A DNA stretch of 64,000 nt from an uncultured virus (IMG/VR IMGVR_UViG_3300018080_008055) (Duplodnaviria; Heunggongvirae; Uroviricota; Caudoviricetes): IMG/VR virus record IMGVR_UViG_3300018080_008055; one strand, 5' to 3'. Position numbers and translations under genes: made by a program. This document shows, one piece after another, positions 1-64,000 of the stretch (positions are counted from its first letter, which is position 1; every line of letters begins with the position of its first letter). Under the pieces are notes generated by a model. That model was not told the origin of the DNA and did no database searches. It was given only the letters and a program-made list of their open reading frames with translations.

Positions 1-23
1 TAGCCATAGTATTATTCCTCTTT

Positions 24-587
24 TTATTTCTTTCTTAAAACTAATATAAATATCAATAATGCAAAATCATACAAAATAATCATTCCCATTAGATTTAGAA
101 ATGATATATCGAAGTTAAATTGATAACCCGGTAATATATCCAAACCTAAAGTTTCAATATAGAATTGTGAATATACCGAAGAATCGGCCTCCATAAAGGC
201 TATTATTCCAAAAATCGCTTGACCGATTAATAAATTCAAACCCAGAATTACTAAAGCCGTAAAAAAAGCAATTCCAAAAACTCGATTGTCTTGGATAAAT
301 AGCCTTACCATTAAAACATGAATTACAAAAAAAATAACAAAGGCCGATATACCATAAATATCAGTATTCGATTCGATCTCTGGAAAGGTTAAGTAAAAGT
401 CCTCATCTAATCCAGTTGAGATAACCCAATTAAAGATTATCGGAGGCATAAACATAATATAAATGATTGTTGAGATTATTGTTATTCCCACAACCCTAAG
501 CATATTATCATAAAACGTCTCTCCAATTATTTTAAATTCTTGGAGTTTTGTTTGTTCTTTTTTTCTCCGGGATTTTTTTTCAGACAT
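24..587 (-). CDS. Multi-pass membrane protein with N-terminal SRRK motif
   Basis: About 4 hydrophobic segments; starts MSEKKSRRKK; N-terminus resembles that of 2444..3187. Confidence 0.8.
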   Translation of the reverse strand: MSEKKSRRKKEQTKLQEFKIIGETFYDNMLRVVGITIISTIIYIMFMPPIIFNWVISTGLDEDFYLTFPEIESNTDIYGISAFVIFFVIHVLMVRLFIQDNRVFGIAFFTALVILGLNLLIGQAIFGIIAFMEADSSVYSQFYIETLGLDILPGYQFNFDISFLNLMGMIILYDFALLIFILVLRKK

Positions 588-588
588 T

Positions 589-2442
589 TTAAAATACTAT
601 ACCTCCAAAAATATAATCTATATCAGCATAATGATCCTCAAGATCAATTCTTTTTATTTCTATATCTAATAGTCTTAATCCAAAAAAAGATTCCCAAACT
701 AAATTCTCTATTTGATCTTGTTTAAACGTATGTATCTCTTCCTCAATTATAATAGTTGTATTAAAAGATTCAGTATTAGTAAAAATCCAAGATCCGAATC
801 CTATTACTTCAGAAAGATAAACAACTGAGGTAAAAATATATTTATTCTCTTCAATTTCTAATTCATTTTTAATTTCTATAATACTTTCAAATTCTAATGT
901 TTCTGATTGTTCAAAATGACATGATTCTATTTCTTTCCAGAAATAAGCCATTACACTATAATTTAGATCTACTTCAAAATCAGATCCTAAATTACTCAAT
1001 ACTAACTCAGCCTGGAGATTCGTATAATCAAAAGAGGAATCATTAAAGAAAATTATTGGAGGATAATATACTTCCTCACTAAGACTAAAATTTGTAGTTA
1101 TTGGAGAGAATATTTCAAAAAATTCAGAGTTCCAAAAATTATATACAGCTAATCTATTCCAACCATCAAAAGCTAAAGTTTTGTTTGTTTCAAATTCAAA
1201 ACTAAAGGTAAAATTTTTCATATTCCGATAATCTTTATTAAAATTCAAATTAATCAAATATTTTTTAAAGTATCTATCAAAAGTAATATCCTTATCTCCT
1301 AGCTCATATTTTTCTTTTGTAATTTCTTCAGTTCCGTTTAACCAAGAGATAGAATCAAAATGAGCTTTTGCAACAACCGGAGGAGCAAATGTATCTGTTT
1401 TTATAGAATCGAATCGAATAACATCTACCCATTGAACTTCCATAATGGCCGGATTAGTCATATTAGCCTTATCAAAAATTTTCTTGTCATTCAAGTAAGC
1501 AGTAAATGTTCCGTTATCTAGTCCCATATAAGAACAATTTGTTTCATGGCATTTAAAATCAACTCTAAGGTTATACCATTGGCGATCAAATACTCTAGTT
1601 GATTCAATAGCCGAATTATTTACCCATTCCGTTCCGTTATAGTGTTGCAAATGTATAATATTAGCATTATTTGTAGGAGACATAACCCCTATTTGAAAAT
1701 TATTACTACAAAGATCTTGTTCAAAAGTCATAATAAAACCTCGATAATAATCCAGGTTAAACCATAGTTCAAAAGTTCCATTATAGAATTTTGGAGAAAA
1801 CATTTTTTCTACATAACCAGAATAATCCATTGATAAAACTTTAGCATGATTCATCACGTTATCAGAGATTTTTACTTTATCGTTGTGTGTCCAATTATCC
1901 GGAGTATTAGTATCATAGTAAAATGAATCACAACCCATATAATGCTCACTAGAATTTATTTGAGTATCATTTTCTTGAGTTGTATTTGCTTTTACATATT
2001 CTAAGTTTTCGGGATATTGTGTTTCTTCAAATGTAAAATTTTTAGAAATTGAAGTTGTGTTTTTGTATTCCTCTATAAGATTTGTTTTGTTTTGAATAAC
2101 TTTAATTCCTTTTATTTCACTTGTTTTAGGAATTTTAATACTAGCTTCCTCCCCATCTTCAATTTCAATTTCATATTCCTTTCCATTGTGTTCAATAATC
2201 AAAGCTACATAATCATAATCCTCTAAATCCTCATTAGAGTATAAAATAATTTCTAGATCATTCATTAGCCCGATAGCTATTATTAAAGTTGAGACAACTA
2301 AGATAGGAATTAAGGCTATTGCTATATTCCGTTGTTTCTTAACTTCTTTATAATTCGTATGAAGAACTTTTCTTTTAGTTCCTTTTGTAATTTGAGTTTG
2401 TACAACCCGGTTTCTATTTCTAGCCTTTCCTCTTGAACTCAT
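589..2442 (-). CDS. Membrane-anchored surface glycoprotein with a LamG/concanavalin-like region
   Basis: Basic N-tail, one TM (IAIALIPILVVSTLIIAIGL), acidic ectodomain with many NxS/T sites; GTFELWF...WYNLRVDFKC...FDSISW segment resembles Loki-type jelly-roll repeats. Confidence 0.65.
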   Translation of the reverse strand: MSSRGKARNRNRVVQTQITKGTKRKVLHTNYKEVKKQRNIAIALIPILVVSTLIIAIGLMNDLEIILYSNEDLEDYDYVALIIEHNGKEYEIEIEDGEEASIKIPKTSEIKGIKVIQNKTNLIEEYKNTTSISKNFTFEETQYPENLEYVKANTTQENDTQINSSEHYMGCDSFYYDTNTPDNWTHNDKVKISDNVMNHAKVLSMDYSGYVEKMFSPKFYNGTFELWFNLDYYRGFIMTFEQDLCSNNFQIGVMSPTNNANIIHLQHYNGTEWVNNSAIESTRVFDRQWYNLRVDFKCHETNCSYMGLDNGTFTAYLNDKKIFDKANMTNPAIMEVQWVDVIRFDSIKTDTFAPPVVAKAHFDSISWLNGTEEITKEKYELGDKDITFDRYFKKYLINLNFNKDYRNMKNFTFSFEFETNKTLAFDGWNRLAVYNFWNSEFFEIFSPITTNFSLSEEVYYPPIIFFNDSSFDYTNLQAELVLSNLGSDFEVDLNYSVMAYFWKEIESCHFEQSETLEFESIIEIKNELEIEENKYIFTSVVYLSEVIGFGSWIFTNTESFNTTIIIEEEIHTFKQDQIENLVWESFFGLRLLDIEIKRIDLEDHYADIDYIFGGIVF

Positions 2443-2443
2443 A

Positions 2444-3187
2444 TTAAAATTCCTTTAATGTATATTCTAAAGCAGTTGTTAATAATAAATTTATAGCAAT
2501 TAATATTGCAAAGCCAATCCAAAAAGCATATAATATATCAAATACGATTAATGGAATGTCTCTTAAAGGATCTCCGGATTGTGCAGTTTCAAATACTCCT
2601 ACTAACATTTCTAGTATCTGAGTATCATTAGGAATCCAGAAAAACGCAATTGCAAAAGCCGTAATAGAACCAAAAATCCATGAAATTACTACGGCTTTAA
2701 ATTTTACTTTATATTGCATAATTAAACTAAATACCAGGTATAATGCAAGAAAGATTATCATAGTCATCATTATTGACAGATAGACAAATCGTATCACTCT
2801 TCTTAGGTACGTCTCCATCCATCTAAACTCAACAATAATAGAACCTACTATCGAAAAAACTAATTGACCAATAATAGCCTCGAATAAGCCTCCCACTCCT
2901 CCTCCTAAATCTATTGTAGGAGAATCATCCCCTCCTCCTAAGCCAAAATAATCCTCAAAAACTTCAACTGCAAATAGACCTCCAATATCAATATTATCGT
3001 GAGCATAAATCCATAACTGAGAATAAAGAGTCTCGGCTAAGAAAGGAAGCATAAAGACGATAGTTATCCCAGTTATTGCCGTTATAATAATATTTCTTGA
3101 TAATATACCTCTAAAACTTAAAGCCTCTTCTCTAGCTTTGCTATAAAAGTTCCTAATCTTCTTTCTTCTTGATTTTTGTTCAGACAT
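2444..3187 (-). CDS. Multi-pass membrane protein with N-terminal SRRK motif
   Basis: About 5 TM segments; starts MSEQKSRRKK; Gly-rich loop. Confidence 0.8.
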   Translation of the reverse strand: MSEQKSRRKKIRNFYSKAREEALSFRGILSRNIIITAITGITIVFMLPFLAETLYSQLWIYAHDNIDIGGLFAVEVFEDYFGLGGGDDSPTIDLGGGVGGLFEAIIGQLVFSIVGSIIVEFRWMETYLRRVIRFVYLSIMMTMIIFLALYLVFSLIMQYKVKFKAVVISWIFGSITAFAIAFFWIPNDTQILEMLVGVFETAQSGDPLRDIPLIVFDILYAFWIGFAILIAINLLLTTALEYTLKEF

Positions 3188-3196
3188 TTTTTTACC

Positions 3197-3916
3197 TCAA
3201 CTAAGGCCTCCAAAACTGAGGCCTATACTAGCTCCATTAATAAGAGCATGAATAATCATATTAGTAGAAATTCTTTTTGAAAGTTTAAATGAAATTGCTA
3301 AGATAAATCCTCCAATTAAAGTTGATATTAACATTTCCGGTTGCTCTCCATAAACGGCTATATGATAAGACATAAATCCGAATGATCTTCCTATAACCCC
3401 TGCAACTGAACTATTAAAAAACATTTCAACCATAACTTGAGTAATTACAGTAAAAAATAATTCCTCGACAATAGCCATACTTATTGAGAAATATAATAAA
3501 TCAAAGCCGGTTATATTGTATTTTGGAATTGTTAAACTATTAAATATTACGTAATTTGTGATAGAAATAGCTATAAAACCTATTGCTATTCCAAGAAACA
3601 TATTTGTAAATTCATCTCTAGATATTCCCAATTCAATATCGAATTTAGTTCGTTTATATTTCATATCATTAATTATTGGAATGAATATAATACCGATAAT
3701 TCCTAAGAATAATGCTATTTGACCTTTCTCAGCTAGGCTTTGTAAAACGGCCTCTTCTGATTGTGAAAATTGAGTTATTATCCAAGTTAAATAAATAAAT
3801 ACTACTACAGAAAGTAAAACAGAAATTATTTCTAAATTATAAACATATTTTAAGTCAATATCCTTTTTTCCCGGATTATTCCTTTGTTGCTTTCTTCTTG
3901 ATTCTATTTCACTCAT
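3197..3916 (-). CDS. CPBP (CAAX protease/Abi family) intramembrane glutamic protease
   Basis: Multi-TM with motifs IVEELFF, FGFMSYH and HALIN; starts MSEIESRRK. Confidence 0.85.
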   Translation of the reverse strand: MSEIESRRKQQRNNPGKKDIDLKYVYNLEIISVLLSVVVFIYLTWIITQFSQSEEAVLQSLAEKGQIALFLGIIGIIFIPIINDMKYKRTKFDIELGISRDEFTNMFLGIAIGFIAISITNYVIFNSLTIPKYNITGFDLLYFSISMAIVEELFFTVITQVMVEMFFNSSVAGVIGRSFGFMSYHIAVYGEQPEMLISTLIGGFILAISFKLSKRISTNMIIHALINGASIGLSFGGLS

Positions 3917-4014
3917 AATAATTATATTTTATTTTTCAATTATTTATTATTTCGGTTTAAATCTTATACCTTTGTTTTTTATATTTTACAAAATAAAAAA
4001 ATAAAAATTTAAAA

Positions 4015-5733
4015 TTAGAAGACTCTTTTTTGTTTTTTTCTCCGGCTTTTCTCTTGTTGCTTTGCAAATTTCTCTTGTTGCTTTGTTAATTCTTGTTTTT
4101 CTTTTTGGATTTTCTCTTGTTGTTTAGCTAAGTCTTTTTGAGATATATAAGGTTGTTGTGGATAAGGTTGATATGGTTGTTGAGTGAAACCAGGTTGTTG
4201 GAATGTTTGATATACTGGTTGATAACCGGGTTGTTGTACTTGTATTTTAACCTTTCCTTTCTTTCCTCCTCCGGTAAATCTCCCAATAAATTTTGCTAGG
4301 ACCACAACTATAATTATTGCAATTATAATGATTATTCCTATTGCAAAAAAGTCTCCGAATCCGTCTCCGAATGTATCTCCGAATAAACCACTAAAGATAT
4401 CCTCAAATAATCCTTTTCTTTGACTCTCAAAGCTAGCTCCGGTTGTACCGGATACGATAGAACCAAAGGTGACATTATCGTAATATTCTTCTGGTTTTTC
4501 TAATGGTACTACTTCATCAGTTTCGACAACTTCAATTTTATATGCAGTCCAAACATTAAGAGTTAGTTTTACTCTTAGTTGAACAAATCTGTTGTGAACC
4601 CAGATTGCAACTTTCTCATTCTTGGTTTTGCTTTCTGAATCTCTATCCCAATCTGGAACACTTGTAAAATATTTATCATACTTCCTAACTTTCCAATGCG
4701 TAAAATGGAAGTTATCTCTATATTCAAAAACAACCGGAGAGAATTTAAAGAAGTTTGTTGAGAAAGAACAATTATCCATAGATTTCTCTTCTGTTTTTGA
4801 ATCGAAAATTGGATCTCCATTTTTATCCTCTGGGTTTAAATCAGAACCTTTGGAATTTACATTAATTCCTAAATCAACGGTTCTATGTACGTAAGCCCCC
4901 GTTAGATAAGGATTAACTGAAACTTGTAGAGAAGCCCCACTTTTATCTTGTAAAGCATGATCCGGTTGCCCATTTTGGCTTAGAGTTTGAGATTTTGACT
5001 CTACATTTGATATTCCTTTAACTTCCGGATTGATCGTATTTAATTTTCCATGAGTTTCATCTTCTAATACAACTGAAGATACTCCAATATAAGCAAATTC
5101 CTTTTCTAGTTCAAATCCTAATTCATCGGTAATAACATCAGGTATTACAGTATCGTCAATGTCAAAGCTCATTTCCAGATCGCCACTCCAATAGTTATTC
5201 TGTAGGTTATGTTTATAAACATCTCCTAAGCTAAGATGTGTCCAGGATATATCGGCCCGGAATCCGTCTCTTTGTTTATCATCTAAACCTTTCCATTTAA
5301 AATCTATACATTCCCATTTCTCTGTTGTATCTGTAAATCTTTCTGAACATTCCATGAAGTTAAGATTTGTAAATACATTAATATCTTTCCTCATAGAAAC
5401 TTTATAATAGTAATATTGTATATCTCCGGATTCTAAATGATAAAGAAGATCTACATCGTCTTTGGTAAGTGTCCATAATCCTTGAGTTTCAAACCCTACT
5501 TTATTACCAAAAGCCTTATTGTTTGAGATAGAAGAACCACAAAATTTATCAAATTTAAAGTTCTTAATTAAATCTCCGGAAGTTAGGAATATTGTATCAA
5601 TATCGTATGCTGGATCTAAAGAACCATTATCTTCTTGAGCAACAGTACTTGGAATTATAGTAAGAAAATTAAAAAAGCCAAGAAAAGTCATTGAAAAAAT
5701 TATGTAAGTTAATAATGCTTTAGAGAATTTCAT
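4015..5733 (-). CDS. Type I membrane protein (candidate spike/envelope protein) with Q/P/Y-rich cytoplasmic tail
   Basis: Signal peptide, ~430 aa ectodomain, C-terminal TM, QQPY-rich tail, ends EKSRRKKQKRVF. Confidence 0.7.
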   Translation of the reverse strand: MKFSKALLTYIIFSMTFLGFFNFLTIIPSTVAQEDNGSLDPAYDIDTIFLTSGDLIKNFKFDKFCGSSISNNKAFGNKVGFETQGLWTLTKDDVDLLYHLESGDIQYYYYKVSMRKDINVFTNLNFMECSERFTDTTEKWECIDFKWKGLDDKQRDGFRADISWTHLSLGDVYKHNLQNNYWSGDLEMSFDIDDTVIPDVITDELGFELEKEFAYIGVSSVVLEDETHGKLNTINPEVKGISNVESKSQTLSQNGQPDHALQDKSGASLQVSVNPYLTGAYVHRTVDLGINVNSKGSDLNPEDKNGDPIFDSKTEEKSMDNCSFSTNFFKFSPVVFEYRDNFHFTHWKVRKYDKYFTSVPDWDRDSESKTKNEKVAIWVHNRFVQLRVKLTLNVWTAYKIEVVETDEVVPLEKPEEYYDNVTFGSIVSGTTGASFESQRKGLFEDIFSGLFGDTFGDGFGDFFAIGIIIIIAIIIVVVLAKFIGRFTGGGKKGKVKIQVQQPGYQPVYQTFQQPGFTQQPYQPYPQQPYISQKDLAKQQEKIQKEKQELTKQQEKFAKQQEKSRRKKQKRVF

Positions 5734-5745
5734 TTTCTCAACTCC

Positions 5746-6732
5746 TTATCCGGTGATTAGAATTTTATTGTCTTCTAAATCTTCAAGAAAACCCTCAAAA
5801 ATAAAAATCTCAATAGGATCAGTTTTACATTCAAACTCAACGTCTATTTTAGCCTCTGAAATATAACTATCTTTATCTGGGTTTAAGAATACCGGTTCTA
5901 ACAGAATCATTGAAATATTAAGGTCTTCAATGTAAGTATAAGATGGTTCGATATTCTCAACGTCTGCATGTATAACCTCAGTTCCATTGAATACTAACCA
6001 TAGACCAAAGCCTCCGATCTCATATTCAAGTGTATCGTCAAGATCATTTTTCTCTAAGTAATATTCCGGTACGTATGAGCTTGAACCGTATAGACTTGCA
6101 TCCTCGCCCTCGATTGTAGTAATATTAATCCATAATTCAATATCATATTCAATATCTCCGGAAATATCAGATTCATTATAGATTCCTTCAACTCCATCTA
6201 ATTCAGTAATATTGCATTCTACATAATTAGGATTTCTTAAGAAATGAACCACAATTGTATTTTCGTAAGGATCGTTTATGTCCTCTGAGCCTAGAGGAGA
6301 GATTGTCTTAGGTAAGAAAGTTCTACCATCTAAATCATCAGAGTCAATATCCCATACGGTTATGAAAACCGGAGAATCTATATAAAATACCTCTCCGGTT
6401 TCAATTGGATTATCATACCCAGAGTCTTCTGGAAAATCATATTTTTTATCGGATTTGTTGTATTGTGTTAAAACTACTTCACCATCTATTTCATCCCCTG
6501 TCCAAGAATCGATCAATGTAATTTCCATATATCCTGATCCTCCGGCACTAGGAGGAGTAAGTACAGAGAATAATGCAAATCCTCCGATCAAAACTGCAAC
6601 AACAATAAGAATTACTCCTAAAGCTATTTTTGATGATCTTGATTTAGGAACTAGTTTTGAAAATCTTGAATTTCCTTTCGTTTGAGATTTTGATTTTTTA
6701 GGTTTATTTTTTCTTCTAGTTTTTTTAGCCAT
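5746..6732 (-). CDS. Single-TM membrane protein with acidic ectodomain and TRRK N-tail
   Basis: MAKKTRRKNK then TM; ATG at 6732 preferred over the track TTG at 6741, which lies in a TTGAT RBS-like motif. Confidence 0.75.
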   Translation of the reverse strand: MAKKTRRKNKPKKSKSQTKGNSRFSKLVPKSRSSKIALGVILIVVAVLIGGFALFSVLTPPSAGGSGYMEITLIDSWTGDEIDGEVVLTQYNKSDKKYDFPEDSGYDNPIETGEVFYIDSPVFITVWDIDSDDLDGRTFLPKTISPLGSEDINDPYENTIVVHFLRNPNYVECNITELDGVEGIYNESDISGDIEYDIELWINITTIEGEDASLYGSSSYVPEYYLEKNDLDDTLEYEIGGFGLWLVFNGTEVIHADVENIEPSYTYIEDLNISMILLEPVFLNPDKDSYISEAKIDVEFECKTDPIEIFIFEGFLEDLEDNKILITG

Positions 6733-6846
6733 ATTAATCAATTTATAATTATATTATTTAATTATTAATTAGAACTAACTTTTTTATATTTTTTATGTTA
6801 TTGTTATTATTAATCATAATTTTATAAAATACTTTGAGTTAAGAAG

Positions 6847-7413
6847 ATGAAAAACAAACCTGGAAAACCTAAGAATAAAGATAAAACTTTTAGGAATAGA
6901 CTTCTAGCCGTTATTATTATTAGCTTATTCTTGGTTTTGGTAATGGGATTTATTTTAATGGGTTCTATGAGGTATAGGATTCTAAGAGTTAGAGGCCATA
7001 GTCAATTCGATAGAGACTCCGATTATATTCTAAAGGAAGTTATTATAGCAACTGAAGTTGAAGATCCTGGAGATGAGGATGAGACATGGTATTATAAATC
7101 TATTGGAGGAGCTTATAATTATTTAGATTTTGAACTAGAGAATATTACTGAAGATGCAAAAGAAGAATTTATTCTCGATCTTTCATTGAGACTACTTATT
7201 GAGAATGAGATAGATTCTATATTTATTATCTTTATCGTTGTTGAGGTAAATGCAACTGATGTTGAGAAAGTCTTAGTTTCTGAAGAGATCGACCTCTATA
7301 AATCTACAGATATTCAATTAAATGGTTATGATTATTCTAAAGAGGAAGTTGAGACCGAAATTACCGACTTATCAGCTAACTTTCTTTTAGAGGCTATTTT
7401 GAATATTGTTTAA
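6847..7413 (+). CDS. Single-TM membrane protein with acidic ectodomain
   Basis: Basic N-tail, TM LLAVIIISLFLVLVMGFILM; divergent from 5746..6732 across an AT-rich gap. Confidence 0.75.
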   Translation: MKNKPGKPKNKDKTFRNRLLAVIIISLFLVLVMGFILMGSMRYRILRVRGHSQFDRDSDYILKEVIIATEVEDPGDEDETWYYKSIGGAYNYLDFELENITEDAKEEFILDLSLRLLIENEIDSIFIIFIVVEVNATDVEKVLVSEEIDLYKSTDIQLNGYDYSKEEVETEITDLSANFLLEAILNIV

Positions 7414-7694
7414 TTATTTTTTTTTATTTTTTTATTAGTATAATTTCTTTCTATTTAGGTAATGCTATTGACTTAAAGAATATAAGAAAATCTTTTTGTA
7501 GTTAAATAGGTAATAACTCTAAATTGTTATTAGTTATTTTCATTAGAATTGTTTTTTCCTCAGTTTCAATTAAAAACCAATTTTCAATTATAGAAATTAG
7601 ACTACGAGGAATAATTCCTAGAGAATAAAATTTATTGAGAAATTCTAAAAATATATCTACTTCATTCATTTTAATTTGAGTTTAATTTATTATT

Positions 7695-8180
7695 TTATTG
7701 GAGATCTCTTGTTTTCAATATCTGTTGTATCTTATCTTTCTGTTTATAATCTATTTTAACAGTTTCATAATTGTAGGCTTTATATCTACCACTAGCCATT
7801 TTGACCAAATTATATTCTTTCTTAAAAGAGATAAGACCTTTTTGTTCTAGCTTATTCAAATATCTTCTAATATTTTTTTTATCAATTAATGTGAGTTTAG
7901 CAATTTCTGGTATTCTATAAGAATCATGAATGATATACATCATTATTCTTTCTTCATTATTAGGCCATCTTCCTTTTTTAATTCTAAGATTTAAACTACT
8001 TTCTACATTATAAATATCGTAAAACTTAGAGGAATTACTTTTTTTAAGAATCCATTTCGGAATTGATTGTATTTTTACTTTTCTAAATTTACCATTATGA
8101 TATATCTCAATAGGCTTTCCAGATTTTATTTTCTTGATTGTTTTCTGATTCTTTTTCCAAATATATTCAAGTATAGTCAT
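7695..8180 (-). CDS. Winged helix-turn-helix DNA-binding protein
   Basis: IPEIAKLTLIDKKNIRRYLNKLEQKGLI. Confidence 0.75.
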   Translation of the reverse strand: MTILEYIWKKNQKTIKKIKSGKPIEIYHNGKFRKVKIQSIPKWILKKSNSSKFYDIYNVESSLNLRIKKGRWPNNEERIMMYIIHDSYRIPEIAKLTLIDKKNIRRYLNKLEQKGLISFKKEYNLVKMASGRYKAYNYETVKIDYKQKDKIQQILKTRDLQ

Positions 8181-8209
8181 AGTAAATATTAAGATTCTAG
8201 ACTATTTAA

Positions 8210-8340
8210 GACTAGTCGTAAATTTTTCTTGCTTTGATTTTGCTATTATTTATTATTTTCATACTTCCAGGCTTGAGGCCTAAAGATTAATATTTTTCTC
8301 CCGGAGTTCTAGGCTTTTTTTTTGATCATTTTCGTTCATT
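8210..8340. repeat. Copy 1 of a ~135 bp dispersed intergenic element
   Basis: GACTAGTCGTAA at 8210, then TTCCAGGCTTGAGGCCTAA...CTCCCGGAG...TTTGATCATTTTCG at 8265-8340. Confidence 0.9.
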
Positions 8341-8672
8341 ATGTTAGGTCTTAAGATTAGATGAAAATAATATTAAAAAGTAAATTTTTTTGTGTTATCT
8401 ATTCTATTCAAAATTGCATGGCCTAACTTTTTATTTTCCATATTTTAGACTTTTTAATAGGTTAAAGTAATACTATTTTTTCGTAATATTAAATCTTTTA
8501 TCTAGATAAGTTTTTAATCAGATAGTATAACATTTATATACTTAGTCTTTCTTTCTTTTAGTGATGATCGTAAATAATCTTTATTCCGGAATGATCTTGA
8601 CTAAGCTAGGTTTTCTTACCGATTTTCTTTTATGACTCCTAGAAGAATACCAAAAAAGCAAAATCGGATTTT

Positions 8673-8948
8673 TCAAATATAACTTGATAATTTATAGCCG
8701 GAAATATTTTTACTATTTTTATCTTTTATCTCTAGAGAGGTTATAATCCCTATTTCTTTTAATCTTTCAAAACTTATATTCCAAGAGGAGTTTTGACTAT
8801 TTCCAAATGTTTCAAAAAGCAATTGTTTGATTTTAGATTTAGTTTGATAATCTGTTTTATTCATTACATAAATTATTCTAATTTCTAAATCTGTATATTG
8901 TTTTAGATAACCATATTTCTTTTGGAGATATAATAGGTCTCTCTTCAT
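8673..8948 (-). CDS. Small wHTH-like protein
   Basis: LEIRIIYVM...SFERLKEIGII pattern. Confidence 0.55.
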   Translation of the reverse strand: MKRDLLYLQKKYGYLKQYTDLEIRIIYVMNKTDYQTKSKIKQLLFETFGNSQNSSWNISFERLKEIGIITSLEIKDKNSKNISGYKLSSYI

Positions 8949-8969
8949 ATTATAATATTGTTTTTAATA

Positions 8970-9398
8970 TTATAAATAACTTAGTTGAGGTTGTATGTTT
9001 CTATACTCGTTATAAATTTTTCTTATTTTCTTAAGAGAGTAATTTGTAATGTTTAGAAGTTCGATTATATAGGCCTCAGTAATTATAGGTTTAAAAAATC
9101 TTTTATTTGTTAATAAGGTAAGAGCAACTATCCATTTGATATTAGCATTATACTTTTTTTTAACACAAATTTTTTCAATTTTAGAAATTACAGTAAAAGA
9201 CTTTTGAATAACTACATTTAGATTTAATTTCAATCGCGTCGATAGTTCCGGTTGAGATATTACTTTTCTCAATAGTTCTTTGGCCGGAAAGGAATTGTTG
9301 TATTTATGAGCTATTTTAGAATCTAATTGAGGAAGACTTCTGGCTTTCTTTATATATTCCATTCTAATTTGTTTAATTTCATTGTTAATATCTAACAT
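8970..9398 (-). CDS. Hypothetical protein, possible TFB/cyclin-like domain
   Basis: WIVALTLL...ITEAYIIELLNITNYSLKKIRKIY resembles the last helices of a TFIIB cyclin repeat. Confidence 0.4.
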   Translation of the reverse strand: MLDINNEIKQIRMEYIKKARSLPQLDSKIAHKYNNSFPAKELLRKVISQPELSTRLKLNLNVVIQKSFTVISKIEKICVKKKYNANIKWIVALTLLTNKRFFKPIITEAYIIELLNITNYSLKKIRKIYNEYRNIQPQLSYL

Positions 9399-9758
9399 GA
9401 TAACTTGATTAAAAGAGATTAAGTTCCTCTTATAAAAGAGGAGAGGTTAAGAGGAAAATGAATTATTGAGAAAGCAATTGTTTTAATTTTAGAATGAGGT
9501 TTTATGTTATTATATAGAATTGTTATGGTAATCCTGGATTCTCATATTTCTAATCATTGAATCCGGATTTTTTTTGTCATACTACATGGAGGAAAAAATT
9601 AATATTTTTTTATCATTCTTTTAAACATCAACCTCCTTTTGTTTAATTTAATAATGGTATTGCTTATATTTAACAATTCAGATTAAAAAGATAATAGCCT
9701 ATTAAAAATAATGATTAAAGCATTAAAATTAAAAAGAATAAGAAAATAAAAAAAATAA

Positions 9759-10208
9759 TTAATGTTTTATATCAATTTGTCTTGATAAAGCCTGGAGTTT
9801 CTTAATAATAACTTTTTGTTCGGCTAATTCCAATTGAAGTTTAATTCCTCTAAGGAAGTCAAGTGCAATTGGAGAATTTCTTTGTTTATTATCATTTAAA
9901 ACTTTGATAATTTGGTTGATAACAATTACCTTTGAGTTATCTTTGTCTATTTTAGGAGTCTTCAGTTTTTTTGCTTTAGCTTTAAATTCCTCTTTCAATT
10001 CGTTTTGGGATTTTGGTTTCTTCTTGACCGGAGGCTTTTTTTTCTTAGCTTTTTTAGGTTTTGAAGATTTATTGTTTAACTCTTTTATTAAGGTCTCTCT
10101 ATTTTCGATCTGTTTTGGTTTTATTTCTTGTTTAGCCTCTATTGATTCTCTTGGAAATATTTCTTCCTCTTCTTCCTCTATTTCCCAAAAGTTCATCTTC
10201 TTAGCCAT
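9759..10208 (-). CDS. Hypothetical protein with acidic N-terminus and Lys/Pro-rich linker
   Basis: ORF with GGAGGAG RBS upstream. Confidence 0.65.
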   Translation of the reverse strand: MAKKMNFWEIEEEEEEIFPRESIEAKQEIKPKQIENRETLIKELNNKSSKPKKAKKKKPPVKKKPKSQNELKEEFKAKAKKLKTPKIDKDNSKVIVINQIIKVLNDNKQRNSPIALDFLRGIKLQLELAEQKVIIKKLQALSRQIDIKH

Positions 10209-10210
10209 GA

Positions 10211-10591
10211 TTACTCCTCCTCTTCTAATAATCCGGTTTTAATCAACTGAGCTTTTATCGTGTTAAAGGTTTCTCCATTTGCTTTAAAGAAAGCTCTATT
10301 ATCCGGGTTTGAAATTAGCAATTTCGCGTTGTTATTGAAAAACTCCATTAGGAATTGTAATTGTATTAGGAGATCTTTTTTTCTAATTTCTTTTAGAAAT
10401 TCATCTTCTGGTAATGCGTATATGTTTAACTTTCTTGGACCTTTCTTAGCAACTATGATCTCTCCTTTTTTAGTAAGCCTATAGCATAAAGTATTAATTG
10501 TATTTGGATCTCCGGCTAAGGCTTCAGCTAACTCAAACTTACTCATATCTCCATTTAGTAGTTCTTTTTTTATCTCTGATTCACTTACCAT
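10211..10591 (-). CDS. Winged helix-turn-helix protein
   Basis: MSKFELAEALAGDPNTINTLCYRLTKKGEI; MVSESE start follows GAGGAGG (track start 10606). Confidence 0.7.
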   Translation of the reverse strand: MVSESEIKKELLNGDMSKFELAEALAGDPNTINTLCYRLTKKGEIIVAKKGPRKLNIYALPEDEFLKEIRKKDLLIQLQFLMEFFNNNAKLLISNPDNRAFFKANGETFNTIKAQLIKTGLLEEEE

Positions 10592-10712
10592 TTTCTTCCT
10601 CCTCAAATTGTTGTTGGTTTTTTAAAAAAGTTTTAAAATATCGATCAAAAATCTCCTGTTCTTTTTCAAATACTTTATCATTTTCTTTTGCTGGTAATAT
10701 TGTTGGCCTCAT
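10581..10712 (-). CDS. Small hypothetical protein, 43 aa (not in ORF track)
   Basis: MRPTILPAKENDKVFEKEQEIFDRYFKTFLKNQQQFEEEENGK; AGGAG RBS; fills the operon gap. Confidence 0.55.
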   Translation of the reverse strand: MRPTILPAKENDKVFEKEQEIFDRYFKTFLKNQQQFEEEENGK

Positions 10713-10723
10713 TTAAAATTCTC

Positions 10724-10897
10724 CTATTTTTTTTTATTCCATTGTTTTAAGTGTTCTTTGCATAAAGCTACTCCTACATTACCGGCTTGTACTATTTTTA
10801 TATATTTTTCCTTACAACCGGAGACTGAACAAATGTCTTCCGGAACTTTAGTATTTATAGATTCCCAATTCATATACTCTTTAATATTTTCATACAT
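10724..10897 (-). CDS. Small Cx4C...CxxH zinc-finger protein, 57 aa (not in ORF track)
   Basis: MYENIKEYMNWESINTKVPEDICSVSGCKEKYIKIVQAGNVGVALCKEHLKQWNKKK; start overlaps the upstream stop. Confidence 0.65.
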   Translation of the reverse strand: MYENIKEYMNWESINTKVPEDICSVSGCKEKYIKIVQAGNVGVALCKEHLKQWNKKK

Positions 10898-11645
10898 TTT
10901 TTTTTTCCTCCGTTTTGGTTTTATTTATTTTGGTAAAACTTGTAATTCTTTTTTGTTCTAAGACTCCTAGCTTACTTGCAAAAGCTATTGATCTTAGATA
11001 CCTTTCTTTCTCATTTTTAAGTTCAAATACTACTAAGACCGGACAAATTTTGCAACCGGAATGATTAAGATCGGGATATTTTTTTCTTAATCTCCTTATA
11101 CAAATTTCCGGTATTTCTCTTTTGAAATAGTCTCTAAAAGGATAACAGTATAATTGACCTTTCTTGTGTCGGTGAAAGAAAGTAGGTTTATTTTCATTCA
11201 TGTTATTTACATTAGTTCCGTTTCTCATTTGCGTTAGCCAAATCCTACGTTGTGTTCCGTCTCCATGCTTAATACCGGAGATTACAACTGTGTTTTCTTC
11301 TAAAAATTGTTTATCATTGAGAAAGGCCTTATGCTTAATATGATAACAACATGGGAAGACCTTTTTATTATATTTACCGGCTTTTCTTAGTTTCATAGCC
11401 TCTGGAATTTTTAAAAAAGATTCTTTTAAGATATTTGCATAATTAAACTTCTTTCCAGGCTTGATCTGAATAAAATTAGGATCTTTAGCAATTAAGCTAA
11501 GAGTTTTAGATTGCTCATAAGGGTTAAAACAATTTACCGGATAAACTCTTTTACTATAAGATTTCTTTAGTTTTTCATAGAGGTAAGTAGAATCAATTCC
11601 TCCGGAGACTAATACAAAGATTTTTTCAAAATTTTTTAAATTCAA
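10890..11645 (-). CDS. PAPS reductase/DndC-like PP-loop protein
   Basis: VSGGIDS PP-loop, CCYHIK, GIKHGDGTQRR, HSGCKICP. Confidence 0.75.
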   Translation of the reverse strand: MNLKNFEKIFVLVSGGIDSTYLYEKLKKSYSKRVYPVNCFNPYEQSKTLSLIAKDPNFIQIKPGKKFNYANILKESFLKIPEAMKLRKAGKYNKKVFPCCYHIKHKAFLNDKQFLEENTVVISGIKHGDGTQRRIWLTQMRNGTNVNNMNENKPTFFHRHKKGQLYCYPFRDYFKREIPEICIRRLRKKYPDLNHSGCKICPVLVVFELKNEKERYLRSIAFASKLGVLEQKRITSFTKINKTKTEEKKNV

Positions 11646-11948
11646 TTTTTTTCTCCAAATGTATATTGTTATAGTATGTTATAGTAAATGATTCTTAGCT
11701 ATTTAAGGGTTATTATTTGTTATAGTGTTTTTATTTTATGATAACTTATAATAACGATTTACAGAATATTGAGGAGCTTATCCAGGTCTATATTTTCAGT
11801 AAATAATCTATAAGATATTAGGAGATCCGGAGACCTCTCGTTGTTAGCTTTAGCCTGGAACTCTTATTCTATGACTTCTCACTATATCTGAAAGAACTAG
11901 ATAAAATGAAATTAAAGGTCTTTAAGTATAGAAATAAAAAGAGAGTAT

Positions 11949-12257
11949 CTAAGAGGCTAGTTGGAAATTTCTAATGATTTTCCTTTTAGTCTTAGTCTTT
12001 ATCGGTTTTTTAGGTAGTTCATAAAGAGTTCTATTATTTGTTTCTGTTAAGAAGATTATTCCATTATTATTTAGGAGTTTTAAATTTCTCCAAATCCAAT
12101 TGATTTGACTTTTATCATTGGATTTAATCTCTAAGAGTCTTCTTATTCTTTTAGTGTCAATAAAGGATCTATTTTGTTCTATAAAATTATTAATAATATC
12201 AACTATATTTTCAAATAATCTTTTTTGAGTATTATTCATCATTGTTTGTTTTTCCAT
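11949..12257 (-). CDS. wHTH-like protein
   Basis: IDTKRIRRLLEI...IWRNLKLLNNNGII...LYEL. Confidence 0.55.
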   Translation of the reverse strand: MEKQTMMNNTQKRLFENIVDIINNFIEQNRSFIDTKRIRRLLEIKSNDKSQINWIWRNLKLLNNNGIIFLTETNNRTLYELPKKPIKTKTKRKIIRNFQLAS

Positions 12258-12368
12258 TGTTTGTAGTATGACTAGAGATTTTATTTTTCCAATAGAAAAA
12301 ATGGTCTATCTCTTTTCAATGTTAATATATTGCTATGATACAATTTAATGGTTAATATTTTTTCTAAT

Positions 12369-12499
12369 GACTAGTCGTAAGTCTTTTTTAGGTTAAAGAA
12401 AAGAATATTTAATGGTTTTGTAATTCCAGGCTTGAGGCCTAAAAATTAATATTTTTCTCCCGGAGTTCCAGGCTTTTTTTTTGATCATTTTCGATCATT
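12369..12499. repeat. Copy 2 of the ~135 bp dispersed intergenic element
   Basis: GACTAGTCGTAA at 12369; 12424-12499 is nearly identical to 8265-8340. Confidence 0.9.
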
Positions 12500-12545
12500 T
12501 TAAGGTCCTATAAATAGAGTTAAAAATTGAGGAAAAAAAATTTTG

Positions 12546-12932
12546 TTATGAAAGTCTTTTTTCTTTGTTTTGCTTTGCTATTATTTTAGCTTCTTTGATC
12601 ATTTCAGAGTTGTTAAGATTGTTAAATTTCTTCATTATAGTTTTTGCTAAATTAATTTGAGAGTTTTTCATTTTTCGGTTTATTTCATCTCTAGTCTTTT
12701 TAGAATCTTTAGGTTCTGAATTAAATTGTCTTATTTTAAGTAATATCTCTTTTTGATTTTCTTTTTTAGGAAATTCTATCCATAGCCACCAAAAAAACAT
12801 TTCATAGCCTTTGATACCATCTATATCTTGAACTATTCCTATCTTTGCTTTAGTATTAGTATTTGTCCAGGTCTTTTCTTTATTTTGATTTTTGGTAAGT
12901 TTCCAATTATTATATTGTTTTCTTTCTACCAT
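12546..12932 (-). CDS. Hypothetical basic protein
   Basis: ORF, 128 aa. Confidence 0.6.
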   Translation of the reverse strand: MVERKQYNNWKLTKNQNKEKTWTNTNTKAKIGIVQDIDGIKGYEMFFWWLWIEFPKKENQKEILLKIRQFNSEPKDSKKTRDEINRKMKNSQINLAKTIMKKFNNLNNSEMIKEAKIIAKQNKEKRLS

Positions 12933-12977
12933 TTAAAACATCTTCTTATTTTTGAATATTTTTTTATCCATTATTTA

Positions 12978-13448
12978 TTAACTGATATTACTTAAGTAAT
13001 ATCCGTCTTCATCAAACATTAAAGACTTTCCGGATTTTAGTTGTTTTTTCATATCTTCAATTTCGTAATTGTGATATGCCTCTTTCATATCTTTTAACCA
13101 ATGATTTAATCCAATATTGCTTTTAATCCTCAACTTTTTATATCTAGCATATTTAGATAGATCTTTATTTTTTGGAAAATCAATTATGTTATACTTCTTT
13201 GAATATTTTTCTTTTAATTGATATTGAACTCTATTAGAACTGGATTTTGATTTTTTAATTACTCCTTTATTGATTAATTTATTAAGCATATTCCTCATTT
13301 GGCTTTCAGTAATCTCCAGGCGTTTAGCAACTCCAGAATTATATCTTTGGGTTATTTCCTTAACATTTTGAGGTTTATTCTTACTAGACCAAAAAAGAGA
13401 CAATATTGAACTTGTTAAATATTTATGTTTATAGCTCATTTTTTTCAC
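12978..13448 (-). CDS. Winged helix-turn-helix protein
   Basis: NVKEITQRY...ITESQMRNMLNKLINKGVIKK...VQYQL. Confidence 0.7.
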   Translation of the reverse strand: MKKMSYKHKYLTSSILSLFWSSKNKPQNVKEITQRYNSGVAKRLEITESQMRNMLNKLINKGVIKKSKSSSNRVQYQLKEKYSKKYNIIDFPKNKDLSKYARYKKLRIKSNIGLNHWLKDMKEAYHNYEIEDMKKQLKSGKSLMFDEDGYYLSNIS

Positions 13449-13504
13449 ATGAAGTAAATTTATTGTTAATTATTATTTAATTTTGATTTTAATAAATATT
13501 AGGT

Positions 13505-14920
13505 TTAAGTATAAAAATCATTATTAAAATTCTTCTCGGTTTGATTTTTCTCTTTTGGAGACTCTGGATTAAGTAAATTAATCAGATTTGAAAAATTGTT
13601 ATTTAGGGTTTGTAAATTATTTGTTAATTGTGATATTTGGTTGTTGGTTTGTTGATTTTGATTAGCTAGGACAACAATAGCTTTTTCTATCTTATCAAAT
13701 CTATTATCATGGCTTTGTTGATTATTGAGAATTTGATCTATAGAGGAGATCTTATTGTCTAAATCGGAGATCTTATTTTCTATATCTTCAATTTTTCCAG
13801 GTAGTTTTTCTTGAATATCTAATATATTAAATCCTTTCTCTATATCGGAAAATTCGATCTCTCCGGATTCTTTAGGCGAGTTATCAATTGCTATTTCTTT
13901 ATTTGTACCGGTTATCTTTGCAGTAATATATTTTCCTAATCCGGCTAATGAATTTATGTCCTCTCTATATTCTATGGCGATATGGATTTTTTTATGAAGT
14001 ATTGGTTCATCTCCGATTATTTTGAATCCTATCGTATTAAAGAAGTCTTTGCAATGTCTTACGTCGTTTTCTCTCTCATGGAAATAATTGATAAAGCCTT
14101 TGGTTGTGGAGACTTCCGATTGATCTTTTGGTCGGTTGAAATTAAAGGCTATATTATGAATATTTATCTCAACGGATTCTATTCCTCCAAAATCAGCTTG
14201 ATTCAGATATATGTAATACTTAGGCCTTTTCCAATTTTTTAATATCGTAGGTTTAAAAAAAATCTCTTTTGATTTAGTTTTATGCTTTTGTAATTTATAT
14301 TTTCCATTGGCTAACTTAATAGGATTATAAGATTTAATCCAATTAGGTATATCTCCTAAATCTAAACGGAAAGATAAATTATGGATATGTTCGGTTATTA
14401 CTCCAAAATAATTATTGAATCGTTTTTCTTGGTCTAGATTTTCAATTGTAGTCTTTGATTTTGCACTAGTTAAACCATATTTTAAATAGAATTTTCCGGC
14501 ACTAGATAATTTATAAAAGTTAGGTCTAGTGCTAGTTTGTTCAATGTATTTGTTTTTCTTTAACCAATTTATCATTTTGTAAATTTTAGAATGATGGATC
14601 TTTAGTTTTTTGGAGATCATATAACCATGAAAACTTTTATCAGTCCTAGAAAGATGTTTTAAAATCTCTTGTTTTAACTGATAGTCTTGATCAATTAGGC
14701 TAGTTTGTTTCGTACTAGATTTTTTTGATTTTTTGATTTGAAAGTTAATATAATCAATTAATTGAACTCTATTAATAGTAATGTATTTAGAACAATACTT
14801 ACATTTAGCAACCGGATTCTTAGGAATTTTTTTAATATCTTTTGGAGAGTATAATTGACCTTTATATCCTTTCCGGTTCTTTTTACAATGCTTACATTCT
14901 ACTATTAGTGAGATCTTCAT
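13505..14920 (-). CDS. Zn-ribbon + wHTH + unknown domain + coiled-coil protein
   Basis: CKHC...CKYC; ISKKLKIHHSKIYKMINWLKKNKYI...YKLSSAG; heptad-like C-terminus. Confidence 0.7.
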   Translation of the reverse strand: MKISLIVECKHCKKNRKGYKGQLYSPKDIKKIPKNPVAKCKYCSKYITINRVQLIDYINFQIKKSKKSSTKQTSLIDQDYQLKQEILKHLSRTDKSFHGYMISKKLKIHHSKIYKMINWLKKNKYIEQTSTRPNFYKLSSAGKFYLKYGLTSAKSKTTIENLDQEKRFNNYFGVITEHIHNLSFRLDLGDIPNWIKSYNPIKLANGKYKLQKHKTKSKEIFFKPTILKNWKRPKYYIYLNQADFGGIESVEINIHNIAFNFNRPKDQSEVSTTKGFINYFHERENDVRHCKDFFNTIGFKIIGDEPILHKKIHIAIEYREDINSLAGLGKYITAKITGTNKEIAIDNSPKESGEIEFSDIEKGFNILDIQEKLPGKIEDIENKISDLDNKISSIDQILNNQQSHDNRFDKIEKAIVVLANQNQQTNNQISQLTNNLQTLNNNFSNLINLLNPESPKEKNQTEKNFNNDFYT

Positions 14921-15432
14921 ATATAGAGTTGTCTATGACCAAGTTCTTTAAGTTTATATTCAAACTCTTGTTGTTTTTCATTCATTTGTTTTACTGAATC
15001 ATTTACTAGAGCTTTGATATGCTCTCTTTCTGATTTGAGTAAATATTTTCCTTTCTTTTCAAAATATTCTATTACTTCATTAATAATTTTTTCCTCTGAG
15101 ATTTCGATCATCTTTTTTTCATCTTTAACATTCATTAAATCTAATTGATGAATAAGATCAAAGAATCTATAGAATTCACTTAAGCCGGTAAATAATTTTT
15201 TATCTCCTTTTGAGAAGTAAGGTTCTATCTCCTCTAAGATTTCCTCATTAGGAATAAAAGAGGCTAATGTATAGCCGTATTCATAATTCTTAAGATATGG
15301 CTCTCTAGATTTTAAGATAGTAATATAATCTAAAAGAGAATTATTAATGATAACGGCCAATTTTAAGTTTTCCTCATTTCTCTTCTTTAACAACCGTTTA
15401 TAACAATCTGTATGCAAGTTTATTGAAGTCAT
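14917..15432 (-). CDS. Probable ribbon-helix-helix protein
   Basis: TSINLHTDCYKRL...VIINNSLLDYI; possible second RHH unit. Confidence 0.45.
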   Translation of the reverse strand: MTSINLHTDCYKRLLKKRNEENLKLAVIINNSLLDYITILKSREPYLKNYEYGYTLASFIPNEEILEEIEPYFSKGDKKLFTGLSEFYRFFDLIHQLDLMNVKDEKKMIEISEEKIINEVIEYFEKKGKYLLKSEREHIKALVNDSVKQMNEKQQEFEYKLKELGHRQLYI

Positions 15433-15435
15433 TTT

Positions 15436-17922
15436 TTATTTCTTCCTCCTTTTTCTTTTAATTGGTTTATATTCTGGTTTTTTTTTAGATGTGAATTGTT
15501 GAATAAATTTTTCTTTTTTTTCAATTGAAGTAAATAAGAAGTCTTCAATTTTCGTTTGTATAAATTTTTGATTTCTAATAATACAAGTTTGCTCTCTTAG
15601 ATAAGTTTGAAAAGTTTTGTAATTTGCAGGTTTATTTTTCTTAGAATTATAAAATCTATTTATTATACATAATTGTTGATAATTCATGTGAAGATGCAAC
15701 TTCCGTTTAATTATTCCGGAAAGAATATGAATATTGATATAGGTAAATAATTTCTTATTCACTTCAGTTTTAAATAGGTTTATATCATCTTTGGTTAAAG
15801 GAATGATCTTTTCTATAAATTTTAAAAGTAAGCCGGTTCTATAACTCTCCTTTAACGTATAAAATACTTTTGCTTTTTTAAGTTTCTCGATTAGGTTATC
15901 CGTTTCTTCAAAGGTAAAACTTTTAGTTCCTAAATATATTTTACCTACGATTCTATCTATTATATCACGGTCTCTAACTTTTATTGCTTTATCTAAATCA
16001 TAGTTTATGCTTTTGGCCATTGAGTCTATTAATTTGAAGAGGTATAGGCTTTTAGAGAAATAATTCTTCCTTTGTTGTTTTACAATATACGATTTGAATC
16101 TTCTTAATTGGGTAAAACTCATATTGCCGAATATTTGCTTATAGTCTTCTTGGAATTGATTGTGATAAGCGATCTGAATTAAACTATGAACTTTGATATG
16201 ATTACTTAAAAAGTCAAATTCTCTATAAAATGAAAAGCCTGGAGTTTTTATTGCTTTTGAAAAAGTAAGTAATAGTTTTTTGTCAAAAGCAATAGCATTT
16301 CTGGGTTGATCTTTTGTATTGACTTTAAGACTCTCTAAGATTCTTTTATAATCAAAATAATTAAAATCAAAAAGAGCAATATTAAAAATTGTGTGTTGGA
16401 TTACGTCTATTTCATTAGTTTTGTTGAAATGTTTTAATATCTTTTCTATAATTTCTTCTTTCTTAAGTTTGTGTTGCTCTTGATCTTCTTTCAATTCTTC
16501 TAAGAGATTATTGGTTTTTTTAGCTATTATTTTTAAATAATAACTATTAAATTGTCTCATTGCATAACCATCTCTCTCTTCATCTAATAAGTCAAAATCA
16601 ATTCTTTCTTTGATAAGTTTTATATTCTTATAGTCTAAATTGTATTGGTTTAATCGGTTTAATAAATATAGATCGAATCCGGGATAATTCTTCTTATCAT
16701 AAATAGTGAAAAGAAATTCCATTAGCCGTTCATATTCTTTAGTTCCTGAAGTTGTAAATACTTTAGTCTCTTGTTCGTGCCAATTAAAATTCTTAGTTGA
16801 GTCATGTTTTGGAAAGAAATGTTTTATAATAATTGAATCAAAGAGTTTATAAACGGAGTGCTGATGAAGTTCCTCAAACACAAATAAATCAAATATGGAT
16901 TCTAATTCCTCATACGTAAATTGATTTAGATAGCCTCTATTTATTATATATTCTTGGGTTGAAACATTTTTCATTAAGCCTTTATCATAGGCCTCTCTTG
17001 ATTCTTCGATTCTTTCGGCTATTTCTGATTTAAACATTTTTAAGGCTTTTGGATCTCCGGCTTGTGCTAATCTATTTAGTAATGGAAAGGCCAAATTTCT
17101 CCTCAATAGTCTAGTATTATAATCGTGTTCAAACCATGCTTGAAGATTTGAGCAATGACCTTTGAACTCCTCTTCTTTAGAAAGACTCCTTACTACTTTT
17201 TCATATCCTTTTTGGTTTTGTTCATGTCTCCCGATATAATTCTCGGCTAACTGATCTATTGAAGTAAGCTCTTGTTGATTTTTAACAGTCTCCTGGGGAT
17301 TATGAAGTAAGAGATATTTACATTGGATAAATTCTTGAAAATAGCCGTTTTTATTCCTAATAAAAATTTTAGTATCTCCTTTAACTAATCTCAGTTCAAT
17401 TAAATGTTTATCTTCTTTTATTTGTTGTTCAGTTCCTATTTTGAATATTTCATTGAACTTAGGATTTTCCCATAAAAAGATTACAAAGGAAGTATCGTTA
17501 GTCGGGTGATTTGTAAAAAATTCTATAAACTCCAGGTAAGATTTAAAACCGTCGTTATGAGCTAAGTCATACCAAGTTTCGTTAGGAATTGGAGATTCTA
17601 ACTTCTTAGCTTCTAAATCACTAACTAAAGGAATATCCTTTAATTGAAAATAATATTTGTCTTTTATCGTTCTATCAAATAGAAATTTTCTATTTTTACT
17701 TCTTTGGTTAATCCAAATATGAGCAATATCGCCAATATTCATTTTATCTCTATAATTGTTTTTTCCCATTGCTCTTATAGTCCTAGTCTTTTCTCCATTT
17801 TCTAATTTAGGCTCTAACCAAGCCATAAATGATAAATTTTGATTCATTTGGTTTTCCTCCAGGCTTTCATTCTCCAAATAATTTTTGATATAATTTTTGG
17901 GTTGATAAACCATATAATTCAT
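15436..17922 (-). CDS. ASCH domain fused to a Lokiarchaeia-type domain and a helical C-terminal region
   Basis: LSF...GEKTRTIR...GD...LAHNDGFKS (ASCH); QCKYLLL...SIDQLAE...EEEFKGHCSNLQAWFEHDYNTRLLRRNLAFPLL. Confidence 0.7.
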   Translation of the reverse strand: MNYMVYQPKNYIKNYLENESLEENQMNQNLSFMAWLEPKLENGEKTRTIRAMGKNNYRDKMNIGDIAHIWINQRSKNRKFLFDRTIKDKYYFQLKDIPLVSDLEAKKLESPIPNETWYDLAHNDGFKSYLEFIEFFTNHPTNDTSFVIFLWENPKFNEIFKIGTEQQIKEDKHLIELRLVKGDTKIFIRNKNGYFQEFIQCKYLLLHNPQETVKNQQELTSIDQLAENYIGRHEQNQKGYEKVVRSLSKEEEFKGHCSNLQAWFEHDYNTRLLRRNLAFPLLNRLAQAGDPKALKMFKSEIAERIEESREAYDKGLMKNVSTQEYIINRGYLNQFTYEELESIFDLFVFEELHQHSVYKLFDSIIIKHFFPKHDSTKNFNWHEQETKVFTTSGTKEYERLMEFLFTIYDKKNYPGFDLYLLNRLNQYNLDYKNIKLIKERIDFDLLDEERDGYAMRQFNSYYLKIIAKKTNNLLEELKEDQEQHKLKKEEIIEKILKHFNKTNEIDVIQHTIFNIALFDFNYFDYKRILESLKVNTKDQPRNAIAFDKKLLLTFSKAIKTPGFSFYREFDFLSNHIKVHSLIQIAYHNQFQEDYKQIFGNMSFTQLRRFKSYIVKQQRKNYFSKSLYLFKLIDSMAKSINYDLDKAIKVRDRDIIDRIVGKIYLGTKSFTFEETDNLIEKLKKAKVFYTLKESYRTGLLLKFIEKIIPLTKDDINLFKTEVNKKLFTYINIHILSGIIKRKLHLHMNYQQLCIINRFYNSKKNKPANYKTFQTYLREQTCIIRNQKFIQTKIEDFLFTSIEKKEKFIQQFTSKKKPEYKPIKRKRRKK

Positions 17923-18265
17923 GTAATTTTAGAAAATATTTCATACGACTTTTAAAGTCTATAAAATTGTAATGCTCTCTCCAAAGAGAAGAATTAGAAT
18001 CCGGTAATACGTATGAGATTAATGGAGTTGTAAGTCTTATAGTATTAATTAAATGATCAGTTCTTTTTTCTATTTTCCATTGCTCTTCATTTAGGTATTC
18101 TAAAAAGAGATTATAGTCATACTCCCCTAGAATAAATTTACATTTATAACAAATATTACCTCTGATCTTTAATTTCTCTTTTGGATTTACTCTAATAGTA
18201 TATATCCGGTAATCAATACTATTCCAAATCATATTACATTCCATACAATAGTTTAATCTAGTCAA
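17867..18265 (-). CDS. Zn-finger protein
   Basis: CMEC...CYKC. Confidence 0.55.
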   Translation of the reverse strand: MTRLNYCMECNMIWNSIDYRIYTIRVNPKEKLKIRGNICYKCKFILGEYDYNLFLEYLNEEQWKIEKRTDHLINTIRLTTPLISYVLPDSNSSLWREHYNFIDFKSRMKYFLKLHELYGLSTQKLYQKLFGE

Positions 18266-18654
18266 TATCCTCTCTCTCTTAATTTTTCTAAATCTTTATC
18301 AAGTGTTTCTTTTATAAATTCTATTACTTCCGGTTTTAATTTCTTAAAACAGTATTTATTTTCAAAAGTAGTAAGATAACGGTATAGAGTATCTTTTTTC
18401 CAAAAGTAGTTTTCGATAATACCTCTGAGATTGTGATGGATATCTCCAAATAACCCACAATGTTCAAAACTCTTTTCGGTTTTCCAATGAAAGTCTATAT
18501 AGAGAGCAAAATATCTAAGCTCTATAATTATATCCCATACTTCCTCTAATTTAGTTCCTAATAGTTCAAATAATCTTAGAACTTCTTTTTCATCTTTAGG
18601 ATTATTTTCATAATCGGATAAATGAGTAATCCCATCTCCATGTATAAAGCTCAT
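18262..18654 (-). CDS. Hypothetical protein
   Basis: ORF with operon-style overlap. Confidence 0.6.
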   Translation of the reverse strand: MSFIHGDGITHLSDYENNPKDEKEVLRLFELLGTKLEEVWDIIIELRYFALYIDFHWKTEKSFEHCGLFGDIHHNLRGIIENYFWKKDTLYRYLTTFENKYCFKKLKPEVIEFIKETLDKDLEKLRERGY

Positions 18655-18659
18655 TTTAT

Positions 18660-18959
18660 CTATTCCTCTAATAATTCATATTTTTTTATATAGTGAATGA
18701 ATTTATCTAATTCTTTTTGTAGATTTGATTTTTTCTTTATATCATTTATTCTCGTTTTAATATTTGCTATTTCAATAGTAATCCAATGGAGATTTGCTAA
18801 GTTTTCATGTGGTGATATGTTTTTTTTATTTCGATTATATTCATAGGCCTCCAATTGTATTTCTTCTAATTTCTCATCTAATTTCTTGAATAGGTTTATC
18901 AAATAGCTTTTAGAGGTATTGATAAATTCGGTTTCTTTTTCGTTTTTCAATTTATTCAC
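18660..18959 (-). CDS. Hypothetical helical protein with PIP-like QKELDKFI
   Basis: ORF in operon. Confidence 0.55.
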   Translation of the reverse strand: MNKLKNEKETEFINTSKSYLINLFKKLDEKLEEIQLEAYEYNRNKKNISPHENLANLHWITIEIANIKTRINDIKKKSNLQKELDKFIHYIKKYELLEE

Positions 18960-19027
18960 TCATTTTTTTTAATAACTCGTATTGATTAATTTTATTATTA
19001 TACAATTAGAACAATTTTTAGTCAATT

Positions 19028-19189
19028 TTATTTTCTCTCCAGGTTTTTGTTTTCTTTAATCTTTTCTAAACAATAATTTTCAGATTTAATATCTCCAATA
19101 CAAATATGACAAAGATAATAATAATATACGTTTTGATCCTTAGTGTATCTTTTACCTCTTCCTTTTCCACAATGAAAGCAAATTGGCAT
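19028..19189 (-). CDS. Small CxxC...CxxC zinc-finger protein, 53 aa (not in ORF track)
   Basis: MPICFHCGKGRGKRYTKDQNVYYYYLCHICIGDIKSENYCLEKIKENKNLERK; GAGGAGG RBS. Confidence 0.65.
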   Translation of the reverse strand: MPICFHCGKGRGKRYTKDQNVYYYYLCHICIGDIKSENYCLEKIKENKNLERK

Positions 19190-19190
19190 T

Positions 19191-20111
19191 TTATTTTCCT
19201 CCTCTATATATTGGATTAATTTTATAATTCTCTTCGTAAAAATCTCTTTTTTGACAAATTATTCCTAATACGATATTTGAGTTTTTTAGGAATATCCATA
19301 AGAAATGTTTTTTTCCATCTCTAAATAGCTTAAAGATTGTTTCACTTTTCTTTTCTTTAAAGAATTTTTGAATCCGGTTAAAGTGAGTCATTAAGGTTTC
19401 TTTAGGAACTATTAATTGAAATATATGATCCTTTCTTCTATACTCTTTTAGGATTATAGCATTTTCACTTAACCAATGAAAGAAACTATAATTAGTCTCT
19501 TTTAATTTATGAAAGGTTGTATAATCAAGTTCTTTTAGAAGTTTAACTTCTTTCTTTTGTAAATAGAGATTTCCGTTAAAGCTCTTCCGGTTTAATATTA
19601 CTAAGCTATTTGAATTATGTAGTAATACGTTAGGATTAGGAAAATACCATTCCGTCATATTAGGATTACGGTATATGTCAATATGATTAAGGAAAAAACT
19701 AAGTGTGTTATTATTAACCATAGTTGATAATAGCTTTCCTTTTTTAGCTTTTATAACCATATTTAAATTTCGTGAAAACTCTTTATCATTTTCTAAACAA
19801 TAGTTTATAGAGGTTTTAGCCTTTTCATTAAAATATTTTATTAAAACAAATAAGCTATTTTTTCTAACTATAAAGTTTTGATCAGAAAGGAACAAATTTT
19901 CAAAAAATAAGTAATCCTCTTTAGCTAGATTAAAATCTTCTTTAAGAAATTCAGTTATCCATTCTCCTCTTACATTATACCATTCATAGACCGAATCTTC
20001 CCCTGCAATCATTTCTTTTAAAAATTCTATATAGGTCCTTTCTGTTAATAATCCGGAGAGATATTCTTTCTTCCTCGAATCAAATACCTCGTTAGCTTTT
20101 CTAATATGCAA
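19191..20111 (-). CDS. Protein with Lokiarchaeia-type HEAT-like N-terminal domain
   Basis: FFENLFLSDQNFIVRKNSLFVLIKYFNEKAKTSINYCLEND. Confidence 0.5.
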   Translation of the reverse strand: MHIRKANEVFDSRKKEYLSGLLTERTYIEFLKEMIAGEDSVYEWYNVRGEWITEFLKEDFNLAKEDYLFFENLFLSDQNFIVRKNSLFVLIKYFNEKAKTSINYCLENDKEFSRNLNMVIKAKKGKLLSTMVNNNTLSFFLNHIDIYRNPNMTEWYFPNPNVLLHNSNSLVILNRKSFNGNLYLQKKEVKLLKELDYTTFHKLKETNYSFFHWLSENAIILKEYRRKDHIFQLIVPKETLMTHFNRIQKFFKEKKSETIFKLFRDGKKHFLWIFLKNSNIVLGIICQKRDFYEENYKINPIYRGGK

Positions 20112-20135
20112 TAGACTTACCTCTTTTTATTTGTA

Positions 20136-20864
20136 TCATCTAAAATAATCCTCCATATTCTTAAATTCAATTTTATCTGTTTTGATTTCAAAAATTTGAT
20201 TTAGATTTTCGATAAATTCATTCTTTCCTCCATAGCTAGGATGTCGTATTTTGGAAATGGTAATATCCGGTATATCGTTGTTTTCTCTTAATTCTTTGAG
20301 ACAATTGAAAGCTATTTTTCCTATTCCATGAGCTTCTTTAAAATCAAATACTTTAAACAGTTGTAATATGTATTTTTTCCCCTCTTCTATTTCTTCCTTA
20401 CTTGGAGTTCTATTAGTCTCAAGCTCTCCGGTATTATGAGGATGAAATGGAAAGGTATTAAACAAAACACATTTAGAAAAAAGTTTTGGATTTTTTTCAA
20501 AAAAGCCATAGACTATTGTTGCCGAGTTTTCAGTATAAATTTTAAAATCATAATCTATATCCTTTCTTATCTCTCTAAAGAGTCTATGTTTCTTTAAAAT
20601 CTTAGTACTAGTAAAAGCAATTCCCGAATGCTTTAATCCGTTGTACCCTCCGGCTTCTCCTAAGAGTAATATTTTAGCTTCTTTATAGAATAGATATTTA
20701 AGATAAGTTAATTTATTATGGTATTGAGTTGTAGTATCTACAAAAGGTTTCTTAACTATTCGATAAGGATTATATACTAATTCATTTGGTTTTCTTTGAA
20801 CTAACATATCCATTAGTTCGTATAAATCCTCTTCTAATAATTGTCTTCTATAAGGATAACCCAT
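20136..20864 (-). CDS. Uracil-DNA glycosylase superfamily protein
   Basis: GEAGGYNG..SGIAFTS, ENSATIV, NTFPFHPH, NRTP, IRHPSYGG. Confidence 0.85.
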   Translation of the reverse strand: MGYPYRRQLLEEDLYELMDMLVQRKPNELVYNPYRIVKKPFVDTTTQYHNKLTYLKYLFYKEAKILLLGEAGGYNGLKHSGIAFTSTKILKKHRLFREIRKDIDYDFKIYTENSATIVYGFFEKNPKLFSKCVLFNTFPFHPHNTGELETNRTPSKEEIEEGKKYILQLFKVFDFKEAHGIGKIAFNCLKELRENNDIPDITISKIRHPSYGGKNEFIENLNQIFEIKTDKIEFKNMEDYFR

Positions 20865-20987
20865 TTAAAATTCCTCTTTGTAGATTTTTTTATTTCTCCT
20901 GGCTTTCCAATGTTTTTCACAAAATAATTTATTTTTATATCTCTTGTTATTACAACCTTTCATTATACAATTTGGTCCGTTATACAT
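20865..20987 (-). CDS. Small Cx4C...CxxH zinc-finger protein, 40 aa (not in ORF track)
   Basis: MYNGPNCIMKGCNNKRYKNKLFCEKHWKARRNKKIYKEEF; exactly fills the gap between two genes. Confidence 0.65.
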   Translation of the reverse strand: MYNGPNCIMKGCNNKRYKNKLFCEKHWKARRNKKIYKEEF

Positions 20988-20989
20988 TT

Positions 20990-21397
20990 TTATTTACCAT
21001 CTCCATATTTGTTCTTAAACTTTAAAATATATTCTTTTAGACCTTCTTCATCATCTTCATAAATTAAATCAAAAATAGTCTCCATATTAAAATCGGGATA
21101 TTTGTTTTTAACGATTACATGAAATTTATAATTGTCTTTAGATAATTTTTCAAACCCATAGGCGTAATCAGAGATATAGCCTTTATCTTTAGAAAACTCA
21201 AACCATCTAATATACGGTTGATACTTATTCAATACTTTAGAATCTATATTGAAAGCCGTATACTTTGTTATAAATAGTAAAATTTCATATTCCGCTTCTT
21301 CCTCTGGTTTAATATAATGAACTTCTAAAAAGAGAGGAGAACTTCTTTTATCTTTCTTAATTGATTTTTCGTATTTATTCATTTTTAGGTGCCTCAC
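20990..21397 (-). CDS. Hypothetical protein
   Basis: ORF in operon. Confidence 0.6.
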   Translation of the reverse strand: MRHLKMNKYEKSIKKDKRSSPLFLEVHYIKPEEEAEYEILLFITKYTAFNIDSKVLNKYQPYIRWFEFSKDKGYISDYAYGFEKLSKDNYKFHVIVKNKYPDFNMETIFDLIYEDDEEGLKEYILKFKNKYGDGK

Positions 21398-22623
21398 TTT
21401 GAGAAGAAACTTTCTATAGTCTTTTGTTTATTATCCTTTCTCATTTTTGGAGTTTTCTTAATATCATAATTGCAAATCATATATTCCGTTTTTTCTATTT
21501 GGTTTTTTGCACTAGTGCAGTATTTTATTTTAACTGGTATTACTTTCCAATTATCTAAATCCTTAAACTCATCAATATAGAACTTACATTCCCCTCCAAT
21601 ACTAGTAAGGAAATGGAAAGGAGTTTCTTTCATAATATTTATCAAATCATAATGATCATTCATAGTAAATCTATAGATTGTGTAATATTGCTCAGTACTA
21701 GGATATGGAGGATCAGCATAAATAAAACATTCTTTTGTTAATCCTTTTTCTGTATAAAAGGCTTTAAGAAATCTTTTATATGCTTTTCGGAAATCATAAC
21801 TAGTTAAATTTATAAATTGCAATCGTTCAATTAGCTTAGGATCAACCTCAGTTAATAAGCCTCCATCAGCATTAGAAATAGGCCTGGTTGTTTTTGGAGA
21901 TAAACCTCTGAAATTAGGAAATATCCTAGAGATCTGTTTATAATATTCAATTGATTCTTTTGTAGAAATGGATTTACAAACAGTTGGGAGAGTTATACCT
22001 CTATAATTCATATCAACTTTTTCTCCCGGAATATAAAAATAATTAACAGCCTGGATTCTCATAGCTTTTATTAAACCTCTAATATTCTTTATTGTTTCTC
22101 CAATTGCTTTTGAATTATCTGGATTAAATAATTTGAGAGCTTTTAATTGAGCAATATTCCATTTATATAAGCTCACTAATGAAAGATTAAAATATGCTAA
22201 TCCCATTTCCTTTATCAAATTATAATCATAAGTTCCTGAGCCTCCAAAACCTAACTTATTTGAATAATAGAAATAATAAGCATTTTCAATTTTATTTTTA
22301 GGAATTGTCTTTCCGGCTCTCATTCTTTCAAAAACAAATTGAGAGAGCAAACCTAAAGTACCGGTTTTTAAGAAATCAAACTCTTTTGGGAAATCTCGAA
22401 TAACTTCAAAATAGTTAATATAATTATTGTCAATATCATTGAAACATTCATATTTATAGGCCTTTGGTTTATTAACCTCATATACACATGACCCCGCAAA
22501 TAGAGTTTGAAAATAATCATGGAAAGGAGTATTATCTTCTAGTTTCTTTCTTAGCCGGTATTTACCTCCAATTTGATTTATTTGAGGAGGTATATATTCA
22601 GTCATTTCTTTTTTTCTCTCCAT
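21394..22623 (-). CDS. DNA adenine methyltransferase (Dam-like D12 class) with large insertion and C-terminal PIP box
   Basis: GGKYRL, LFAGS, FNDID, IYADPPY, EYMICNY; ends QKTIESFFSK. Confidence 0.85.
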   Translation of the reverse strand: MERKKEMTEYIPPQINQIGGKYRLRKKLEDNTPFHDYFQTLFAGSCVYEVNKPKAYKYECFNDIDNNYINYFEVIRDFPKEFDFLKTGTLGLLSQFVFERMRAGKTIPKNKIENAYYFYYSNKLGFGGSGTYDYNLIKEMGLAYFNLSLVSLYKWNIAQLKALKLFNPDNSKAIGETIKNIRGLIKAMRIQAVNYFYIPGEKVDMNYRGITLPTVCKSISTKESIEYYKQISRIFPNFRGLSPKTTRPISNADGGLLTEVDPKLIERLQFINLTSYDFRKAYKRFLKAFYTEKGLTKECFIYADPPYPSTEQYYTIYRFTMNDHYDLINIMKETPFHFLTSIGGECKFYIDEFKDLDNWKVIPVKIKYCTSAKNQIEKTEYMICNYDIKKTPKMRKDNKQKTIESFFSK

Positions 22624-23780
22624 TTCTTTAGTATTTTTTTTAGGTTATCTTTTTCTAAAATATCATGTAAATTATTCCTTAGAGCATTCAATTTAAGTTG
22701 TAAATCAATTGAATAGTATTCATTATTAAACATTTGGAGATTATTATCAATTTCAGTCTTAATATTATCGATCTCTTCAGATATTGCTTTTTGTAATTCA
22801 TTCAAGTTTTAATCCTCTCTATCTAATAATTCTATTCCAAATAATCTAGGATTATTTTTGATAGTCTCAAATAATTGAAGTATCGTATTTGTCTCTTCTT
22901 TATTATTCTCTTCATGTTTACCTTTAATCCCTATAGCCATATTATTATCCTCCGGTCTATAAATGAATGATAATATAAAACATCTAAATATAATTCTAAA
23001 AATTAGGTTTAATAAATTTCTGGGTTTAGCTTTCATTATAGTTAAAATTATTTGAATTGTTAGTATAAAAGATTTGTAGATCATTTCGATTTTCTTAATT
23101 ATTACCCTCCTCCTCTATTAATTCATTTAGGTAATCTAATTGAATTGTTTTAATTTTTAGACTTGTTTTTTTTATGTCTTCATAGTTCTTACAAACCTCT
23201 TGAGTTTTAAGAATGTGAACCCATTTCTCTTTCTTATCTAATTTAGAAAAGTTAAAAGTTAAACCGAATATTTTTTTATCGGTATTATTATGATTTGGTT
23301 TAAATTTTTCTTCTAGGAACTCTTCAAAGTTTTTTATCAAAAATTTAATTTTATCTTTGGCTTTCTTTAAAGAGGTTATACCAATATCATATAAAAATAA
23401 ATAATTGAACTCATTTAGATCTCCAATTAATTCAGTTAGACCGATTTCAAAAGAAACTTTAATTTGTATCTTATTCTCCTCCTATATATGTTATATGAAA
23501 ATCCGGTTTCTTAATTCCCATACAAACTTCAATTCCAGGTATCCTTTCCAATAATTCTTGAACTGCATTAAAGAATAGAAGATTAAATTCCATGCTATTA
23601 ATAAAGGTTCTAGCTAAAATCCTAAATTTTTTATAGAAGAGTCTTACTCTATATTCGCAAAAAATTGTTTTATTGGTATAATCCTTTATCTCAGTTTCTA
23701 AGTTATGAGAGAATACAGAATAGGCCTCTATATTAGTTGTATTACAACTCTCTAATTCCTTTAAGACTTTTGTTAATATC

Positions 23781-24482
23781 TCAAAAGAAGAATCCATGAT
23801 CTTCCTCCTCCGGTTCTACTAATACTTTATTACAATATATACAATTGGTTAAAGCCGAACATATAAACATTGAATCCGGATTATAAACCTCTCCGGTTAT
23901 AATATTATATGCTTTTTGTGGAAATATAAAATGATTAAATAATAATTCGTATTCTTTAGTTCCGGGATTTTTTAAAATAGCAAAATAACCTAACTTAGTT
24001 GCATCCTCTAATTCCTTACAACAAAAATCATATTTGGTCAATTGGCTTGATACATCTTCTATTGAGAGGTATTTTATTCTATAGTCTAAGCCTGGATCTC
24101 TCTTAGTTGCAATCGGAGGAATTAAATAGTTAAATTCCTTAAAGCAACTAAAACATTTTGGTATTGTTAAGGTTATATATTTTGAACCCGAATCAAACTC
24201 CTCAGTTTTATAGTTTTTTATATCAGCCTCCGGAAATCTCTTCATATTTTCCTCAATTATCTCTTTTGGGATAAAATGATTAAGAACTAACTTATTATTT
24301 CTAATTGTAATCAACCCATAAGTATCAATAAATTCATATAGCTCATTACAACAAATCATTCCATTTTCATATAATTGTTTTAATAGAAATTCAGTAATAT
24401 CTTTAGTATCTAATTTGCAATCTGTTAGCCAATTCATTTTAATCCTCCTCAATTTTATAGACTCCATTATATTTATCCTCAA
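23781..24482 (-). CDS. Cys-rich protein with internal duplication
   Basis: Two CC-x-EL...G...LxxNHFI units, each followed by CxxC. Confidence 0.6.
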   Translation of the reverse strand: MRINIMESIKLRRIKMNWLTDCKLDTKDITEFLLKQLYENGMICCNELYEFIDTYGLITIRNNKLVLNHFIPKEIIEENMKRFPEADIKNYKTEEFDSGSKYITLTIPKCFSCFKEFNYLIPPIATKRDPGLDYRIKYLSIEDVSSQLTKYDFCCKELEDATKLGYFAILKNPGTKEYELLFNHFIFPQKAYNIITGEVYNPDSMFICSALTNCIYCNKVLVEPEEEDHGFFF

Positions 24483-26673
24483 TTATACATAATGAAATTT
24501 CAGAAGCAATAGATAGTATTATATCAATTACTTGACCGAATATTTTATTATCTTTTTTAATAGAAAATTCGATTATTGTTTTTGTTTCGTGTTTTTTACT
24601 AGAACCTTTTACAGACATTACTATCCCTAGCTTTTCTAATTCGATTAATTTCTTTCTTATCTTTTTAGGTCTCTTAAGTTCTATTTCCTCTATTGGTATT
24701 TTTTCCTCTTTTTTAACAAACTCATAAGTAATATATAGCTTAACAAGATCGTCTGGTCCTAATTGATTACTACCACAATTAAATTGAACAGTAATATCAT
24801 CTTCTAGTTTTTCATAATTGATTTCTATTTCTTGTTCATCTAGTTCAGTAAATTCCGTAAATCTTAGAGTATTATGTATATAGTCTGAATCCGGAATACT
24901 TTGATATGATTTGAACTTATAATAATAAACTATTACCTTAGAATAATTACAATTCATACAATAGAAAGGAATTACTACTTTTGCAATTTCTTTATTATAT
25001 TCATAATCTTCTAGCTCATCAGATTCTAGTTCTTTATGTTTGCATTTTGATTTATTGGTTTTCATTTTTAGCCTCTTCTTTCTTTATTTGGTTTTTATAG
25101 AAAAGTGTTCTCAAATTATCCATTAAGTCAATATAACTCCAAAAGTTCATAGTTCCTTTAGCTAAATTATCATCGCCAATATCAAAATCAAAATCAACTA
25201 GATTGGGATTATTCTCATTTAGTTTCATTTCAAATTTTTTAAAAGTGATCTCCGGATTTGGCTTTCTTGTTAATGAATCCATGTACTCTCTTGTTTGAGT
25301 AATTTCCTTTCTGATTTCACATAGAATAGAAAGTAATATATCTTTTTTTCTTATTTTAACAGTTTCTCCTTTTTCATCCAAAACTTTCAATTACCTTTCC
25401 TCCTCTAAACCAATTAAAGATTTTTTAAATTTAATGTGAATCTCCATATCAGTAATAAAAAATTCTTCTAAGTCATATTGGCTAGCAATTTCATTTATCT
25501 TTTGAATATCCTCTAGCCAATATGAATTTCCAGATTTAAGATAAATTATAAAATAATCAACTGAACTATAGGCATTATTTAAAACGGTAATATCTCCGAT
25601 TAATTTACCATAACCTCTATATTCATTAAAAAGCTCAGAAATAAATTTTTCTAATCGGCTATTTCTAAGATAGTTTAATACATTAGGTTGTTTTAGGAGA
25701 GTTCTTAGATAGTTCTTTTGCTCTTCTGTAAGATTTCCTAAGAACTCTGAGATTTTAAGTTCATAGTATTCTAATTTATCGCTATAATTATTAATTTTAA
25801 TTTTAACAAGTTCTTTCTCTTCCATTTTTTATTTACCTCTTTTTTTCTCCTCCAGGAGTAATTCTTTCATTCTCTTATTGTGTTGCTTTTGCCATTTGAA
25901 AAATGTATCACCCTCAAAAAAGCCTTTCCAAAAATAAGCATTACATTTTATACAAGTATATGGTTCTTTTGGATTATATTTCTTAGTTAGTATAATACCA
26001 CAACAATATAACCGGTTGTTATAAAGACCGGTTATGATCTGATTTTTTATTTTTTTCTTTGTCATTTTTTTAAACATATTTAATCCTCCAATAATTCTAT
26101 TATATTTAATATATCTTCAGATAAGCAAGTGATCTCTTCAGTATCTACTAAATCATCTATATCGAAAGCCTTAAGAATAGCCTCTTTAATTTTTGTTTTA
26201 TTATCTTTTTTAGTTTCTTTTTCATTAATAGTCTTATTAGCCTCTTTAAGTATATCATTAAGATCATATCCAAGAAAACCCGAATTATTTTGAAAGATCG
26301 CTTGGATTTGAATACATAAGTCTCCTAACAATTTCTTATCTATTTCTTTAATTTGAATTAATTGAATCCATAATATTTTAGAGAGGATGAACATTTCTTT
26401 ATATTCCTCTTTAGGAATAGAGATTATGTTTTCCCAATCTATTCTTGGTTTAGGAATTATAGATCTCCTCCGATTTTGTTTTTTGTTTTATTTTTTCAAA
26501 AATTAGACCAAATATAAAACTAAATCCTAATATCCAAAATAAGATAATCGTTAGAAATATTACTTGGAAAATTGCTATGATTATTTTTAATTTAAGAAAA
26601 GCAACTATTAGGAAAAAGGGAATTAGCATTAAAAAAAAGTAAGCTAACTCTAAAACTTCTTTTTTAGGTATTT

Positions 26674-27240
26674 TCAAAATATAACTTCCTCCTCGATATT
26701 TTTATTAATTTCACAAACAACCCTTTGTCTAACTTTTCTTTTTGGTTCAATTATCGGATATGTTTGAAACCAGGCTTTCTTTCTTTTGTTATGATTATGA
26801 AGACTCTCTAAATCTTCTAAGTTATTATCAACCACTTTTACCAAATGTTTTTTACAGAGTCTTACTTTCCAATCAACACTAAAACCATAAAGGTTATCTC
26901 CATAATCATTACAACCGATTACCTCACATGAATTTTCAGAGTAAGGAATTTGATCTAATAAGATCCAATCAAAATCCTCTATCTCCTCTTCTTTTTCTAT
27001 ACATTTTTTTAAATGCTTTTCACACAACCAAACCTTATTATTCATGCTTAAACCATATTGGTTAGAGGCTAATGATTTACAACCCGGCTTTTCACACTTA
27101 GGAATATCCGGATTCTTTTCAATTAATCTAGCCTCCAAATAGAAGAAAGCCTTTTTGTTTGAATTATGAATCTTATTCCTCTCTTTAATATCTAAAGAGG
27201 TAATCGCCGATAATTCCAATTCTTCTATAAATTTATTCAA
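26674..27240 (-). CDS. Protein with two tandem Cx4C...CxxH zinc fingers
   Basis: CEKPGC...YGLS...WLCEKHL and CEVIGC...YGFS...RLCKKHL. Confidence 0.7.
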   Translation of the reverse strand: MNKFIEELELSAITSLDIKERNKIHNSNKKAFFYLEARLIEKNPDIPKCEKPGCKSLASNQYGLSMNNKVWLCEKHLKKCIEKEEEIEDFDWILLDQIPYSENSCEVIGCNDYGDNLYGFSVDWKVRLCKKHLVKVVDNNLEDLESLHNHNKRKKAWFQTYPIIEPKRKVRQRVVCEINKNIEEEVIF

Positions 27241-29005
27241 TTTATTTCCTCCTTGTAGTATTTTTTTAAGACGTTAAAAATAGCCGTCTTCTTTTAGGTC
27301 TTTATGTATTTCATTTATTAGGTTTTCAATGGTTATTCTAATATCTTTAATCTTTATATTGGATATATCCATTAACTTTTGTAAAAGCTCTTGGTTAAGA
27401 GGAACTAATACCTTTATGGAATTTAAATAATCCTCCAGGCTTATCTTTCCCCCATCTTTAAGTTTTACTATGAAGTTTTCTGTTTTTGTTAAGGCTTTTA
27501 ATAGATAAAATAAATTCTCCTCAGAAACCTCAACTTTCTGATTATATTCTCTTTTTAGCATATCTTTATTTTCAATACACATAATTAAACTCCTAATGTT
27601 TTTTCTTTTCTATTTTCTCAATTAAAAATAAAAGATATTCAATGAATTTGACCTTACCTTTATGTTCATGATAGTAATTTGTTTTCTCTTGGCTTTTCAT
27701 AAACTCTGATAAATAATGATAATGCTCTTTTAATTCATTTAGTTTCTTTTTTATTTTATCAATTGGTATAGTTTCAATGCTCATAGATTATATATCCTCC
27801 AATTCTACTATATTTTTATCAATTATTTCTTATTTTGTTTAGTTTCTCTTTCTCGCTTTATTTTAGCAATTTCCAAGTCTTTATTTTCGGTAATTATCTC
27901 AGCTTGAAATTTTTTAATTTTCTTTGACATTCCGATCTTTATATTTTTAGGAGTCTCCATAAAGATAAATCCCTCTCCGGTATTTAAACGATCAAACAAT
28001 ATTATCGCTTGGTTTATCAGATCAACTAATTGAGTTTTTTCCATAATTGATCCGTTTTTAATTTCTTTCCAATTTCTATTTTGAAATTTATCAAAACAGT
28101 TCTTTAATCGTTTTCTTAACTCATTAGTTCCGGTTGATTTCCAGGTATCGCCAAGTTCCTCTTCTTTCTCTTTTAGCCGGTTTGTCAAATATGCTAAAAC
28201 TTTATTGATTAGAATATGATAATCTCCATAAGAACCATTATGATCTTTTAGAAATTCTTTTAGAATTGGAGTATTTTTAAACTTCTCTAAATCCTTATAT
28301 ATATAATCAACTAAGGTATTAAAGCTATAAATATTAAAGTCAAACTCCTCTCCATTACGATCTTTTCTTATAATAATATTGATCATTCCTAATTCATTTG
28401 TAGTAATTCTTATTGAATATTCCATTTAGTTTTCCTCCTCTCTTACTTGTTCTATCCAAGCATATAAATAATCTAGAATATCTGGTTTATCTTTTATTGA
28501 ATCAAGAAAATCTTTTAATGAATCTAATAATTGTTTTCTCACATACTTATAATCTTTTATAGCTCTCTCTTGGATTTTTTTAGCATTGTTAAACATTTTA
28601 TTTACCTCTAGCTTTTCTTGTTTGTGATTTCTTCCAGGTTGCTTTATTAAACCAATGATCTAAAATTTTTATAAAGGTCCTAGCATTTGGATTTATTCTA
28701 ATTTCTAAATCCATTTCTATAATTCGATTTACATTGAACTTACTTAAATCATAATGAGGTTTTACATAAGGAGATGAAAAATCCGGGATTCCTCCTTTTA
28801 TTTCAATTAGTTGTTTCTTTAGCATTCCTTTCAATGTATCGTCAAAGCTAGATTGCATTACGATCTTTATTGCTTTAGCCATAGCCTTACTGAGCTTAAC
28901 ATAACCCTCATTGATATAGACCTCAAATTCGGCCATGACTTTAAGGAACTCATATTGTCTTTTACTGATATTAAACCATGAATATTTTGGCATTTTATTT
29001 TCTCT

Positions 29006-29248
29006 TTAAGATAATTTTTTTACTCCTATTGTTAATTCTTTTGCACTAGTATATTTATGAATATAGATTACTCTAAAACTATAAGTCTCTTTTAATGTTT
29101 CTACAAGTTCTTTAATTTCAGAATCCTCTATGATATTATGAATATCTAAAACTAAATCAATTAGCTTTAAATCATCTTCTAAGATCTTATCCGTTAATTC
29201 CTCTTCCTCTCTTACGATTATTTCACTTGTCATATTATAACCAATCAA
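29006..29248 (-). CDS. Hypothetical protein, paralog of 33540..33842
   Basis: IIVREEEELT...YIHKYTSAKELTIGVK. Confidence 0.7.
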   Translation of the reverse strand: MIGYNMTSEIIVREEEELTDKILEDDLKLIDLVLDIHNIIEDSEIKELVETLKETYSFRVIYIHKYTSAKELTIGVKKLS

Positions 29249-29978
29249 TTTTAATTAGTTCTTTTTTATATTCCTCTGGAATATATTTTAACTTTAACCT
29301 CTCATGGAATAAGGTATTTAGTTTAGAGAGAAATTTAACTGTTTTTTCTATACTCGGAGGAGTAATACCAGGAGTCTTTTTAGTATCGAATCCAAAATAT
29401 ATAATCTCCGGATCTAAAAGTTTTATCATTAATACAAAATCTTTTACATCAAAATCTAATACAGGTTCTATAGTAAGCCTCTTCCGTTTATGATCTAAGT
29501 TATAAAATTCATTATATCGTTTTCTTGGATTAGAGGCCTTACTAATTAGCTCATAACCCTCATCCCTATTGGTCTCTAAAGTAATTCCAAGAATTACATT
29601 CTCCGGCCAATTATATTTTTTTAAGCAACTTGGTTCTTTAGTTTGAAAAAAGAATGTTTTTGATTTTAGTTTTTTAATTCTTTCTAAAATAATGTTAATC
29701 CATAATTCCTCTGCAAAATAAATATCAGAGGAGGAATTAATCCAAATGAATTCATCTCCTTTAGTTCTAGGTAATGAATCAAATAATCTTTCATAATGAA
29801 AGTGAGGTTCGTACAAATAACATTTACTCTCTCCTAATTCCTCATTGATATATTTACAATTATGCTTTTGTCTTTTCATTTGAGCTTGAAATGATCTCTT
29901 ACAGTAAATACAATCAAAGTTGCAACCGATCACAATATTAAGTTGTTTAACTGAATCGCCATACATATTTTTGGTCAT
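29235..29978 (-). CDS. DUF5131/Gp37Gp68-like radical-SAM-related protein
   Basis: GCNFDCIYC, SSSDIYF, FFFQTK, NVILGITLE, TIEP. Confidence 0.75.
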   Translation of the reverse strand: MTKNMYGDSVKQLNIVIGCNFDCIYCKRSFQAQMKRQKHNCKYINEELGESKCYLYEPHFHYERLFDSLPRTKGDEFIWINSSSDIYFAEELWINIILERIKKLKSKTFFFQTKEPSCLKKYNWPENVILGITLETNRDEGYELISKASNPRKRYNEFYNLDHKRKRLTIEPVLDFDVKDFVLMIKLLDPEIIYFGFDTKKTPGITPPSIEKTVKFLSKLNTLFHERLKLKYIPEEYKKELIKIDWL

Positions 29979-29999
29979 TCTTTTTGAAACCTCTTTAAT

Positions 30000-31560
30000 T
30001 TAAATTTCTTGTTTTTTAATTTCTATTGAACTAATATCATAATCATAGACTTCAGTATGTTTCATAATACGTTTTAAACTTTCAAGAATTTTATTGAATA
30101 CTGACTCTTTAACAACTATAGGATTTTCTTGAGTTATACCCAAATCTATTTCAAGAATCAAATTTATAAAACCTTTATTATGGAATTCTTTTTTATTTTC
30201 TATTTTTTTACTCATAAGATCAAAGACCTCTTCTTTTGTTTGAACTTACTACATTCATTTGGATTTGTTTGATTACATTCTCCATAAGGTCTTTCGGCTT
30301 CGCATGATAAGATATTACAATCTAAGTAAAAATGCTTACATGCTTTTAATCGATCAATTTTGCTAATACATTTATCACAATAGATAAAAGACTTTTTATT
30401 TTTCCAAATTTTTATTGATTCTTCGATTGTGCAATCTTCAAATGTATCATGCTCACCTATAAAGAATTTAACCTTTGAATTACAAATACAACAATTACGT
30501 TTCTTTTTTACTTTATATTTAATATCTTCAATTTTAACTCTCAATTAATATTCCTCCAATATATAATTCTCTTAAATTGATTTGATAATTTATTTAATCC
30601 TAGAATAAAGAAATTCTCTTCCGGAAATAAGTAATAAGAACACTCTCCGGCCTCTTCATAATCAAATGAATATCCTCCAAAAATACATTCCTTTTGATCT
30701 GCGAATAAATGACAAAAGTAAATAGGTTTCCCACTTCCTATTTCGATTATTGTATTTTTATATGGACATATTTTCTGTTTAGCTTTTTTAGGTATTTTAA
30801 TCATTTTCCTCAACTACTTTCTTTATAAATGCTTTCTGAATCTTTCCATGACTTATCAAATAATTTTTCAAAACAATCTCTACAAAAAGTCTTATATCCA
30901 TAGAGATATGAAAATCTCCTATTTTTTATATAACAATCATCTTTAATATCAATATGATATCTTCCTTTGGATTTCTCTATTGGTTCTTTACATTCATTAC
31001 AGAAGTTAATATCTCCTAAAGGATTGGTAAAATATTCTCTCTTACTTTTTGTCATTCCTATTCTTCACTCCTTAATCTGTTTAATTCTTCTTCTAACTCT
31101 TTTATTCTTTCTATTGAACCAATAGATTCTAATGAACCATCGTCTTGAGGTTTAATTAATAGAGTCATTTCAGTAGGTCTAAGAACTATTATTGGTATTT
31201 CTATTTTAACCGGAAAGACTTTTTCATCGTGTAATTTTACAAAATTATTGGTCTTAAAGAATCTAATTGAAAAATCCTTAGATCTAATGGCGAGATAAAA
31301 TTGTAATTGAATATCCTTTCCGTTATTAATTATTTTTGTCATTTCCAAGAAATTTCTCCTTTTTCTATTTTCTTTTTTATATCAATGATTACATCTTCAA
31401 TTAGAGTTCCTGGAGGATATTTGATTGTTTCAAAAAAGTTCCATTTCCAAGCTATACTAATATGTAGGCTTGTATCTTTATTCCTATAACCTCTTATAGC
31501 ATATTCTTCATCTAACTTTTCATGGAATATTTTTTTACTTTTTGAAAATTTACTCAACAA
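30000..31560 (-). other. Six small hypothetical genes, three of them Cys-rich/zinc-finger
   Basis: Track ORFs 30000..30215, 30212..30544, 30541..30813, 30810..31055, 31058..31348, 31339..31560. Confidence 0.6.
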
Positions 31561-32191
31561 TTATTACCTCTTGATTTTCGGGTTTGAATTTTTTATGATC
31601 TAATGACTCTCCTAAAGTTGTTATTGGATTGTCATGTTTCTTAAAGATAATAACTACTAAAGGAAATGTAGAACCTGAACCGATCTTATCTTCTTTCATT
31701 AGTAAGTTATAACATTTACGACAAACTCTGATCTTCATTTTTCTAATTAGAATTGGTTTTGAAGTCCTTTTATTACAATTATAGCATGGAATAAAAAAAT
31801 CAACTCTTCCTTTGCAAAATAGAATTTTGTATGATTTCATTATATAATCGTGCCAATAGGCCGTATCAGTCCTAGATGGGATAATCATAACTATAATCGT
31901 ATTCTCAAATTGACTCTCTAAGTAAGCCTTTTCAATAAACTCTTTAGCTTTTGAAAATGGAGGATTTAAAAAGCCGATCTCATTCTTCCAATTCTGTTCT
32001 AAAGCATTATCCTCCTCAGTATAATACCTCTTGCATAAAGCATTTTCTTTTGAACTTGCTAAATCAATAGTAAATTCAAAAGAATCTCCAAATTCTTTTT
32101 TCATCTCCTTTTGGAGAAATTCAAAAAAATATCTAGGAGTTTCCCAAGAATCATTTGAATTTTTAGTTCTAGAATATACTTCTTTATTCAA
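31550..32191 (-). CDS. Phage-type DNA N6-adenine methyltransferase with inserted Zn ribbon
   Basis: DSWETP, IDLAS, FLNPPFS, PSRTDTAYWH, GRVDF. Confidence 0.85.
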   Translation of the reverse strand: MNKEVYSRTKNSNDSWETPRYFFEFLQKEMKKEFGDSFEFTIDLASSKENALCKRYYTEEDNALEQNWKNEIGFLNPPFSKAKEFIEKAYLESQFENTIIVMIIPSRTDTAYWHDYIMKSYKILFCKGRVDFFIPCYNCNKRTSKPILIRKMKIRVCRKCYNLLMKEDKIGSGSTFPLVVIIFKKHDNPITTLGESLDHKKFKPENQEVIIVE

Positions 32192-33383
32192 TTTTTTTTC
32201 CTCCAGGCTTGGCTTTCCTATTGCAATACTCGTTAAAGCATTGAGGATGAGAGATTAGGCCGTCTAGGGCCTTTATGTAAGGAAGATCGATTAATGGTTT
32301 CTTACAATATTTACAGATTAACATTTTAAAGAACTCTTCATACTCTATTGACTTATCCGGTTTATTAATTTCAATATTCTTATTAAGTATTTCCTCATAG
32401 TCTTTAGAGTTAGTAAGCATGATCATATAGCTTTGCTCATATAAAACTAATACAAAATCATCTTTCTTAATATTGGGAATATTACCATAAATAGCTAAAT
32501 ACTTTTTATGTTTAAAAACGGTTTTCCAATATATAGGAACTCCATTTGAAAGCCTTTCTAAATCAGTTAGTATTTTATTTTTATCTTCGGTATTCATTTA
32601 TTTTCCTCTTTAGTTTTTTTCTCTTTAATCTTATGGAGTATTTCGCCAAAAACAAAAAAAACGATTGTTAAACTCCAGGCGATTATTTTATGCAATTTAA
32701 ACATTTGATTACCTCATTAAAATTTTTACTTCAAATATATTGTTTTTTAATAATTTAATTTTTAACGGTCTAGATTTTTCTATATATACTTCTTTTCCAG
32801 GTAAGTCATAGATTTGTTCTATTAAATTATAGCTATCAATATCTTTTGAAAATTGACTTAGCTTAATCTTTCCTATCCCATTAGGAAGTATAGAGCTTAA
32901 AAAATTATATAACTGTTCGTTTTGAAAGAATATAGACAATTATTCTTCATCTCTTATGATTATTTTATTTTGATCTAATATTGCTTTCTCATTATGAAGA
33001 TTAATATTTAGATCATTTAGATTGTGATTAAATAGGAACTTATTACATATTTTATGATCTCCGGCTAAGTCTAAACCTCTTGAAATACATTTGTCTTGGT
33101 TAGATATAAAATAACTACAAGCTAAACAACTGAGGAATTTAGTAATTTTAAGATTTTTAAGGTATTTACGGATTAGGAGAGATTCGATATTCATTATGAA
33201 TATAAAGCAAATCATTATGATTATTTCAAACATTAAAAGGTATAGTAGTAAAAACATAATATCAAAAATTCCTAGAACAATCAAAAAATTTTTAATTTCC
33301 ATATTTTCTTGTTTCTTCTTATAGCCATTAACTATATTCATTATTTTATCCATTGCAATTTTCTCCATTTTGTAATATAACAA
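32184..33383 (-). other. Small hypothetical genes (32184..32597, 32709..32939, 32940..33383, plus a 36 aa ORF at 32594..32704)
   Basis: Contiguous ORFs; CKYC..HPQC motif in the first; TM in 32940..33383. Confidence 0.55.
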
Positions 33384-33539
33384 GAAAAGGAAGAGGTTAT
33401 TAGACCTCTTATTCTTTTCTCTGAAATTCTTTTTCTTTTAGGTTATTACTTTGATTTTTTTTAATACTTAATGCAGAGATCTTTTTACTATAATAGAAAT
33501 AACAGATCTCCAGGTATTCTTTTATTAGTTTAATTAATT

Positions 33540-33842
33540 TCATTTTTTTCTTGAATCTATTAATTTTTTTAATTTCTTTTGAGTCTCAGTTCTAGGTATA
33601 GACTCATTATATTTTACTCCAAGAGTAAGTTCCTTTTTAGAAAGATACTTATGGATATACACTATTTTTAAATCTTTATTTTCTTTTTCAATAACCTTAG
33701 TTAGTTCCTCTATATTCGGTTCATTAGAGTCGTTAGTATGAACTATAATTATCATGTCTGCTTTTTCTAAGTCTGAATCTAAGATATCTTCCGTTAATTC
33801 ATTTTCCTCTCTTATAATTAATTCAGTCATTTTATACCTCAT
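33540..33842 (-). CDS. Hypothetical protein, paralog of 29006..29248
   Basis: LIIREENELT...YIHKYLSKKELTLGVK. Confidence 0.7.
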   Translation of the reverse strand: MRYKMTELIIREENELTEDILDSDLEKADMIIIVHTNDSNEPNIEELTKVIEKENKDLKIVYIHKYLSKKELTLGVKYNESIPRTETQKKLKKLIDSRKK

Positions 33843-34449
33843 TTGGATTTTTTTTTTGCTAATATTTTTTCAAATTCATTTCTGATTTTTACTATCTCCT
33901 CTGGAGTTGTTATAAATACATCACTAGGATAAGTATCAATAAAGAACTCGGCTAAATCGTATAGACCTAATAAAGTACCGTCTTCACTAAAGATTCTTGT
34001 TAATTTCTTTTTTTCTTGATTACTCATTTTGATTAGCCTCATAGAACTTTTTTAAACGGTTCTTATAACTTATCTCTTTTTGATCTAAGATTCCAGGCCT
34101 CCAGATGAAATTACAATCAATACATTTGGAATATTTTAATATATCTAATCTCCCATCAGTAAATTTCTGATCTTGGAATTTCTCTTCTATCTTATTAGAA
34201 TTACAATTCGGGCGTGAAAGGTTTGGAGAGAAACCGTTAAGTTTCTCTCCGGGTGTTTCTCCTTTCTGTTGGGTTGGGTTTGATTTTTTATATTCCTCCA
34301 CTAAAGAATTAAGAACTAACTTACAATATGGAGGTTGATCTAAATTATAATGACAATCGTTTTTGAATTGAACTCCTGCTTTGCATTCGCCTCTGCATAA
34401 ATCGGAGTTATCAGCTTTAGCCGGTAAGTTCATAAAAGTCATTAACAAT

Positions 34450-34824
34450 TTATTCCTCCTTTATTATGATATTATTTATTATTTTAAATTTCAAGTCTTT
34501 TGCTAGAATATGAACTTGAGAGAGAAACCATTTTCTAGAACAACTACAATATTCTAAAGCAAACTCTAGGGGAGTATCTTTGGAGAAATTAAATAATTGA
34601 ATTAGCTTTTTCTTTAGCTCTGGTAAATAAGGTTCTAGTAATCCAATTCTTTTTTTGTCTTCTCTAATTCGTTTTAACATATCAAATATATCCGGTCTAA
34701 TGAAATAATCTGAAATAATCTTTTCAATTACCTCAACCTCATTATCTCCGAATACTCCAATTAATTCCTCTATTATTTTATAGTGAAACTCCATAAGTTC
34801 TATTTCTATTTTTTTAGTTGTCAT
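34450..34824 (-). CDS. Probable ribbon-helix-helix protein
   Basis: KKIEIELMEFHYKIIEELIGVFGDNEVEVIEKIISDYF. Confidence 0.5.
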   Translation of the reverse strand: MTTKKIEIELMEFHYKIIEELIGVFGDNEVEVIEKIISDYFIRPDIFDMLKRIREDKKRIGLLEPYLPELKKKLIQLFNFSKDTPLEFALEYCSCSRKWFLSQVHILAKDLKFKIINNIIIKEE

Positions 34825-35288
34825 TCTGATCCTCTTCTAATTGTTGTTTTAATTTATAGTCTAAAAGAAAAACCAAAAAGAACTAATAAGCCTCTTAGTA
34901 GATTTTCTTTATATAAGTGATCGGAGTATTCCATTTTATTTATCCTCCCATAATTTTTCTCTTTCCATTCTAATATCCCATTCTCCATGAGAATCTTTAT
35001 CGTAAGTGAGGGGAGAGTCTTTTGTTGCTAATATCATAGTCTCAAATCCTCCTAAATGTTTGAAAAGCCAATTGATTCTTTTTTGTATTCTTTTATAATT
35101 TGCTTTCCATTTTAATTTCTGAATTAAATCTTTTAAATGGATTTTAAAAGATTCAGTAAATATTTTAACTACAATATATTGAATATGTTTCCTTATTTCT
35201 AGTAGTATCTTTTTATCTTCTAACTTATCAAAATCCGTTTTTGATAGAATAACCCCTAAATCAATTTTGTATGGTTCTTTCTCACTCA

Positions 35289-35720
35289 TTAATATTTTAC
35301 CTCACTTAGATCGATTATATTCATTCTATTTACAATACTAATTACTTTATCCGGAAGATAAGGAAAGAATTTATTTATACAACCTATACATTTATGAATT
35401 GTTCCGAATGTAGTAATAACATCGTCAAAGATTAAATAGGGTTTACAAAATTTCCCATTAGTAATCATATCTAATTGTGGATCATAACAATATACTGAAG
35501 ACTCTCCAATAGGATAATCAAGTTGTTTAGCAATTTCAAAACCCATTGTTTTAATTCCGACTATGATAAGATCTCTGGCCTCTTTCTTTAGCATTTCAAT
35601 TACTCTCTTCTTATCATACTCAGTTATATTTCTAAAATTATAATATAGGTCGGATTTCGATCCGGAACTTAATTCTTTAGTTCCATATTCAATATATTTG
35701 CATATCCATTTAGCTCTCAT
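35289..35720 (-). CDS. Orotate phosphoribosyltransferase-like type I PRTase (short)
   Basis: ELSSGSKSDLYYNFR and PRPP loop LIFDDVITTFGTI. Confidence 0.75.
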   Translation of the reverse strand: MRAKWICKYIEYGTKELSSGSKSDLYYNFRNITEYDKKRVIEMLKKEARDLIIVGIKTMGFEIAKQLDYPIGESSVYCYDPQLDMITNGKFCKPYLIFDDVITTFGTIHKCIGCINKFFPYLPDKVISIVNRMNIIDLSEVKY

Positions 35721-35729
35721 TTATTTCCT

Positions 35730-37979
35730 CTAATCAATTTTAAATTGTTTATATACTTCGGTTCTTACAATATCCTTTAATAATTTATATAGATGCTTAT
35801 AGATCTTGCATTTATCGTATTGCTGATTATCCTTACATCTAACTGTTTTTTTATTATTGCATATAACGTAAAAGATACAATCTTTAGTCATTAGATCTCC
35901 TCGTAATAATCATTTTCATCTAATTCATAATCATTATATTTTGATTTAAGATTTACTCTTGATCCTCTAAGATTCATTTTTAGTTTTAATAATCTTAGTT
36001 CTTTCTTTTCTAGCTTAGTTTCTTTTTTTCTAATTCTATTGATAGTAGAATCAATATAGTTAATTCGGATTGTTAATAGAGCTTTTCTGAACTTATGTTT
36101 TTTCTCTTTAATCATTATTCTATCCTTTAATTAAATTATTTATTGAATCTATATGGAATATATCAAAGTTATCTAAGTGTTGCAAACAAAGATCTCTAAT
36201 TGATTTTAATTTATTATTTAAGAAAGTATAATATAATTCATTAGATCTTAGATTAGCTTTATCAATTTTATGAAAGCATATAATATCTATTAAGATATGA
36301 ATTATGAATGTAATTAGAGCAATTGTAAATAAGGCTAACCAATCTTCAAAAAGAAAGGTAAACATGGCTATTAGATTAATTATTAAAAGGCTTTGAGAAA
36401 TGAATTTAGTTTCTGAAATTCTTTGAATTTTTATAATTTCAAGTTTTATTTCATTTTCGATATTTATTCCAGGCTTATTGATCAATTTATTTTTCCTCTT
36501 GGTTAAATTCTTTTATTAGCTCTTTAAAAAAATTCAAATCATTACAAATCTTAGTAAATTCGTATTCATGGAAAAAATCTATTAAACATTTGCAGATATG
36601 GTTCAGTTTTTCTTTTCCGGTTGATTCTCTATTCCATTTTAGGTCATTGACAATATCATCGCCAATTTGAACTAATATTGTTTCAAGATTTATTTCCTTT
36701 TCAAAATAGAATCGTGTTGGATAAGTTTTATTTATTTCTCCCATTTAGATCTCCTCAATTTTAATTTGTATGTTTCTGTTTAATTTTGGAATTGACTCAG
36801 AAATTTCTAAATTATATCTTATAATATCTAATATATCTTTAGAATGAACTTGTAGATCTCCTATAGAATTGTTATCCCCTATAGAGTATCTAAGTCTAAA
36901 GTTCTTCTTATGGATAGATAATTCATATTGAAAGTTATGATTGATTTTTTCTTTTGCAGGGTTTTGATTTCTTTTAAATTTCAAAGAAATAATATTATCA
37001 AAAGGATAATCTAATTTAAATTCAATATTATTTTTCAAAAGTAATAAGAGTATTTTTTCTAACAATTTATTTTCCTCCGGTTTTATAATATTGAATACAA
37101 TCTTTTAACACAACTAAACCTTTTTGGTCTTTTACTATTCCGGAATATCTCTCATGCAACTCTAACATAAATTCATAAACATAAAGAATTTCACAATAGA
37201 GAATATATTGTTTGAATCCATGATTATCACAATATAAACGAAAGCCAATTGATTTAACATCCTCTTTATAATTTCTCCATAAATCCCAAAACCAATTATA
37301 ATAATCAGAATCTAAAAGAAACTCAACTACATCTTTCTTTCCATAATAGACTCGGTAATTAGAACCTTTTGTTAATTTCTGTTTAATGGCCATTAGCTTT
37401 AATCTTTCTAAAGGATCTTGTATTGTTGCTAAATTTAATTTGTATATATTAGGGTTTGAATTTTCAAATTCAGTCATTCTTTTATATCTCCTCTAATTCT
37501 TTGTTAGGTTTGCATAAAATTAATTTGCATAATTTTTCTTTAATCTTTTTGAAAGCTATATCTGTATCTATTTCATTTTGTTCTAATTCCTTTAAAACTT
37601 CGTGAATGAAATTTAAAAAAAGGTCTCCAGGTGTTATAAGAGTAAGATCTTTATTATGATATGAGAAATCGGTTAAATTTAATTCCTTACATTCAGAGTA
37701 ATATTCTTTCATATATTGTTTATTGAATGTACAATGATTGCATGGATTATCTACAATTGGAATGAATTGAATGCAATTACAAATACTACAAGTAGATCCT
37801 ATTAATTGGCTATCAATCTCAGTTGCTTTATGATCGAATAGTGAATGATAGCATTTACAGATTAACTTATGATTATTTTTCCAATGGTTTAATTCTATCC
37901 CGGATAACCTGCTTTCTATTTCTTTTAGATTTGGTTTGTATTCTTGCATATTTATTAGACCTCCATTGTTTTGATACAT
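35730..37979 (-). other. Run of small hypothetical genes (53 aa ORF at 35730..35891; track ORFs 35891..36115 to 37482..37979)
   Basis: Contiguous minus-strand ORFs. Confidence 0.6.
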
Positions 37980-38068
37980 TGCTTTTTAAAAATAAATCTA
38001 TATATGAGATAACTTATAAAGCATGAAGAGAATGTTATCAATATATAGAAGAGATACGTGTAATTCAA

Positions 38069-38254
38069 TTATTCTTCCTCCAGAATAGTTGTTCGATATA
38101 GCATGACAAAGTGTCTTAAGGCCGTTCTTACTAAATCTGCATTATCTGAACAAGTTATATTAAACTTATTTTTCATAACATTTTTTAGAGTTTCTATGAA
38201 AGCCAAATCTAGCTTTATATTTGTTTTAACAGTCTTATTCTTTTCTTCAGTCAT
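38069..38254 (-). CDS. Ribbon-helix-helix DNA-binding protein
   Basis: VKTNIKLDLAFIETLK...DNADLVRTALRHFV. Confidence 0.6.
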   Translation of the reverse strand: MTEEKNKTVKTNIKLDLAFIETLKNVMKNKFNITCSDNADLVRTALRHFVMLYRTTILEEE

Positions 38255-38511
38255 TTTTTTTTTTCCTTTAAATGTTTTAATATTATATTCATATTTTTCT
38301 TGAAAGCTATTGGGATTATATAATCTATTTTAAAACTATTTAGTATTCCTTTAACTAGCCGATAATCATATTGCATATTTAGATCTTTTAATTCATCAGC
38401 CAATTTTTCTAAGCTCTCTTTAAATAAATAATGACATGGATCTATTTGATACTCTTTTATTATTTTCAATAATTCCATTGACTTAGATATATTTTCTATC
38501 ATTGTAATCAT
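38251..38511 (-). CDS. Hypothetical protein
   Basis: ORF; first gene after the non-coding block. Confidence 0.5.
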   Translation of the reverse strand: MITMIENISKSMELLKIIKEYQIDPCHYLFKESLEKLADELKDLNMQYDYRLVKGILNSFKIDYIIPIAFKKNMNIILKHLKEKKK

Positions 38512-39128
38512 ATAAGAGTATTAACTTTCTTTCAACAATATATGAAGAAAACAAACTCATATTTAATATTGATCTTTCAGAGGATCAATTGAGGAGTCAT
38601 GGAGGATTAACGGATTTTTGAATAAATGATAAAACAACCTATGCCGTTTTATCCCCTCCAGGATTTTTGAGATTTTTTCAGAGACCGATTATAATTAGAG
38701 TATTAGCTTTCTACTCCTTTCCGTCTTCTACTCATTCCTCCTATCCTCCGGCCTCAGAGAGTCTTTCAACCTCAACAAAAATAGCCTAATGTATATATGG
38801 TATGTTCATAACCCTCCGGCATTTTTCACAATTTCGTAATTCGTATATGAGGATAACATTGGAAAATTTGAACTATACCCCCCCAAATTTAGCAAAATTA
38901 GTTCTGATATAGGACCTATAGATCATATTCTATTAAGAGTATTTGAACCTAGAACGCATTTTTCAAAAATAAAAGTCTATTTGTAAATACCAAAGAAAAT
39001 ATAATCTTATCCAATGATCTTTTATTCATCTTAAAGATTGTTATAATCTTAAAATTTGAATATTCTAGTTAAATTCCAAACAAGAATAAGAGTTTATCCT
39101 TAAAAATAAAAAAAAAAAATAAAAAAAG

Positions 39129-39536
39129 TTAGTCATCTCTAACTCTATTAATCAAATCTTTAATTATCTCGATCATCTTAGCTCTTTTCTTGTTAAAACT
39201 CTTAGCTTTGTCTATATCTTTTTGAAATTTCCAAAGACCTTTACTATCAGCTAATTTCATATTTTCTAGTTGTTTGAGAATTTTGCTATATTGATTAATT
39301 ATTAGATTTTTTTGATCAGGCCTCTTAATTACTTTTCCACCTTTTAATATAGGTTTCATAGTTTTATAAAAGGATTTCTTTTCTTTCTCTATTAGAGCAA
39401 TTATTGTTTTTACTTTAGTATTTTTGTTATATTTCCTAATGTCTATATTCCAATCCCAAGCCTCACTCCATAGAGTTTCATATTGAACACTTGTTAGGTC
39501 GTTAAGAGATTTTTCTTTAAATTTATTAAAATTCAT
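39129..39536 (-). CDS. Basic protein sharing its C-terminal domain with 52363..52782
   Basis: LWKFQKDIDKAKSFNK vs TWKYKSEISKAKKFND. Confidence 0.7.
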   Translation of the reverse strand: MNFNKFKEKSLNDLTSVQYETLWSEAWDWNIDIRKYNKNTKVKTIIALIEKEKKSFYKTMKPILKGGKVIKRPDQKNLIINQYSKILKQLENMKLADSKGLWKFQKDIDKAKSFNKKRAKMIEIIKDLINRVRDD

Positions 39537-39664
39537 AATTAAAAATAGGAATAGAAATTTAAAAAATTATCTTCCGGCGATAGATTTTAATCTAATATTT
39601 GGTATTTTTACTAGAACTCCATTTTAAAATTTTATTAATATTTGTTTTATTTGCTTTTATCATA

Positions 39665-41428
39665 TTATTTCCTCCTAGAGCTTGGAATTTTTCTTTTTTT
39701 CTTTCTTTTCAAATAAAAATTATGTTTCTGTAAATATCTAATTACATTATAAGATACTCCAATAACAACTACTCCAATTAGAAGATAGAGGATAATTTGA
39801 CTTAGATCTAATGGTTCAATAGCCAATTCCGATTCTAATTTTTTATTTTCCTCCTCCTCTTCCTCCGGGATTTCGATAACTATACTTATCGAATTTTCAT
39901 CTCCATTGGAATCATTCGCAAAAAAGGTTATATTTATCAACCCCGAATTGAAAGATAGCCATATAACCGAATCAATAGTTCCGTTATCAGTAAAAAACGT
40001 ATTGTGGCTAGTAAATCCTCCTCCGGATAAAACATACCAGGTTTTATTTAAATTAACACTAAATACAGTAAATACAAAATCCGGAGGAGTTTCTTCATAA
40101 TCGTATGTAGATAATACAAGAGAAATGTCTGGATAATCAATACCATCATTCCAGAGAGGAAAGTAATCGGCCCAATCCATAGACCAATAAACATAAGGAA
40201 TATCACCAATTCCATTATCATCACCATCAGATCCAGTATAATCAGAATAGTAATTATGACTATAATTACTAAATATGCTATTATCTCTAATTGAGATAAA
40301 ATTCTCATCAGTAAAATTATTATAATAAAACGTAATATTAGATGAAGTAATTTTAATATCTATAAGAAAGAGATGAATTCCATGAAAGTAGTTGTGGATA
40401 AAGGAGGAATTAAAAGAGTTGTCTATCTCTATTCCATATTCAAGATTATAAAATTCATTATTTTGAAATAATGAGTTATTTACATTATCCATTTCAATAC
40501 CGTAAGTTCCAGAACCCAATATATCATGTATCTTATTATTTTCTAATGTTATATTAACTACATGAGAAATATAAACTACGGTGACATAATCAGAATTCAT
40601 ATCATTATTATACAAACTTATATTATAACTAAAACTGATACGAACGCAAGAAGATGATTCTTTAAAGATACTTGTATTGACTATTGCAAAATTACAATAA
40701 GAAAAAGACATGCTATTTCCACCGATAAAGGTTGAGTTATCTATTAATGTATAATTACAATGATAAAGATAAAGAGAGTTATAATAACCACCAGAAGTTT
40801 CAAATATAGAACCTCTAATTGTTAGATTAATGCATCTACTCAGATAAGATTTACTGAAATTACTCGAAATAATGTTAGTATCGTTGGAATAGGAAACGGA
40901 AAGCCCACTTCCCATTACATACGTGTCTCCTATTCTTGTCTTATTAATTGTTATATTATTCGCATATTTAATAACAATTCCATTATAAACACTTACATCC
41001 TCATCTGTTTTAATCCCTTCAAAATATCCATTACTAACATTAAAACAATAGACAAACGCATAATCTAAATCTACATTTGCATTAAGCAGAGTAATATTCC
41101 TGAATTCAAAATAATCTTTAGTATCTTTTATGTAAATACAACAATTAATTTCATTCGCATTAATAGTTAGATTCTCTATTAAATAAGGATCTTCTTTAGT
41201 TCCACTACCTGAACAAAAATCATAATGGGATTCAGTATCACTAAAATTATTTAAAATGATTAATGGAGAATCTAATTCCCAATCCAAATTGGTTTTTAAC
41301 CCTTTAAGTGAAAAAGTATTTTCTTTAGCCTTAATATCTTTTTTAATTGAATAATTATAATTATCTAATCTTAAACATGCGATAATAAATAATGCAATAA
41401 GCATTACAATTTTATATTTTTTTTTCAT
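39665..41428 (-). CDS. Right-handed beta-helix (NosD/CASH-like) surface protein, type I membrane, ending SRRK
   Basis: Signal peptide; GSGTKEDPYLIENLTI; Asn-rich repeats; NYYSDYTGSDGDDNGIGDIPY; Ig-like FFANDSNG; C-terminal TM. Confidence 0.85.
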   Translation of the reverse strand: MKKKYKIVMLIALFIIACLRLDNYNYSIKKDIKAKENTFSLKGLKTNLDWELDSPLIILNNFSDTESHYDFCSGSGTKEDPYLIENLTINANEINCCIYIKDTKDYFEFRNITLLNANVDLDYAFVYCFNVSNGYFEGIKTDEDVSVYNGIVIKYANNITINKTRIGDTYVMGSGLSVSYSNDTNIISSNFSKSYLSRCINLTIRGSIFETSGGYYNSLYLYHCNYTLIDNSTFIGGNSMSFSYCNFAIVNTSIFKESSSCVRISFSYNISLYNNDMNSDYVTVVYISHVVNITLENNKIHDILGSGTYGIEMDNVNNSLFQNNEFYNLEYGIEIDNSFNSSFIHNYFHGIHLFLIDIKITSSNITFYYNNFTDENFISIRDNSIFSNYSHNYYSDYTGSDGDDNGIGDIPYVYWSMDWADYFPLWNDGIDYPDISLVLSTYDYEETPPDFVFTVFSVNLNKTWYVLSGGGFTSHNTFFTDNGTIDSVIWLSFNSGLINITFFANDSNGDENSISIVIEIPEEEEEENKKLESELAIEPLDLSQIILYLLIGVVVIGVSYNVIRYLQKHNFYLKRKKKRKIPSSRRK

Positions 41429-41475
41429 GTTAGATAGTAAGATTATAAAAATAAAAATATTAAGGAGAAAAAAAA

Positions 41476-42327
41476 TTATTTTCTTCTAGATTTGCTTTTT
41501 GGCTTACGGTTTGAGACTTTAATTGATACTTTCTTCTTTCTTAAGAAAATTATTAACCCAATAGATAACGGAATAAAGATTAATAGTAAGATAATTAAAA
41601 TTAAATTGTCTTCTAGCCAATTTGGAATTATTTCTTCCTCCTCCGGTTCTTTGTCATATTGAACGTAATCTATAGCAAGAGGTTCTCCCTCGCCTCCAGT
41701 ATTAGTCAAAAAGAAAAGATCGAGTTTTAGATCATATTTGTTAAGATCCTCGCCTAGATCTTCAGAATCTAAAATTATTGTAATAGTCTTATTATCTTCA
41801 CTTAGTATTAAAGTTTCATTGTATTCATATTCATCAATATTGTACTCAATTACCTCATCTTCATTATTTATAATATATGTAAAAACCGGTATTCTCTCAT
41901 CAAATCCCATTCCTGCATATATTATATTATCTTCACTACAATTAATCATAAGTAAAATATATTGAGTTTTACTTATGTTAAGTTCTTTTGCAATCTCAAA
42001 TTCAATTTCAATAGTATCCTCTTCATCTTTAATTCTTAATTCTTCAATATCTAAATCTTCCCATAGATCATCGTCGGTATAATCCTCTTCATCTAGATCC
42101 TCATAAGAATCAAGTAAATTATCAAATAATTCCACTGCATATTCAGAGTCATTGCTAGAAACTAACAGTTCTAACGGTATTATATCATTAAATTGATTTA
42201 AATACACATCCCCTGTTTCATCCTCAATAGTAATATCGGAGAAAGCATGTATATTGGGAATTGTACTTAAGATTAAAAGAAGAATTAACGGTCCTAATGC
42301 AGTAAAATAGATTAATTTTCTTTTCAT
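41476..42327 (-). CDS. Acidic type I membrane protein ending SRRK
   Basis: Signal peptide, D/E-rich ectodomain, C-terminal TM, KPKSKSRRK-stop. Confidence 0.75.
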   Translation of the reverse strand: MKRKLIYFTALGPLILLLILSTIPNIHAFSDITIEDETGDVYLNQFNDIIPLELLVSSNDSEYAVELFDNLLDSYEDLDEEDYTDDDLWEDLDIEELRIKDEEDTIEIEFEIAKELNISKTQYILLMINCSEDNIIYAGMGFDERIPVFTYIINNEDEVIEYNIDEYEYNETLILSEDNKTITIILDSEDLGEDLNKYDLKLDLFFLTNTGGEGEPLAIDYVQYDKEPEEEEIIPNWLEDNLILIILLLIFIPLSIGLIIFLRKKKVSIKVSNRKPKSKSRRK

Positions 42328-42344
42328 TTTGTTTAATCCTCTTT

Positions 42345-43124
42345 TTAATAGAAATTTTCTAAATCTTCAATACTTACATCTTTTACTAGCATTGAGATAT
42401 AAAGTTCATCTAAACAAACCTCAATATCCTCCGGTTGCCAATGAGAAGAGGCCGTAATATTAAAATAGAGGCCTAACAAAGCATTAGTACCGGGAAAACC
42501 ACTTTCTGTAATCGCCGTTAGATTAAAGCTAGGATGAGAAATTAAATTTATTGACTGATTGTGCCATTGATCATCTCCAAAGGTATTGACTAAGAATAAT
42601 GGATTTTGAGATAAGCCCTCACTAATATTAAGATAACCGACTTCATAAACCACATCAGAGGTTTGATTAAATTTTATTTCATACGTTAGGTTCATTTCAA
42701 TAATATCCTCAGCTTTTTCATTAAACCAATTACAGTCAAAAATTAATAGAATATTTCCGGTCGGAGTTATTGTCATATTATAAATTATCCCATCATTTCT
42801 TAAATGAGAAAGTAAATTACCCTCGCCATTAAAGGTTATGTTTGTCTCGTCAGTAAGGAAATAATCTAAATCAACCCTCATTGTAAGGTTTTCAGTTAAG
42901 ATCTCTAAACATTCTTCGCAATCCTCACATTCCTCCTCGCAATCCTCACATTCCTGCCCCTCTGAGTCATTACATATAATAGATACATTTGGTCTAGGCC
43001 AAAACATACCGGCCAAGAAGATAAGAGCTAATACAGATATGACTAAAATTCCGGCTTTCATTACTTGGTTATTTTGTCTAAGTGTTTTTGAACCAATTGA
43101 TTTCTTTCTTCGTGATTTTTTCAT
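42345..43124 (-). CDS. Single-TM glycoprotein with N-terminal SRRK and Cys/acidic stalk
   Basis: MKKSRRKK, TM, ECEDCEEECEDCEEC. Confidence 0.75.
   Translation of the reverse strand: MKKSRRKKSIGSKTLRQNNQVMKAGILVISVLALIFLAGMFWPRPNVSIICNDSEGQECEDCEEECEDCEECLEILTENLTMRVDLDYFLTDETNITFNGEGNLLSHLRNDGIIYNMTITPTGNILLIFDCNWFNEKAEDIIEMNLTYEIKFNQTSDVVYEVGYLNISEGLSQNPLFLVNTFGDDQWHNQSINLISHPSFNLTAITESGFPGTNALLGLYFNITASSHWQPEDIEVCLDELYISMLVKDVSIEDLENFY
42909..42955. repeat. Short in-frame tandem repeat encoding ECEDCEE
   Basis: CGCAATCCTCACATTCCT occurs twice with a 21 bp period. Confidence 0.75.
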
Positions 43125-43202
43125 AATTAATCAAATAAAATCTTTTAATTAAGAGTTAGATTAAGTCTCTAATAAATTTTAATATAAAAAAAAATAAAAA
43201 AA

Positions 43203-44312
43203 TTAAAAAACTCTTTTTATAGTTATTTCCTCGCCATCAATTTCTAGTTTAGCTGATTCAAAACTTATTTTATTATCATAGCCAAGTTCAAAATAAAGTT
43301 CAGTAATCTCAATTTCAAGAGTCTCTCCGGTTAATATTATCCCATCCTTATTTACATAATAATCTTTAGCTTCAAAAGATGGTACGCCCTCTATATTACT
43401 TGTGTCTATGAAGATCGATAAGGAAAATATATCATTATAATATTTATCACTTCCTCTATTATATACTGTAAAATTAGTTCCTAAGAATATGTTTTGTATT
43501 ACTATGGCTTTCTTTTTATCAAACGATAATCCATCCTCTAGATCATTAGAGGATAAATAACTTTCTGAGCTTAGGTTTATCTCCGGGAAAAAAAATCTCT
43601 CAGATAAAATATTTGCAGTTGTAAAACCAAAATAACTCTGATAAGCCTTTGCATTTGGATATATTGAGGAATACATTTCGGCATCCTCTTCCTTCCAACC
43701 CTTATCCTCTAGTTCCTCAGCTATTTCTTCCATGTTTTTATCTTTATCAGAAATATCCTTTAGATCCTCAAGAAACGTATCATTTAGAACAATGCTATAT
43801 AGCATATCAATACAATCATTTGTTATGTTTTCATAATCCAAATAATTTGTATTTAGAATAATCCCATCTCCAAAATCTATGACATCTTCATAATCCATTT
43901 CCCTTGCTTGTCCCATTACATCCCATTCGGCATCATAATTAGAAAGATAAAAATCAATATCAGATGGTTTTTTAGAATGCCTAGCATCATAAGATCTCTT
44001 AAATTTCTCTGGAGTTCTAACACTTCCAAAAATCAATAATTTATCTTGATATTTTTTTGGAATAGTGATAAACCATCTCTTAATCTCATTTACCACTCTT
44101 AGATACTCTGCTTTCCAATTATCTTGAATTACGATTGTTCCAACTAATTTTCTTTTAGTATTATTTCTCTTTCTTTTTCTCCATTTCAAGTAAGATTTAA
44201 CTTGAGCTACTAACTGAGATTTAGTCTTAGTGGAATATCCTCTAAGATTATTTCTCTTACAGAACTCCTTTAATTCCTTAACATTCTTATTTTCTGGTAT
44301 GTATTTAGGCAT
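43203..44312 (-). CDS. Rho-N/HeH-like domain fused to a Pol-beta-type nucleotidyltransferase and an acidic domain
   Basis: VKELKEFCKRNNLRGYSTKTKSQL; LIFGSV...SDIDF. Confidence 0.65.
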   Translation of the reverse strand: MPKYIPENKNVKELKEFCKRNNLRGYSTKTKSQLVAQVKSYLKWRKRKRNNTKRKLVGTIVIQDNWKAEYLRVVNEIKRWFITIPKKYQDKLLIFGSVRTPEKFKRSYDARHSKKPSDIDFYLSNYDAEWDVMGQAREMDYEDVIDFGDGIILNTNYLDYENITNDCIDMLYSIVLNDTFLEDLKDISDKDKNMEEIAEELEDKGWKEEDAEMYSSIYPNAKAYQSYFGFTTANILSERFFFPEINLSSESYLSSNDLEDGLSFDKKKAIVIQNIFLGTNFTVYNRGSDKYYNDIFSLSIFIDTSNIEGVPSFEAKDYYVNKDGIILTGETLEIEITELYFELGYDNKISFESAKLEIDGEEITIKRVF

Positions 44313-44327
44313 ACGTACATCTCTTTC

Positions 44328-44543
44328 CTATAAATCTTTATAATAACTAACCATATATACTTTTGTCCATCTCTCAATATGTGGTTCTCCAGTACCAATC
44401 CCCCCAAAACTTAGCAATTGATTTCCTAAAGAACTTTTAATTATATTATACCCCTTTTCACTCATCTTCTTAGCAAATGCGTTTCTCTCTCTGAGTGCAA
44501 TCTTAGGATCATCTAAATTATAAAAGGTTTTTTGTTTCATCAT
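44328..44543 (-). CDS. Hypothetical protein
   Basis: ORF with a TATA-like element about 25 bp upstream. Confidence 0.55.
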   Translation of the reverse strand: MMKQKTFYNLDDPKIALRERNAFAKKMSEKGYNIIKSSLGNQLLSFGGIGTGEPHIERWTKVYMVSYYKDL

Positions 44544-44616
44544 AATAGAAGAATGGTTTTTTTATTATTTAAAAGTTAAGGAAAAAAAAGAAGAAACCCA
44601 CATACTTTTAGTTTGA

Positions 44617-44697
44617 CTAAAAGTAGCAAACCATTGCAGGTTTATTTTGTTGAAAGAAAGATTTTTTTTGTTGCTTTCTTCTTGTTGATTTTTTCAT
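44617..44697 (-). CDS. Putative 26 aa peptide carrying TRRK (not in ORF track)
   Basis: MKKSTRRKQQKKSFFQQNKPAMVCYF; TTGATTAACT-ATG RBS-like context; 9 bp hairpin over the stop, then a T-tract. Confidence 0.45.
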   Translation of the reverse strand: MKKSTRRKQQKKSFFQQNKPAMVCYF

Positions 44698-44827
44698 AGT
44701 TAATCAATATATTTTTTTATAATTAAAATTAGGCTAATAGTTTAATATACTTGTTGTTTAGAGAAAAATACAAAAACCAATTAGACAATTACCCTTTAGG
44801 TAATACATACATTCAATTCCATAATTT

Positions 44828-45673
44828 TCATAGATACATTTCATAATTATTGGAAATCCATATAATAAATATTATTGATAAGTATATCAGAGTTATAATA
44901 AGGCATGTTCTATAGACCTTAATTTTTTGTAATTCGGAATATTCTTTATAATTTATAGCAACTGTAAATACAAAAGAATACCAGATTAAATGATAAGCCT
45001 GGAAAAAAATAAAAATATTCATTTCATGGGAAAGTTTGTTATTTGTTGTTTTAGTTTGAAACAATAACTCTTGATAAAGAGGAATTATAGATAGTATAAC
45101 TATCAATGAAATTATCAAGAATCCAGGTATTTGAATAAATCTAATCTTTTTTTCATAATAAAGATTAATAAATATTAAGAGGCCTAATGCAATTATTGTT
45201 GTAATTTTAAATAAGCTAAATAAAAGAAACAAAGGAGAAAACCATTTTCCCCTATTTTTATGATAAAAATATATTCCGAATAAACAGAAGCAATCTACAT
45301 TGAAATTTACTGAACTTAACCAGATTATCGGTATCAGATAGATAAACCAAATATATTCCTCTTCAGATAATTTTCTAATAATCAGATAGATAAATAAATC
45401 CGTTAAGAAGAGGTGAACAAATAAGGCCGGTATTATCGGAAGTAAGTACATATAGAAAGCTAAAAAATAGAAATAGGATAGATACATAAAACCCTCGTTA
45501 TAAATTGATTCTCCTCTAAAGAAATTATTAACATCTAAATAATATATAGTAAAATCAGATTCATAGAATCCATAAAACATGAAAATTATTCTGATTATTT
45601 GAATTAAGAAGAGAGGTCCTATAGACATTAAATATCTTCTATTTCGTATCAAATCATGTAATTTAATTCTCAT
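44828..45673 (-). CDS. GT-C fold glycosyltransferase (GT87/DUF2029-like)
   Basis: Polytopic membrane protein with DFTIYY...GESIY...FMYL, NVD and FK motifs. Confidence 0.65.
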   Translation of the reverse strand: MRIKLHDLIRNRRYLMSIGPLFLIQIIRIIFMFYGFYESDFTIYYLDVNNFFRGESIYNEGFMYLSYFYFLAFYMYLLPIIPALFVHLFLTDLFIYLIIRKLSEEEYIWFIYLIPIIWLSSVNFNVDCFCLFGIYFYHKNRGKWFSPLFLLFSLFKITTIIALGLLIFINLYYEKKIRFIQIPGFLIISLIVILSIIPLYQELLFQTKTTNNKLSHEMNIFIFFQAYHLIWYSFVFTVAINYKEYSELQKIKVYRTCLIITLIYLSIIFIIWISNNYEMYL

Positions 45674-45801
45674 AAAAAAAAATTAGAGTCAAACTATTAA
45701 AAAGTTTAATATTTACAGAAAGTTATTTAGTATTAATTTTTCAACTCGTTTTAAATTAAAGAGTATTATTTTAGTAAAAAAAAAAGAAAGGATATATCTT
45801 T

Positions 45802-48287
45802 TTATTTATATCCCGGATTTTGAAGTAATTTTTCTATTTCATCAAGCAACTTCTCTCTATCGGCATTTTTCACTAAATCATTCCAAACCGATTTTTGTAA
45901 AGAATTTAAAATCTCTAATTGAATCAAATCCTTATTTCTCTCAAAAGTTAAACTCTCTTTAATCAAGTTAATTATATATTTTATATGTATTTTCTTTAAG
46001 CTCACAACTACCAATTTGTAAAACCTCTTAAGTCTTTATCAAATACTTGCTTTTTTAAATATACCAAAATAGTGTATATTTTAACTCCTTTTGAAGTTAG
46101 TCTAATTAATTTTTCTTTTTTCCCTAGCTCATTACTGATCTCAGTTATTTCTATAATTCCCTTTTCAATAAGAATATCCTTATTCCTATAAAACATTTTG
46201 ATATTACCAATAACCTTAAGTCTCAGATTAAAACTTCTATATGGAATAGAATTACTCCAAACTAGGAAGACTCCGGAATTATTATTAACATCTATATAGT
46301 CTTTTAGAATATCAATAATTTTCCAGATACCAATTCTTGATATAAACTCATGTAATTCTTTCATTTTTATCAACCCTATTAGGCTATTATCTCCATATCT
46401 TTAGTTGATTTATCTTCTATTCCATAAGATTCAAAATAAAGAGCTAGAAATTCCTTAAACTCCTCTGGTTTCTTAAGAAAATTTAAAATCCAATTTTCAA
46501 TAGTCAGTTCAATACTATTATTCTCTAAGTATTGCTTTCTTAACTCCTGATCGGCGATGAAATGGTGTTTTCCAATAGAGTCAATGAAAGAATTTATCTT
46601 TTGAAGAGCTGATTTATACCCTGCATAAAAGCCTTTCTTAAACCATTTTTCAGTTGTCTTAGCCATTTTATTAATCCTCTATGAATAATTTACGATTTTT
46701 ACAGAAAGATGATCTTTCCGGGAAGTTATGCTTACAAACTGCAAAAGGAAGAAAGTTATTCTCAGTTTTTTCCTCTTTCAGTTGTTCGTTTTCTTCTTTA
46801 GAAATTATTAAATTATAGCTATTTCCAAGAATAGACTCAAACATCTCCTTTCTTGATACATTCCATAGATCATTTCTCATTTGATTAACAAAATTACAAA
46901 TCTTTTCTAGATCATTAGATTTTTCACAAACATAAGACGTACCGGAAAAATTATTTTCAACCACTAAGGCTAATTGCTTATCGCCAAAATAAGTAAAAAG
47001 ATTGTTAAGTTCCTCCATAAGATCCATTACGACCTCATATTCTCCGGAGGATAAGTTCTTCCAAATCTTTAACCTATGGTTAGGTAATCCATGTTTATTT
47101 TGAGACTGAATAGGTATCCATTGGTATATGTCAATTTCAGTTAGAGAATACCCTAAGTGATTAATATCTTCAGTATTAAACTCACTTTCACATATATAGT
47201 GTTTATCATACATCTAATTTAGGCCTCCTTACTTATAATACATATTGATTAAAATTTCAATTAATTCTCCTAGTCTTTCTTGATCATCTTTAAGACCTCT
47301 AATTTCTAAAGTCTCTTCCTTATTTTCCATTTGTTCAAGAAGATCTTTGATAGTACCTCTAAAGACTGATAGATAACCCATTATAGCTATCCCAATTGTA
47401 TCAGATTCAGTAAGGAGTCTAAAAAACCTTTCTTCTGTACTTTCTTGTTTTTTTGACATTTTTTTCTCCATTTTTTGTAGTATTTTATTCCAATCGAATT
47501 GATTGTTTTTTCCAGGCTAATCGAATTGGTTAGCTCTTAAAGAAAAAAACTAAAGGAATAGACTTCCTCCAAAATACTTAATTAAATTATTGATATAGCT
47601 AATTATTTCCGGATTCACACAAAGACCTTTCTCTATTGTTTTATGGAATAAGCCAACAAATTCAAAAAACTTGTCTTTGCATGATTCAAGTTCCTCCTCT
47701 CTGGGATAATAGATCTTTTCTCTTGGAATATTAGCTAAAATAACCTCTGATTCTTCTTTATTTTCCATTATTCAAAGCCTCCAAATTATAAATAAAAGAA
47801 AGGAAGTTCAAATGCTTTAACCCATTTAACTTTAATCTTTTTTGCAACCTCTTCCTCTGATATTTTACAGTTGATAGCTAATTGTTTGATTGATTCCTCT
47901 TTTATTTGGTTATAAACAGATTCAAGAACTAAATAGTCAAATTTTAATACCATTTTTTACTCCTCCAATAACCTCTTATATGAAGATATTTAATACTTTT
48001 GGTTTCAAATATTTTAAAAGTTTTTCGCAACGGAAGACCTCTAATCCATATTGTTGAGTCATTTCAAACATAACTTCATTCTCTCCAGGCCATTCCTCTG
48101 AGATCGAAGAATATTTATACTCTTGAAAATAATATTCATTTTCTTGTTTAACATCTTCTAAATATTGCATTATAATATCAGAAATACAAATTTCCTCTTC
48201 CAGAGTTTCTTGAACGGTCTTCTTAATTTCCTTAAGCCAAAGAACAAACTCTTTTTTACTTTCAAAACCCAAATCAGATAATCTCAT
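45802..48287 (-). other. Cluster of small hypothetical genes, including wHTH-like 46008..46373 and a 55 aa ORF at 47786..47953
   Basis: Track ORFs 45802..46014 to 47976..48287; LIEKGII...IRLTSKG in 46008..46373. Confidence 0.6.
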
Positions 48288-48380
48288 TTTCTTTTTTCCT
48301 CCATTTTTTATTATGGAAAATTATGATTTATTATGAATTATAATGATACTTACATATTTAAAAGTTAGCCAAAAAAGAAT

Positions 48381-48502
48381 GACTAGTCGTAAATTCTTCT
48401 AAGTGATTTTTATTCCAAATCCATTTTATTTAACTTTTCAAGTGAGAGGCCTAAGAATAATAGTTTTTTCCAGGAAATCAGAATCTTTTTTTTGATTATT
48501 TT
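48381..48502. repeat. Copy 3 (diverged) of the dispersed intergenic element
   Basis: GACTAGTCGTAAA at 48381, GAGGCCTAA at 48446 (same 65 bp offset as copies 1 and 2), CTTTTTTTTGATTATTTT. Confidence 0.75.
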
Positions 48503-48569
48503 ATAATTTATTTTTTTTACTGTTTTTTCTCAGATTGGTATTTCTGTTCTTTTCCTCTTATCCGTAATA

Positions 48570-48584
48570 CCGAAAAGTTTATTT
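48570..48584 (+). promoter_or_regulatory. Archaeal BRE-TATA-like promoter
   Basis: CCGAAAAGTTTATTT upstream of 48698..49327. Confidence 0.5.
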
Positions 48585-48697
48585 GGGAGGATACATTACT
48601 ATTCATAAGGATTCGGTTTTTTTCTTGTATGATAACGGATCTTACAATGGTTATTTTTGTTTTAGCCATACTACTTGCATTGGAGGATTAGAGAAAA

Positions 48698-49327
48698 ATG
48701 GAAATTAAGGATCATACTACTTGGAATACTAAGGATCTTAAAAAACTATTTGTTAGAGTTTCTAAAGAGGAGAATTATTTTCCAAAAATCATTGAGGTTA
48801 AATACCAAAGAGGAAATTTCTTAGGAAGAGCTGAATTAAATGGTTCTTTAGTTATAATTTATTTACCTCATAAAAGGTATTTTCTTGAATGGGAAAATGG
48901 AAAATATCGCCAAAAGGAGAAAGTTGCAGTCATTATAGAAAATGAGGAGCTTATCGAATTAGCTAAAACCTATGTCCATGAATTAAATCATAATAAAGGT
49001 CTAACTCATAAAGATATGGTTAAGGATTCTGAATTAAAGGTTGATTACATAAAAAAGTTCAAAGAAGAGTTTGTCATAAATAGAGATTCTAAACAAAAGA
49101 AAGATTTTATAGTTGAGAGATTTGAGAAAGCAAAAAAGAATTTAGACAATTGGTTAGATAAACAAGAGTTAGCTGATATTGAATTGGTTTTGGAGAGACA
49201 AAAAGACTCCAATTGGAAAACACTAATTCAAGCTCAGAAAGAAGTTGATCGTTGTTTAGGTTTTGTAAATAAATGGCTTAAGAAAGTTAAGTATTACAAG
49301 AGGAAATATCCGGAAAAATGTTATTAG
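48698..49327 (+). CDS. Zincin-like (SprT-like) metallopeptidase
   Basis: FLGRA...TYVHELNHNKGLTH; GGAGG RBS; coiled-coil C-terminus. Confidence 0.65.
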   Translation: MEIKDHTTWNTKDLKKLFVRVSKEENYFPKIIEVKYQRGNFLGRAELNGSLVIIYLPHKRYFLEWENGKYRQKEKVAVIIENEELIELAKTYVHELNHNKGLTHKDMVKDSELKVDYIKKFKEEFVINRDSKQKKDFIVERFEKAKKNLDNWLDKQELADIELVLERQKDSNWKTLIQAQKEVDRCLGFVNKWLKKVKYYKRKYPEKCY

Positions 49328-49372
49328 GAGAAAGATTCAAATTAGAGCCTTTTTTTAATTAAATCCTTTTTT

Positions 49373-49735
49373 TTATTTTATTTTTTTTAAGGTTGTAATT
49401 GAGAGTTTATACACTTTATTATGGCCTTTCCATAGCTTTTGAGATTTAAGATATTTTATTATTTGTTTTGAAGAGATAATTTCAATATTATCCCCATAAA
49501 CAAAAGCAAATCTTTTAGCCTCTTTGAGATCATTAGGCTTAATATAGAATCTTCCAGTTCTTTTTTTATTTCCCTCTTTTATCCTTATCTGAGCTGATTT
49601 AACTTCAATAGACCTAGCCGGAATATCTATACCATTACTAGTCTTTATTGCAGTTTTATTTAATTTAAACCGTTTTGCAACTCGTTTCTCAGCATTAATC
49701 CCATGAATTTTATTTCTGTTATTTTTTTTGCTCAT
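49373..49735 (-). CDS. PD-(D/E)xK nuclease-like protein
   Basis: GINAEKRVA...GID...IEVKSA...GRF. Confidence 0.6.
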   Translation of the reverse strand: MSKKNNRNKIHGINAEKRVAKRFKLNKTAIKTSNGIDIPARSIEVKSAQIRIKEGNKKRTGRFYIKPNDLKEAKRFAFVYGDNIEIISSKQIIKYLKSQKLWKGHNKVYKLSITTLKKIK

Positions 49736-49736
49736 A

Positions 49737-49922
49737 TTATTTACTCAGAGATTTAACAGGTTTTAAATGTCCAGATTCTTTAATAAAACCACTTTGATCG
49801 GTTATTTGCAACCCTAATTTCTTCATTTTTTCTTTTAGAGGTCTAAGTTTTTTGTTTAACTCACTAAGATTATCAGCTTTTATTATGATTTTATTTTCAA
49901 ATACAAGTAAATATTCTTTCAT
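49737..49922 (-). CDS. Small basic hypothetical protein
   Basis: Directly downstream of the promoter copy at 49931-49959. Confidence 0.6.
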   Translation of the reverse strand: MKEYLLVFENKIIIKADNLSELNKKLRPLKEKMKKLGLQITDQSGFIKESGHLKPVKSLSK

Positions 49923-50001
49923 AGTAATTATTTATATTAAAAAAATAAAAAGATTAGGTCTTAATATAAGTACCTCTTATGAATAAAAAATAGAAATTAA
50001 A

Positions 50002-50238
50002 TTAGTTAGGAACTTTTCTTGACCGATATTCTAGGAGATTCGCGTCTTTTTCTATTTCATTAAGATCTTTGAATATTCTATTCCAGATTGTTTGATCTTT
50101 CTTGAATTTAAACATAGGAAGAGAAATATTTAAGCTAGATAAATTTCTAACTGCTTTGTTTAGATCTTTTCTGAAGAAGAATAAGGCCTCTTCTAACTTA
50201 GGTTCTTTCTTCTTAAAATTCTCTTTTAATATTCCCAT
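50002..50238 (-). CDS. Small basic hypothetical protein
   Basis: Behind a promoter copy; ATG preferred over the track TTG at 50247. Confidence 0.6.
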   Translation of the reverse strand: MGILKENFKKKEPKLEEALFFFRKDLNKAVRNLSSLNISLPMFKFKKDQTIWNRIFKDLNEIEKDANLLEYRSRKVPN

Positions 50239-50425
50239 ATTAACCAATTTTTTTTAATTTAAAATTAGATTCTAAAAATAAAAAGGTTAGGTCTTAAATC
50301 ACTCCAGGAAAAATTTTTTCTTGATTGTATTATCTCAATATTATCGAGATATAGTATTTTCTTCGTAAAATAAAGGTTTCACGAAATATTAACTCTGAAG
50401 AACTTTTAATAAAAAGAAGAAAAAA

Positions 50426-50614
50426 TTAGAATAATTCCATTAATTTACGATCTTGAGGTCTATCATTGCTAAGTATATACGTTTTTCCTGATTTTGTCTC
50501 TATTATCACTTTGTCAGTATCTGTGAATGTTAGGTATTTGTAGTCTTTGGCTTTAGCAATTCTCTTGATCTCGTTGATTCTTGTTAATTGTTTTTTGGTT
50601 AATTTTTGAGGCAT
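50426..50614 (-). CDS. Small basic hypothetical protein
   Basis: MPQKLTKKQL...; track start 50623. Confidence 0.55.
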   Translation of the reverse strand: MPQKLTKKQLTRINEIKRIAKAKDYKYLTFTDTDKVIIETKSGKTYILSNDRPQDRKLMELF

Positions 50615-50863
50615 GATATTCAATTAATATATTGGTTTAAGTTTTATTTGAACTTTTTGTGTTTAAAAAAAGATCTTAATAGAAAAAAGGAGATTAGATT
50701 TTTTGTCCGTATCATTTCACGAAATAAAAAGATTAGCTTTAAATATTTTCACATCTTAATTTTTCGTTAAGTTGTATGTTTAAGCTCTCTGATCGCCTCC
50801 CTTAAATATCCTATTTGGGAGAGGATATTGACTTTTTTGGTTTTATAAATTAGAAAAGGTTTA

Positions 50864-51154
50864 ATGAAAAATCAATATATTAAAGAGGAAAAAGGAAAAA
50901 TGGTATATTTACATGGAAAAGGAAATTCAAGAAAAACGATTCTTATAAATGGATACAATTTGAAGTTAATGGATTTAAATTCCGGAGATTTATTGTTAAT
51001 TTTAACTTTAACTAATCGGATAATATTCTATGAAATAACTAAAAAATATATGAATAAACAAGTTTATGGTTCTAATCCGGGAAAGTTAATTAGGTCAAAT
51101 ACATATTATTATTCCGGAGGATTAAGTAAAAGTTATCATGGGATATTTTTTTAA
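50864..51154 (+). CDS. Hypothetical protein
   Basis: Plus-strand ORF filling a gap, convergent with 51151..51543. Confidence 0.45.
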   Translation: MKNQYIKEEKGKMVYLHGKGNSRKTILINGYNLKLMDLNSGDLLLILTLTNRIIFYEITKKYMNKQVYGSNPGKLIRSNTYYYSGGLSKSYHGIFF

Positions 51155-51543
51155 CCCATAAGTTTATCAAATATAAGCATACTAGGTAAAACTATTAAAA
51201 TTACAACAATAATTAGATCGATACTTTGACCTAATGCTAATCCAATCAAAAAGACTTCAACAACCGAAATTATCAATACCATTGAGGCCGTATAAAAATC
51301 TATTCTCCGGTTATATTGAATTGCATATACATATAATAATATAATCAATAATACAACAAATCCAAGTATTACCATATATCCGGTTAATGAATTAATTAAG
51401 AAAGTCGGAGACTGAAATATCCCAACAGATAATAGTCCTCCAATAATCGAATCTATACTTGTTTTTAGCATTAGTTTTTTATGATCTATAGATTCTTTTG
51501 GCTTGTTTCTAGGTTTTTTTCTTCTTGATTCAGTTTTACTCAT
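51151..51543 (-). CDS. Four-TM membrane protein with N-terminal SRRK
   Basis: MSKTESRRKKPR followed by hydrophobic segments. Confidence 0.8.
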   Translation of the reverse strand: MSKTESRRKKPRNKPKESIDHKKLMLKTSIDSIIGGLLSVGIFQSPTFLINSLTGYMVILGFVVLLIILLYVYAIQYNRRIDFYTASMVLIISVVEVFLIGLALGQSIDLIIVVILIVLPSMLIFDKLMG

Positions 51544-51557
51544 AATAGAAGATTAGA

Positions 51558-51833
51558 TCATAAATTTATAAAGTTTAACCCGGTAATTAGAATTATTCCA
51601 AGAAATATCATTAGACTAAATAAAAAGCCCAAGCAATATACAAAGTTAATCTTTATTTTAGATTTTGTTTTATTTAAGCTAAAATAACCTGATTTTAGTT
51701 TCTCTAAATGTTTATCATTTATCTTACATTCTAAACAGCAATAATAATTCTTACCATTATAATCGAAACTACTAATAGTTCTTTTAATCTCCTTAGTTAT
51801 TTTCGTATTACAGAAAGAACATTTTTTTGTCAT
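51558..51833 (-). CDS. Zn-finger (TRASH-like) protein with C-terminal TM
   Basis: CSFC...YYCCLEC; hydrophobic C-terminus. Confidence 0.6.
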   Translation of the reverse strand: MTKKCSFCNTKITKEIKRTISSFDYNGKNYYCCLECKINDKHLEKLKSGYFSLNKTKSKIKINFVYCLGFLFSLMIFLGIILITGLNFINL

Positions 51834-51859
51834 TTTAAAAAAAAGGAAAAAAAAGTTAA

Positions 51860-52036
51860 TTAAAGATCTTGTAATTTTAAAGTCTTTCTTCTATTTTTCT
51901 TAGCCCTAGATACGCTTTCTTGTACTAGTTCTATTACCTTACCATTTAGGCCTCGTAAGTATTCCTCTGAGACTCTAATATCTCCGGATCTTTTAGCTAA
52001 TTCTCTTATTGCTTTTTTTACGATAAAGAAACTCAT
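51860..52036 (-). CDS. Minimal histone-fold protein, 58 aa (not in ORF track)
   Basis: MSFFIVKKAIRELAKRSGDIRVSEEYLRGLNGKVIELVQESVSRAKKNRRKTLKLQDL; RVS loop, A-x3-RKT-x4-D motif; ATGA overlap with the upstream gene. Confidence 0.85.
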   Translation of the reverse strand: MSFFIVKKAIRELAKRSGDIRVSEEYLRGLNGKVIELVQESVSRAKKNRRKTLKLQDL

Positions 52037-52275
52037 TTTTCTGTTTTAACCTCTTTTAATAATTCATTAAGTTGTTTTTTATGATTAGAGATATGTATTT
52101 GTATTTTTCCAAGTGTTTGAATATCCTTAATACGATTAACCTTTTTACTAATTTGGTTTAAGGATTTCTCCATTAGAGTCATACTTTTTATTAATGATCT
52201 TAGATCGTTAATAGTCTCTAATTTATCTCCATTAGTTTTTAATACTTGTTTTCTAGGCAATTTTATCAAATACAA
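52033..52275 (-). CDS. Small coiled-coil protein, translationally coupled to the histone gene
   Basis: ORF behind a promoter copy. Confidence 0.6.
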   Translation of the reverse strand: MYLIKLPRKQVLKTNGDKLETINDLRSLIKSMTLMEKSLNQISKKVNRIKDIQTLGKIQIHISNHKKQLNELLKEVKTEK

Positions 52276-52362
52276 TTTATACTATGAATAAATTAGAATA
52301 GGAGTTTAAAAAAATTAGGTTTATTTTCATTAGCTTAGAGTTTAAAAAAAAGAGAAAGTTGA

Positions 52363-52782
52363 TTAATCCATTTTAGTTTTTATTCTACCAATAATCCATT
52401 TCAGAATTTTCTTATTTTCTTCTATATTATCGTTAAACTTTTTGGCTTTAGAGATTTCAGATTTATATTTCCAGGTTTTTTCATCTCCAAGTTGATCCAA
52501 TTTATTAAGATCCTTTAGAAGACTCTCTAAATTATTGATTGTGGCCCTAGCTTGATATTCATTAACTAAAATTTTTGATTCATGGGATTTGATATAGAAA
52601 TTGATAACCGATTTTCCATTAACAACCGATTTATCTTTTTTTACAATTAATCCTTTTCTCTTAAGCATAGCAACTTTATCCGGAATTAATTTAGAATCTC
52701 CGGGAAAATCCTCTAAAGGTTGATATAGCTTGAATGTTTTATAAGAACCATTATGTTTAAATTTCTTTTCTTTTTTAGCCAT
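52363..52782 (-). CDS. Basic protein sharing its C-terminal domain with 39129..39536
   Basis: See 39129..39536. Confidence 0.7.
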   Translation of the reverse strand: MAKKEKKFKHNGSYKTFKLYQPLEDFPGDSKLIPDKVAMLKRKGLIVKKDKSVVNGKSVINFYIKSHESKILVNEYQARATINNLESLLKDLNKLDQLGDEKTWKYKSEISKAKKFNDNIEENKKILKWIIGRIKTKMD

Positions 52783-52846
52783 TTTAATTCATCTTCAAAA
52801 ATGTATTTTTAAATAAAAATTAGATTATAAAAATAAAAAGATTAGG

Positions 52847-53122
52847 TTATGAGGATAATTTTTCCGGATTTAATACTATTGGAATAAACTTTTTTAATAT
52901 TCTTTTAAAATCCGGTAAGGATTTTGCAGTAAAAATAAAATCCTTAGCAACAATCTTACCTTTCTGTTTTACATCAAAAAGATAATCATAAAGGCCAGGC
53001 TTACCACTAAGTACCGGAGATCTTCTTATATTAATTATCTCTATTTCATAGCATACTTGACTTTTAAATTGATTATTGAGTTTTTTCCAATCTCTCTCAT
53101 ATTTGCTTTTTTTCTTAGCCAT
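52847..53122 (-). CDS. Small basic protein, AKxL paralog family
   Basis: FTAKSLPDFKRIL; track start 53131. Confidence 0.7.
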   Translation of the reverse strand: MAKKKSKYERDWKKLNNQFKSQVCYEIEIINIRRSPVLSGKPGLYDYLFDVKQKGKIVAKDFIFTAKSLPDFKRILKKFIPIVLNPEKLSS

Positions 53123-53185
53123 GATAATCACTAATTAGATTTTTATATTTTAAGTTAATTTAGATTAAAAAAAATAGTTATGTTA

Positions 53186-53671
53186 TTATTGTTTGTATTT
53201 TTTTAGATCAGATTCATTATAAGAGCTTTGATAAAACCGAGTCATTATTTTTTTTGCAGTTTGAGTATTCATTTTTTTAATCTTTGCTCTTGTCAATTGG
53301 GAGTATTTTATTTTAATTTCTCCTAAATTATTTAATATCCCCATTGCTATAATCAGTCTTCCTTTAGCCTCTTTATCTTTATCCGTAAAAGCAACTAATA
53401 GATCGGTTTGATAATCTTTCATAGTTAATTTTTTTACATGAACTGAAAATTCCCATCCTCCGAGTTTATCTTTTAATTCTTGTAAATTCTTTGCTCTTAC
53501 ATCAAAGTAGCCGTATTGTCTAATTATTGGAGACCTCATATTAGGCCTATGCCAAACCTCCCCCGAATAAGAAACATTATTCTTACCTCGCCTATGTTTA
53601 TAGACCTCTTTAAATTGCCAACCTCTTATTTTAAAATCCTTAACTTTTTTATCTTCGTTTTTTGAACTCAT
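53186..53671 (-). CDS. Basic protein, AKxL paralog family
   Basis: FDVRAKNLQELKDKL. Confidence 0.65.
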   Translation of the reverse strand: MSSKNEDKKVKDFKIRGWQFKEVYKHRRGKNNVSYSGEVWHRPNMRSPIIRQYGYFDVRAKNLQELKDKLGGWEFSVHVKKLTMKDYQTDLLVAFTDKDKEAKGRLIIAMGILNNLGEIKIKYSQLTRAKIKKMNTQTAKKIMTRFYQSSYNESDLKKYKQ

Positions 53672-53812
53672 TTTAATCTTTTTTATTTAGTATTATTTAT
53701 ATTAATTATAATTTGGAATAGCAACTATAAAAATTTTAATCAACCCGGAAAAATTTTAAAAAATTTAGTTAGGACCAAAAAAGTAAGCCTGGAATAAAAA
53801 AGAGAAAAAAAA

Positions 53813-54058
53813 TTATTTTGTAATTAAATCCATTCCGGTTTCAATAGCCTCTAATACTCTTAATAACTCTCCAGAAGTTCCTACACCTAGAGGAGATCCG
53901 GTTTGAGACCATTTGCCATTGTAAATTTTATATAAATCTAGATATTTACGGTTATATCTTTGACCTAGCATTATTTTTTTCTTTATTCCCTTATTTGCTA
54001 TTCGTTTATTTATCCGTTTTATCTTAGATTCTAATTCTTTTAGTGATACTCTAGCCAT
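53813..54058 (-). CDS. Small basic hypothetical protein
   Basis: MARVSLKELE...; track start 54067. Confidence 0.7.
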   Translation of the reverse strand: MARVSLKELESKIKRINKRIANKGIKKKIMLGQRYNRKYLDLYKIYNGKWSQTGSPLGVGTSGELLRVLEAIETGMDLITK

Positions 54059-54117
54059 TATAATCAATTTTATTTTATGTTATATAAAAATTAGATAAAA
54101 AAAATATAAAGATTAGG

Positions 54118-54423
54118 TTATCTAATTAATAACCCATCTTCCAAATTCTGCCAAACATAGTAATTTTTTCTTAGTCTTTCTCCTTTAGGAGAGTCTGAAA
54201 TTCTTTCCATAGTTATTTTATTAACATTATTAAGGTTTTGGAAAAAGGATTTTTTAATTGCAATTACTCTTCCTTTAAGTATATAGCCTTTTTTGAGAGG
54301 CTTCCATAGTGTCCCCTTTTTTGTCTCTATGGTATAATGATCATCTTGAATCAGAATATCTCCTTTAGATAAAATTGGTTTTTTAGCTCTATTATATCCG
54401 GAAATTTTTATTGTTTTAGCCAT
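54118..54423 (-). CDS. Small basic hypothetical protein
   Basis: MAKTIKISG...; stop codon abuts the next promoter copy. Confidence 0.7.
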   Translation of the reverse strand: MAKTIKISGYNRAKKPILSKGDILIQDDHYTIETKKGTLWKPLKKGYILKGRVIAIKKSFFQNLNNVNKITMERISDSPKGERLRKNYYVWQNLEDGLLIR

Positions 54424-54487
54424 TATAATCAATTTTTATTATTTATTGAATATCTAAAAATTAGATTAAAAAAATATAAAGATTAGG

Positions 54488-54745
54488 TTATAAATTCCAA
54501 CCCTTTAGTCTACTAATAATCCCATCTTTCACACCTTGTCTAACAATATTATTGATCTTACTTTTTAATTCCTCTTTATTTTTAGCTCTGAAATCCATAT
54601 CGGCTAATTTAATTGTTCTATTGCCATCTCTCAATAATAGAGTAAAAGTATAAAGATCGTTTAAATCTTTATAAGAAGACTTTTTAATATCTTTAATAAT
54701 AAATTTAGACCTAGTGTTAATTTCAAAAGATTTTATCGAATCCAT
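54488..54745 (-). CDS. Small basic protein, AKxL paralog family
   Basis: MDFRAKNKEELKSKI. Confidence 0.7.
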   Translation of the reverse strand: MDSIKSFEINTRSKFIIKDIKKSSYKDLNDLYTFTLLLRDGNRTIKLADMDFRAKNKEELKSKINNIVRQGVKDGIISRLKGWNL

Positions 54746-54809
54746 ATTTTATCATTTAAATTATTTTAAATAAAAATTAGAATAAAAAAATATAAAGATT
54801 AAGGTTCAA

Positions 54810-55727
54810 TTATTTTCTTTTTGAACCGGGTATCTTCTTTTTAGATTTTCGTTTCATTTTAAAATCAACTTTCCAAATCACTAAGCCAATTACAATTACA
54901 ATAATTATTGCAGGTATCATTACCATTAGAAGTTCTATCCAATCAATTTCAGTTTCTCCGGCATTAATTGGTTGAATCCCCTCGTCGTAAATTTCCTCTA
55001 TTTCATCAGAGGATAAGGCCGAATCAAAAATAGCAACCTCATCTAAAGAACCATTCCAAAAGCCTTCTGGATTAAAACCATAATCAGCCCCTATTAAGAG
55101 ATCCTCATTGGAATTTTTTAAAGTTCCTACTTCTTCTTCAGTTGCAACTTTATCACCATCAATATATAGTTTTAGCTCATCACCGTCATAGACTCCGGCT
55201 ATATGATACCAATCGCCTACCTCAATTTCCGTTGAAATATCATACGCAACCTTTTCCCAACCACTTGTATAAATCCATAAGGTTAATTCAGAATTAGACT
55301 CAAGATCTAATACGAATCCTTTTGTGTGTGCAGGATCATCTCCAGATTTACTTATTATTGACTGATAACTTGCAATATCATTTGTTTTAACCCAAGCCGT
55401 AATTGTGAATTTATCAAAATCATTTAAAGAATTGTCATCACCCACTCTTACAAAATCATTTGAACCATCTAGCTTAAGAGCATTACCATAATCATCTTGA
55501 CTTTCTGTATAAGATCCCCCATCTAATGTACCATGATTTTCCTCTCCAGATAAGTCTAAGGCCTCAAAAGTTTTATTATCGAAATTCCAATATCCCTTAA
55601 GATCTTCGTGATAGACCGGATCTGTTTCTGAAATTATAAAAGCTGAACTAAAGCTAGTTAGGCCTCCGATTATGGTAATGAAAAGAAAAGTTGATAATAC
55701 CAAAATTGCTTTTCTGTTATTTTTCAT
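54810..55727 (-). CDS. LamG-like jelly-roll surface protein, type I membrane, ending SKRK
   Basis: GYWNFD, ALKLDGSNDFV, FTITAWVK, WYHIAGVYDG..LKLYIDG, GSLDEVAIFDSALS; signal peptide and C-terminal TM. Confidence 0.9.
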   Translation of the reverse strand: MKNNRKAILVLSTFLFITIIGGLTSFSSAFIISETDPVYHEDLKGYWNFDNKTFEALDLSGEENHGTLDGGSYTESQDDYGNALKLDGSNDFVRVGDDNSLNDFDKFTITAWVKTNDIASYQSIISKSGDDPAHTKGFVLDLESNSELTLWIYTSGWEKVAYDISTEIEVGDWYHIAGVYDGDELKLYIDGDKVATEEEVGTLKNSNEDLLIGADYGFNPEGFWNGSLDEVAIFDSALSSDEIEEIYDEGIQPINAGETEIDWIELLMVMIPAIIIVIVIGLVIWKVDFKMKRKSKKKIPGSKRK

Positions 55728-55810
55728 ATTTATCAATTAAAAATTGTATTTAACTAATTATTAGATAAGCTATAATAAAAAATTTAAGTTTGAAAGAAAT
55801 TTAATAAAAA

Positions 55811-56065
55811 CTAAAGCCATTTATTACCGGTAAATTCCGTTGAGGTTTTTAGTGATTCTCTTATTTTTCTTTCAAAATCTTTTAGACTTGTAGTATAGCT
55901 CTCAACACTAGCTATTTTTTTATTATTTGAGAAAATATCGGCTTTATAATGGAATTTTCGATAGCCTGGAGAGGTTATAACATTTGTTTTTCTTCCTAAT
56001 TTCTCAATATTCTTTATTTGAATAGTGATATATATTGTAAATTTAATATCTTTAATAGAAGTCAT
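55811..56065 (-). CDS. Small basic protein, AKxL paralog family (diverged)
   Basis: KKIASVESYTTSLKDFERKI. Confidence 0.65.
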   Translation of the reverse strand: MTSIKDIKFTIYITIQIKNIEKLGRKTNVITSPGYRKFHYKADIFSNNKKIASVESYTTSLKDFERKIRESLKTSTEFTGNKWL

Positions 56066-56106
56066 AAATAAAAAATGGATAAAGAAAAATAAAAAGATTA
56101 GGTATT

Positions 56107-56547
56107 TTAATCAGTTCTAACGTAAAAAGGAACAGGAGTTGTACCGGCTTTTTTAAGTTGTATTTTTTTTATTTTTCCGTTTTTAATGATATATTTATTA
56201 GGTCCTTTAATCCAGATTGTTTTTTCTTCAATGTTTATCTTATCTAATTTCTTTTTTACTACATATTTATTTGCAAATTCATAGTTATTTACATAAATAT
56301 TTTCTAAGCCGGAACTCCAATCGAAAACCTCATAAATGTTTTTTGGCTTTAGACCTAATCGTTTTAGCTCTTTCTGAATTTTGAGGAAAAAATCGATCTT
56401 TTGTTTTTTTGTTAAGGAACTTTTTACATTAACGCCTTTCTCTCTTCCTATACTTTTAAGATTAGAATTTGAAACCTTTTCTAAATCGGTTTTAGTAAGA
56501 GATAAAAAAGGCTTTCGCATTGCTTTGCTAAAATCTTCAAATGTCAT
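56107..56547 (-). CDS. Basic protein with possible HeH/Rho-N-like motif
   Basis: LEKVSNSNLKSIGREKGVNVKSSLTKKQKIDFF. Confidence 0.55.
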   Translation of the reverse strand: MTFEDFSKAMRKPFLSLTKTDLEKVSNSNLKSIGREKGVNVKSSLTKKQKIDFFLKIQKELKRLGLKPKNIYEVFDWSSGLENIYVNNYEFANKYVVKKKLDKINIEEKTIWIKGPNKYIIKNGKIKKIQLKKAGTTPVPFYVRTD

Positions 56548-56644
56548 AATTATCGTTTTTTAAAATTAATTGTTGAATAAATATTAAATTAACTTTAATA
56601 AAAGTTTTCGCCTGGAATAATTAAAAAATTAGATGAAAGAAGAG

Positions 56645-56971
56645 TTATTTTTTTTTTAATTTGACTAATCTCTTCTCAGCTTTATTGATTTCTTTATTAG
56701 TTGTTTTAATTTTTTTCTTTAATTCGGCTATTTCAGTCTTTTTTAATTCGATCTTGTAAGCTATTCGATCTGGTTTCTTGGATTCTTTCTCTAGATACTC
56801 TGGAGTATCTTTAACCTTATCGGAGACAATTTTCATTAGTCTTTTCTTTTCTATCTTATGATCACTTTTCATTCTAGCTAAGACTCTATTTGCAGTTAAA
56901 TATTCGGCCTTTTGATTCTCTAGCCTTTCTTTTAATTTTTTAATAATATTAGTTTGACTTCTAACACTCAT
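56645..56971 (-). CDS. Basic coiled-coil protein
   Basis: Heptad-rich; track start 56980. Confidence 0.65.
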   Translation of the reverse strand: MSVRSQTNIIKKLKERLENQKAEYLTANRVLARMKSDHKIEKKRLMKIVSDKVKDTPEYLEKESKKPDRIAYKIELKKTEIAELKKKIKTTNKEINKAEKRLVKLKKK

Positions 56972-57030
56972 TGTTATCAATTAGTTTTATTTTATTATAA
57001 ATTTAGATTAAAAAAATAAAAAGATTAGGT

Positions 57031-57390
57031 TTAATTATTTTTAGGAGGAAATAAAAAATCATTTATAGCTTTCTTTTGTAATTTCCTATCCTTAATCTTA
57101 ACGGTTTTTCTTGAAAATCGCCTATTTACCATTAACCATTTTAGACCTGTATCAATTATGTTCTTAGATACTTTTTGATTTCTCCTAAAGTCTTTTGAAC
57201 TCATTTTACCCTCGCTTAGATCTTCCCACATTTTACTTATAGAGGTAATCTTCTTTTTAACTCTCATTCGATATAACTCTAAAATAATATGTTCGCCATT
57301 ATGGTAAGTACTAGCTATTCCTCCATCTTCAGTAATGATTATGGTTTCTTTAGGATTCTCAATTATTATTAAGGCTTTTGCTAATTTCAT
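57031..57390 (-). CDS. Hypothetical basic protein
   Basis: Flanked by promoter copies. Confidence 0.65.
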   Translation of the reverse strand: MKLAKALIIIENPKETIIITEDGGIASTYHNGEHIILELYRMRVKKKITSISKMWEDLSEGKMSSKDFRRNQKVSKNIIDTGLKWLMVNRRFSRKTVKIKDRKLQKKAINDFLFPPKNN

Positions 57391-57463
57391 TTTAATATTC
57401 CATATTTGTTTTTAATTTAAATATATAAATAATACTTAGATTAAAAAAATAAAAAGATTAAGG

Positions 57464-57700
57464 TTAATAAATAAATTTTTTTTCTTTTAGATTAGTTTCT
57501 AGTCGTTTAATTAGAATATCAGCTTTTTTAATGGAAAGGCTTAAACTATTAACCATTTGATCAGCAATAGACTTATCTTTTTTAAATTTAAAAGCATGAC
57601 TTGTTGTTATCATCCCAAATATGCTTTCCATTTCTTTTCTATTTCTCTTTAGTATCTTTAAAGTTGCAACCGGATTTCTTGTTTGAACTATAATGCTCAT
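57464..57700 (-). CDS. Hypothetical basic protein
   Basis: ORF with AGGA RBS. Confidence 0.6.
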   Translation of the reverse strand: MSIIVQTRNPVATLKILKRNRKEMESIFGMITTSHAFKFKKDKSIADQMVNSLSLSIKKADILIKRLETNLKEKKFIY

Positions 57701-57702
57701 TT

Positions 57703-58008
57703 TTACATTCCTTTCCTTTTTCTATTAAAGAATTTATAGAGAATAAAGAATATTACAAAAAATACTATGCTCACTATTAAACTTGAAATTCCGGTTATCC
57801 AGGTGGCTATTGAATAGCCGGTAAGACCTATAGTCTCCATAAAAATAGATCCTACTAAAGAACCGGTGATTAGATAATAGATGTTTAATAATATTCCTAA
57901 TCCGGAAAGAATTGTTAAAACTAAGAAAACTAAGGTTGCTATGGAAAAGATTAAACTACGATCACTTTTAGATAGGCTAGAACTTTGAGGTTTTCTTCTC
58001 GTACTCAT
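57703..58008 (-). CDS. Small hydrophobic two-helix membrane protein with N-terminal TRRK
   Basis: MSTRRKPQ; two long hydrophobic segments; basic C-terminus. Confidence 0.75.
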   Translation of the reverse strand: MSTRRKPQSSSLSKSDRSLIFSIATLVFLVLTILSGLGILLNIYYLITGSLVGSIFMETIGLTGYSIATWITGISSLIVSIVFFVIFFILYKFFNRKRKGM

Positions 58009-58098
58009 ATTTTATCAACTCATTGATTTTTATATTTATTAAAATGTATAAGTGTGATTAAAATTAAGATTAAAAAAATATAAAGTTCTAGTAAGCTC

Positions 58099-58797
58099 TT
58101 AGAGATTAGAAGAATTGTAATTGATTTTTCCTTTTCTAGTTAATCTTATCATTCCATTTCTTACCAAAATGAATTTTTGGAATTTTAGGAGTTTTAATGA
58201 ATCCTCTTTATAACTCCAATGGTTTTTAGCTCTTGTTATTGAAATAGGTTGATTTTCAGCTATAAAATCTAAAAACATTCTATCATAAGCCTTTAGAGGC
58301 CTATTATCTACATGAAATTCTAGACCTTTATTACTAATTTTATAGAGCTTTGATTTTCCGGATTTTTTTATGATTATGAATTTTCTCTCTAAAGGAGTTT
58401 TAATTGAGGTTCTAACTGAGGATTCACTAATCTTTAGGTTTAAGGCTATTTCTTTTATGGAATACCAAGTTGTTTTATGATCTCTTAAAAAGGAGATTAG
58501 CTTTTTTTGATTCTTCCCTAGTTTTATATAAGATACTTTAGAGGTATAGTTTAGCTTTCTTCTTAGGTCTTCTATTTTCCGTTTAGTATTATAATAATCG
58601 TGTTCAATTTGTTTGAAATTGTTTTTTCTTTCCCATTCCTTTCTCTCTAATCTTTCTGGATGAGTTTTGATTAGCATACTTGTATAAGGATATTTATTTC
58701 TTCTAATCTTATATAATTTCCAATATTCCTTATCTAATTGTTTAAATTTTTTAACCAGGCTTTCTAATTTTAACCATTGTGGAGTTAAATAGCTCAT
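58099..58797 (-). CDS. Protein with two wHTH domains
   Basis: SIKEIALNLKISESSVRTSI...LYKISNKG; second unit ...IRLTRKG. Confidence 0.7.
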   Translation of the reverse strand: MSYLTPQWLKLESLVKKFKQLDKEYWKLYKIRRNKYPYTSMLIKTHPERLERKEWERKNNFKQIEHDYYNTKRKIEDLRRKLNYTSKVSYIKLGKNQKKLISFLRDHKTTWYSIKEIALNLKISESSVRTSIKTPLERKFIIIKKSGKSKLYKISNKGLEFHVDNRPLKAYDRMFLDFIAENQPISITRAKNHWSYKEDSLKLLKFQKFILVRNGMIRLTRKGKINYNSSNL

Positions 58798-58810
58798 TTT
58801 AATTTACCTT

Positions 58811-59143
58811 TTAATTTTTTGATTTCGTTTTAAAATACGTTGAGATATTTCCGGGAAGTCTTTTGTAAATCCAATTATTTTTAGTTAATTGATTATAACT
58901 AATTCTTTTATTGGTAATATCTCTCCAAACATTATTATAAGTTTGATTCAAATAGCCTTTTGTTTCTGTTGTTTTACTTCCGGAGAAATTCTTTCCTAAT
59001 ATAAGATCCTCTATTTCCTCCTCAACTTTAATCGGTAATTTTCCGGATTCATACCAAGTTGAAACCCAATTTGGTAAAATATCATATCTAAAATAAAGTG
59101 TGTATAATAATTTCTTGGTTTTATTTAGTTCTTTTATTCCCAT
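58811..59143 (-). CDS. Hypothetical protein
   Basis: ORF in operon. Confidence 0.6.
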   Translation of the reverse strand: MGIKELNKTKKLLYTLYFRYDILPNWVSTWYESGKLPIKVEEEIEDLILGKNFSGSKTTETKGYLNQTYNNVWRDITNKRISYNQLTKNNWIYKRLPGNISTYFKTKSKN

Positions 59144-59155
59144 AAAGTTTAACCT

Positions 59156-59485
59156 TTATTTGTTTAGAATCTTACCTCTCAATTCATTAACGGCTTGGCT
59201 TTTCTCTCGAATTATTTTGCTATACCAATAATAAATAGTTTCTCGCCTCATTGACTTTATATTGAGAAATAATGTATCAACCTCTCTCATAGAGGATACT
59301 CGGCTAATTGTTTTAAAAATAACAAAAAGTTTTACGGCTTGATGTTCCTCTAATTTAGGTTTCTTTAATAGTTCTTTTATATATGGTTCTACTATACTTT
59401 TTCTCCAATTAGAAATAGAGGTTTTTTCCTTTCCGACTTGAACAATTGCTTTATCTTTATAATTTGTGATTTTTACTTTAACCAT
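59156..59485 (-). CDS. Hypothetical protein with a MxxExxYYWYSK motif
   Basis: LEEHQAVKLFVIFK...IKSMRRETIYYWYSKI. Confidence 0.6.
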   Translation of the reverse strand: MVKVKITNYKDKAIVQVGKEKTSISNWRKSIVEPYIKELLKKPKLEEHQAVKLFVIFKTISRVSSMREVDTLFLNIKSMRRETIYYWYSKIIREKSQAVNELRGKILNK

Positions 59486-59544
59486 GATTAAAAGTTGATT
59501 TAAGTTTGATTTAAGTTTTGTGCTAGGTTTGAATTTATTCTATT

Positions 59545-60303
59545 CTAAATATATTTTATAATGCTATTTTGATTTTTAGAAGTTTTTTTTAAATTGCTTA
59601 ACCAAATATTTTTAGCAACACTAGGCTTATTAAGAATTTTTTCCCATTTAATAAAATCATTATATAAATTTGGAAAATCCTTAAGGACCTTAATATAGAT
59701 ATAAGCCTGGTAAAATCTACACCAATAACAAGAAGAGACTCCATATTTTTTATAATAATTTTTAGTAGGAATTTTAATTTCGTTTTTTTCTATAAAACGA
59801 TCTCTAAAAGAAGTATTCCAATTTAATAGGGGGAAAACCATTATATCGTTGTTAGTGTCATAGTCGGGTTTAAAGAAGTCATTTCCTTTATAAATTTTAT
59901 TTCTCCTAGAGCTTTCATTTTTTCTTACAGCATTCAATTTATAAAAAACTCCTTTTTCAAATTCCTTTTCTAACACTTTTTTTTGAGGCCTCCATTTCAA
60001 ATCTCTAGAACACCAAGCCGTTTGAAAATTAGGAAAGTTTCTTTTATGATCCTCTGGGTTTGAAATCAACAAATCTAGTTCAAGTGATTTTGCCGTTTTT
60101 TTAATTGCCTCTAAAGTTCCCGGAAATTCAATACCGGAATCACAATAAAAACAGATAAAATTATCAGTAATCTTCTTTACTAAATGTAGTAAGGCTATTG
60201 AATCTTTTCCTCCGGAAAAATTAATGATTAATGGTTTTTTAGTCTCTCTTACGGCTTTTTTAATGACTCTAATTGAGCTTTTCAATGGATTATCTTCGAT
60301 CAT
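59545..60303 (-). CDS. PAPS reductase family protein (DndC/SspD-like) with PIP-like C-terminus
   Basis: FSGGKDS, DSGIEFP, WCSRDLKWRP, VRKNESSRR, PLLNW, SCYWC; ends QNSIIKYI. Confidence 0.85.
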   Translation of the reverse strand: MIEDNPLKSSIRVIKKAVRETKKPLIINFSGGKDSIALLHLVKKITDNFICFYCDSGIEFPGTLEAIKKTAKSLELDLLISNPEDHKRNFPNFQTAWCSRDLKWRPQKKVLEKEFEKGVFYKLNAVRKNESSRRNKIYKGNDFFKPDYDTNNDIMVFPLLNWNTSFRDRFIEKNEIKIPTKNYYKKYGVSSCYWCRFYQAYIYIKVLKDFPNLYNDFIKWEKILNKPSVAKNIWLSNLKKTSKNQNSIIKYI

Positions 60304-60326
60304 TTTAAATCCTTTTTGTTAAGAGA

Positions 60327-60887
60327 TTAAAAATTAAAATTTAAATAAATATAGCCAAATCCGATCATAATTCCAATGAGATTTGAGATTAGATCTTGAA
60401 TAATATTAGGTAATGGTTCAGAAATATATTTTGCATACGATTTTTTAATTTGTAATTTTTTATTAAACCTTTTATTTATAGATTCAAAAGTATATTCAAT
60501 TATTTCAAAAGCAATTGTTAAGAAAAAAGTAATCAATATCAAGTTAGATGGATCTAGATTAAATACAACTAATAAGTAAAAGTAGAATCCTAAACCTCCT
60601 AAGATATGTGTATATATATCAATTGCTTTTATGGAATTAAAGAATTTATTAGCCTCTGGCTTTTCATAAAGGCCGGTATTCATTGCAATTATCTGAAGAA
60701 TCGTGAAAGTCATAAAAAAGAAAAGAGCTTCCTCATAATATTTATTAGTAGAATCGGTATAACAGAAAAGGTAAATTATCATTGCAATTAAAATAATATA
60801 GAGAGTGAAATACCAAATATTATTCTTAGTTGAAGACTGAAATTTATTCCAAAAATTTCTTTTTGATTTTCTCCTGGAGTCATTCAT
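60327..60887 (-). CDS. Polytopic membrane protein with a metal-hydrolase-like H/E/D pattern (DUF2238/VanZ-like) and N-terminal SRRK
   Basis: MNDSRRKS; DIYTHILGG, FEIIEY, DLISNLIG. Confidence 0.65.
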   Translation of the reverse strand: MNDSRRKSKRNFWNKFQSSTKNNIWYFTLYIILIAMIIYLFCYTDSTNKYYEEALFFFMTFTILQIIAMNTGLYEKPEANKFFNSIKAIDIYTHILGGLGFYFYLLVVFNLDPSNLILITFFLTIAFEIIEYTFESINKRFNKKLQIKKSYAKYISEPLPNIIQDLISNLIGIMIGFGYIYLNFNF

Positions 60888-60892
60888 TTTTT

Positions 60893-61252
60893 TTAAATAA
60901 AAATTGCAATTATGGTTTGTAATGGAATGATATTCTTTTCGTAATAATCAAGTTCTGTTTTTTTTAAAACAAATATATCATATTTAACTAATTCTCCTTT
61001 CATTATTTTGAGAGGAATCATTAAATCCTTAGCTTGTTTCTTACTTAAGGCTTTTTTATTTATGCAAAAGATTTTATGAGCTTTTTCAAGAATCTCTAGA
61101 CCTCTTAACATCCTCCGGTATTCTCGTTTTGGAGTCTTTTTTAATCTGATCTCTATCTTATGTTCTTTAACTTCTTTTCTATAATTTCTTAAGACTCTAT
61201 TTAATTCTCTACATAATTTTACTTGTTTTTCTTTATCAATTCTGATTCTCAT
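60893..61252 (-). CDS. Hypothetical basic protein
   Basis: Coupled to the ATPase gene. Confidence 0.6.
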   Translation of the reverse strand: MRIRIDKEKQVKLCRELNRVLRNYRKEVKEHKIEIRLKKTPKREYRRMLRGLEILEKAHKIFCINKKALSKKQAKDLMIPLKIMKGELVKYDIFVLKKTELDYYEKNIIPLQTIIAIFI

Positions 61253-61253
61253 A

Positions 61254-63080
61254 TTATTTGATCTCTTTATGTATTTTTATTGATTCTTGAGGTTTTAGAT
61301 ACTTGATCTCTTTTCGGTATAATTTTTTATTTACGTGATCGAAAATATCTGCAAAGACTTGAACTTTATTATATTTATTATGGTTCTTTAATCCATATTC
61401 TATTTCGGGGTTGAACTTTTTTATTTTAATCGAAAAGGAACTTTTATGTAATTCAAAACATTTACAAGAAATAACCTTAAGAAGAGTCTTATCCGGAGAT
61501 ATACAAATTATATCTGGTTCTCCTCTTTCTCCATTTCTAATTACCTCCCATTCTTTATATTCCGGATCTTTTCTTAATTCATTTGCTCTATATATTTCAT
61601 ATAGCTCTCCTCTCTCTTTTGCTATATACCCGTCGTATTTCTTTTTTACGGCTGACAATTGAGGATCTGATAAACTTATTTCTAATTTTTCTCTAATTTT
61701 TTGATATGTCTTACCGGCTTTCATTAATTTGAAAATCTCTATATCTCTTTCAATATTTCTCCATTTTGAATTTTCATAATCGAAATTATCTAAGATTTTT
61801 TCAATTGGAATATCAAAAATTTCCTTTTCTTCAATTCCATATATTTGATTAAGTAATTCTTTCCGATTGTTTACTTCGGCCTCTTCCTCTTTGTTTTTCT
61901 CTTCATTGATCTTCCTATAAACTGTATTTACTAAATATTTGGTATAATCTGTATCAGCATTAATATTGAGGTCAAATATAAGCCAATCTTTTAGCTCTTG
62001 TTTTGACTTTCCAGAATAATTATTTTCTTTAGCATAATTATAAAGAACTCCAATATCTCTCTCCTTTTGTTCTTCAGTTAAAGAACCGGATTCAAATCCT
62101 CCGGAGTCTTCTAATTGTTCTAAGGCCTCCATTTTTGCTAAATCATAAAGATCTAATAATTCAATAATTGAACCAATATTCAAATTTGCATAACCCAAAT
62201 AGATTGCTCTTAAAGATTTTTTTTCTGGATCTATATATCTTATTAGAACTCTTGTTTCCCATTCCGCTTCTGGTTTGTCTTTTTTAAATCCAAATGGAAT
62301 TAAGATGAAATGAAGATTAGGAACGTAAGTAAAATCTGGAGTTGCTAGAATATAGTTTTTCTGTTTAACTCTAAAAGCCTTAATTATATTTTTGAAAGCT
62401 GTTTTAAAAGACCTAGAACCTGAACCGGAAATTTCATTATTTTCATCTTGAATATTAGTTCCTCCAGGTAAGATCTTGGGAAAGTTGTTTTTTGAACCGG
62501 AAAAATTTTGAGAATAGGTTAAATCCGTTTCTCCTTTCTTTCTTACTTGCTTTATTTCTTTAATGAATTTTTTGTTAAATTCTATTTTTTTTTTAATCTT
62601 TTCTATTAAATTTTTACTATGAATATTCTCTACATTTTTCATTAGTTTAATAATTCTTAACCTGGAGTCTCTAATCTCCTTTCTTAATTTCTTTAATTTC
62701 TTTGGTATATAATCTAAGAAATGTCTGTTGATTTTATGGTATAGCCAAACGGCTATTAGAGACTTACCTAATCCGGATTTATTATTAATTTCACAAACAA
62801 TATTACGATCATTCCGAATACAATCTTCGATATGTTCTAGTAGAATATCGGTTATATCTCTTTTTAAAGCATAAGGTCTAGTGAAATGGTTATTCCATTT
62901 TCTTTTCATTGCGTATTCTAATTTGTCTATGTAATAACGATCTAAGGCCGGATAATCATATTCCTCAAAATTGTTAGGATCTTTATATCTCCTCTTCCTT
63001 AGTGTATTAAAACCTCTGAATGATCTATTAAGTGAGGTTAAATAACCTCTCCGGTAATTATTTCTCTTACTGTAAGTCAT
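61254..63080 (-). CDS. P-loop ATPase (Zot/A32/FtsK-HerA-like) fused to HTH and a PD-(D/E)xK-like nuclease
   Basis: NNKSGLGKS, NIQDE, FRVKQKNYILATP; GKTYQKIREKL HTH; RGELYE...GEPDII...ISCK; track start 63086 is TTG. Confidence 0.65.
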   Translation of the reverse strand: MTYSKRNNYRRGYLTSLNRSFRGFNTLRKRRYKDPNNFEEYDYPALDRYYIDKLEYAMKRKWNNHFTRPYALKRDITDILLEHIEDCIRNDRNIVCEINNKSGLGKSLIAVWLYHKINRHFLDYIPKKLKKLRKEIRDSRLRIIKLMKNVENIHSKNLIEKIKKKIEFNKKFIKEIKQVRKKGETDLTYSQNFSGSKNNFPKILPGGTNIQDENNEISGSGSRSFKTAFKNIIKAFRVKQKNYILATPDFTYVPNLHFILIPFGFKKDKPEAEWETRVLIRYIDPEKKSLRAIYLGYANLNIGSIIELLDLYDLAKMEALEQLEDSGGFESGSLTEEQKERDIGVLYNYAKENNYSGKSKQELKDWLIFDLNINADTDYTKYLVNTVYRKINEEKNKEEEAEVNNRKELLNQIYGIEEKEIFDIPIEKILDNFDYENSKWRNIERDIEIFKLMKAGKTYQKIREKLEISLSDPQLSAVKKKYDGYIAKERGELYEIYRANELRKDPEYKEWEVIRNGERGEPDIICISPDKTLLKVISCKCFELHKSSFSIKIKKFNPEIEYGLKNHNKYNKVQVFADIFDHVNKKLYRKEIKYLKPQESIKIHKEIK

Positions 63081-63139
63081 ACTCAATTAATTATATAGTA
63101 AATTAAGTTAAAAAAGATTAGGTTAAAAATTGGGTTGAT

Positions 63140-63664
63140 TTATTCTGGATTTAATTCCTCCAAATTATTTCTTATATCTTCTTTCATTTCTCCTCTAACT
63201 TCTCTATACATTCTTGTTAGCATAGAACTAGTTAGTTTTCCATAAGTACCGATCTCTAATAACATATATCCAATTATTCTAAAGTGATAATCAATTCTTT
63301 CTAAAGTTGCATGAATGAATTTACGTAAATAGATTTGTATTAGTTTCGGTCGTTTTACATTATCTGTAAGCTCATAAGTAAGTAATTTTGTTATTCTTTG
63401 AAATTTCTTAACAACTTTATTATCAACTTGAATAGGAGTATTAAAGATAATTTGCATAATGTCTTGAATATCTATTTGTAAGATTGTAAGGAAATCAACC
63501 TCTTCATAGGCCGAGACATTAAGACTCTCTAAGGATCTAAGATATATTCTTATATCCATTAGATTATTCATTTGCTTTTCCATATCCTCAGATAAGAGTT
63601 TATATAAATCTAAATAAAACTTAAGTTTCATATCCTCTTCATCGTAAAACATATCCTCTCCCAT
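63140..63664 (-). CDS. Hypothetical helical protein
   Basis: ORF with GGAGGT RBS. Confidence 0.65.
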   Translation of the reverse strand: MGEDMFYDEEDMKLKFYLDLYKLLSEDMEKQMNNLMDIRIYLRSLESLNVSAYEEVDFLTILQIDIQDIMQIIFNTPIQVDNKVVKKFQRITKLLTYELTDNVKRPKLIQIYLRKFIHATLERIDYHFRIIGYMLLEIGTYGKLTSSMLTRMYREVRGEMKEDIRNNLEELNPE

Positions 63665-63665
63665 T

Positions 63666-63983
63666 TTAGAAACCTCCAGGCTTGAGGATATGTTTTAAAA
63701 ATGGAATGAATAGAGAATTGCTTGTTGAGTTTGTAGGTTCTTGAACTGTTGTTGCAACTCTAGATAATCCAAAAAGAGAGGGAAATAGTAAAATCATAAA
63801 GATTAGAACTGTTAAGGCTATTGTAGTAATAACAAAAAACATGGTTATCATTTGGTATTCCTTTTTGGGTTGTTTCCATGAAAACCGGCTTAATTCATGT
63901 TTCATTTCTGATAGTTCTTTAGCTCTTTTGCTTTGTTTTTTAAGTTGATCGGATAACATTGAGTTATGCTTTTCTAAATCCAT
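63666..63983 (-). CDS. Single-TM membrane protein
   Basis: Hydrophobic segment MITMFFVITTIALTVLIFMILLF. Confidence 0.65.
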   Translation of the reverse strand: MDLEKHNSMLSDQLKKQSKRAKELSEMKHELSRFSWKQPKKEYQMITMFFVITTIALTVLIFMILLFPSLFGLSRVATTVQEPTNSTSNSLFIPFLKHILKPGGF

Positions 63984-64000
63984 ATTATCATAAACTAATG

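Follow-up and report, generated by a model that had tools for sequence, protein, structure and literature searches.

A short [ST]RRK motif at the tail ends of unrelated membrane proteins in an uncultured viral element: a candidate shared recognition tag

Introduction

Dibasic signals in the tails of eukaryotic membrane proteins are read by COPI. They are found as C-terminal KKXX or KXKXX in type-I proteins and as N-terminal di-arginine in type-II proteins, with K required at positions −3 and −4/−5 from the C-terminus or RR within residues 2–5. The baculovirus ODV-envelope sorting motif consists of an N-terminal hydrophobic segment with nearby positive charges and directs viral envelope proteins. 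Twin-arginine (Tat) export signals have the consensus S/T-R-R-x-F-L-K, are N-terminal only and place RR directly before the hydrophobic h-region. Among the tripartite C-terminal sorting domains (LPXTG, PEP-CTERM, PGF-CTERM, Synerg-CTERM), those of the Synerg-CTERM type pair with the CPBP protease MrtS, and CPBP proteases have been proposed to sort C-terminal sorting domains. Short basic sequences can also bind DNA, e.g. the SPKK type with the consensus [ST]-P-[KR]-[KR].

The sequence analyzed here, termed the window, is a 64,000 nt stretch of DNA from an uncultured virus (IMGVR_UViG_3300018080_008055). Its membrane proteins display the tetrapeptide [ST]RRK close to a terminus. The likeness to the eukaryotic signals is that of a short basic motif on a tail predicted to be cytoplasmic, with the end set by topology and with unrelated membrane proteins as carriers. 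This analogy was drawn in the original prediction and it stands as a concept only; the positional rules do not hold. Here RR is at residues 4–10 and falls within residues 2–5 in one of eight cases only (57703..58008), the C-terminal form is RRK-COOH rather than K at −3 and −4/−5, and Ser/Thr appears to be required. We know of no COPI-like reader in the host.

As in the baculovirus case, a virus places a common terminal feature on several of its own membrane proteins, although the destination is here a proposal. The ODV motif differs in that it is a transmembrane (TM) helix with adjacent charges, whereas the window has a fixed tetrapeptide 11–51 residues away; it is also confined to N-termini and comes from a virus of eukaryotes. 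Tat signal peptides share an S/T-R-R core near the N-terminus and ahead of a hydrophobic segment, but the window sequences show no hydrophobic x-F-L-K continuation, have a long polar spacer, include C-terminal copies and are carried by polytopic and type-I proteins. The tripartite sorting domains resemble the four C-tail carriers, which start with a signal-like segment and close with a TM helix and basic residues, and a predicted CPBP protease is encoded near them. Unlike in those domains, no conserved signature apart from W[LI][ED], in four of eight type-I proteins, was seen ahead of the TM helix, the basic end is fixed and not a generic cluster, and the motif is found as well on N-termini of polytopic proteins, the protease included. 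The positive-inside rule is obeyed in that the membrane side richer in K/R is the one that bears the motif, but the rule concerns composition only, whereas here residue order, residue identity (S/T, and RR in a Lys-rich proteome) and terminal position are all fixed.

Sequences and gene set

The gene set consists of 126 greedily chosen open reading frames (ORFs), 120 of which are on the minus strand. Membrane calls and topology were obtained with a Kyte-Doolittle window in our own hydropathy script, which gives 22 membrane and 104 soluble ORFs. Comparisons were made with G001, an IMG/VR relative of 93,471 bp that has direct terminal repeats and is collinear with the window.

Occurrence of the motif

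There are 11 [ST]RRK sequences in the 126 ORFs and all are in predicted membrane ORFs. None is present in the 104 soluble ORFs (13,919 residues scanned), and the difference between 11/22 and 0/104 is highly significant (Fisher p = 3.5e-10). Half of the membrane ORFs lack the motif. The original prediction had quoted 12 termini, a preference for membrane over soluble proteins and the presence of membrane proteins without the motif. All 12 termini read as given, 11 with exact [ST]RRK and one with the variant SKRK (54810..55727), and the other two observations are borne out by the counts.

Composition predicts 0.37 occurrences. Shuffles of whole proteins give a mean of 0.39 (at least 11 in 0 of 300), shuffles within tails a mean of 0.17 (0 of 3000), and shuffles of 13-residue terminal windows a mean of 0.31 with a maximum of 4 (0 of 5000). 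The composition-matched count that had been proposed as a check therefore never reaches 11 in any shuffle set, and the tail and terminal-window shuffles rule out positive-inside composition as the sole cause. In an unbiased scan of 4-mers over the whole window, SRRK tops the list by number of proteins (nine), and in 2000 terminus shuffles no 4-mer is found in more than five. The enrichment of [ST]RRK on membrane-protein termini is real and far above chance.

Every copy in the window is within 10 residues of a terminus. Eight are in N-terminal tails and start at residues 3–8. Three are within the C-terminal 10 residues, two forming the protein end and one being followed by six more residues, so that the C-terminal forms are RRK-stop or RRKKQKRVF-stop. 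The motif has the same N-to-C reading at both protein ends. Its distance to the TM helix is usually 11–31 residues (11–51 overall) and the spacer is polar.

Residue identity is restricted. Arg makes up 3.9% of window residues and Lys 12.1%, and membrane ORFs contain a single [ST]KKK. They have 14 RR pairs, 11 of them inside [ST]RRK, and in every terminal xRRK of the window's membrane proteins (11/11) x is S or T. Soluble ORFs have 25 RR, a background level, with one [ST]RR and five RRK.

Motif codons vary from one copy to another. Counted over the first 60 nt of each membrane gene, the nucleotide pattern MGRAGRAAR is in frame 0 in eight genes of the window and nine of G001, and in other frames in none and two, respectively. 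Over the whole sequences, frame 0 accounts for 10 of 14 matches to the motif nucleotide pattern in the window and 12 of 19 in G001. Since the signal is frame-specific, the motif acts at the peptide level, as had been proposed from the differing codons. A nucleotide-level signal, such as a Shine-Dalgarno-like sequence or purine tract, is ruled out by the frame dependence.

By standard topology rules the motif is predicted to be on the cytoplasmic side. In 10 of 11 carriers there is more K+R near the TM helices on the side that bears the motif, and in one the two sides tie, which agrees with the placement originally suggested. The four C-tail carriers, the SKRK variant among them, have a hydrophobic signal-like segment at the start.

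Carriers are also clustered along the genome. The regions 1–7.5, 39.6–45.7 and 51–64 kb have the motif in 11 of 17 membrane ORFs, versus 0 of 5 in the 7.5–39 kb region (hypergeometric p = 0.018, calculated by hand).

Carrier proteins

Table 1. Coordinates of ORFs with [ST]RRK or its variant, and of one neighboring gene
Position	Strand	Predicted protein	Tail	Motif nt	Pfam
24..587	−	4–5 TM protein, no known family	N-tail MSEKKSRRKK	561–572	
2444..3187	−	5–6 TM protein, no known family	N-tail MSEQKSRRKK	3161–3172	
3197..3916	−	CPBP / Rce1-like glutamic intramembrane protease	N-tail MSEIESRRKQ	3890–3901	PF02517
4015..5733	−	572-aa protein, N-terminal signal-like segment, C-terminal TM helix	C-tail	4036–4047	
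5746..6741	−	Single-pass protein, acidic C-terminal domain	N-tail MAKKTRRKN from ATG at 6732	6709–6720	
39665..41428	−	587-aa beta-helix / NosD-like surface protein	C-tail IPSSRRK-stop	39668–39679	
41476..42327	−	283-aa acidic protein, signal-like N-terminus, C-terminal TM helix	C-tail KSKSRRK-stop	41479–41490	
42345..43124	−	Single-pass protein, Cys/Glu-rich C-terminal domain	N-tail MKKSRRKK	43104–43115	
51151..51543	−	130-aa 2–3 TM protein	N-tail MSKTESRRKK	51517–51528	
54810..55727	−	LamG (Laminin_G_3) surface protein	Variant C-tail IPGSKRK-stop	54813–54827	PF13385, 2.3e-33
57703..58008	−	101-aa 2-TM protein	N-tail MSTRRKP	57991–58002	
60327..60887	−	186-aa 4–5 TM protein	N-tail MNDSRRKS	60867–60878	
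61254..63086	−	610-aa conserved protein, P-loop-like GLGKS, C-terminal PD-(D/E)xK-like domain; non-carrier, context of membrane-gene module			

The carriers appear to be unrelated to each other, tails aside. In BLAST (59 proteins) and in three profile comparisons, alignments between them are confined to the tails, or take in the tail and first TM helix at low probability. Unrelated folds had been claimed originally and this part stands; the CPBP assignment holds for 3197..3916, while neither 24..587 nor 2444..3187 is a demonstrable CPBP protease, the profile comparison aligning 2444..3187 to CPBP in the tail only. The 3197..3916 sequence matches its Pfam family with an E-value of 1e-9 (39 bits, cut-off 22.4), and E150, E151, H184, H222 and N226 (EE, H, HxxxN) are invariant or nearly so across 13 sequences. 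By sequence it qualifies as a CPBP / Rce1-like protease and is the sole demonstrable one among the carriers.

The 4015..5733 tail is 92 aa long, Q/K/E-rich and ends EKSRRKKQKRVF. The 39665..41428 protein starts with a signal-like stretch, has a TM helix at the C-terminal end and displays similarities to Beta_helix (Pfam, 6e-8) and to the NosD family (NCBIfam, 1.8e-13, which is under the NosD cut-off). The LamG protein 54810..55727 shares this arrangement of signal-like start and C-terminal TM helix.

The homologues examined of the LamG and CPBP proteins, a comparison that the original prediction had proposed, are without the tail motif. Five distant LamG homologues all lack the C-terminal TM helix and tail. 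None of 68 CPBP-family representatives has the motif; the 11 closest (30%–49% identity) show RR only (five) or a looser basic cluster (six). The motif is thus dispensable for that protein family. On the evidence of CPBP, the single carrier family searched, the sharp motif would be specific to this lineage.

Neighboring genes and host

The second gene downstream of the ATPase-nuclease gene is 60327..60887, with 60893..61252 intervening. The 61254..63086 protein is 64%–65% identical to that of G001 and has only four relatives in a large protein search, the window's own copy included. Its AF2 model is weak (pLDDT 61), and the C-terminal part gives weak Hjc/Cas4-type matches (E-values 0.01–0.3). 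Among 11 soluble ORFs with a G001 match at 52–63.7 kb, 10 are net positive and only 63140..63664 is acidic. In the late-gene region an upstream cassette is repeated and MAK(K) starts are common. Earlier labels of GT87 (44828..45673) and histone are not reproduced by Pfam. No hallmark of a capsid or an envelope could be recognised in the window, and no reader protein for [ST]RRK was identified. The two named nearest homologues of the PAPS-reductase are proteins of Asgard MAGs, and from these two labels an Asgard host is plausible.

Conservation in the related genome

G001 has 12 [ST]RRK sequences, 11 in its 36 membrane ORFs and one in its 159 soluble ORFs (p = 2e-8), the latter in an ORF without a predicted TM helix. 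One copy is in a C-terminal tail, and several carriers are small proteins with no window counterpart. In G001 alone SRRK is found in six proteins, which equals the family-wise shuffle maximum and is not above it. The window and G001 are the only two genomes known to have the exact motif.

SRRK is kept in the G001 orthologues of 24..587 (60% identity, across four synonymous nucleotide changes), 3197..3916, 51151..51543 (65%, with indels in the flanks) and 60327..60887 (50%), and the orthologue of 2444..3187 (56%) has TRRK. Over these five pairs identity is 19 of 20 residues within the motif, with 11 nucleotide differences, and 14 of 61 in the flanks in a motif-anchored alignment. The other four of nine orthologue pairs differ in one or two motif residues: the orthologue of 4015..5733 (31%) ends KSRRRQEQQLF and has SRRR, that of 5746..6741 (40%) has TQRK at the motif site, that of 57703..58008 (39%) has SRRL, and a weak relative of 41476..42327 with the end KKKSRQRGSKP has SRQR. 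Because orthologues keep the motif while flanks diverge, purifying selection on [ST]RRK is supported at the sequence level.

Alternative explanations

The tails may bind nucleic acid directly inside a membrane-bearing particle and so tether or condense the AT-rich genome (27% G+C), with no protein reader. Carrier tails are strongly basic outside the motif as well, the G001 variants TPRRKK and KPRRKT fit the [ST]-P-[KR]-[KR] form, and any enveloped particle would give the same topological rule. In addition, one domain that in the window comes after a SAP-like DNA-binding N-terminus is preceded in G001 by a TRRK tail and a TM helix. However, soluble ORFs never have the motif though many are strongly basic and probably DNA-binding, there is one copy per protein as opposed to the tandem arrays of SPKK, and the residue order is stricter than charge-driven binding requires. 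We consider direct binding unlikely.

It is also improbable that the motif determines topology or insertion, i.e. that it is a local positive-inside signal which the host insertion machinery reads and which host membrane proteins commonly carry too. This would account for the consistent location on the K/R-rich side and for the cluster, basic or RR, that CPBP relatives from elsewhere have at this site. The composition-keeping terminal-window shuffles argue against it, as does the use of RR when Lys is three times commoner than Arg. The motif is set off from the TM helix and does not adjoin it, it is missing from half of the membrane ORFs and from all 68 CPBP-family representatives, and it is present both before the first TM helix and after the last one of type-I proteins, which co-translational insertion would read differently.

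A modification or processing site is a further possibility, though a rather poor one: a Ser/Thr phosphorylation switch by the basic patch, or a dibasic cleavage site, possibly for the element's own CPBP protease. The hydroxyl residue before RRK is invariant, the module encodes a predicted CPBP protease whose catalytic signature is intact, and the C-tail carriers share the layout of TM helix and basic end with sorting domains. The same protease has a weak match to the MrtS model (E-value 2e-4, 21.7 bits), far under the cut-off of 130. In all eight type-I proteins examined a TM helix near the C-terminus is followed by a basic end; the sole element that recurs ahead of the helix is W[LI][ED], in four of them. 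A kinase/phosphatase search of the window was negative, the protease bears the motif on its own N-terminus, N-tail carriers do not suit a C-terminal sorting domain, and the distance from motif to membrane is too great for intramembrane cleavage.

It is very unlikely that the motif is shared by descent only, as a functionless tetrapeptide copied by recombination of 5′ gene ends (promoter cassette and first codons) and of tail-TM modules. The repeated cassette and common MAK(K) starts of the late-gene region would fit such copying, as would two G001 genes with identical first 12 residues and the tail-only similarity of 3197..3916 to 51151..51543 and of 54810..55727 to 39665..41428 (37% identity over the C-terminal 51 aa). 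The MAK(K) start is common to some carriers and some soluble ORFs, four of the latter being in the 46–54 kb late-gene region, but no soluble ORF with this start has [ST]RRK. Moreover the motif codons are unlike between copies, orthologues keep the motif and not the flanks, the motif is at C-termini too, and neutral copies would not remain exact at 30%–65% identity.

A Tat signal can be dismissed on tail anatomy despite the S/T-R-R core that starts its consensus, with hydrophobic residues at RR+2 and RR+3 in 0 of 18 N-tail copies (window and G001), a polar spacer of 11–51 residues, five copies that are C-terminal or in a protein without a TM helix, and no TatA/TatC found in the window.

Proposed function

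The reading we favor tentatively, with a rough probability of 0.4, is that [ST]RRK serves the element's membrane proteins as a common recognition tag for their co-assembly. The tag would be a short linear motif at the free end of a predicted cytoplasmic tail, and would mark a chosen subset, about half, of the element's own membrane proteins, whose genes are mostly in the membrane-gene and ATPase module and not in the replication region. It could function on both termini, whichever way round the protein sits in the membrane. Ser/Thr followed by Arg-Arg would be needed, positive charge alone being insufficient. One common cytoplasmic reader, encoded by the element or by the host, may bind the tag; a single reader seems most likely because the tag would work at both ends and need Ser/Thr-Arg-Arg. 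With eight N-tails and three C-tails, co-translational machinery is a poorer fit than a soluble reader that binds a flexible end. Such a reader would gather unrelated enzymes, small 2-TM proteins and large surface proteins at a single membrane site, for which a virion envelope, a vesicle or an assembly patch are candidates.

Taken as a whole the earlier interpretation is partly supported. On half of the membrane proteins the tag marks the end predicted to face the cell interior, and it has the look of a shared label for docking or addressing.

A terminal [ST]RRK motif on membrane proteins

The tetrapeptide [ST]RRK is found 11 times in the window. All 11 instances are in the 22 open reading frames with a predicted transmembrane (TM) segment and none is in the 104 others. 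Eight begin at residues 3–8, two are the last residues of the protein and one has six residues after it. The number expected from composition is 0.37. Shuffled sequences did not reach 11 in 300 whole-protein shuffles, in 3000 shuffles of the tails or in 5000 shuffles of the 13-residue terminal windows (maximum 4).

As a guard against post-hoc choice of the motif, all exact 4-mers were ranked. SRRK is the most widespread exact 4-mer of the window proteome (9 proteins), while terminus shuffles (n = 2000) give no more than 5 for any 4-mer. Lysine is three times as frequent as arginine in this proteome; [ST]KKK nonetheless occurs just once in the membrane open reading frames. At the 25 RR pairs of soluble open reading frames, neither a preceding S/T nor a following K is favoured. 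Pure positive-inside composition is excluded by the shuffles as the source of the motif. The original prediction of terminal [ST]RRK on membrane proteins is borne out by the counts, the shuffles and the second genome described below, and all twelve termini that it quoted were confirmed in the sequence.

The codons for the motif differ from instance to instance, and its nucleotide pattern is at background level in other reading frames. Counted over the first 60 nt of each membrane gene, the pattern is in frame 0 for 8 genes of the window and 9 of the second genome, and in the other frames for 0 and 2, respectively. The C-terminal instances are unsuited as a ribosome-binding site for the next gene because about 50 and 128 nt separate them from the nearest downstream starts. 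The motif acts at the peptide and not the nucleotide level. The serine of the tag is encoded by TCN in 15 of 16 cases in both genomes and by AGY in the remaining case; AGY accounts for about 29% of serine codons in the window. Threonine is ACN, so the second base of the first codon is almost always C, a possible trace of interconversion of S and T through single changes.

Kinship and topology of the carriers

BLAST comparison among 59 membrane proteins of the two genomes shows the window carriers to be alike in their tails only, with two exceptions: 3197 and 51151 are similar over their N-terminal 51–55 residues, and 54810 and 39665 over their C-terminal 51 residues (carriers are named by the start of the open reading frame). 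Profile comparison of three adjacent N-tail carriers, only one of which is a CPBP protease (3197..3916), gives alignments that cover the tag region alone, or the tag and first TM helix (22% probability).

Ten of the 11 window carriers have more K+R on the motif side, and in the remaining one the two sides are equal; the count covers 15 residues next to TM segments called from hydropathy, so that the motif itself mostly falls outside it. The claim that the motif is always on the cytoplasmic side agrees with standard topology rules, and is best worded as a predicted location. The four C-tail proteins have a hydrophobic, signal-like start, and their bodies carry a strong net negative charge (−13 to −42), which fits type-I surface proteins with a predicted cytoplasmic end.

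The sequence W[LI][ED], with acidic residues ahead of it, directly precedes the C-terminal TM helix in four of eight type-I proteins, possibly as the juxtamembrane part of a common C-terminal anchor module. A separate acidic domain of 126 residues has 40% identity between window 43203–44312 and G001 7966–8919 (L003), G001 being the second genome. The window protein has no TM helix and carries the domain behind a SAP/Rho_N-like DNA-binding N-terminus; in the G001 protein it follows a TRRK tail and TM helix. The same domain is therefore present with two N-terminal anchoring modules.

The second genome

G001, a relative from IMG/VR, is 93,471 bp long, has direct terminal repeats and is rated 100% complete by CheckV. 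BLAST matches to it are found for 61 of the 126 window open reading frames, and gene order is collinear and circularly permuted. The proteins of the window sit on a 73,259-bp contig in a large protein collection, and the 3.5–14 kb block of G001, which is rich in small membrane proteins, should match the approximately 9 kb of contig beyond the window.

G001 contains 12 instances of [ST]RRK, 11 in 36 membrane open reading frames and one in 159 soluble ones (p = 2e-8); two of the 11 appear farther from the start only through open reading frame starts called too far upstream. Nine window carriers have a G001 orthologue. The exact motif is kept in five pairs and is SRRR, TQRK, SRRL or SRQR in the other four. 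In the five pairs 19 of 20 motif residues are identical, with 11 nucleotide differences, whereas alignment of the flanks outwards from the motif gives 14 identities in 61 positions. By this comparison of the two genomes the motif is an island of purifying selection, although not an absolute one.

Range of the motif

CPBP is the sole carrier family searched exhaustively. The HMMER search gave 68 cluster representatives; since none has [ST]RRK anywhere, the sharp tetrapeptide is confined, in this family, to the window and G001. In the 11 closest representatives (30–49% identity, equal length) the position of the tag is taken by a basic N-terminal cluster, which contains RR in five of them; the tetrapeptide was built on this older, looser basic N-terminus. 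One of the 11, P0046, is 49% identical to the CPBP carrier and is without the motif; it is present on 37 contigs, the longest of 68,857 bp.

Scans of viral contigs with 2444..3187, the neighbour of the CPBP gene, and with profiles of the ATPase, PAPS and CPBP proteins returned only G001 and one unrelated 72-kb contig without the motif (L014), and the beta-helix protein gave no relatives in viral contigs. A metagenome scan found G001 again and two distant contigs (31% identity to the ATPase), whose five membrane open reading frames have no [ST]RRK, a sample too small to be informative. A search with a degenerate DNA pattern of the N-terminus MSExxSRRKK had a single match, a chance one in a 61% G+C contig. 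The ATPase and an 828-aa protein had no tblastn match in 50,697 phage records. A full-text literature search showed no paper with "SRRK" together with "archaea", and in the portions of the Asgard-virus literature reached by term, CAAX, CPBP, PAPS genes and a tail motif are not mentioned.

Gene content and late-gene region

The window has a G+C content of 27% along its whole length. The minus strand holds 120 of the 126 open reading frames (greedy set), the majority of which have no family match in PHROGs, Pfam or NCBIfam. Capsid, portal, terminase, kinase, TatA/C, histone and GT87 families were not recognised in these databases, and tRNA genes and Rfam families were not found in the window. 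Recognised features are listed in the table.

Features of the window and of G001
Feature	Location	Strand	Basis or description
Two adenine methyltransferases			family match
UDG-family protein			family match
Two PAPS-reductase-like proteins			family match
DUF5131			family match
Several winged-helix proteins			weak archaeal-type matches to TFIIE-alpha, Cdc6_C, TrmB, ORF80 and Sta1, all below cut-off
CPBP protease, beta-helix/NosD-like protein, LamG protein			family matches
610-aa protein (ATPase-nuclease)	61254–63086		GLGKS P-loop-like motif and C-terminal PD-(D/E)xK-like domain, weak Hjc/Cas4 structural matches
Intergenic element, example copies	49941–49958, 52829–52846, 54100–54117, 54470–54487, 56085–56102, 57012–57029	minus	
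W[LI][ED] proteins	window 41476–42327, 54810–55727; G001 5940–6788, 17329–19017		juxtamembrane position

The ATPase-nuclease has only four relatives, its own copy included, among 5.8 billion clusters. Its AF2 model is poor (pLDDT 61, from a 4-sequence alignment); Foldseek gave no more than weak PD-(D/E)xK-type matches for the C-terminal part, and PDB sequences yielded no match to its profile. The protein is possibly a new type of enzyme for genome processing or packaging. Among the soluble proteins common to the window and G001, 63140..63664 is the only acidic one in this module. Structural neighbours of the 828-aa protein in the ESM Atlas have TM scores of 0.16–0.27 (by query), below the shared-fold level, and at that level the mostly Promethearchaeota composition of some neighbour clusters is a lead only.

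Early and replication genes (window 9700–38500) have a GGAGG-type Shine-Dalgarno sequence 5–10 nt upstream, often within the end of the preceding open reading frame. Because of this overlap many small open reading frames there end in EE or EEE. Such sequences are mostly absent from the late-gene region (about 49–57.5 kb). A repeated intergenic element, CCTAATCTTT[AT]TATTTTT, lies on the minus strand at 49941–57462. There are 18 matches at up to 3 mismatches versus 4.8 expected, and the ten copies at up to 1 mismatch all belong to the late-gene region, where they are on the coding strand. Those copies that were placed against open reading frame coordinates lie just past one stop codon and roughly 15–60 nt ahead of the next ATG, and the upstream sequences inspected show a TTGAT[AT]A box after the element, 3–5 nt before the ATG. 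The element is probably a common late promoter/terminator cassette. Several tag carriers stand behind the TTGAT[AT]A box.

The best-conserved protein between the window and G001 is a basic protein of 104 aa at 54118–54432 (80% identity, no family match). Its ESM Atlas model is poor (pLDDT 0.41) and has no usable structural neighbours. It may serve as a major structural or DNA-packing protein.

Host

Of the 26 non-self matches to the PAPS reductase at 59545..60303, only two have an organism label, and these nearest named homologues are proteins of an Odinarchaeota MAG (57% identity) and of a Hodarchaeota MAG (58% identity, on a contig of 79,461 bp that encodes MFX0132080.1). Because both labelled homologues are Asgard MAG proteins, an Asgard association of the element is plausible, although the binning of mobile elements is unreliable and these two proteins are its sole link to a host. 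A genome-contig scan with the ATPase profile found no relative. With the PAPS-reductase homologue P0023 as query, the sole match was an irrelevant contig of 61% G+C labelled Dehalococcoidia. Among sequencing runs, one DNA run of a sediment metagenome contains the sequence and may be its source sample, and no RNA run is listed.

Possible function of the tag

The tag occurs at either end of a protein in one N-to-C orientation, at the tip of a flexible tail, keeps a strict S/T-R-R-K order and marks a chosen half of the membrane proteins. Carriers cluster with the ATPase-nuclease gene and not with the replication genes (11/17 versus 0/5 membrane open reading frames). Either-end use, strict order and a chosen, clustered subset fit a linear motif bound by one putative cytoplasmic reader, which would gather the tagged proteins at one membrane site. 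We give this reading, the most likely of those considered, a probability of about 0.4. The sorting or assembly signal originally proposed is a reasonable reading, if an unproven one; the analogy to eukaryotic dibasic signals is conceptual only.

Direct binding of the tails to DNA is unlikely, and a host-specific habit of membrane insertion or topology is equally so. If the motif were common on host proteins, it would be a local dialect of the positive-inside rule, of modest interest. Use of the tag as a modification or cleavage site is less probable again. A C-terminal sorting domain could describe four type-I proteins, which have a TM helix and basic end with a CPBP protease nearby, and the protease has a weak match to the MrtS model (21.7 bits, cut-off 130). 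However, such a domain leaves unexplained the N-terminal tags on polytopic proteins, the protease itself included. Descent without function, by copying of 5′ cassettes, would account for the common upstream element of late genes and the MAK(K) starts of several open reading frames, but soluble open reading frames with the same MAK(K) start are never tagged, and this explanation ranks slightly lower still. A Tat signal is rejected: the hydrophobic continuation is found in none of 18 N-tail instances, and 11–51 residues separate the motif from the TM helix.

How archaeal viruses and mobile elements choose membrane proteins for a particle, vesicle or assembly site is not known, and to our knowledge a comparable short linear signal in protein tails has not been described for them. 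The four-residue tag is statistically clean, is conserved in a second genome, is found alike on enzymes, small hairpin proteins and large surface proteins, and is open to direct test. It is a long shot that the tag is a cargo label coupling the membrane proteins of the element to an Asgard host membrane-remodelling machine with a coat-, adaptor- or ESCRT-type reader; if true, the tag would be directly usable as a peptide bait in the search for that reader. Should the element have an Asgard host, and the reader be a host protein, the tag would bear on the origin of signal-mediated membrane sorting.

Follow-up and report, generated by a model that had tools for sequence, protein, structure and literature searches.

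In archaea and eukaryotes, PCNA clients with a PIP box, among them FEN1, ligase, RNase HII, and the archaeal UDGs, have a flexible C-terminal tail that bears a short peptide, Qxx[ILM]xx[FY][FYLI]; in eukaryotes, DNMT1 is a clamp-tethered maintenance methylase. In the CysH PAPS/APS reductases, the C terminus is a catalytic tail with an ECGLH-like motif, which holds the C-terminal catalytic cysteine. The PP-loop proteins of DNA phosphorothioation, SspD, BrxP, and DndC, belong to systems with NTPase and other partners, and PMC12914056 describes the PAPS-reductase-domain protein of known phosphorothioation as requiring its NTPase partner. Viral “PAPS reductases” are found in phrog_424, which includes lambdoid-phage proteins annotated NinC. 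In a preprint (10.1101/2021.07.29.453957), “Viruses of Asgard archaea,” Asgard-virus genes of this sort are named PAPS reductase/CysH, with the proposal that they may boost host sulfur metabolism.

The DNA analyzed here (the window) is a 64,000-nucleotide stretch that takes in all but ~9 kb of a 73,259-bp viral contig and contains 113 ORFs (18,702 amino acids), only a minority of which could be given a known function in profile searches. An Asgard-archaeal host is likely; the homologues are named in their sources for Odin-, Hod-, and Helarchaeota. The comparison genome was G001, a related complete virus of 93 kb. Several proteins of the window have C-terminal peptides like those of the PIP-box clients, but these candidate clients are virus-encoded and are of other kinds: an adenine methylase of the D12/Dam-like type, PP-loop proteins resembling PAPS reductases, and an ASCH-like scaffold. 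Searches of the literature on archaeal-virus PIP boxes and PCNA and on PAPS reductases, sliding clamps, and phages, including passages of PMC11529989, turned up no PIP box reported for such clients.

PIP-like motifs in the window

A sequence-only reading of the window had listed six PIP boxes, and re-reading the sequence found all six in the places described, each in a minus-strand ORF. QKTIESFF (21403-21426), which had been called perfect, indeed meets the strict consensus Qxx[LIM]xx[FY][FY] and is followed by two residues and the stop codon in the D12 methylase. It is alone in this. QNSIIKYI (59548-59571) forms the final 8 residues of ORF 59545..60303; QKRITSFT (10932-10955), with Thr at position 8, is followed by 13 residues in ORF 10890..11645; FKNMEDYF (20142-20165), one residue from the end of a UDG-like ORF, has no Gln; QTKIEDFL (15535-15558) lies 32 residues from the end of the 828-aa ORF 15436..17922; and QKELDKFI (18696-18719) lies 11 residues from the end of the 99-aa ORF 18660..18959.

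The number of C-terminal motifs was compared with that in shuffles that preserve the composition of the proteins. Among the 113 window ORFs, Qxx[LIMV]xx[FYW][FYWLIM] is found six times in the last 40 residues versus 1.02 expected, a count reached by 0 of 400 residue shuffles. Three motifs end no more than 3 residues from the C terminus (0.15 expected; 0 of 1000 shuffles), where the reversed motif is absent from both the window and G001. Chance probably accounts for one of these three, QTIIAIFI, because the tail of ORF 60893..61252 that contains it is hydrophobic. G001 has three motifs that end exactly at the C terminus (0.23 expected; 0 of 1000 shuffles) and shows no excess over the last 40 residues (3 versus 1.76 expected, reached by 272 of 1000 shuffles).

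Methylases and other motif-bearing proteins

The D12-class N6-adenine DNA methyltransferase (409 aa; 21394..22623, minus strand) matches PF02086 (4.3e-8, 33.6 bits; cut-off, 22) and the phrog_56 DNA methyltransferases (7e-23). Qxx[LIMV]xx[FYW][FYWLIMV] is located 0 to 15 residues from the C terminus in 29 of its 34 homologues (34-68% identity), although homologues share kinship and conservation counts, here and below, do not represent independent events. The orthologue in G001 ends with QNTLERFF. As a putatively clamp-coupled viral DNA methylase, this protein parallels DNMT1. A second adenine methylase, of the phage Dam family (31550..32191, minus strand; PF05869, 2.6e-27), has no PIP-like motif in the tail of its window copy. 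Its G001 orthologue has NLTLDKWF 7 residues short of the end.

The 828-aa protein (15436..17922, minus strand), for which Pfam has no match, begins with an ASCH-like domain at the N terminus, continues with a helical domain that is widespread (residues 174-350), and has an alpha-solenoid-like C-terminal part. In its Atlas model, residues 27-155 match ASCH clusters (TM 0.57-0.63 by query), and residues 350-828 match repeat proteins only, with TM below 0.5. The sole full-length relative, a 739-aa protein of G001 with 34% identity, ends exactly with QKKITEWF, and the PIP-like tail motif is kept in 2 of 2 proteins.

The UDG-superfamily-like protein (242 aa; 20136..20864, minus strand) matches Pfam UDG at 3.7e-5 with 24.3 bits, exactly the cut-off, and its AF2 model (pLDDT 42) is too low in confidence for use. 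The G001 orthologue (55% identity) has FKDLTQFQ aligned to FKNMEDYF, a comparison of two sequences only; judged from these sequences, a Q-less PIP-like tail is doubtful.

In the 99-aa ORF (18660..18959, minus strand), QKELDKFI is unlikely to be a PIP box: it aligns with QLKIDKLK in the orthologue of G001 (45% identity), which lacks the aromatic pair. Thus, the original observation stands as to the places of the motifs and their C-terminal excess; comparison with homologues bears out tail conservation for the methylase, the 828-aa protein, and both PP-loop proteins described below, but not for the 99-aa protein.

PP-loop proteins

Two proteins had been described as PAPS-reductase-like, which holds for protein B (252 aa; 59545..60303, minus strand) by its match to PF01507 (PAPS_reduct; 1.6e-18), whereas protein A (251 aa; 10890..11645, minus strand) is a PP-loop protein by motif, phrog_424, and fold only. 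Protein B, which ends with QNSIIKYI, also matches phrog_424 (6.8e-38). Like SspD, BrxP, and DndC, it has a PP-loop, and it matches the PADLOC profiles of SspD (6.7e-16, 56.8 bits, residues 26-234) and BrxP (5.6e-13, 46 bits) along its whole length, with 32.9 bits for cysH. In contrast, DndC profiles match the PP-loop region only (NCBIfam DndC, 21.5 bits versus a cut-off of 290). The homologue alignment shows SGGKDS and invariant C98, C192, and C195, three cysteines that parallel those of the DndC 4Fe-4S center as described in PMC10853773. Of the 8 best rows of homologues, 7 have the terminal motif, as against 0 of the other 32 listed; in the closest homologues its position 1 is K, T, or I.

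Protein A has no Pfam match, to PAPS_reduct or any other model, at E <= 1; it matches phrog_424 at 3.1e-8 and belongs to a large undescribed family without a Pfam model. An alignment of 118 sequences of this family shows near-invariance of SGGIDS, of the pair C99-C100, and of C198xxC201, the cysteine pair being like the DndC cysteine dyad (PMC10853773). The AF2 model has an overall pLDDT of 91.4, with 59, 60, and 49 in the last three 10-residue blocks (from ~residue 231); because of these low values (49-60), the C-terminal tail, with QKRITSFT, is probably flexible. Foldseek retrieves TtuA (E 3e-4), LarE, CysD, and APS reductase at TM 0.32-0.49. Among 78 family tails of at least 7 aa, 41 have the terminal motif, versus 10.4 ± 2.8 in shuffles (maximum of 20 in 1000), and 37 do not; position 1 in the 41 is N in 16, Y in 7, and Q in just 4. 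Of 7 metagenome loci for which context was available, 3 have a DNA methylase directly adjoining the A-family gene, and one of these 3 also encodes PolB, Dam, and a PD-(D/E)XK nuclease.

The suggestion that these proteins do not serve sulfate assimilation agrees with the absence of an ECGLH-like motif from all 40 B-family and all 120 A-family sequences, with NCBIfam cysH, CysD, and APS-reductase scores that are all far under the family cut-offs, and with the higher scores of protein B for SspD and BrxP than for cysH. They resemble CysH in the PAPS_reduct domain of protein B and the fold of protein A (TM 0.41-0.49 to APS/PAPS reductases), but where CysH has its catalytic tail, they have a clamp-type tail without the catalytic cysteine motif. 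Compared with DndC and BrxP, the viral proteins are about half the size and, judging by sequence, appear to have a clamp-binding-type tail instead. The partners of the SspD, BrxP, and DndC systems, previously remarked to be missing, are indeed not found: the 113 ORFs of the window gave no match to DndA, DndB, DndD, DndE, SspA, SspB, SspC, or BrxC.

The clades of phrog_424 differ in their tails, which are of the PIP type in Asgard-associated proteins, whereas the phage subfamily, with relatives in 222 phage records, has QxxLF. This motif, given in PMC12309361 as the consensus for bacterial clamp binding, was unexpectedly found at the aligned position in 33 of 67 complete ORFs of bacteriophage relatives of protein B, which lie in replication modules at 3 of the 4 loci checked. 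Crenarchaeal-virus homologues (SMV2 and ATSV) have an extra CxxC at the end and no PIP-type motif.

PCNA and the predicted tail complex

Pfam searches revealed no PCNA family and no polymerase among the 113 window ORFs, and PCNA_N was not found in the complete 93-kb G001, while control genomes did match. The complex model of protein B residues 213-252 with Swiss-Prot PCNA_METJA scored 0.71, versus 0.05 for the best of three controls, the clamp being a Methanocaldococcus stand-in and not the PCNA of the host. Of 157 solved complexes, 116 attain the mark applied, as do 2 of 215 mismatched pairs; contact agreement between runs was at least 82%, and partner pLDDT was at least 52. Residues 243-252 contact PCNA residues 40, 44-47, 122-127, 199, 224-225, and 240-246 in the model, which predicts the last ten residues of protein B in the canonical PIP site of archaeal PCNA, occupying the pocket and the interdomain-connector site as in PIP-box clients. 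This pass may reflect likeness to solved complexes, because PIP-PCNA complexes are textbook structures. Putative clamp tethering of the enzymes by their tails is well supported.

Alternative explanations and proposed role

On balance, we find it fairly probable that the window covers the greater part of an Asgard-archaeal virus or virus-like element with low GC content and that PIP-type tails tie four of its proteins to host PCNA as a DNA-modifying toolkit on newly replicated viral DNA. The earlier interpretation is supported to this extent by tail conservation in the methylase, in proteins A and B, and in the ASCH-like fusion, and not by the 99-aa motif.

The tails could also bind PCNA for takeover, holding or loading it on viral DNA or displacing host PIP clients, in which case the PP-loop proteins would be concentrated where replication takes place but would act on substrates other than DNA, such as a cofactor, tRNA, or nucleotides. 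The 828-aa protein, with its ASCH-like domain and helical repeats, is scaffold-like and not an obvious enzyme; the nearest folds of protein A are tRNA/cofactor sulfur transferases (TtuA and LarE); and since the window has no clamp or polymerase, the virus must recruit host replication factors. Nevertheless, the neighbors of A- and B-type genes in other elements include DNA methylases and replication genes, protein B matches SspD/BrxP over its whole length, and the clients with PIP-type tails include at least one DNA-modifying enzyme, an unmistakable DNA methylase. We regard takeover, in either form, as unlikely.

A coincidental PIP likeness, with the conserved peptide binding another hub such as a virus protein, RPA, or a polymerase subunit, would accord with the frequent replacement of Q at position 1 in the A family and in the closest homologues of protein B, with the many element ORFs of no known function, and with the use of a modeled PCNA that is not the host's. 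It appears less likely still, given that the methylase family keeps the textbook Qxx[ILM]xx[FYW][FILMV] in 29 of 34 members, that the hydrophobic/aromatic-pair spacing and extreme C-terminal place are PIP-box features, that the tail of protein B is placed by the model at the PIP site but not on the controls, and that phage relatives show the clamp motif of bacteria in the equivalent position.

A further alternative, that the PP-loop genes are auxiliary metabolic genes for sulfate assimilation, as the Asgard-virus preprint cited above reads such genes, and that the tails are irrelevant, fits the PAPS_reduct domain of protein B. We consider it very unlikely in view of the missing ECGLH-like motif, the sub-cut-off cysH, CysD, and APS-reductase scores, the lack of a PAPS_reduct match in protein A, the retained tails, and the replication and methylase neighborhoods. 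Finally, the motifs could be meaningless by-products of composition: K (12%), I (10.8%), L, F, and Y abound in the proteome, chance alone would give five relaxed motifs in the window, conservation fails for the 99-aa protein, and QTIIAIFI lies within a hydrophobic tail. This is highly improbable. It is contradicted for four proteins by C-terminal counts never reached in composition-keeping shuffles and by conservation across homologues of 34-68% identity, but it holds for the 99-aa protein and perhaps also for the UDG-like one.

In the favored reading, tethering to host PCNA, the element, which in its window part has no sliding clamp of its own, would equip the D12 methylase, proteins A and B, and the ASCH-like/helical-repeat protein with a flexible lysine-rich tail bearing Qxx[IL]xx[FY][FILT], which would enter the hydrophobic pocket and interdomain-connector groove of the host PCNA ring. 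Such docking would place the enzymes on newly replicated viral DNA, and the tails suggest that they act on freshly copied DNA. The D12 methylase would mark adenines directly behind the fork. The PP-loop ATP-pyrophosphatases A and B, whose conserved cysteines probably hold an iron-sulfur cluster, would use ATP to adenylate a DNA position (backbone phosphate or base carbonyl), where the oxygen would then be replaced by sulfur or another nucleophile. The PP-loop proteins may thereby introduce sulfur or a novel base in DNA, with PCNA providing the DNA tracking that is the role of DndD, SspC, or BrxC in the known phosphorothioation systems.

The virus, its complete relative and the likely host

The window covers 64 kb of a 73,259-bp contig and has a G+C content of 27%; the 113 ORFs that were kept, each of at least 60 aa, lie nearly all on the minus strand, and the majority show no Pfam or PHROG match. 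The recognisable genes encode two adenine methylases, of families PF02086 and PF05869, a protein with a PAPS_reduct domain, a borderline UDG, winged-helix and Cdc6_C-like proteins, a DUF5131 protein (29235-29978), and a beta-helix protein and a Laminin_G_3 protein, both of kinds found in virion proteins. A comparison is provided by G001, a related IMG/VR virus, 93,471 bp long and bounded by direct terminal repeats, rated 100% complete, which has 26.7% G+C and all genes on one strand; BLASTP matched 62 of the 113 window proteins there. The DUF5131 protein, which has weak similarity with "radical SAM mobile pair protein A" and with the PADLOC candidates PDC-M41B/M30B, has a G001 counterpart with 64% identity, and a radical-SAM-like ORF is also present in G001. 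An Rce1-like CAAX protease family protein (3197-3916; Pfam E-value 1e-9) has a 62% identical copy in G001; a CAAX protein is treated among the hallmark proteins in a paper on Asgard mobile elements (PMC11529989). Because homologues of two window proteins are attributed in their sources to MAGs of Odin-, Hod- and Helarchaeota, we read the window as part of a putative Asgard-archaeal virus or virus-like element.

The two viruses also show distinct site compositions. CCGG is the most over-represented 4-mer of the window (167 copies in coding DNA versus 50.0 in synonymous-codon shuffles, z 19.7; 180 in the whole window versus 20.5 expected from base composition), and in 65 of 85 CCG proline codons the next base is G. 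The distribution of these sites is even and involves two reading frames, pointing to selection that acts on the DNA. G001 has just 7 CCGG sites and a CpG ratio of 0.19, versus 0.68 in the window. Its depletion of GTAC (1 versus about 69-80 expected), CTCG/CGAG (3 versus 119), CACC/GGTG (7 versus 108) and TGCA (16 versus 90) looks like restriction-site avoidance. GATC is avoided in neither virus.

PIP-like motifs at protein C-termini

The sequence-only reading had claimed six motifs resembling the PCNA-binding (PIP) consensus Qxx[LIM]xx[FY][FY], and all six were found where it had placed them, in minus-strand genes: QKTIESFF in a D12-class methylase (21394..22623), QKRITSFT in PP-loop protein A (10890..11645), QNSIIKYI at the end of PP-loop protein B (59545..60303), QTKIEDFL in an ASCH-like 828-aa protein (15436..17922), FKNMEDYF in a UDG-like protein (20136..20864), and QKELDKFI in a 99-aa ORF (18660..18959). 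The methylase motif matches the strict consensus, and those of protein B, the 828-aa protein and the 99-aa ORF match a relaxed form; in protein A, position 8 is a T, and the UDG-like protein lacks the Q.

Since K, I, L, F and Y abound in the proteome of the window, chance occurrence was evaluated by shuffling residues inside each protein. The relaxed motif Qxx[LIMV]xx[FYW][FYWLIM] is found 11 times across the window (5.1 expected) and 6 times within the last 40 residues (1.02 expected, a count reached in 0 of 400 shuffles). Three copies end no more than 3 residues from the C-terminus (0.15 expected, 0 of 1,000 shuffles), a region in which the reversed motif is found in none of the window ORFs. 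The G001 count in the last 40 residues is unremarkable (3 versus 1.76 expected), and each of its three motifs closes with the C-terminal residue itself (0.23 expected, 0 of 1,000 shuffles); the proteins that carry them are orthologous to the window's methylase, 828-aa protein and PP-loop protein B.

Further PIP-like sequences were noted in the window. QYDLEEFF, a strict match (25457-25480), is separated by 21 residues from the stop of a 144-aa ORF (25391-25825), and KKAINDFL (57052-57075), followed by FPPKNN, ends a 119-aa ORF (57031-57390); no G001 orthologue was found for either. QTIIAIFI at the end of ORF 60893..61252 was rejected as a PIP box, as we read it as part of a hydrophobic tail.

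Conservation of the tails

Comparison with relatives leaves the initial observation largely right, with four of the six motifs supported (those of the methylase, the 828-aa protein and both PP-loop proteins), that of the UDG-like protein doubtful, and that of the 99-aa ORF attributed to chance. Of the 34 listed homologues of the methylase (PF02086, 33.6 bits in two stretches versus a gathering score of 22; phrog_56, 7e-23), which share 34-68% identity with it, 29 bear a Q-type motif with 0-15 residues after it; in the other five, the motif is partial or the sequence appears cut short. The second methylase (31550..32191, minus strand; PF05869, Dam family) has no tail like the NLTLDKWF that is found 7 residues before the end of its G001 orthologue (L037:1029-1736).

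Among 1.84 billion representatives, the 828-aa protein has a single full-length relative, the G001 orthologue, which terminates in QKKITEWF, the tail being conserved in 2 of 2 sequences; a single-protein scan of viral contigs returned no match. Residues 174-350 of this protein form a very widespread domain (1,780 representatives at E <= 1e-10) for which Pfam has no model and sits N-terminally in proteins carrying LRR, Ras/Roc or Cdc6 AAA+ domains. The UDG-like protein scores 24.3 bits against PF03167, exactly the gathering cut-off, and gives an E-value of 0.07 with the NCBIfam family-4 UDG. Its FKNMEDYF aligns to FKDLTQFQ of the G001 orthologue, the only sequence compared; a viral-contig scan with the UDG alignment retrieved no relative beyond G001, a profile search of solved structures with the same two-row alignment returned nothing relevant, and the AF2 model built from it (pLDDT 42) is unusable. 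The G001 orthologue of the 99-aa ORF lacks the aromatic pair, and QKELDKFI is rejected as a PIP box because it is not conserved.

In the family of PP-loop protein B, the terminal pattern x[KRT]x[LI]xx[FY][LIVF] is present in 7 of the 8 best rows (at least 53% identity, query included), three of these seven having Q at its start. The 32 more distant rows end about 8 residues earlier, one with an internal copy instead. A single-protein scan of viral contigs with B gave no match, and a genome-contig profile scan with the B alignment retrieved distant relatives only, none of them Asgard. In the crenarchaeal viruses SMV2 and ATSV (L146:1489-2280, L147:1489-2271), the PAPS-reductase-like proteins have an extra CPLC motif at the end and carry no PIP-like tail, and the idea that such tails are general to archaeal-virus PAPS-reductase-like proteins was rejected for that reason.

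For PP-loop protein A, 118 of the 120 homologues listed (of 170 found) were aligned, two fragments being dropped, and 78 of them extend at least 7 residues past the conserved ...KLGV. A terminal xxx[LIMV]xx[FYW] is found in 41 of the 78 sequences, against 10.4 +/- 2.8 after shuffling (maximum 20 in 1,000 shuffles), and is missing from the other 37. Of the 41 motif tails, 16 have N at position 1, 7 have Y and 4 have Q. Genes of this family are found on elements of 28-55% G+C that show little synteny with the window. A DNA methylase gene directly adjoins in 3 of the 7 metagenome loci with usable flanks, one of which also encodes PolB, Dam and a PD-(D/E)XK nuclease; in a fourth locus the neighbour is a replication protein. 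G001 encodes no A. Its B orthologue (26566-27351) adjoins orthologues of window ORFs 11949..12257 and 13505..14920, a place that approximately corresponds to the site of the unrelated A in the window (10890-11645); the window copy of B is about 48 kb away.

PCNA and the predicted complex

The PCNA family search found no match among the 113 window ORFs, and PF00705 had none in the complete G001, whereas it matched in four archaeal control genomes. PCNA is encoded by some other Asgard viruses (PMC11529989). The sequence-only reading had proposed modelling the tails with Lokiarchaeia PCNA; the check was run for the B tail only, with Swiss-Prot PCNA_METJA as a stand-in for the host protein, residues 213-252 of B and a 14-row alignment. 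In this model, B scored 0.71 versus 0.05 for the best of three controls, passing a mark that 116 of 157 solved complexes attain, as do 2 of 215 mismatched pairs; contacts agree between runs by at least 82%, and partner pLDDT is at least 52. Residues 243-252 of B are predicted to contact PCNA_METJA residues 40, 44-47, 122-127, 199, 224-225 and 240-246, which we take to be the PIP pocket, the interdomain connector and the C-terminal strand. The B tail would then contact PCNA at the canonical PIP site. As PIP-PCNA complexes are well represented among solved structures, passing the mark shows likeness to them rather than binding by this copy.

The PP-loop proteins, CysH and the phosphorothioation enzymes

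PP-loop proteins A and B are members of the superfamily of PP-loop ATP pyrophosphatases, as shown by the SGGxDS motif (118 of 120 sequences in the A family and 39 of 40 in the B family) and, for A, by the Rossmann-like fold of its model. Protein B matches Pfam PAPS_reduct (PF01507; 1.6e-18, 67.8 bits versus 22.5) and phrog_424 (6.8e-38). For protein A, Pfam gives no match even at E <= 1, and phrog_424 a weak one (3.1e-8). The possibility that A is a diverged paralogue of B was rejected, and the two are treated as separate families, because hhalign aligned them at the PP-loop only. The A-family profile found no relative by sequence among solved structures. The AF2 model of A is confident (pLDDT 91.4; 49-60 in the tail), and its nearest solved folds are TtuA, LarE, CysD, GMP synthetase and APS/PAPS reductases (TM 0.3-0.49).

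The C-terminal catalytic cysteine motif of CysH is ECGLH. Neither EC[GA][LIV]H nor CG[LIV]H is found in any of the 40 B-family or 120 A-family sequences, which agrees with the earlier view arguing against a role in sulfate assimilation. Although B passes the Pfam PAPS_reduct threshold, it fails the NCBIfam reductase families: its best matches there are the uncharacterised archaeal families PRK08557 and PRK13795 (75 bits), followed by CysD (47.6) and cysH (32.9 versus a threshold of 165.1), with PAPS_reductase at 25.1 versus 254.2 and APS_reductase at 14.9 versus 235.3; all of these, PRK families included, are far below the cut-offs.

The PADLOC profiles, which have no curated cut-offs, match B over the whole domain for SspD (6.7e-16, 56.8 bits, 209 residues) and BrxP (5.6e-13). 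DndC aligns at the PP-loop only, its NCBIfam model being far below the cut-off, and protein A matches none of the DndC, SspD and BrxP profiles. Both families also keep GCxxC, with a near-invariant pair of extra cysteines in A and one more invariant cysteine in B, an arrangement that resembles the three-cysteine 4Fe-4S centre and cysteine dyad of DndC (PMC10853773). As the sequence-only reading had noted, partner genes are missing: DndA, DndB, DndD, DndE, SspA, SspB, SspC and BrxC are all absent from the 113 window ORFs at E <= 0.001. In this respect the window, with 64 kb of the 73,259-bp contig, differs from published phosphorothioation systems, in which the PAPS-reductase-domain protein is described as requiring an NTPase partner, DndD, SspC or BrxC (PMC12914056).

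A possible clamp-binding motif in phage relatives of protein B

An IMG/VR scan with the B alignment yielded 80 loci (L066-L145), a sample chosen by likeness to B, from which we took 67 phage ORFs that reach a stop, are 180-480 aa long and contain the PP-loop motif. In 33 of these 67 (25 distinct tails), QxxLF is found 15-17 residues from the end, as in the phrog_424 relatives at L098:1939-2643, L113:7914-8693 and L117:7995-8693. The bacterial beta-clamp-binding consensus is given as QL[S/D]LF or, more generally, QxxLF (PMC12309361), and 8 of the 33 tails fit QL[SDT]LF. The motif lies inside a conserved block that runs on to a CSC motif, and it could therefore be structural in these proteins, which form one related subfamily. 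QxxLF has just two occurrences in the other 16,914 residues of the 67 proteins, the reversed motif is never seen in the tails, and MAFFT places the Q of phage QxxLF and that of the Asgard-virus PIP tails in one column. All four checked QxxLF loci come from tailed phages with bacterial-type replication genes, and in three of them the gene is located among helicase, primase, exonuclease, Erf and initiator genes. The motif is not general to phage members: of four cultured-phage homologues checked, only that of phage Chi carries it, and SF11 NinC, RAP44 and CRP-821 do not.

Implications for viral PAPS-reductase-like proteins

The simplest account of the tails is that they are clamp-binding peptides. 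The idea of a clamp-coupled enzyme toolkit, put forward in the sequence-only reading, is well supported in silico by the terminal enrichment, the conservation and the predicted B-PCNA complex. Tethering the methylase to the clamp would couple adenine methylation to the fork. Clamp coupling of a methylase is known from the eukaryotic DNMT1-PCNA arrangement, to which a PCNA-coupled Dam-like methylase in this virus would be the archaeal-virus counterpart. For the PP-loop proteins, a clamp tether argues for a DNA substrate, and the likeness to SspD and BrxP, together with the cysteines, argues for ATP-dependent sulfur insertion; DNA tracking by PCNA would explain the missing NTPase partner. We hypothesize a new pathway of sulfur or base modification, a proposal that the present evidence sharpens and does not prove.

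A wider generalization strikes us as rather improbable: that phrog_424 and the undescribed A family are cross-domain, clamp-tethered, replication-coupled DNA-modifying PP-loop/Fe-S enzymes, with a PIP tail linking Asgard-virus members to PCNA and QxxLF, at the homologous position, linking bacteriophage members to the beta clamp. The clamp would stand in for the DndD/SspC/BrxC-type ATPase, and phosphorothioate or thiolated or aminated bases would be placed on nascent viral DNA by a route without partner proteins. If so, viral "PAPS reductases" would not be helpers of sulfur metabolism. Their genes are commonly entered as auxiliary metabolic genes, those of Asgard viruses among them (10.1101/2021.07.29.453957), and the function of phage PAPS reductases has been called unknown (PMC11437467). 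In a literature search that covered few subscription journals, we found no description of PIP tails on archaeal-virus enzymes or of clamp motifs on viral PAPS reductases.

The tails suggest that clamp-less Asgard viruses equip several of their enzymes to use the host clamp, and, if the phage QxxLF parallel holds, the idea would reach hundreds of phages. For the viral PAPS-reductase-like proteins, a conserved clamp-type tail directs attention to the replication fork and away from sulfate assimilation, and would offer the first concrete, testable handle on their role.
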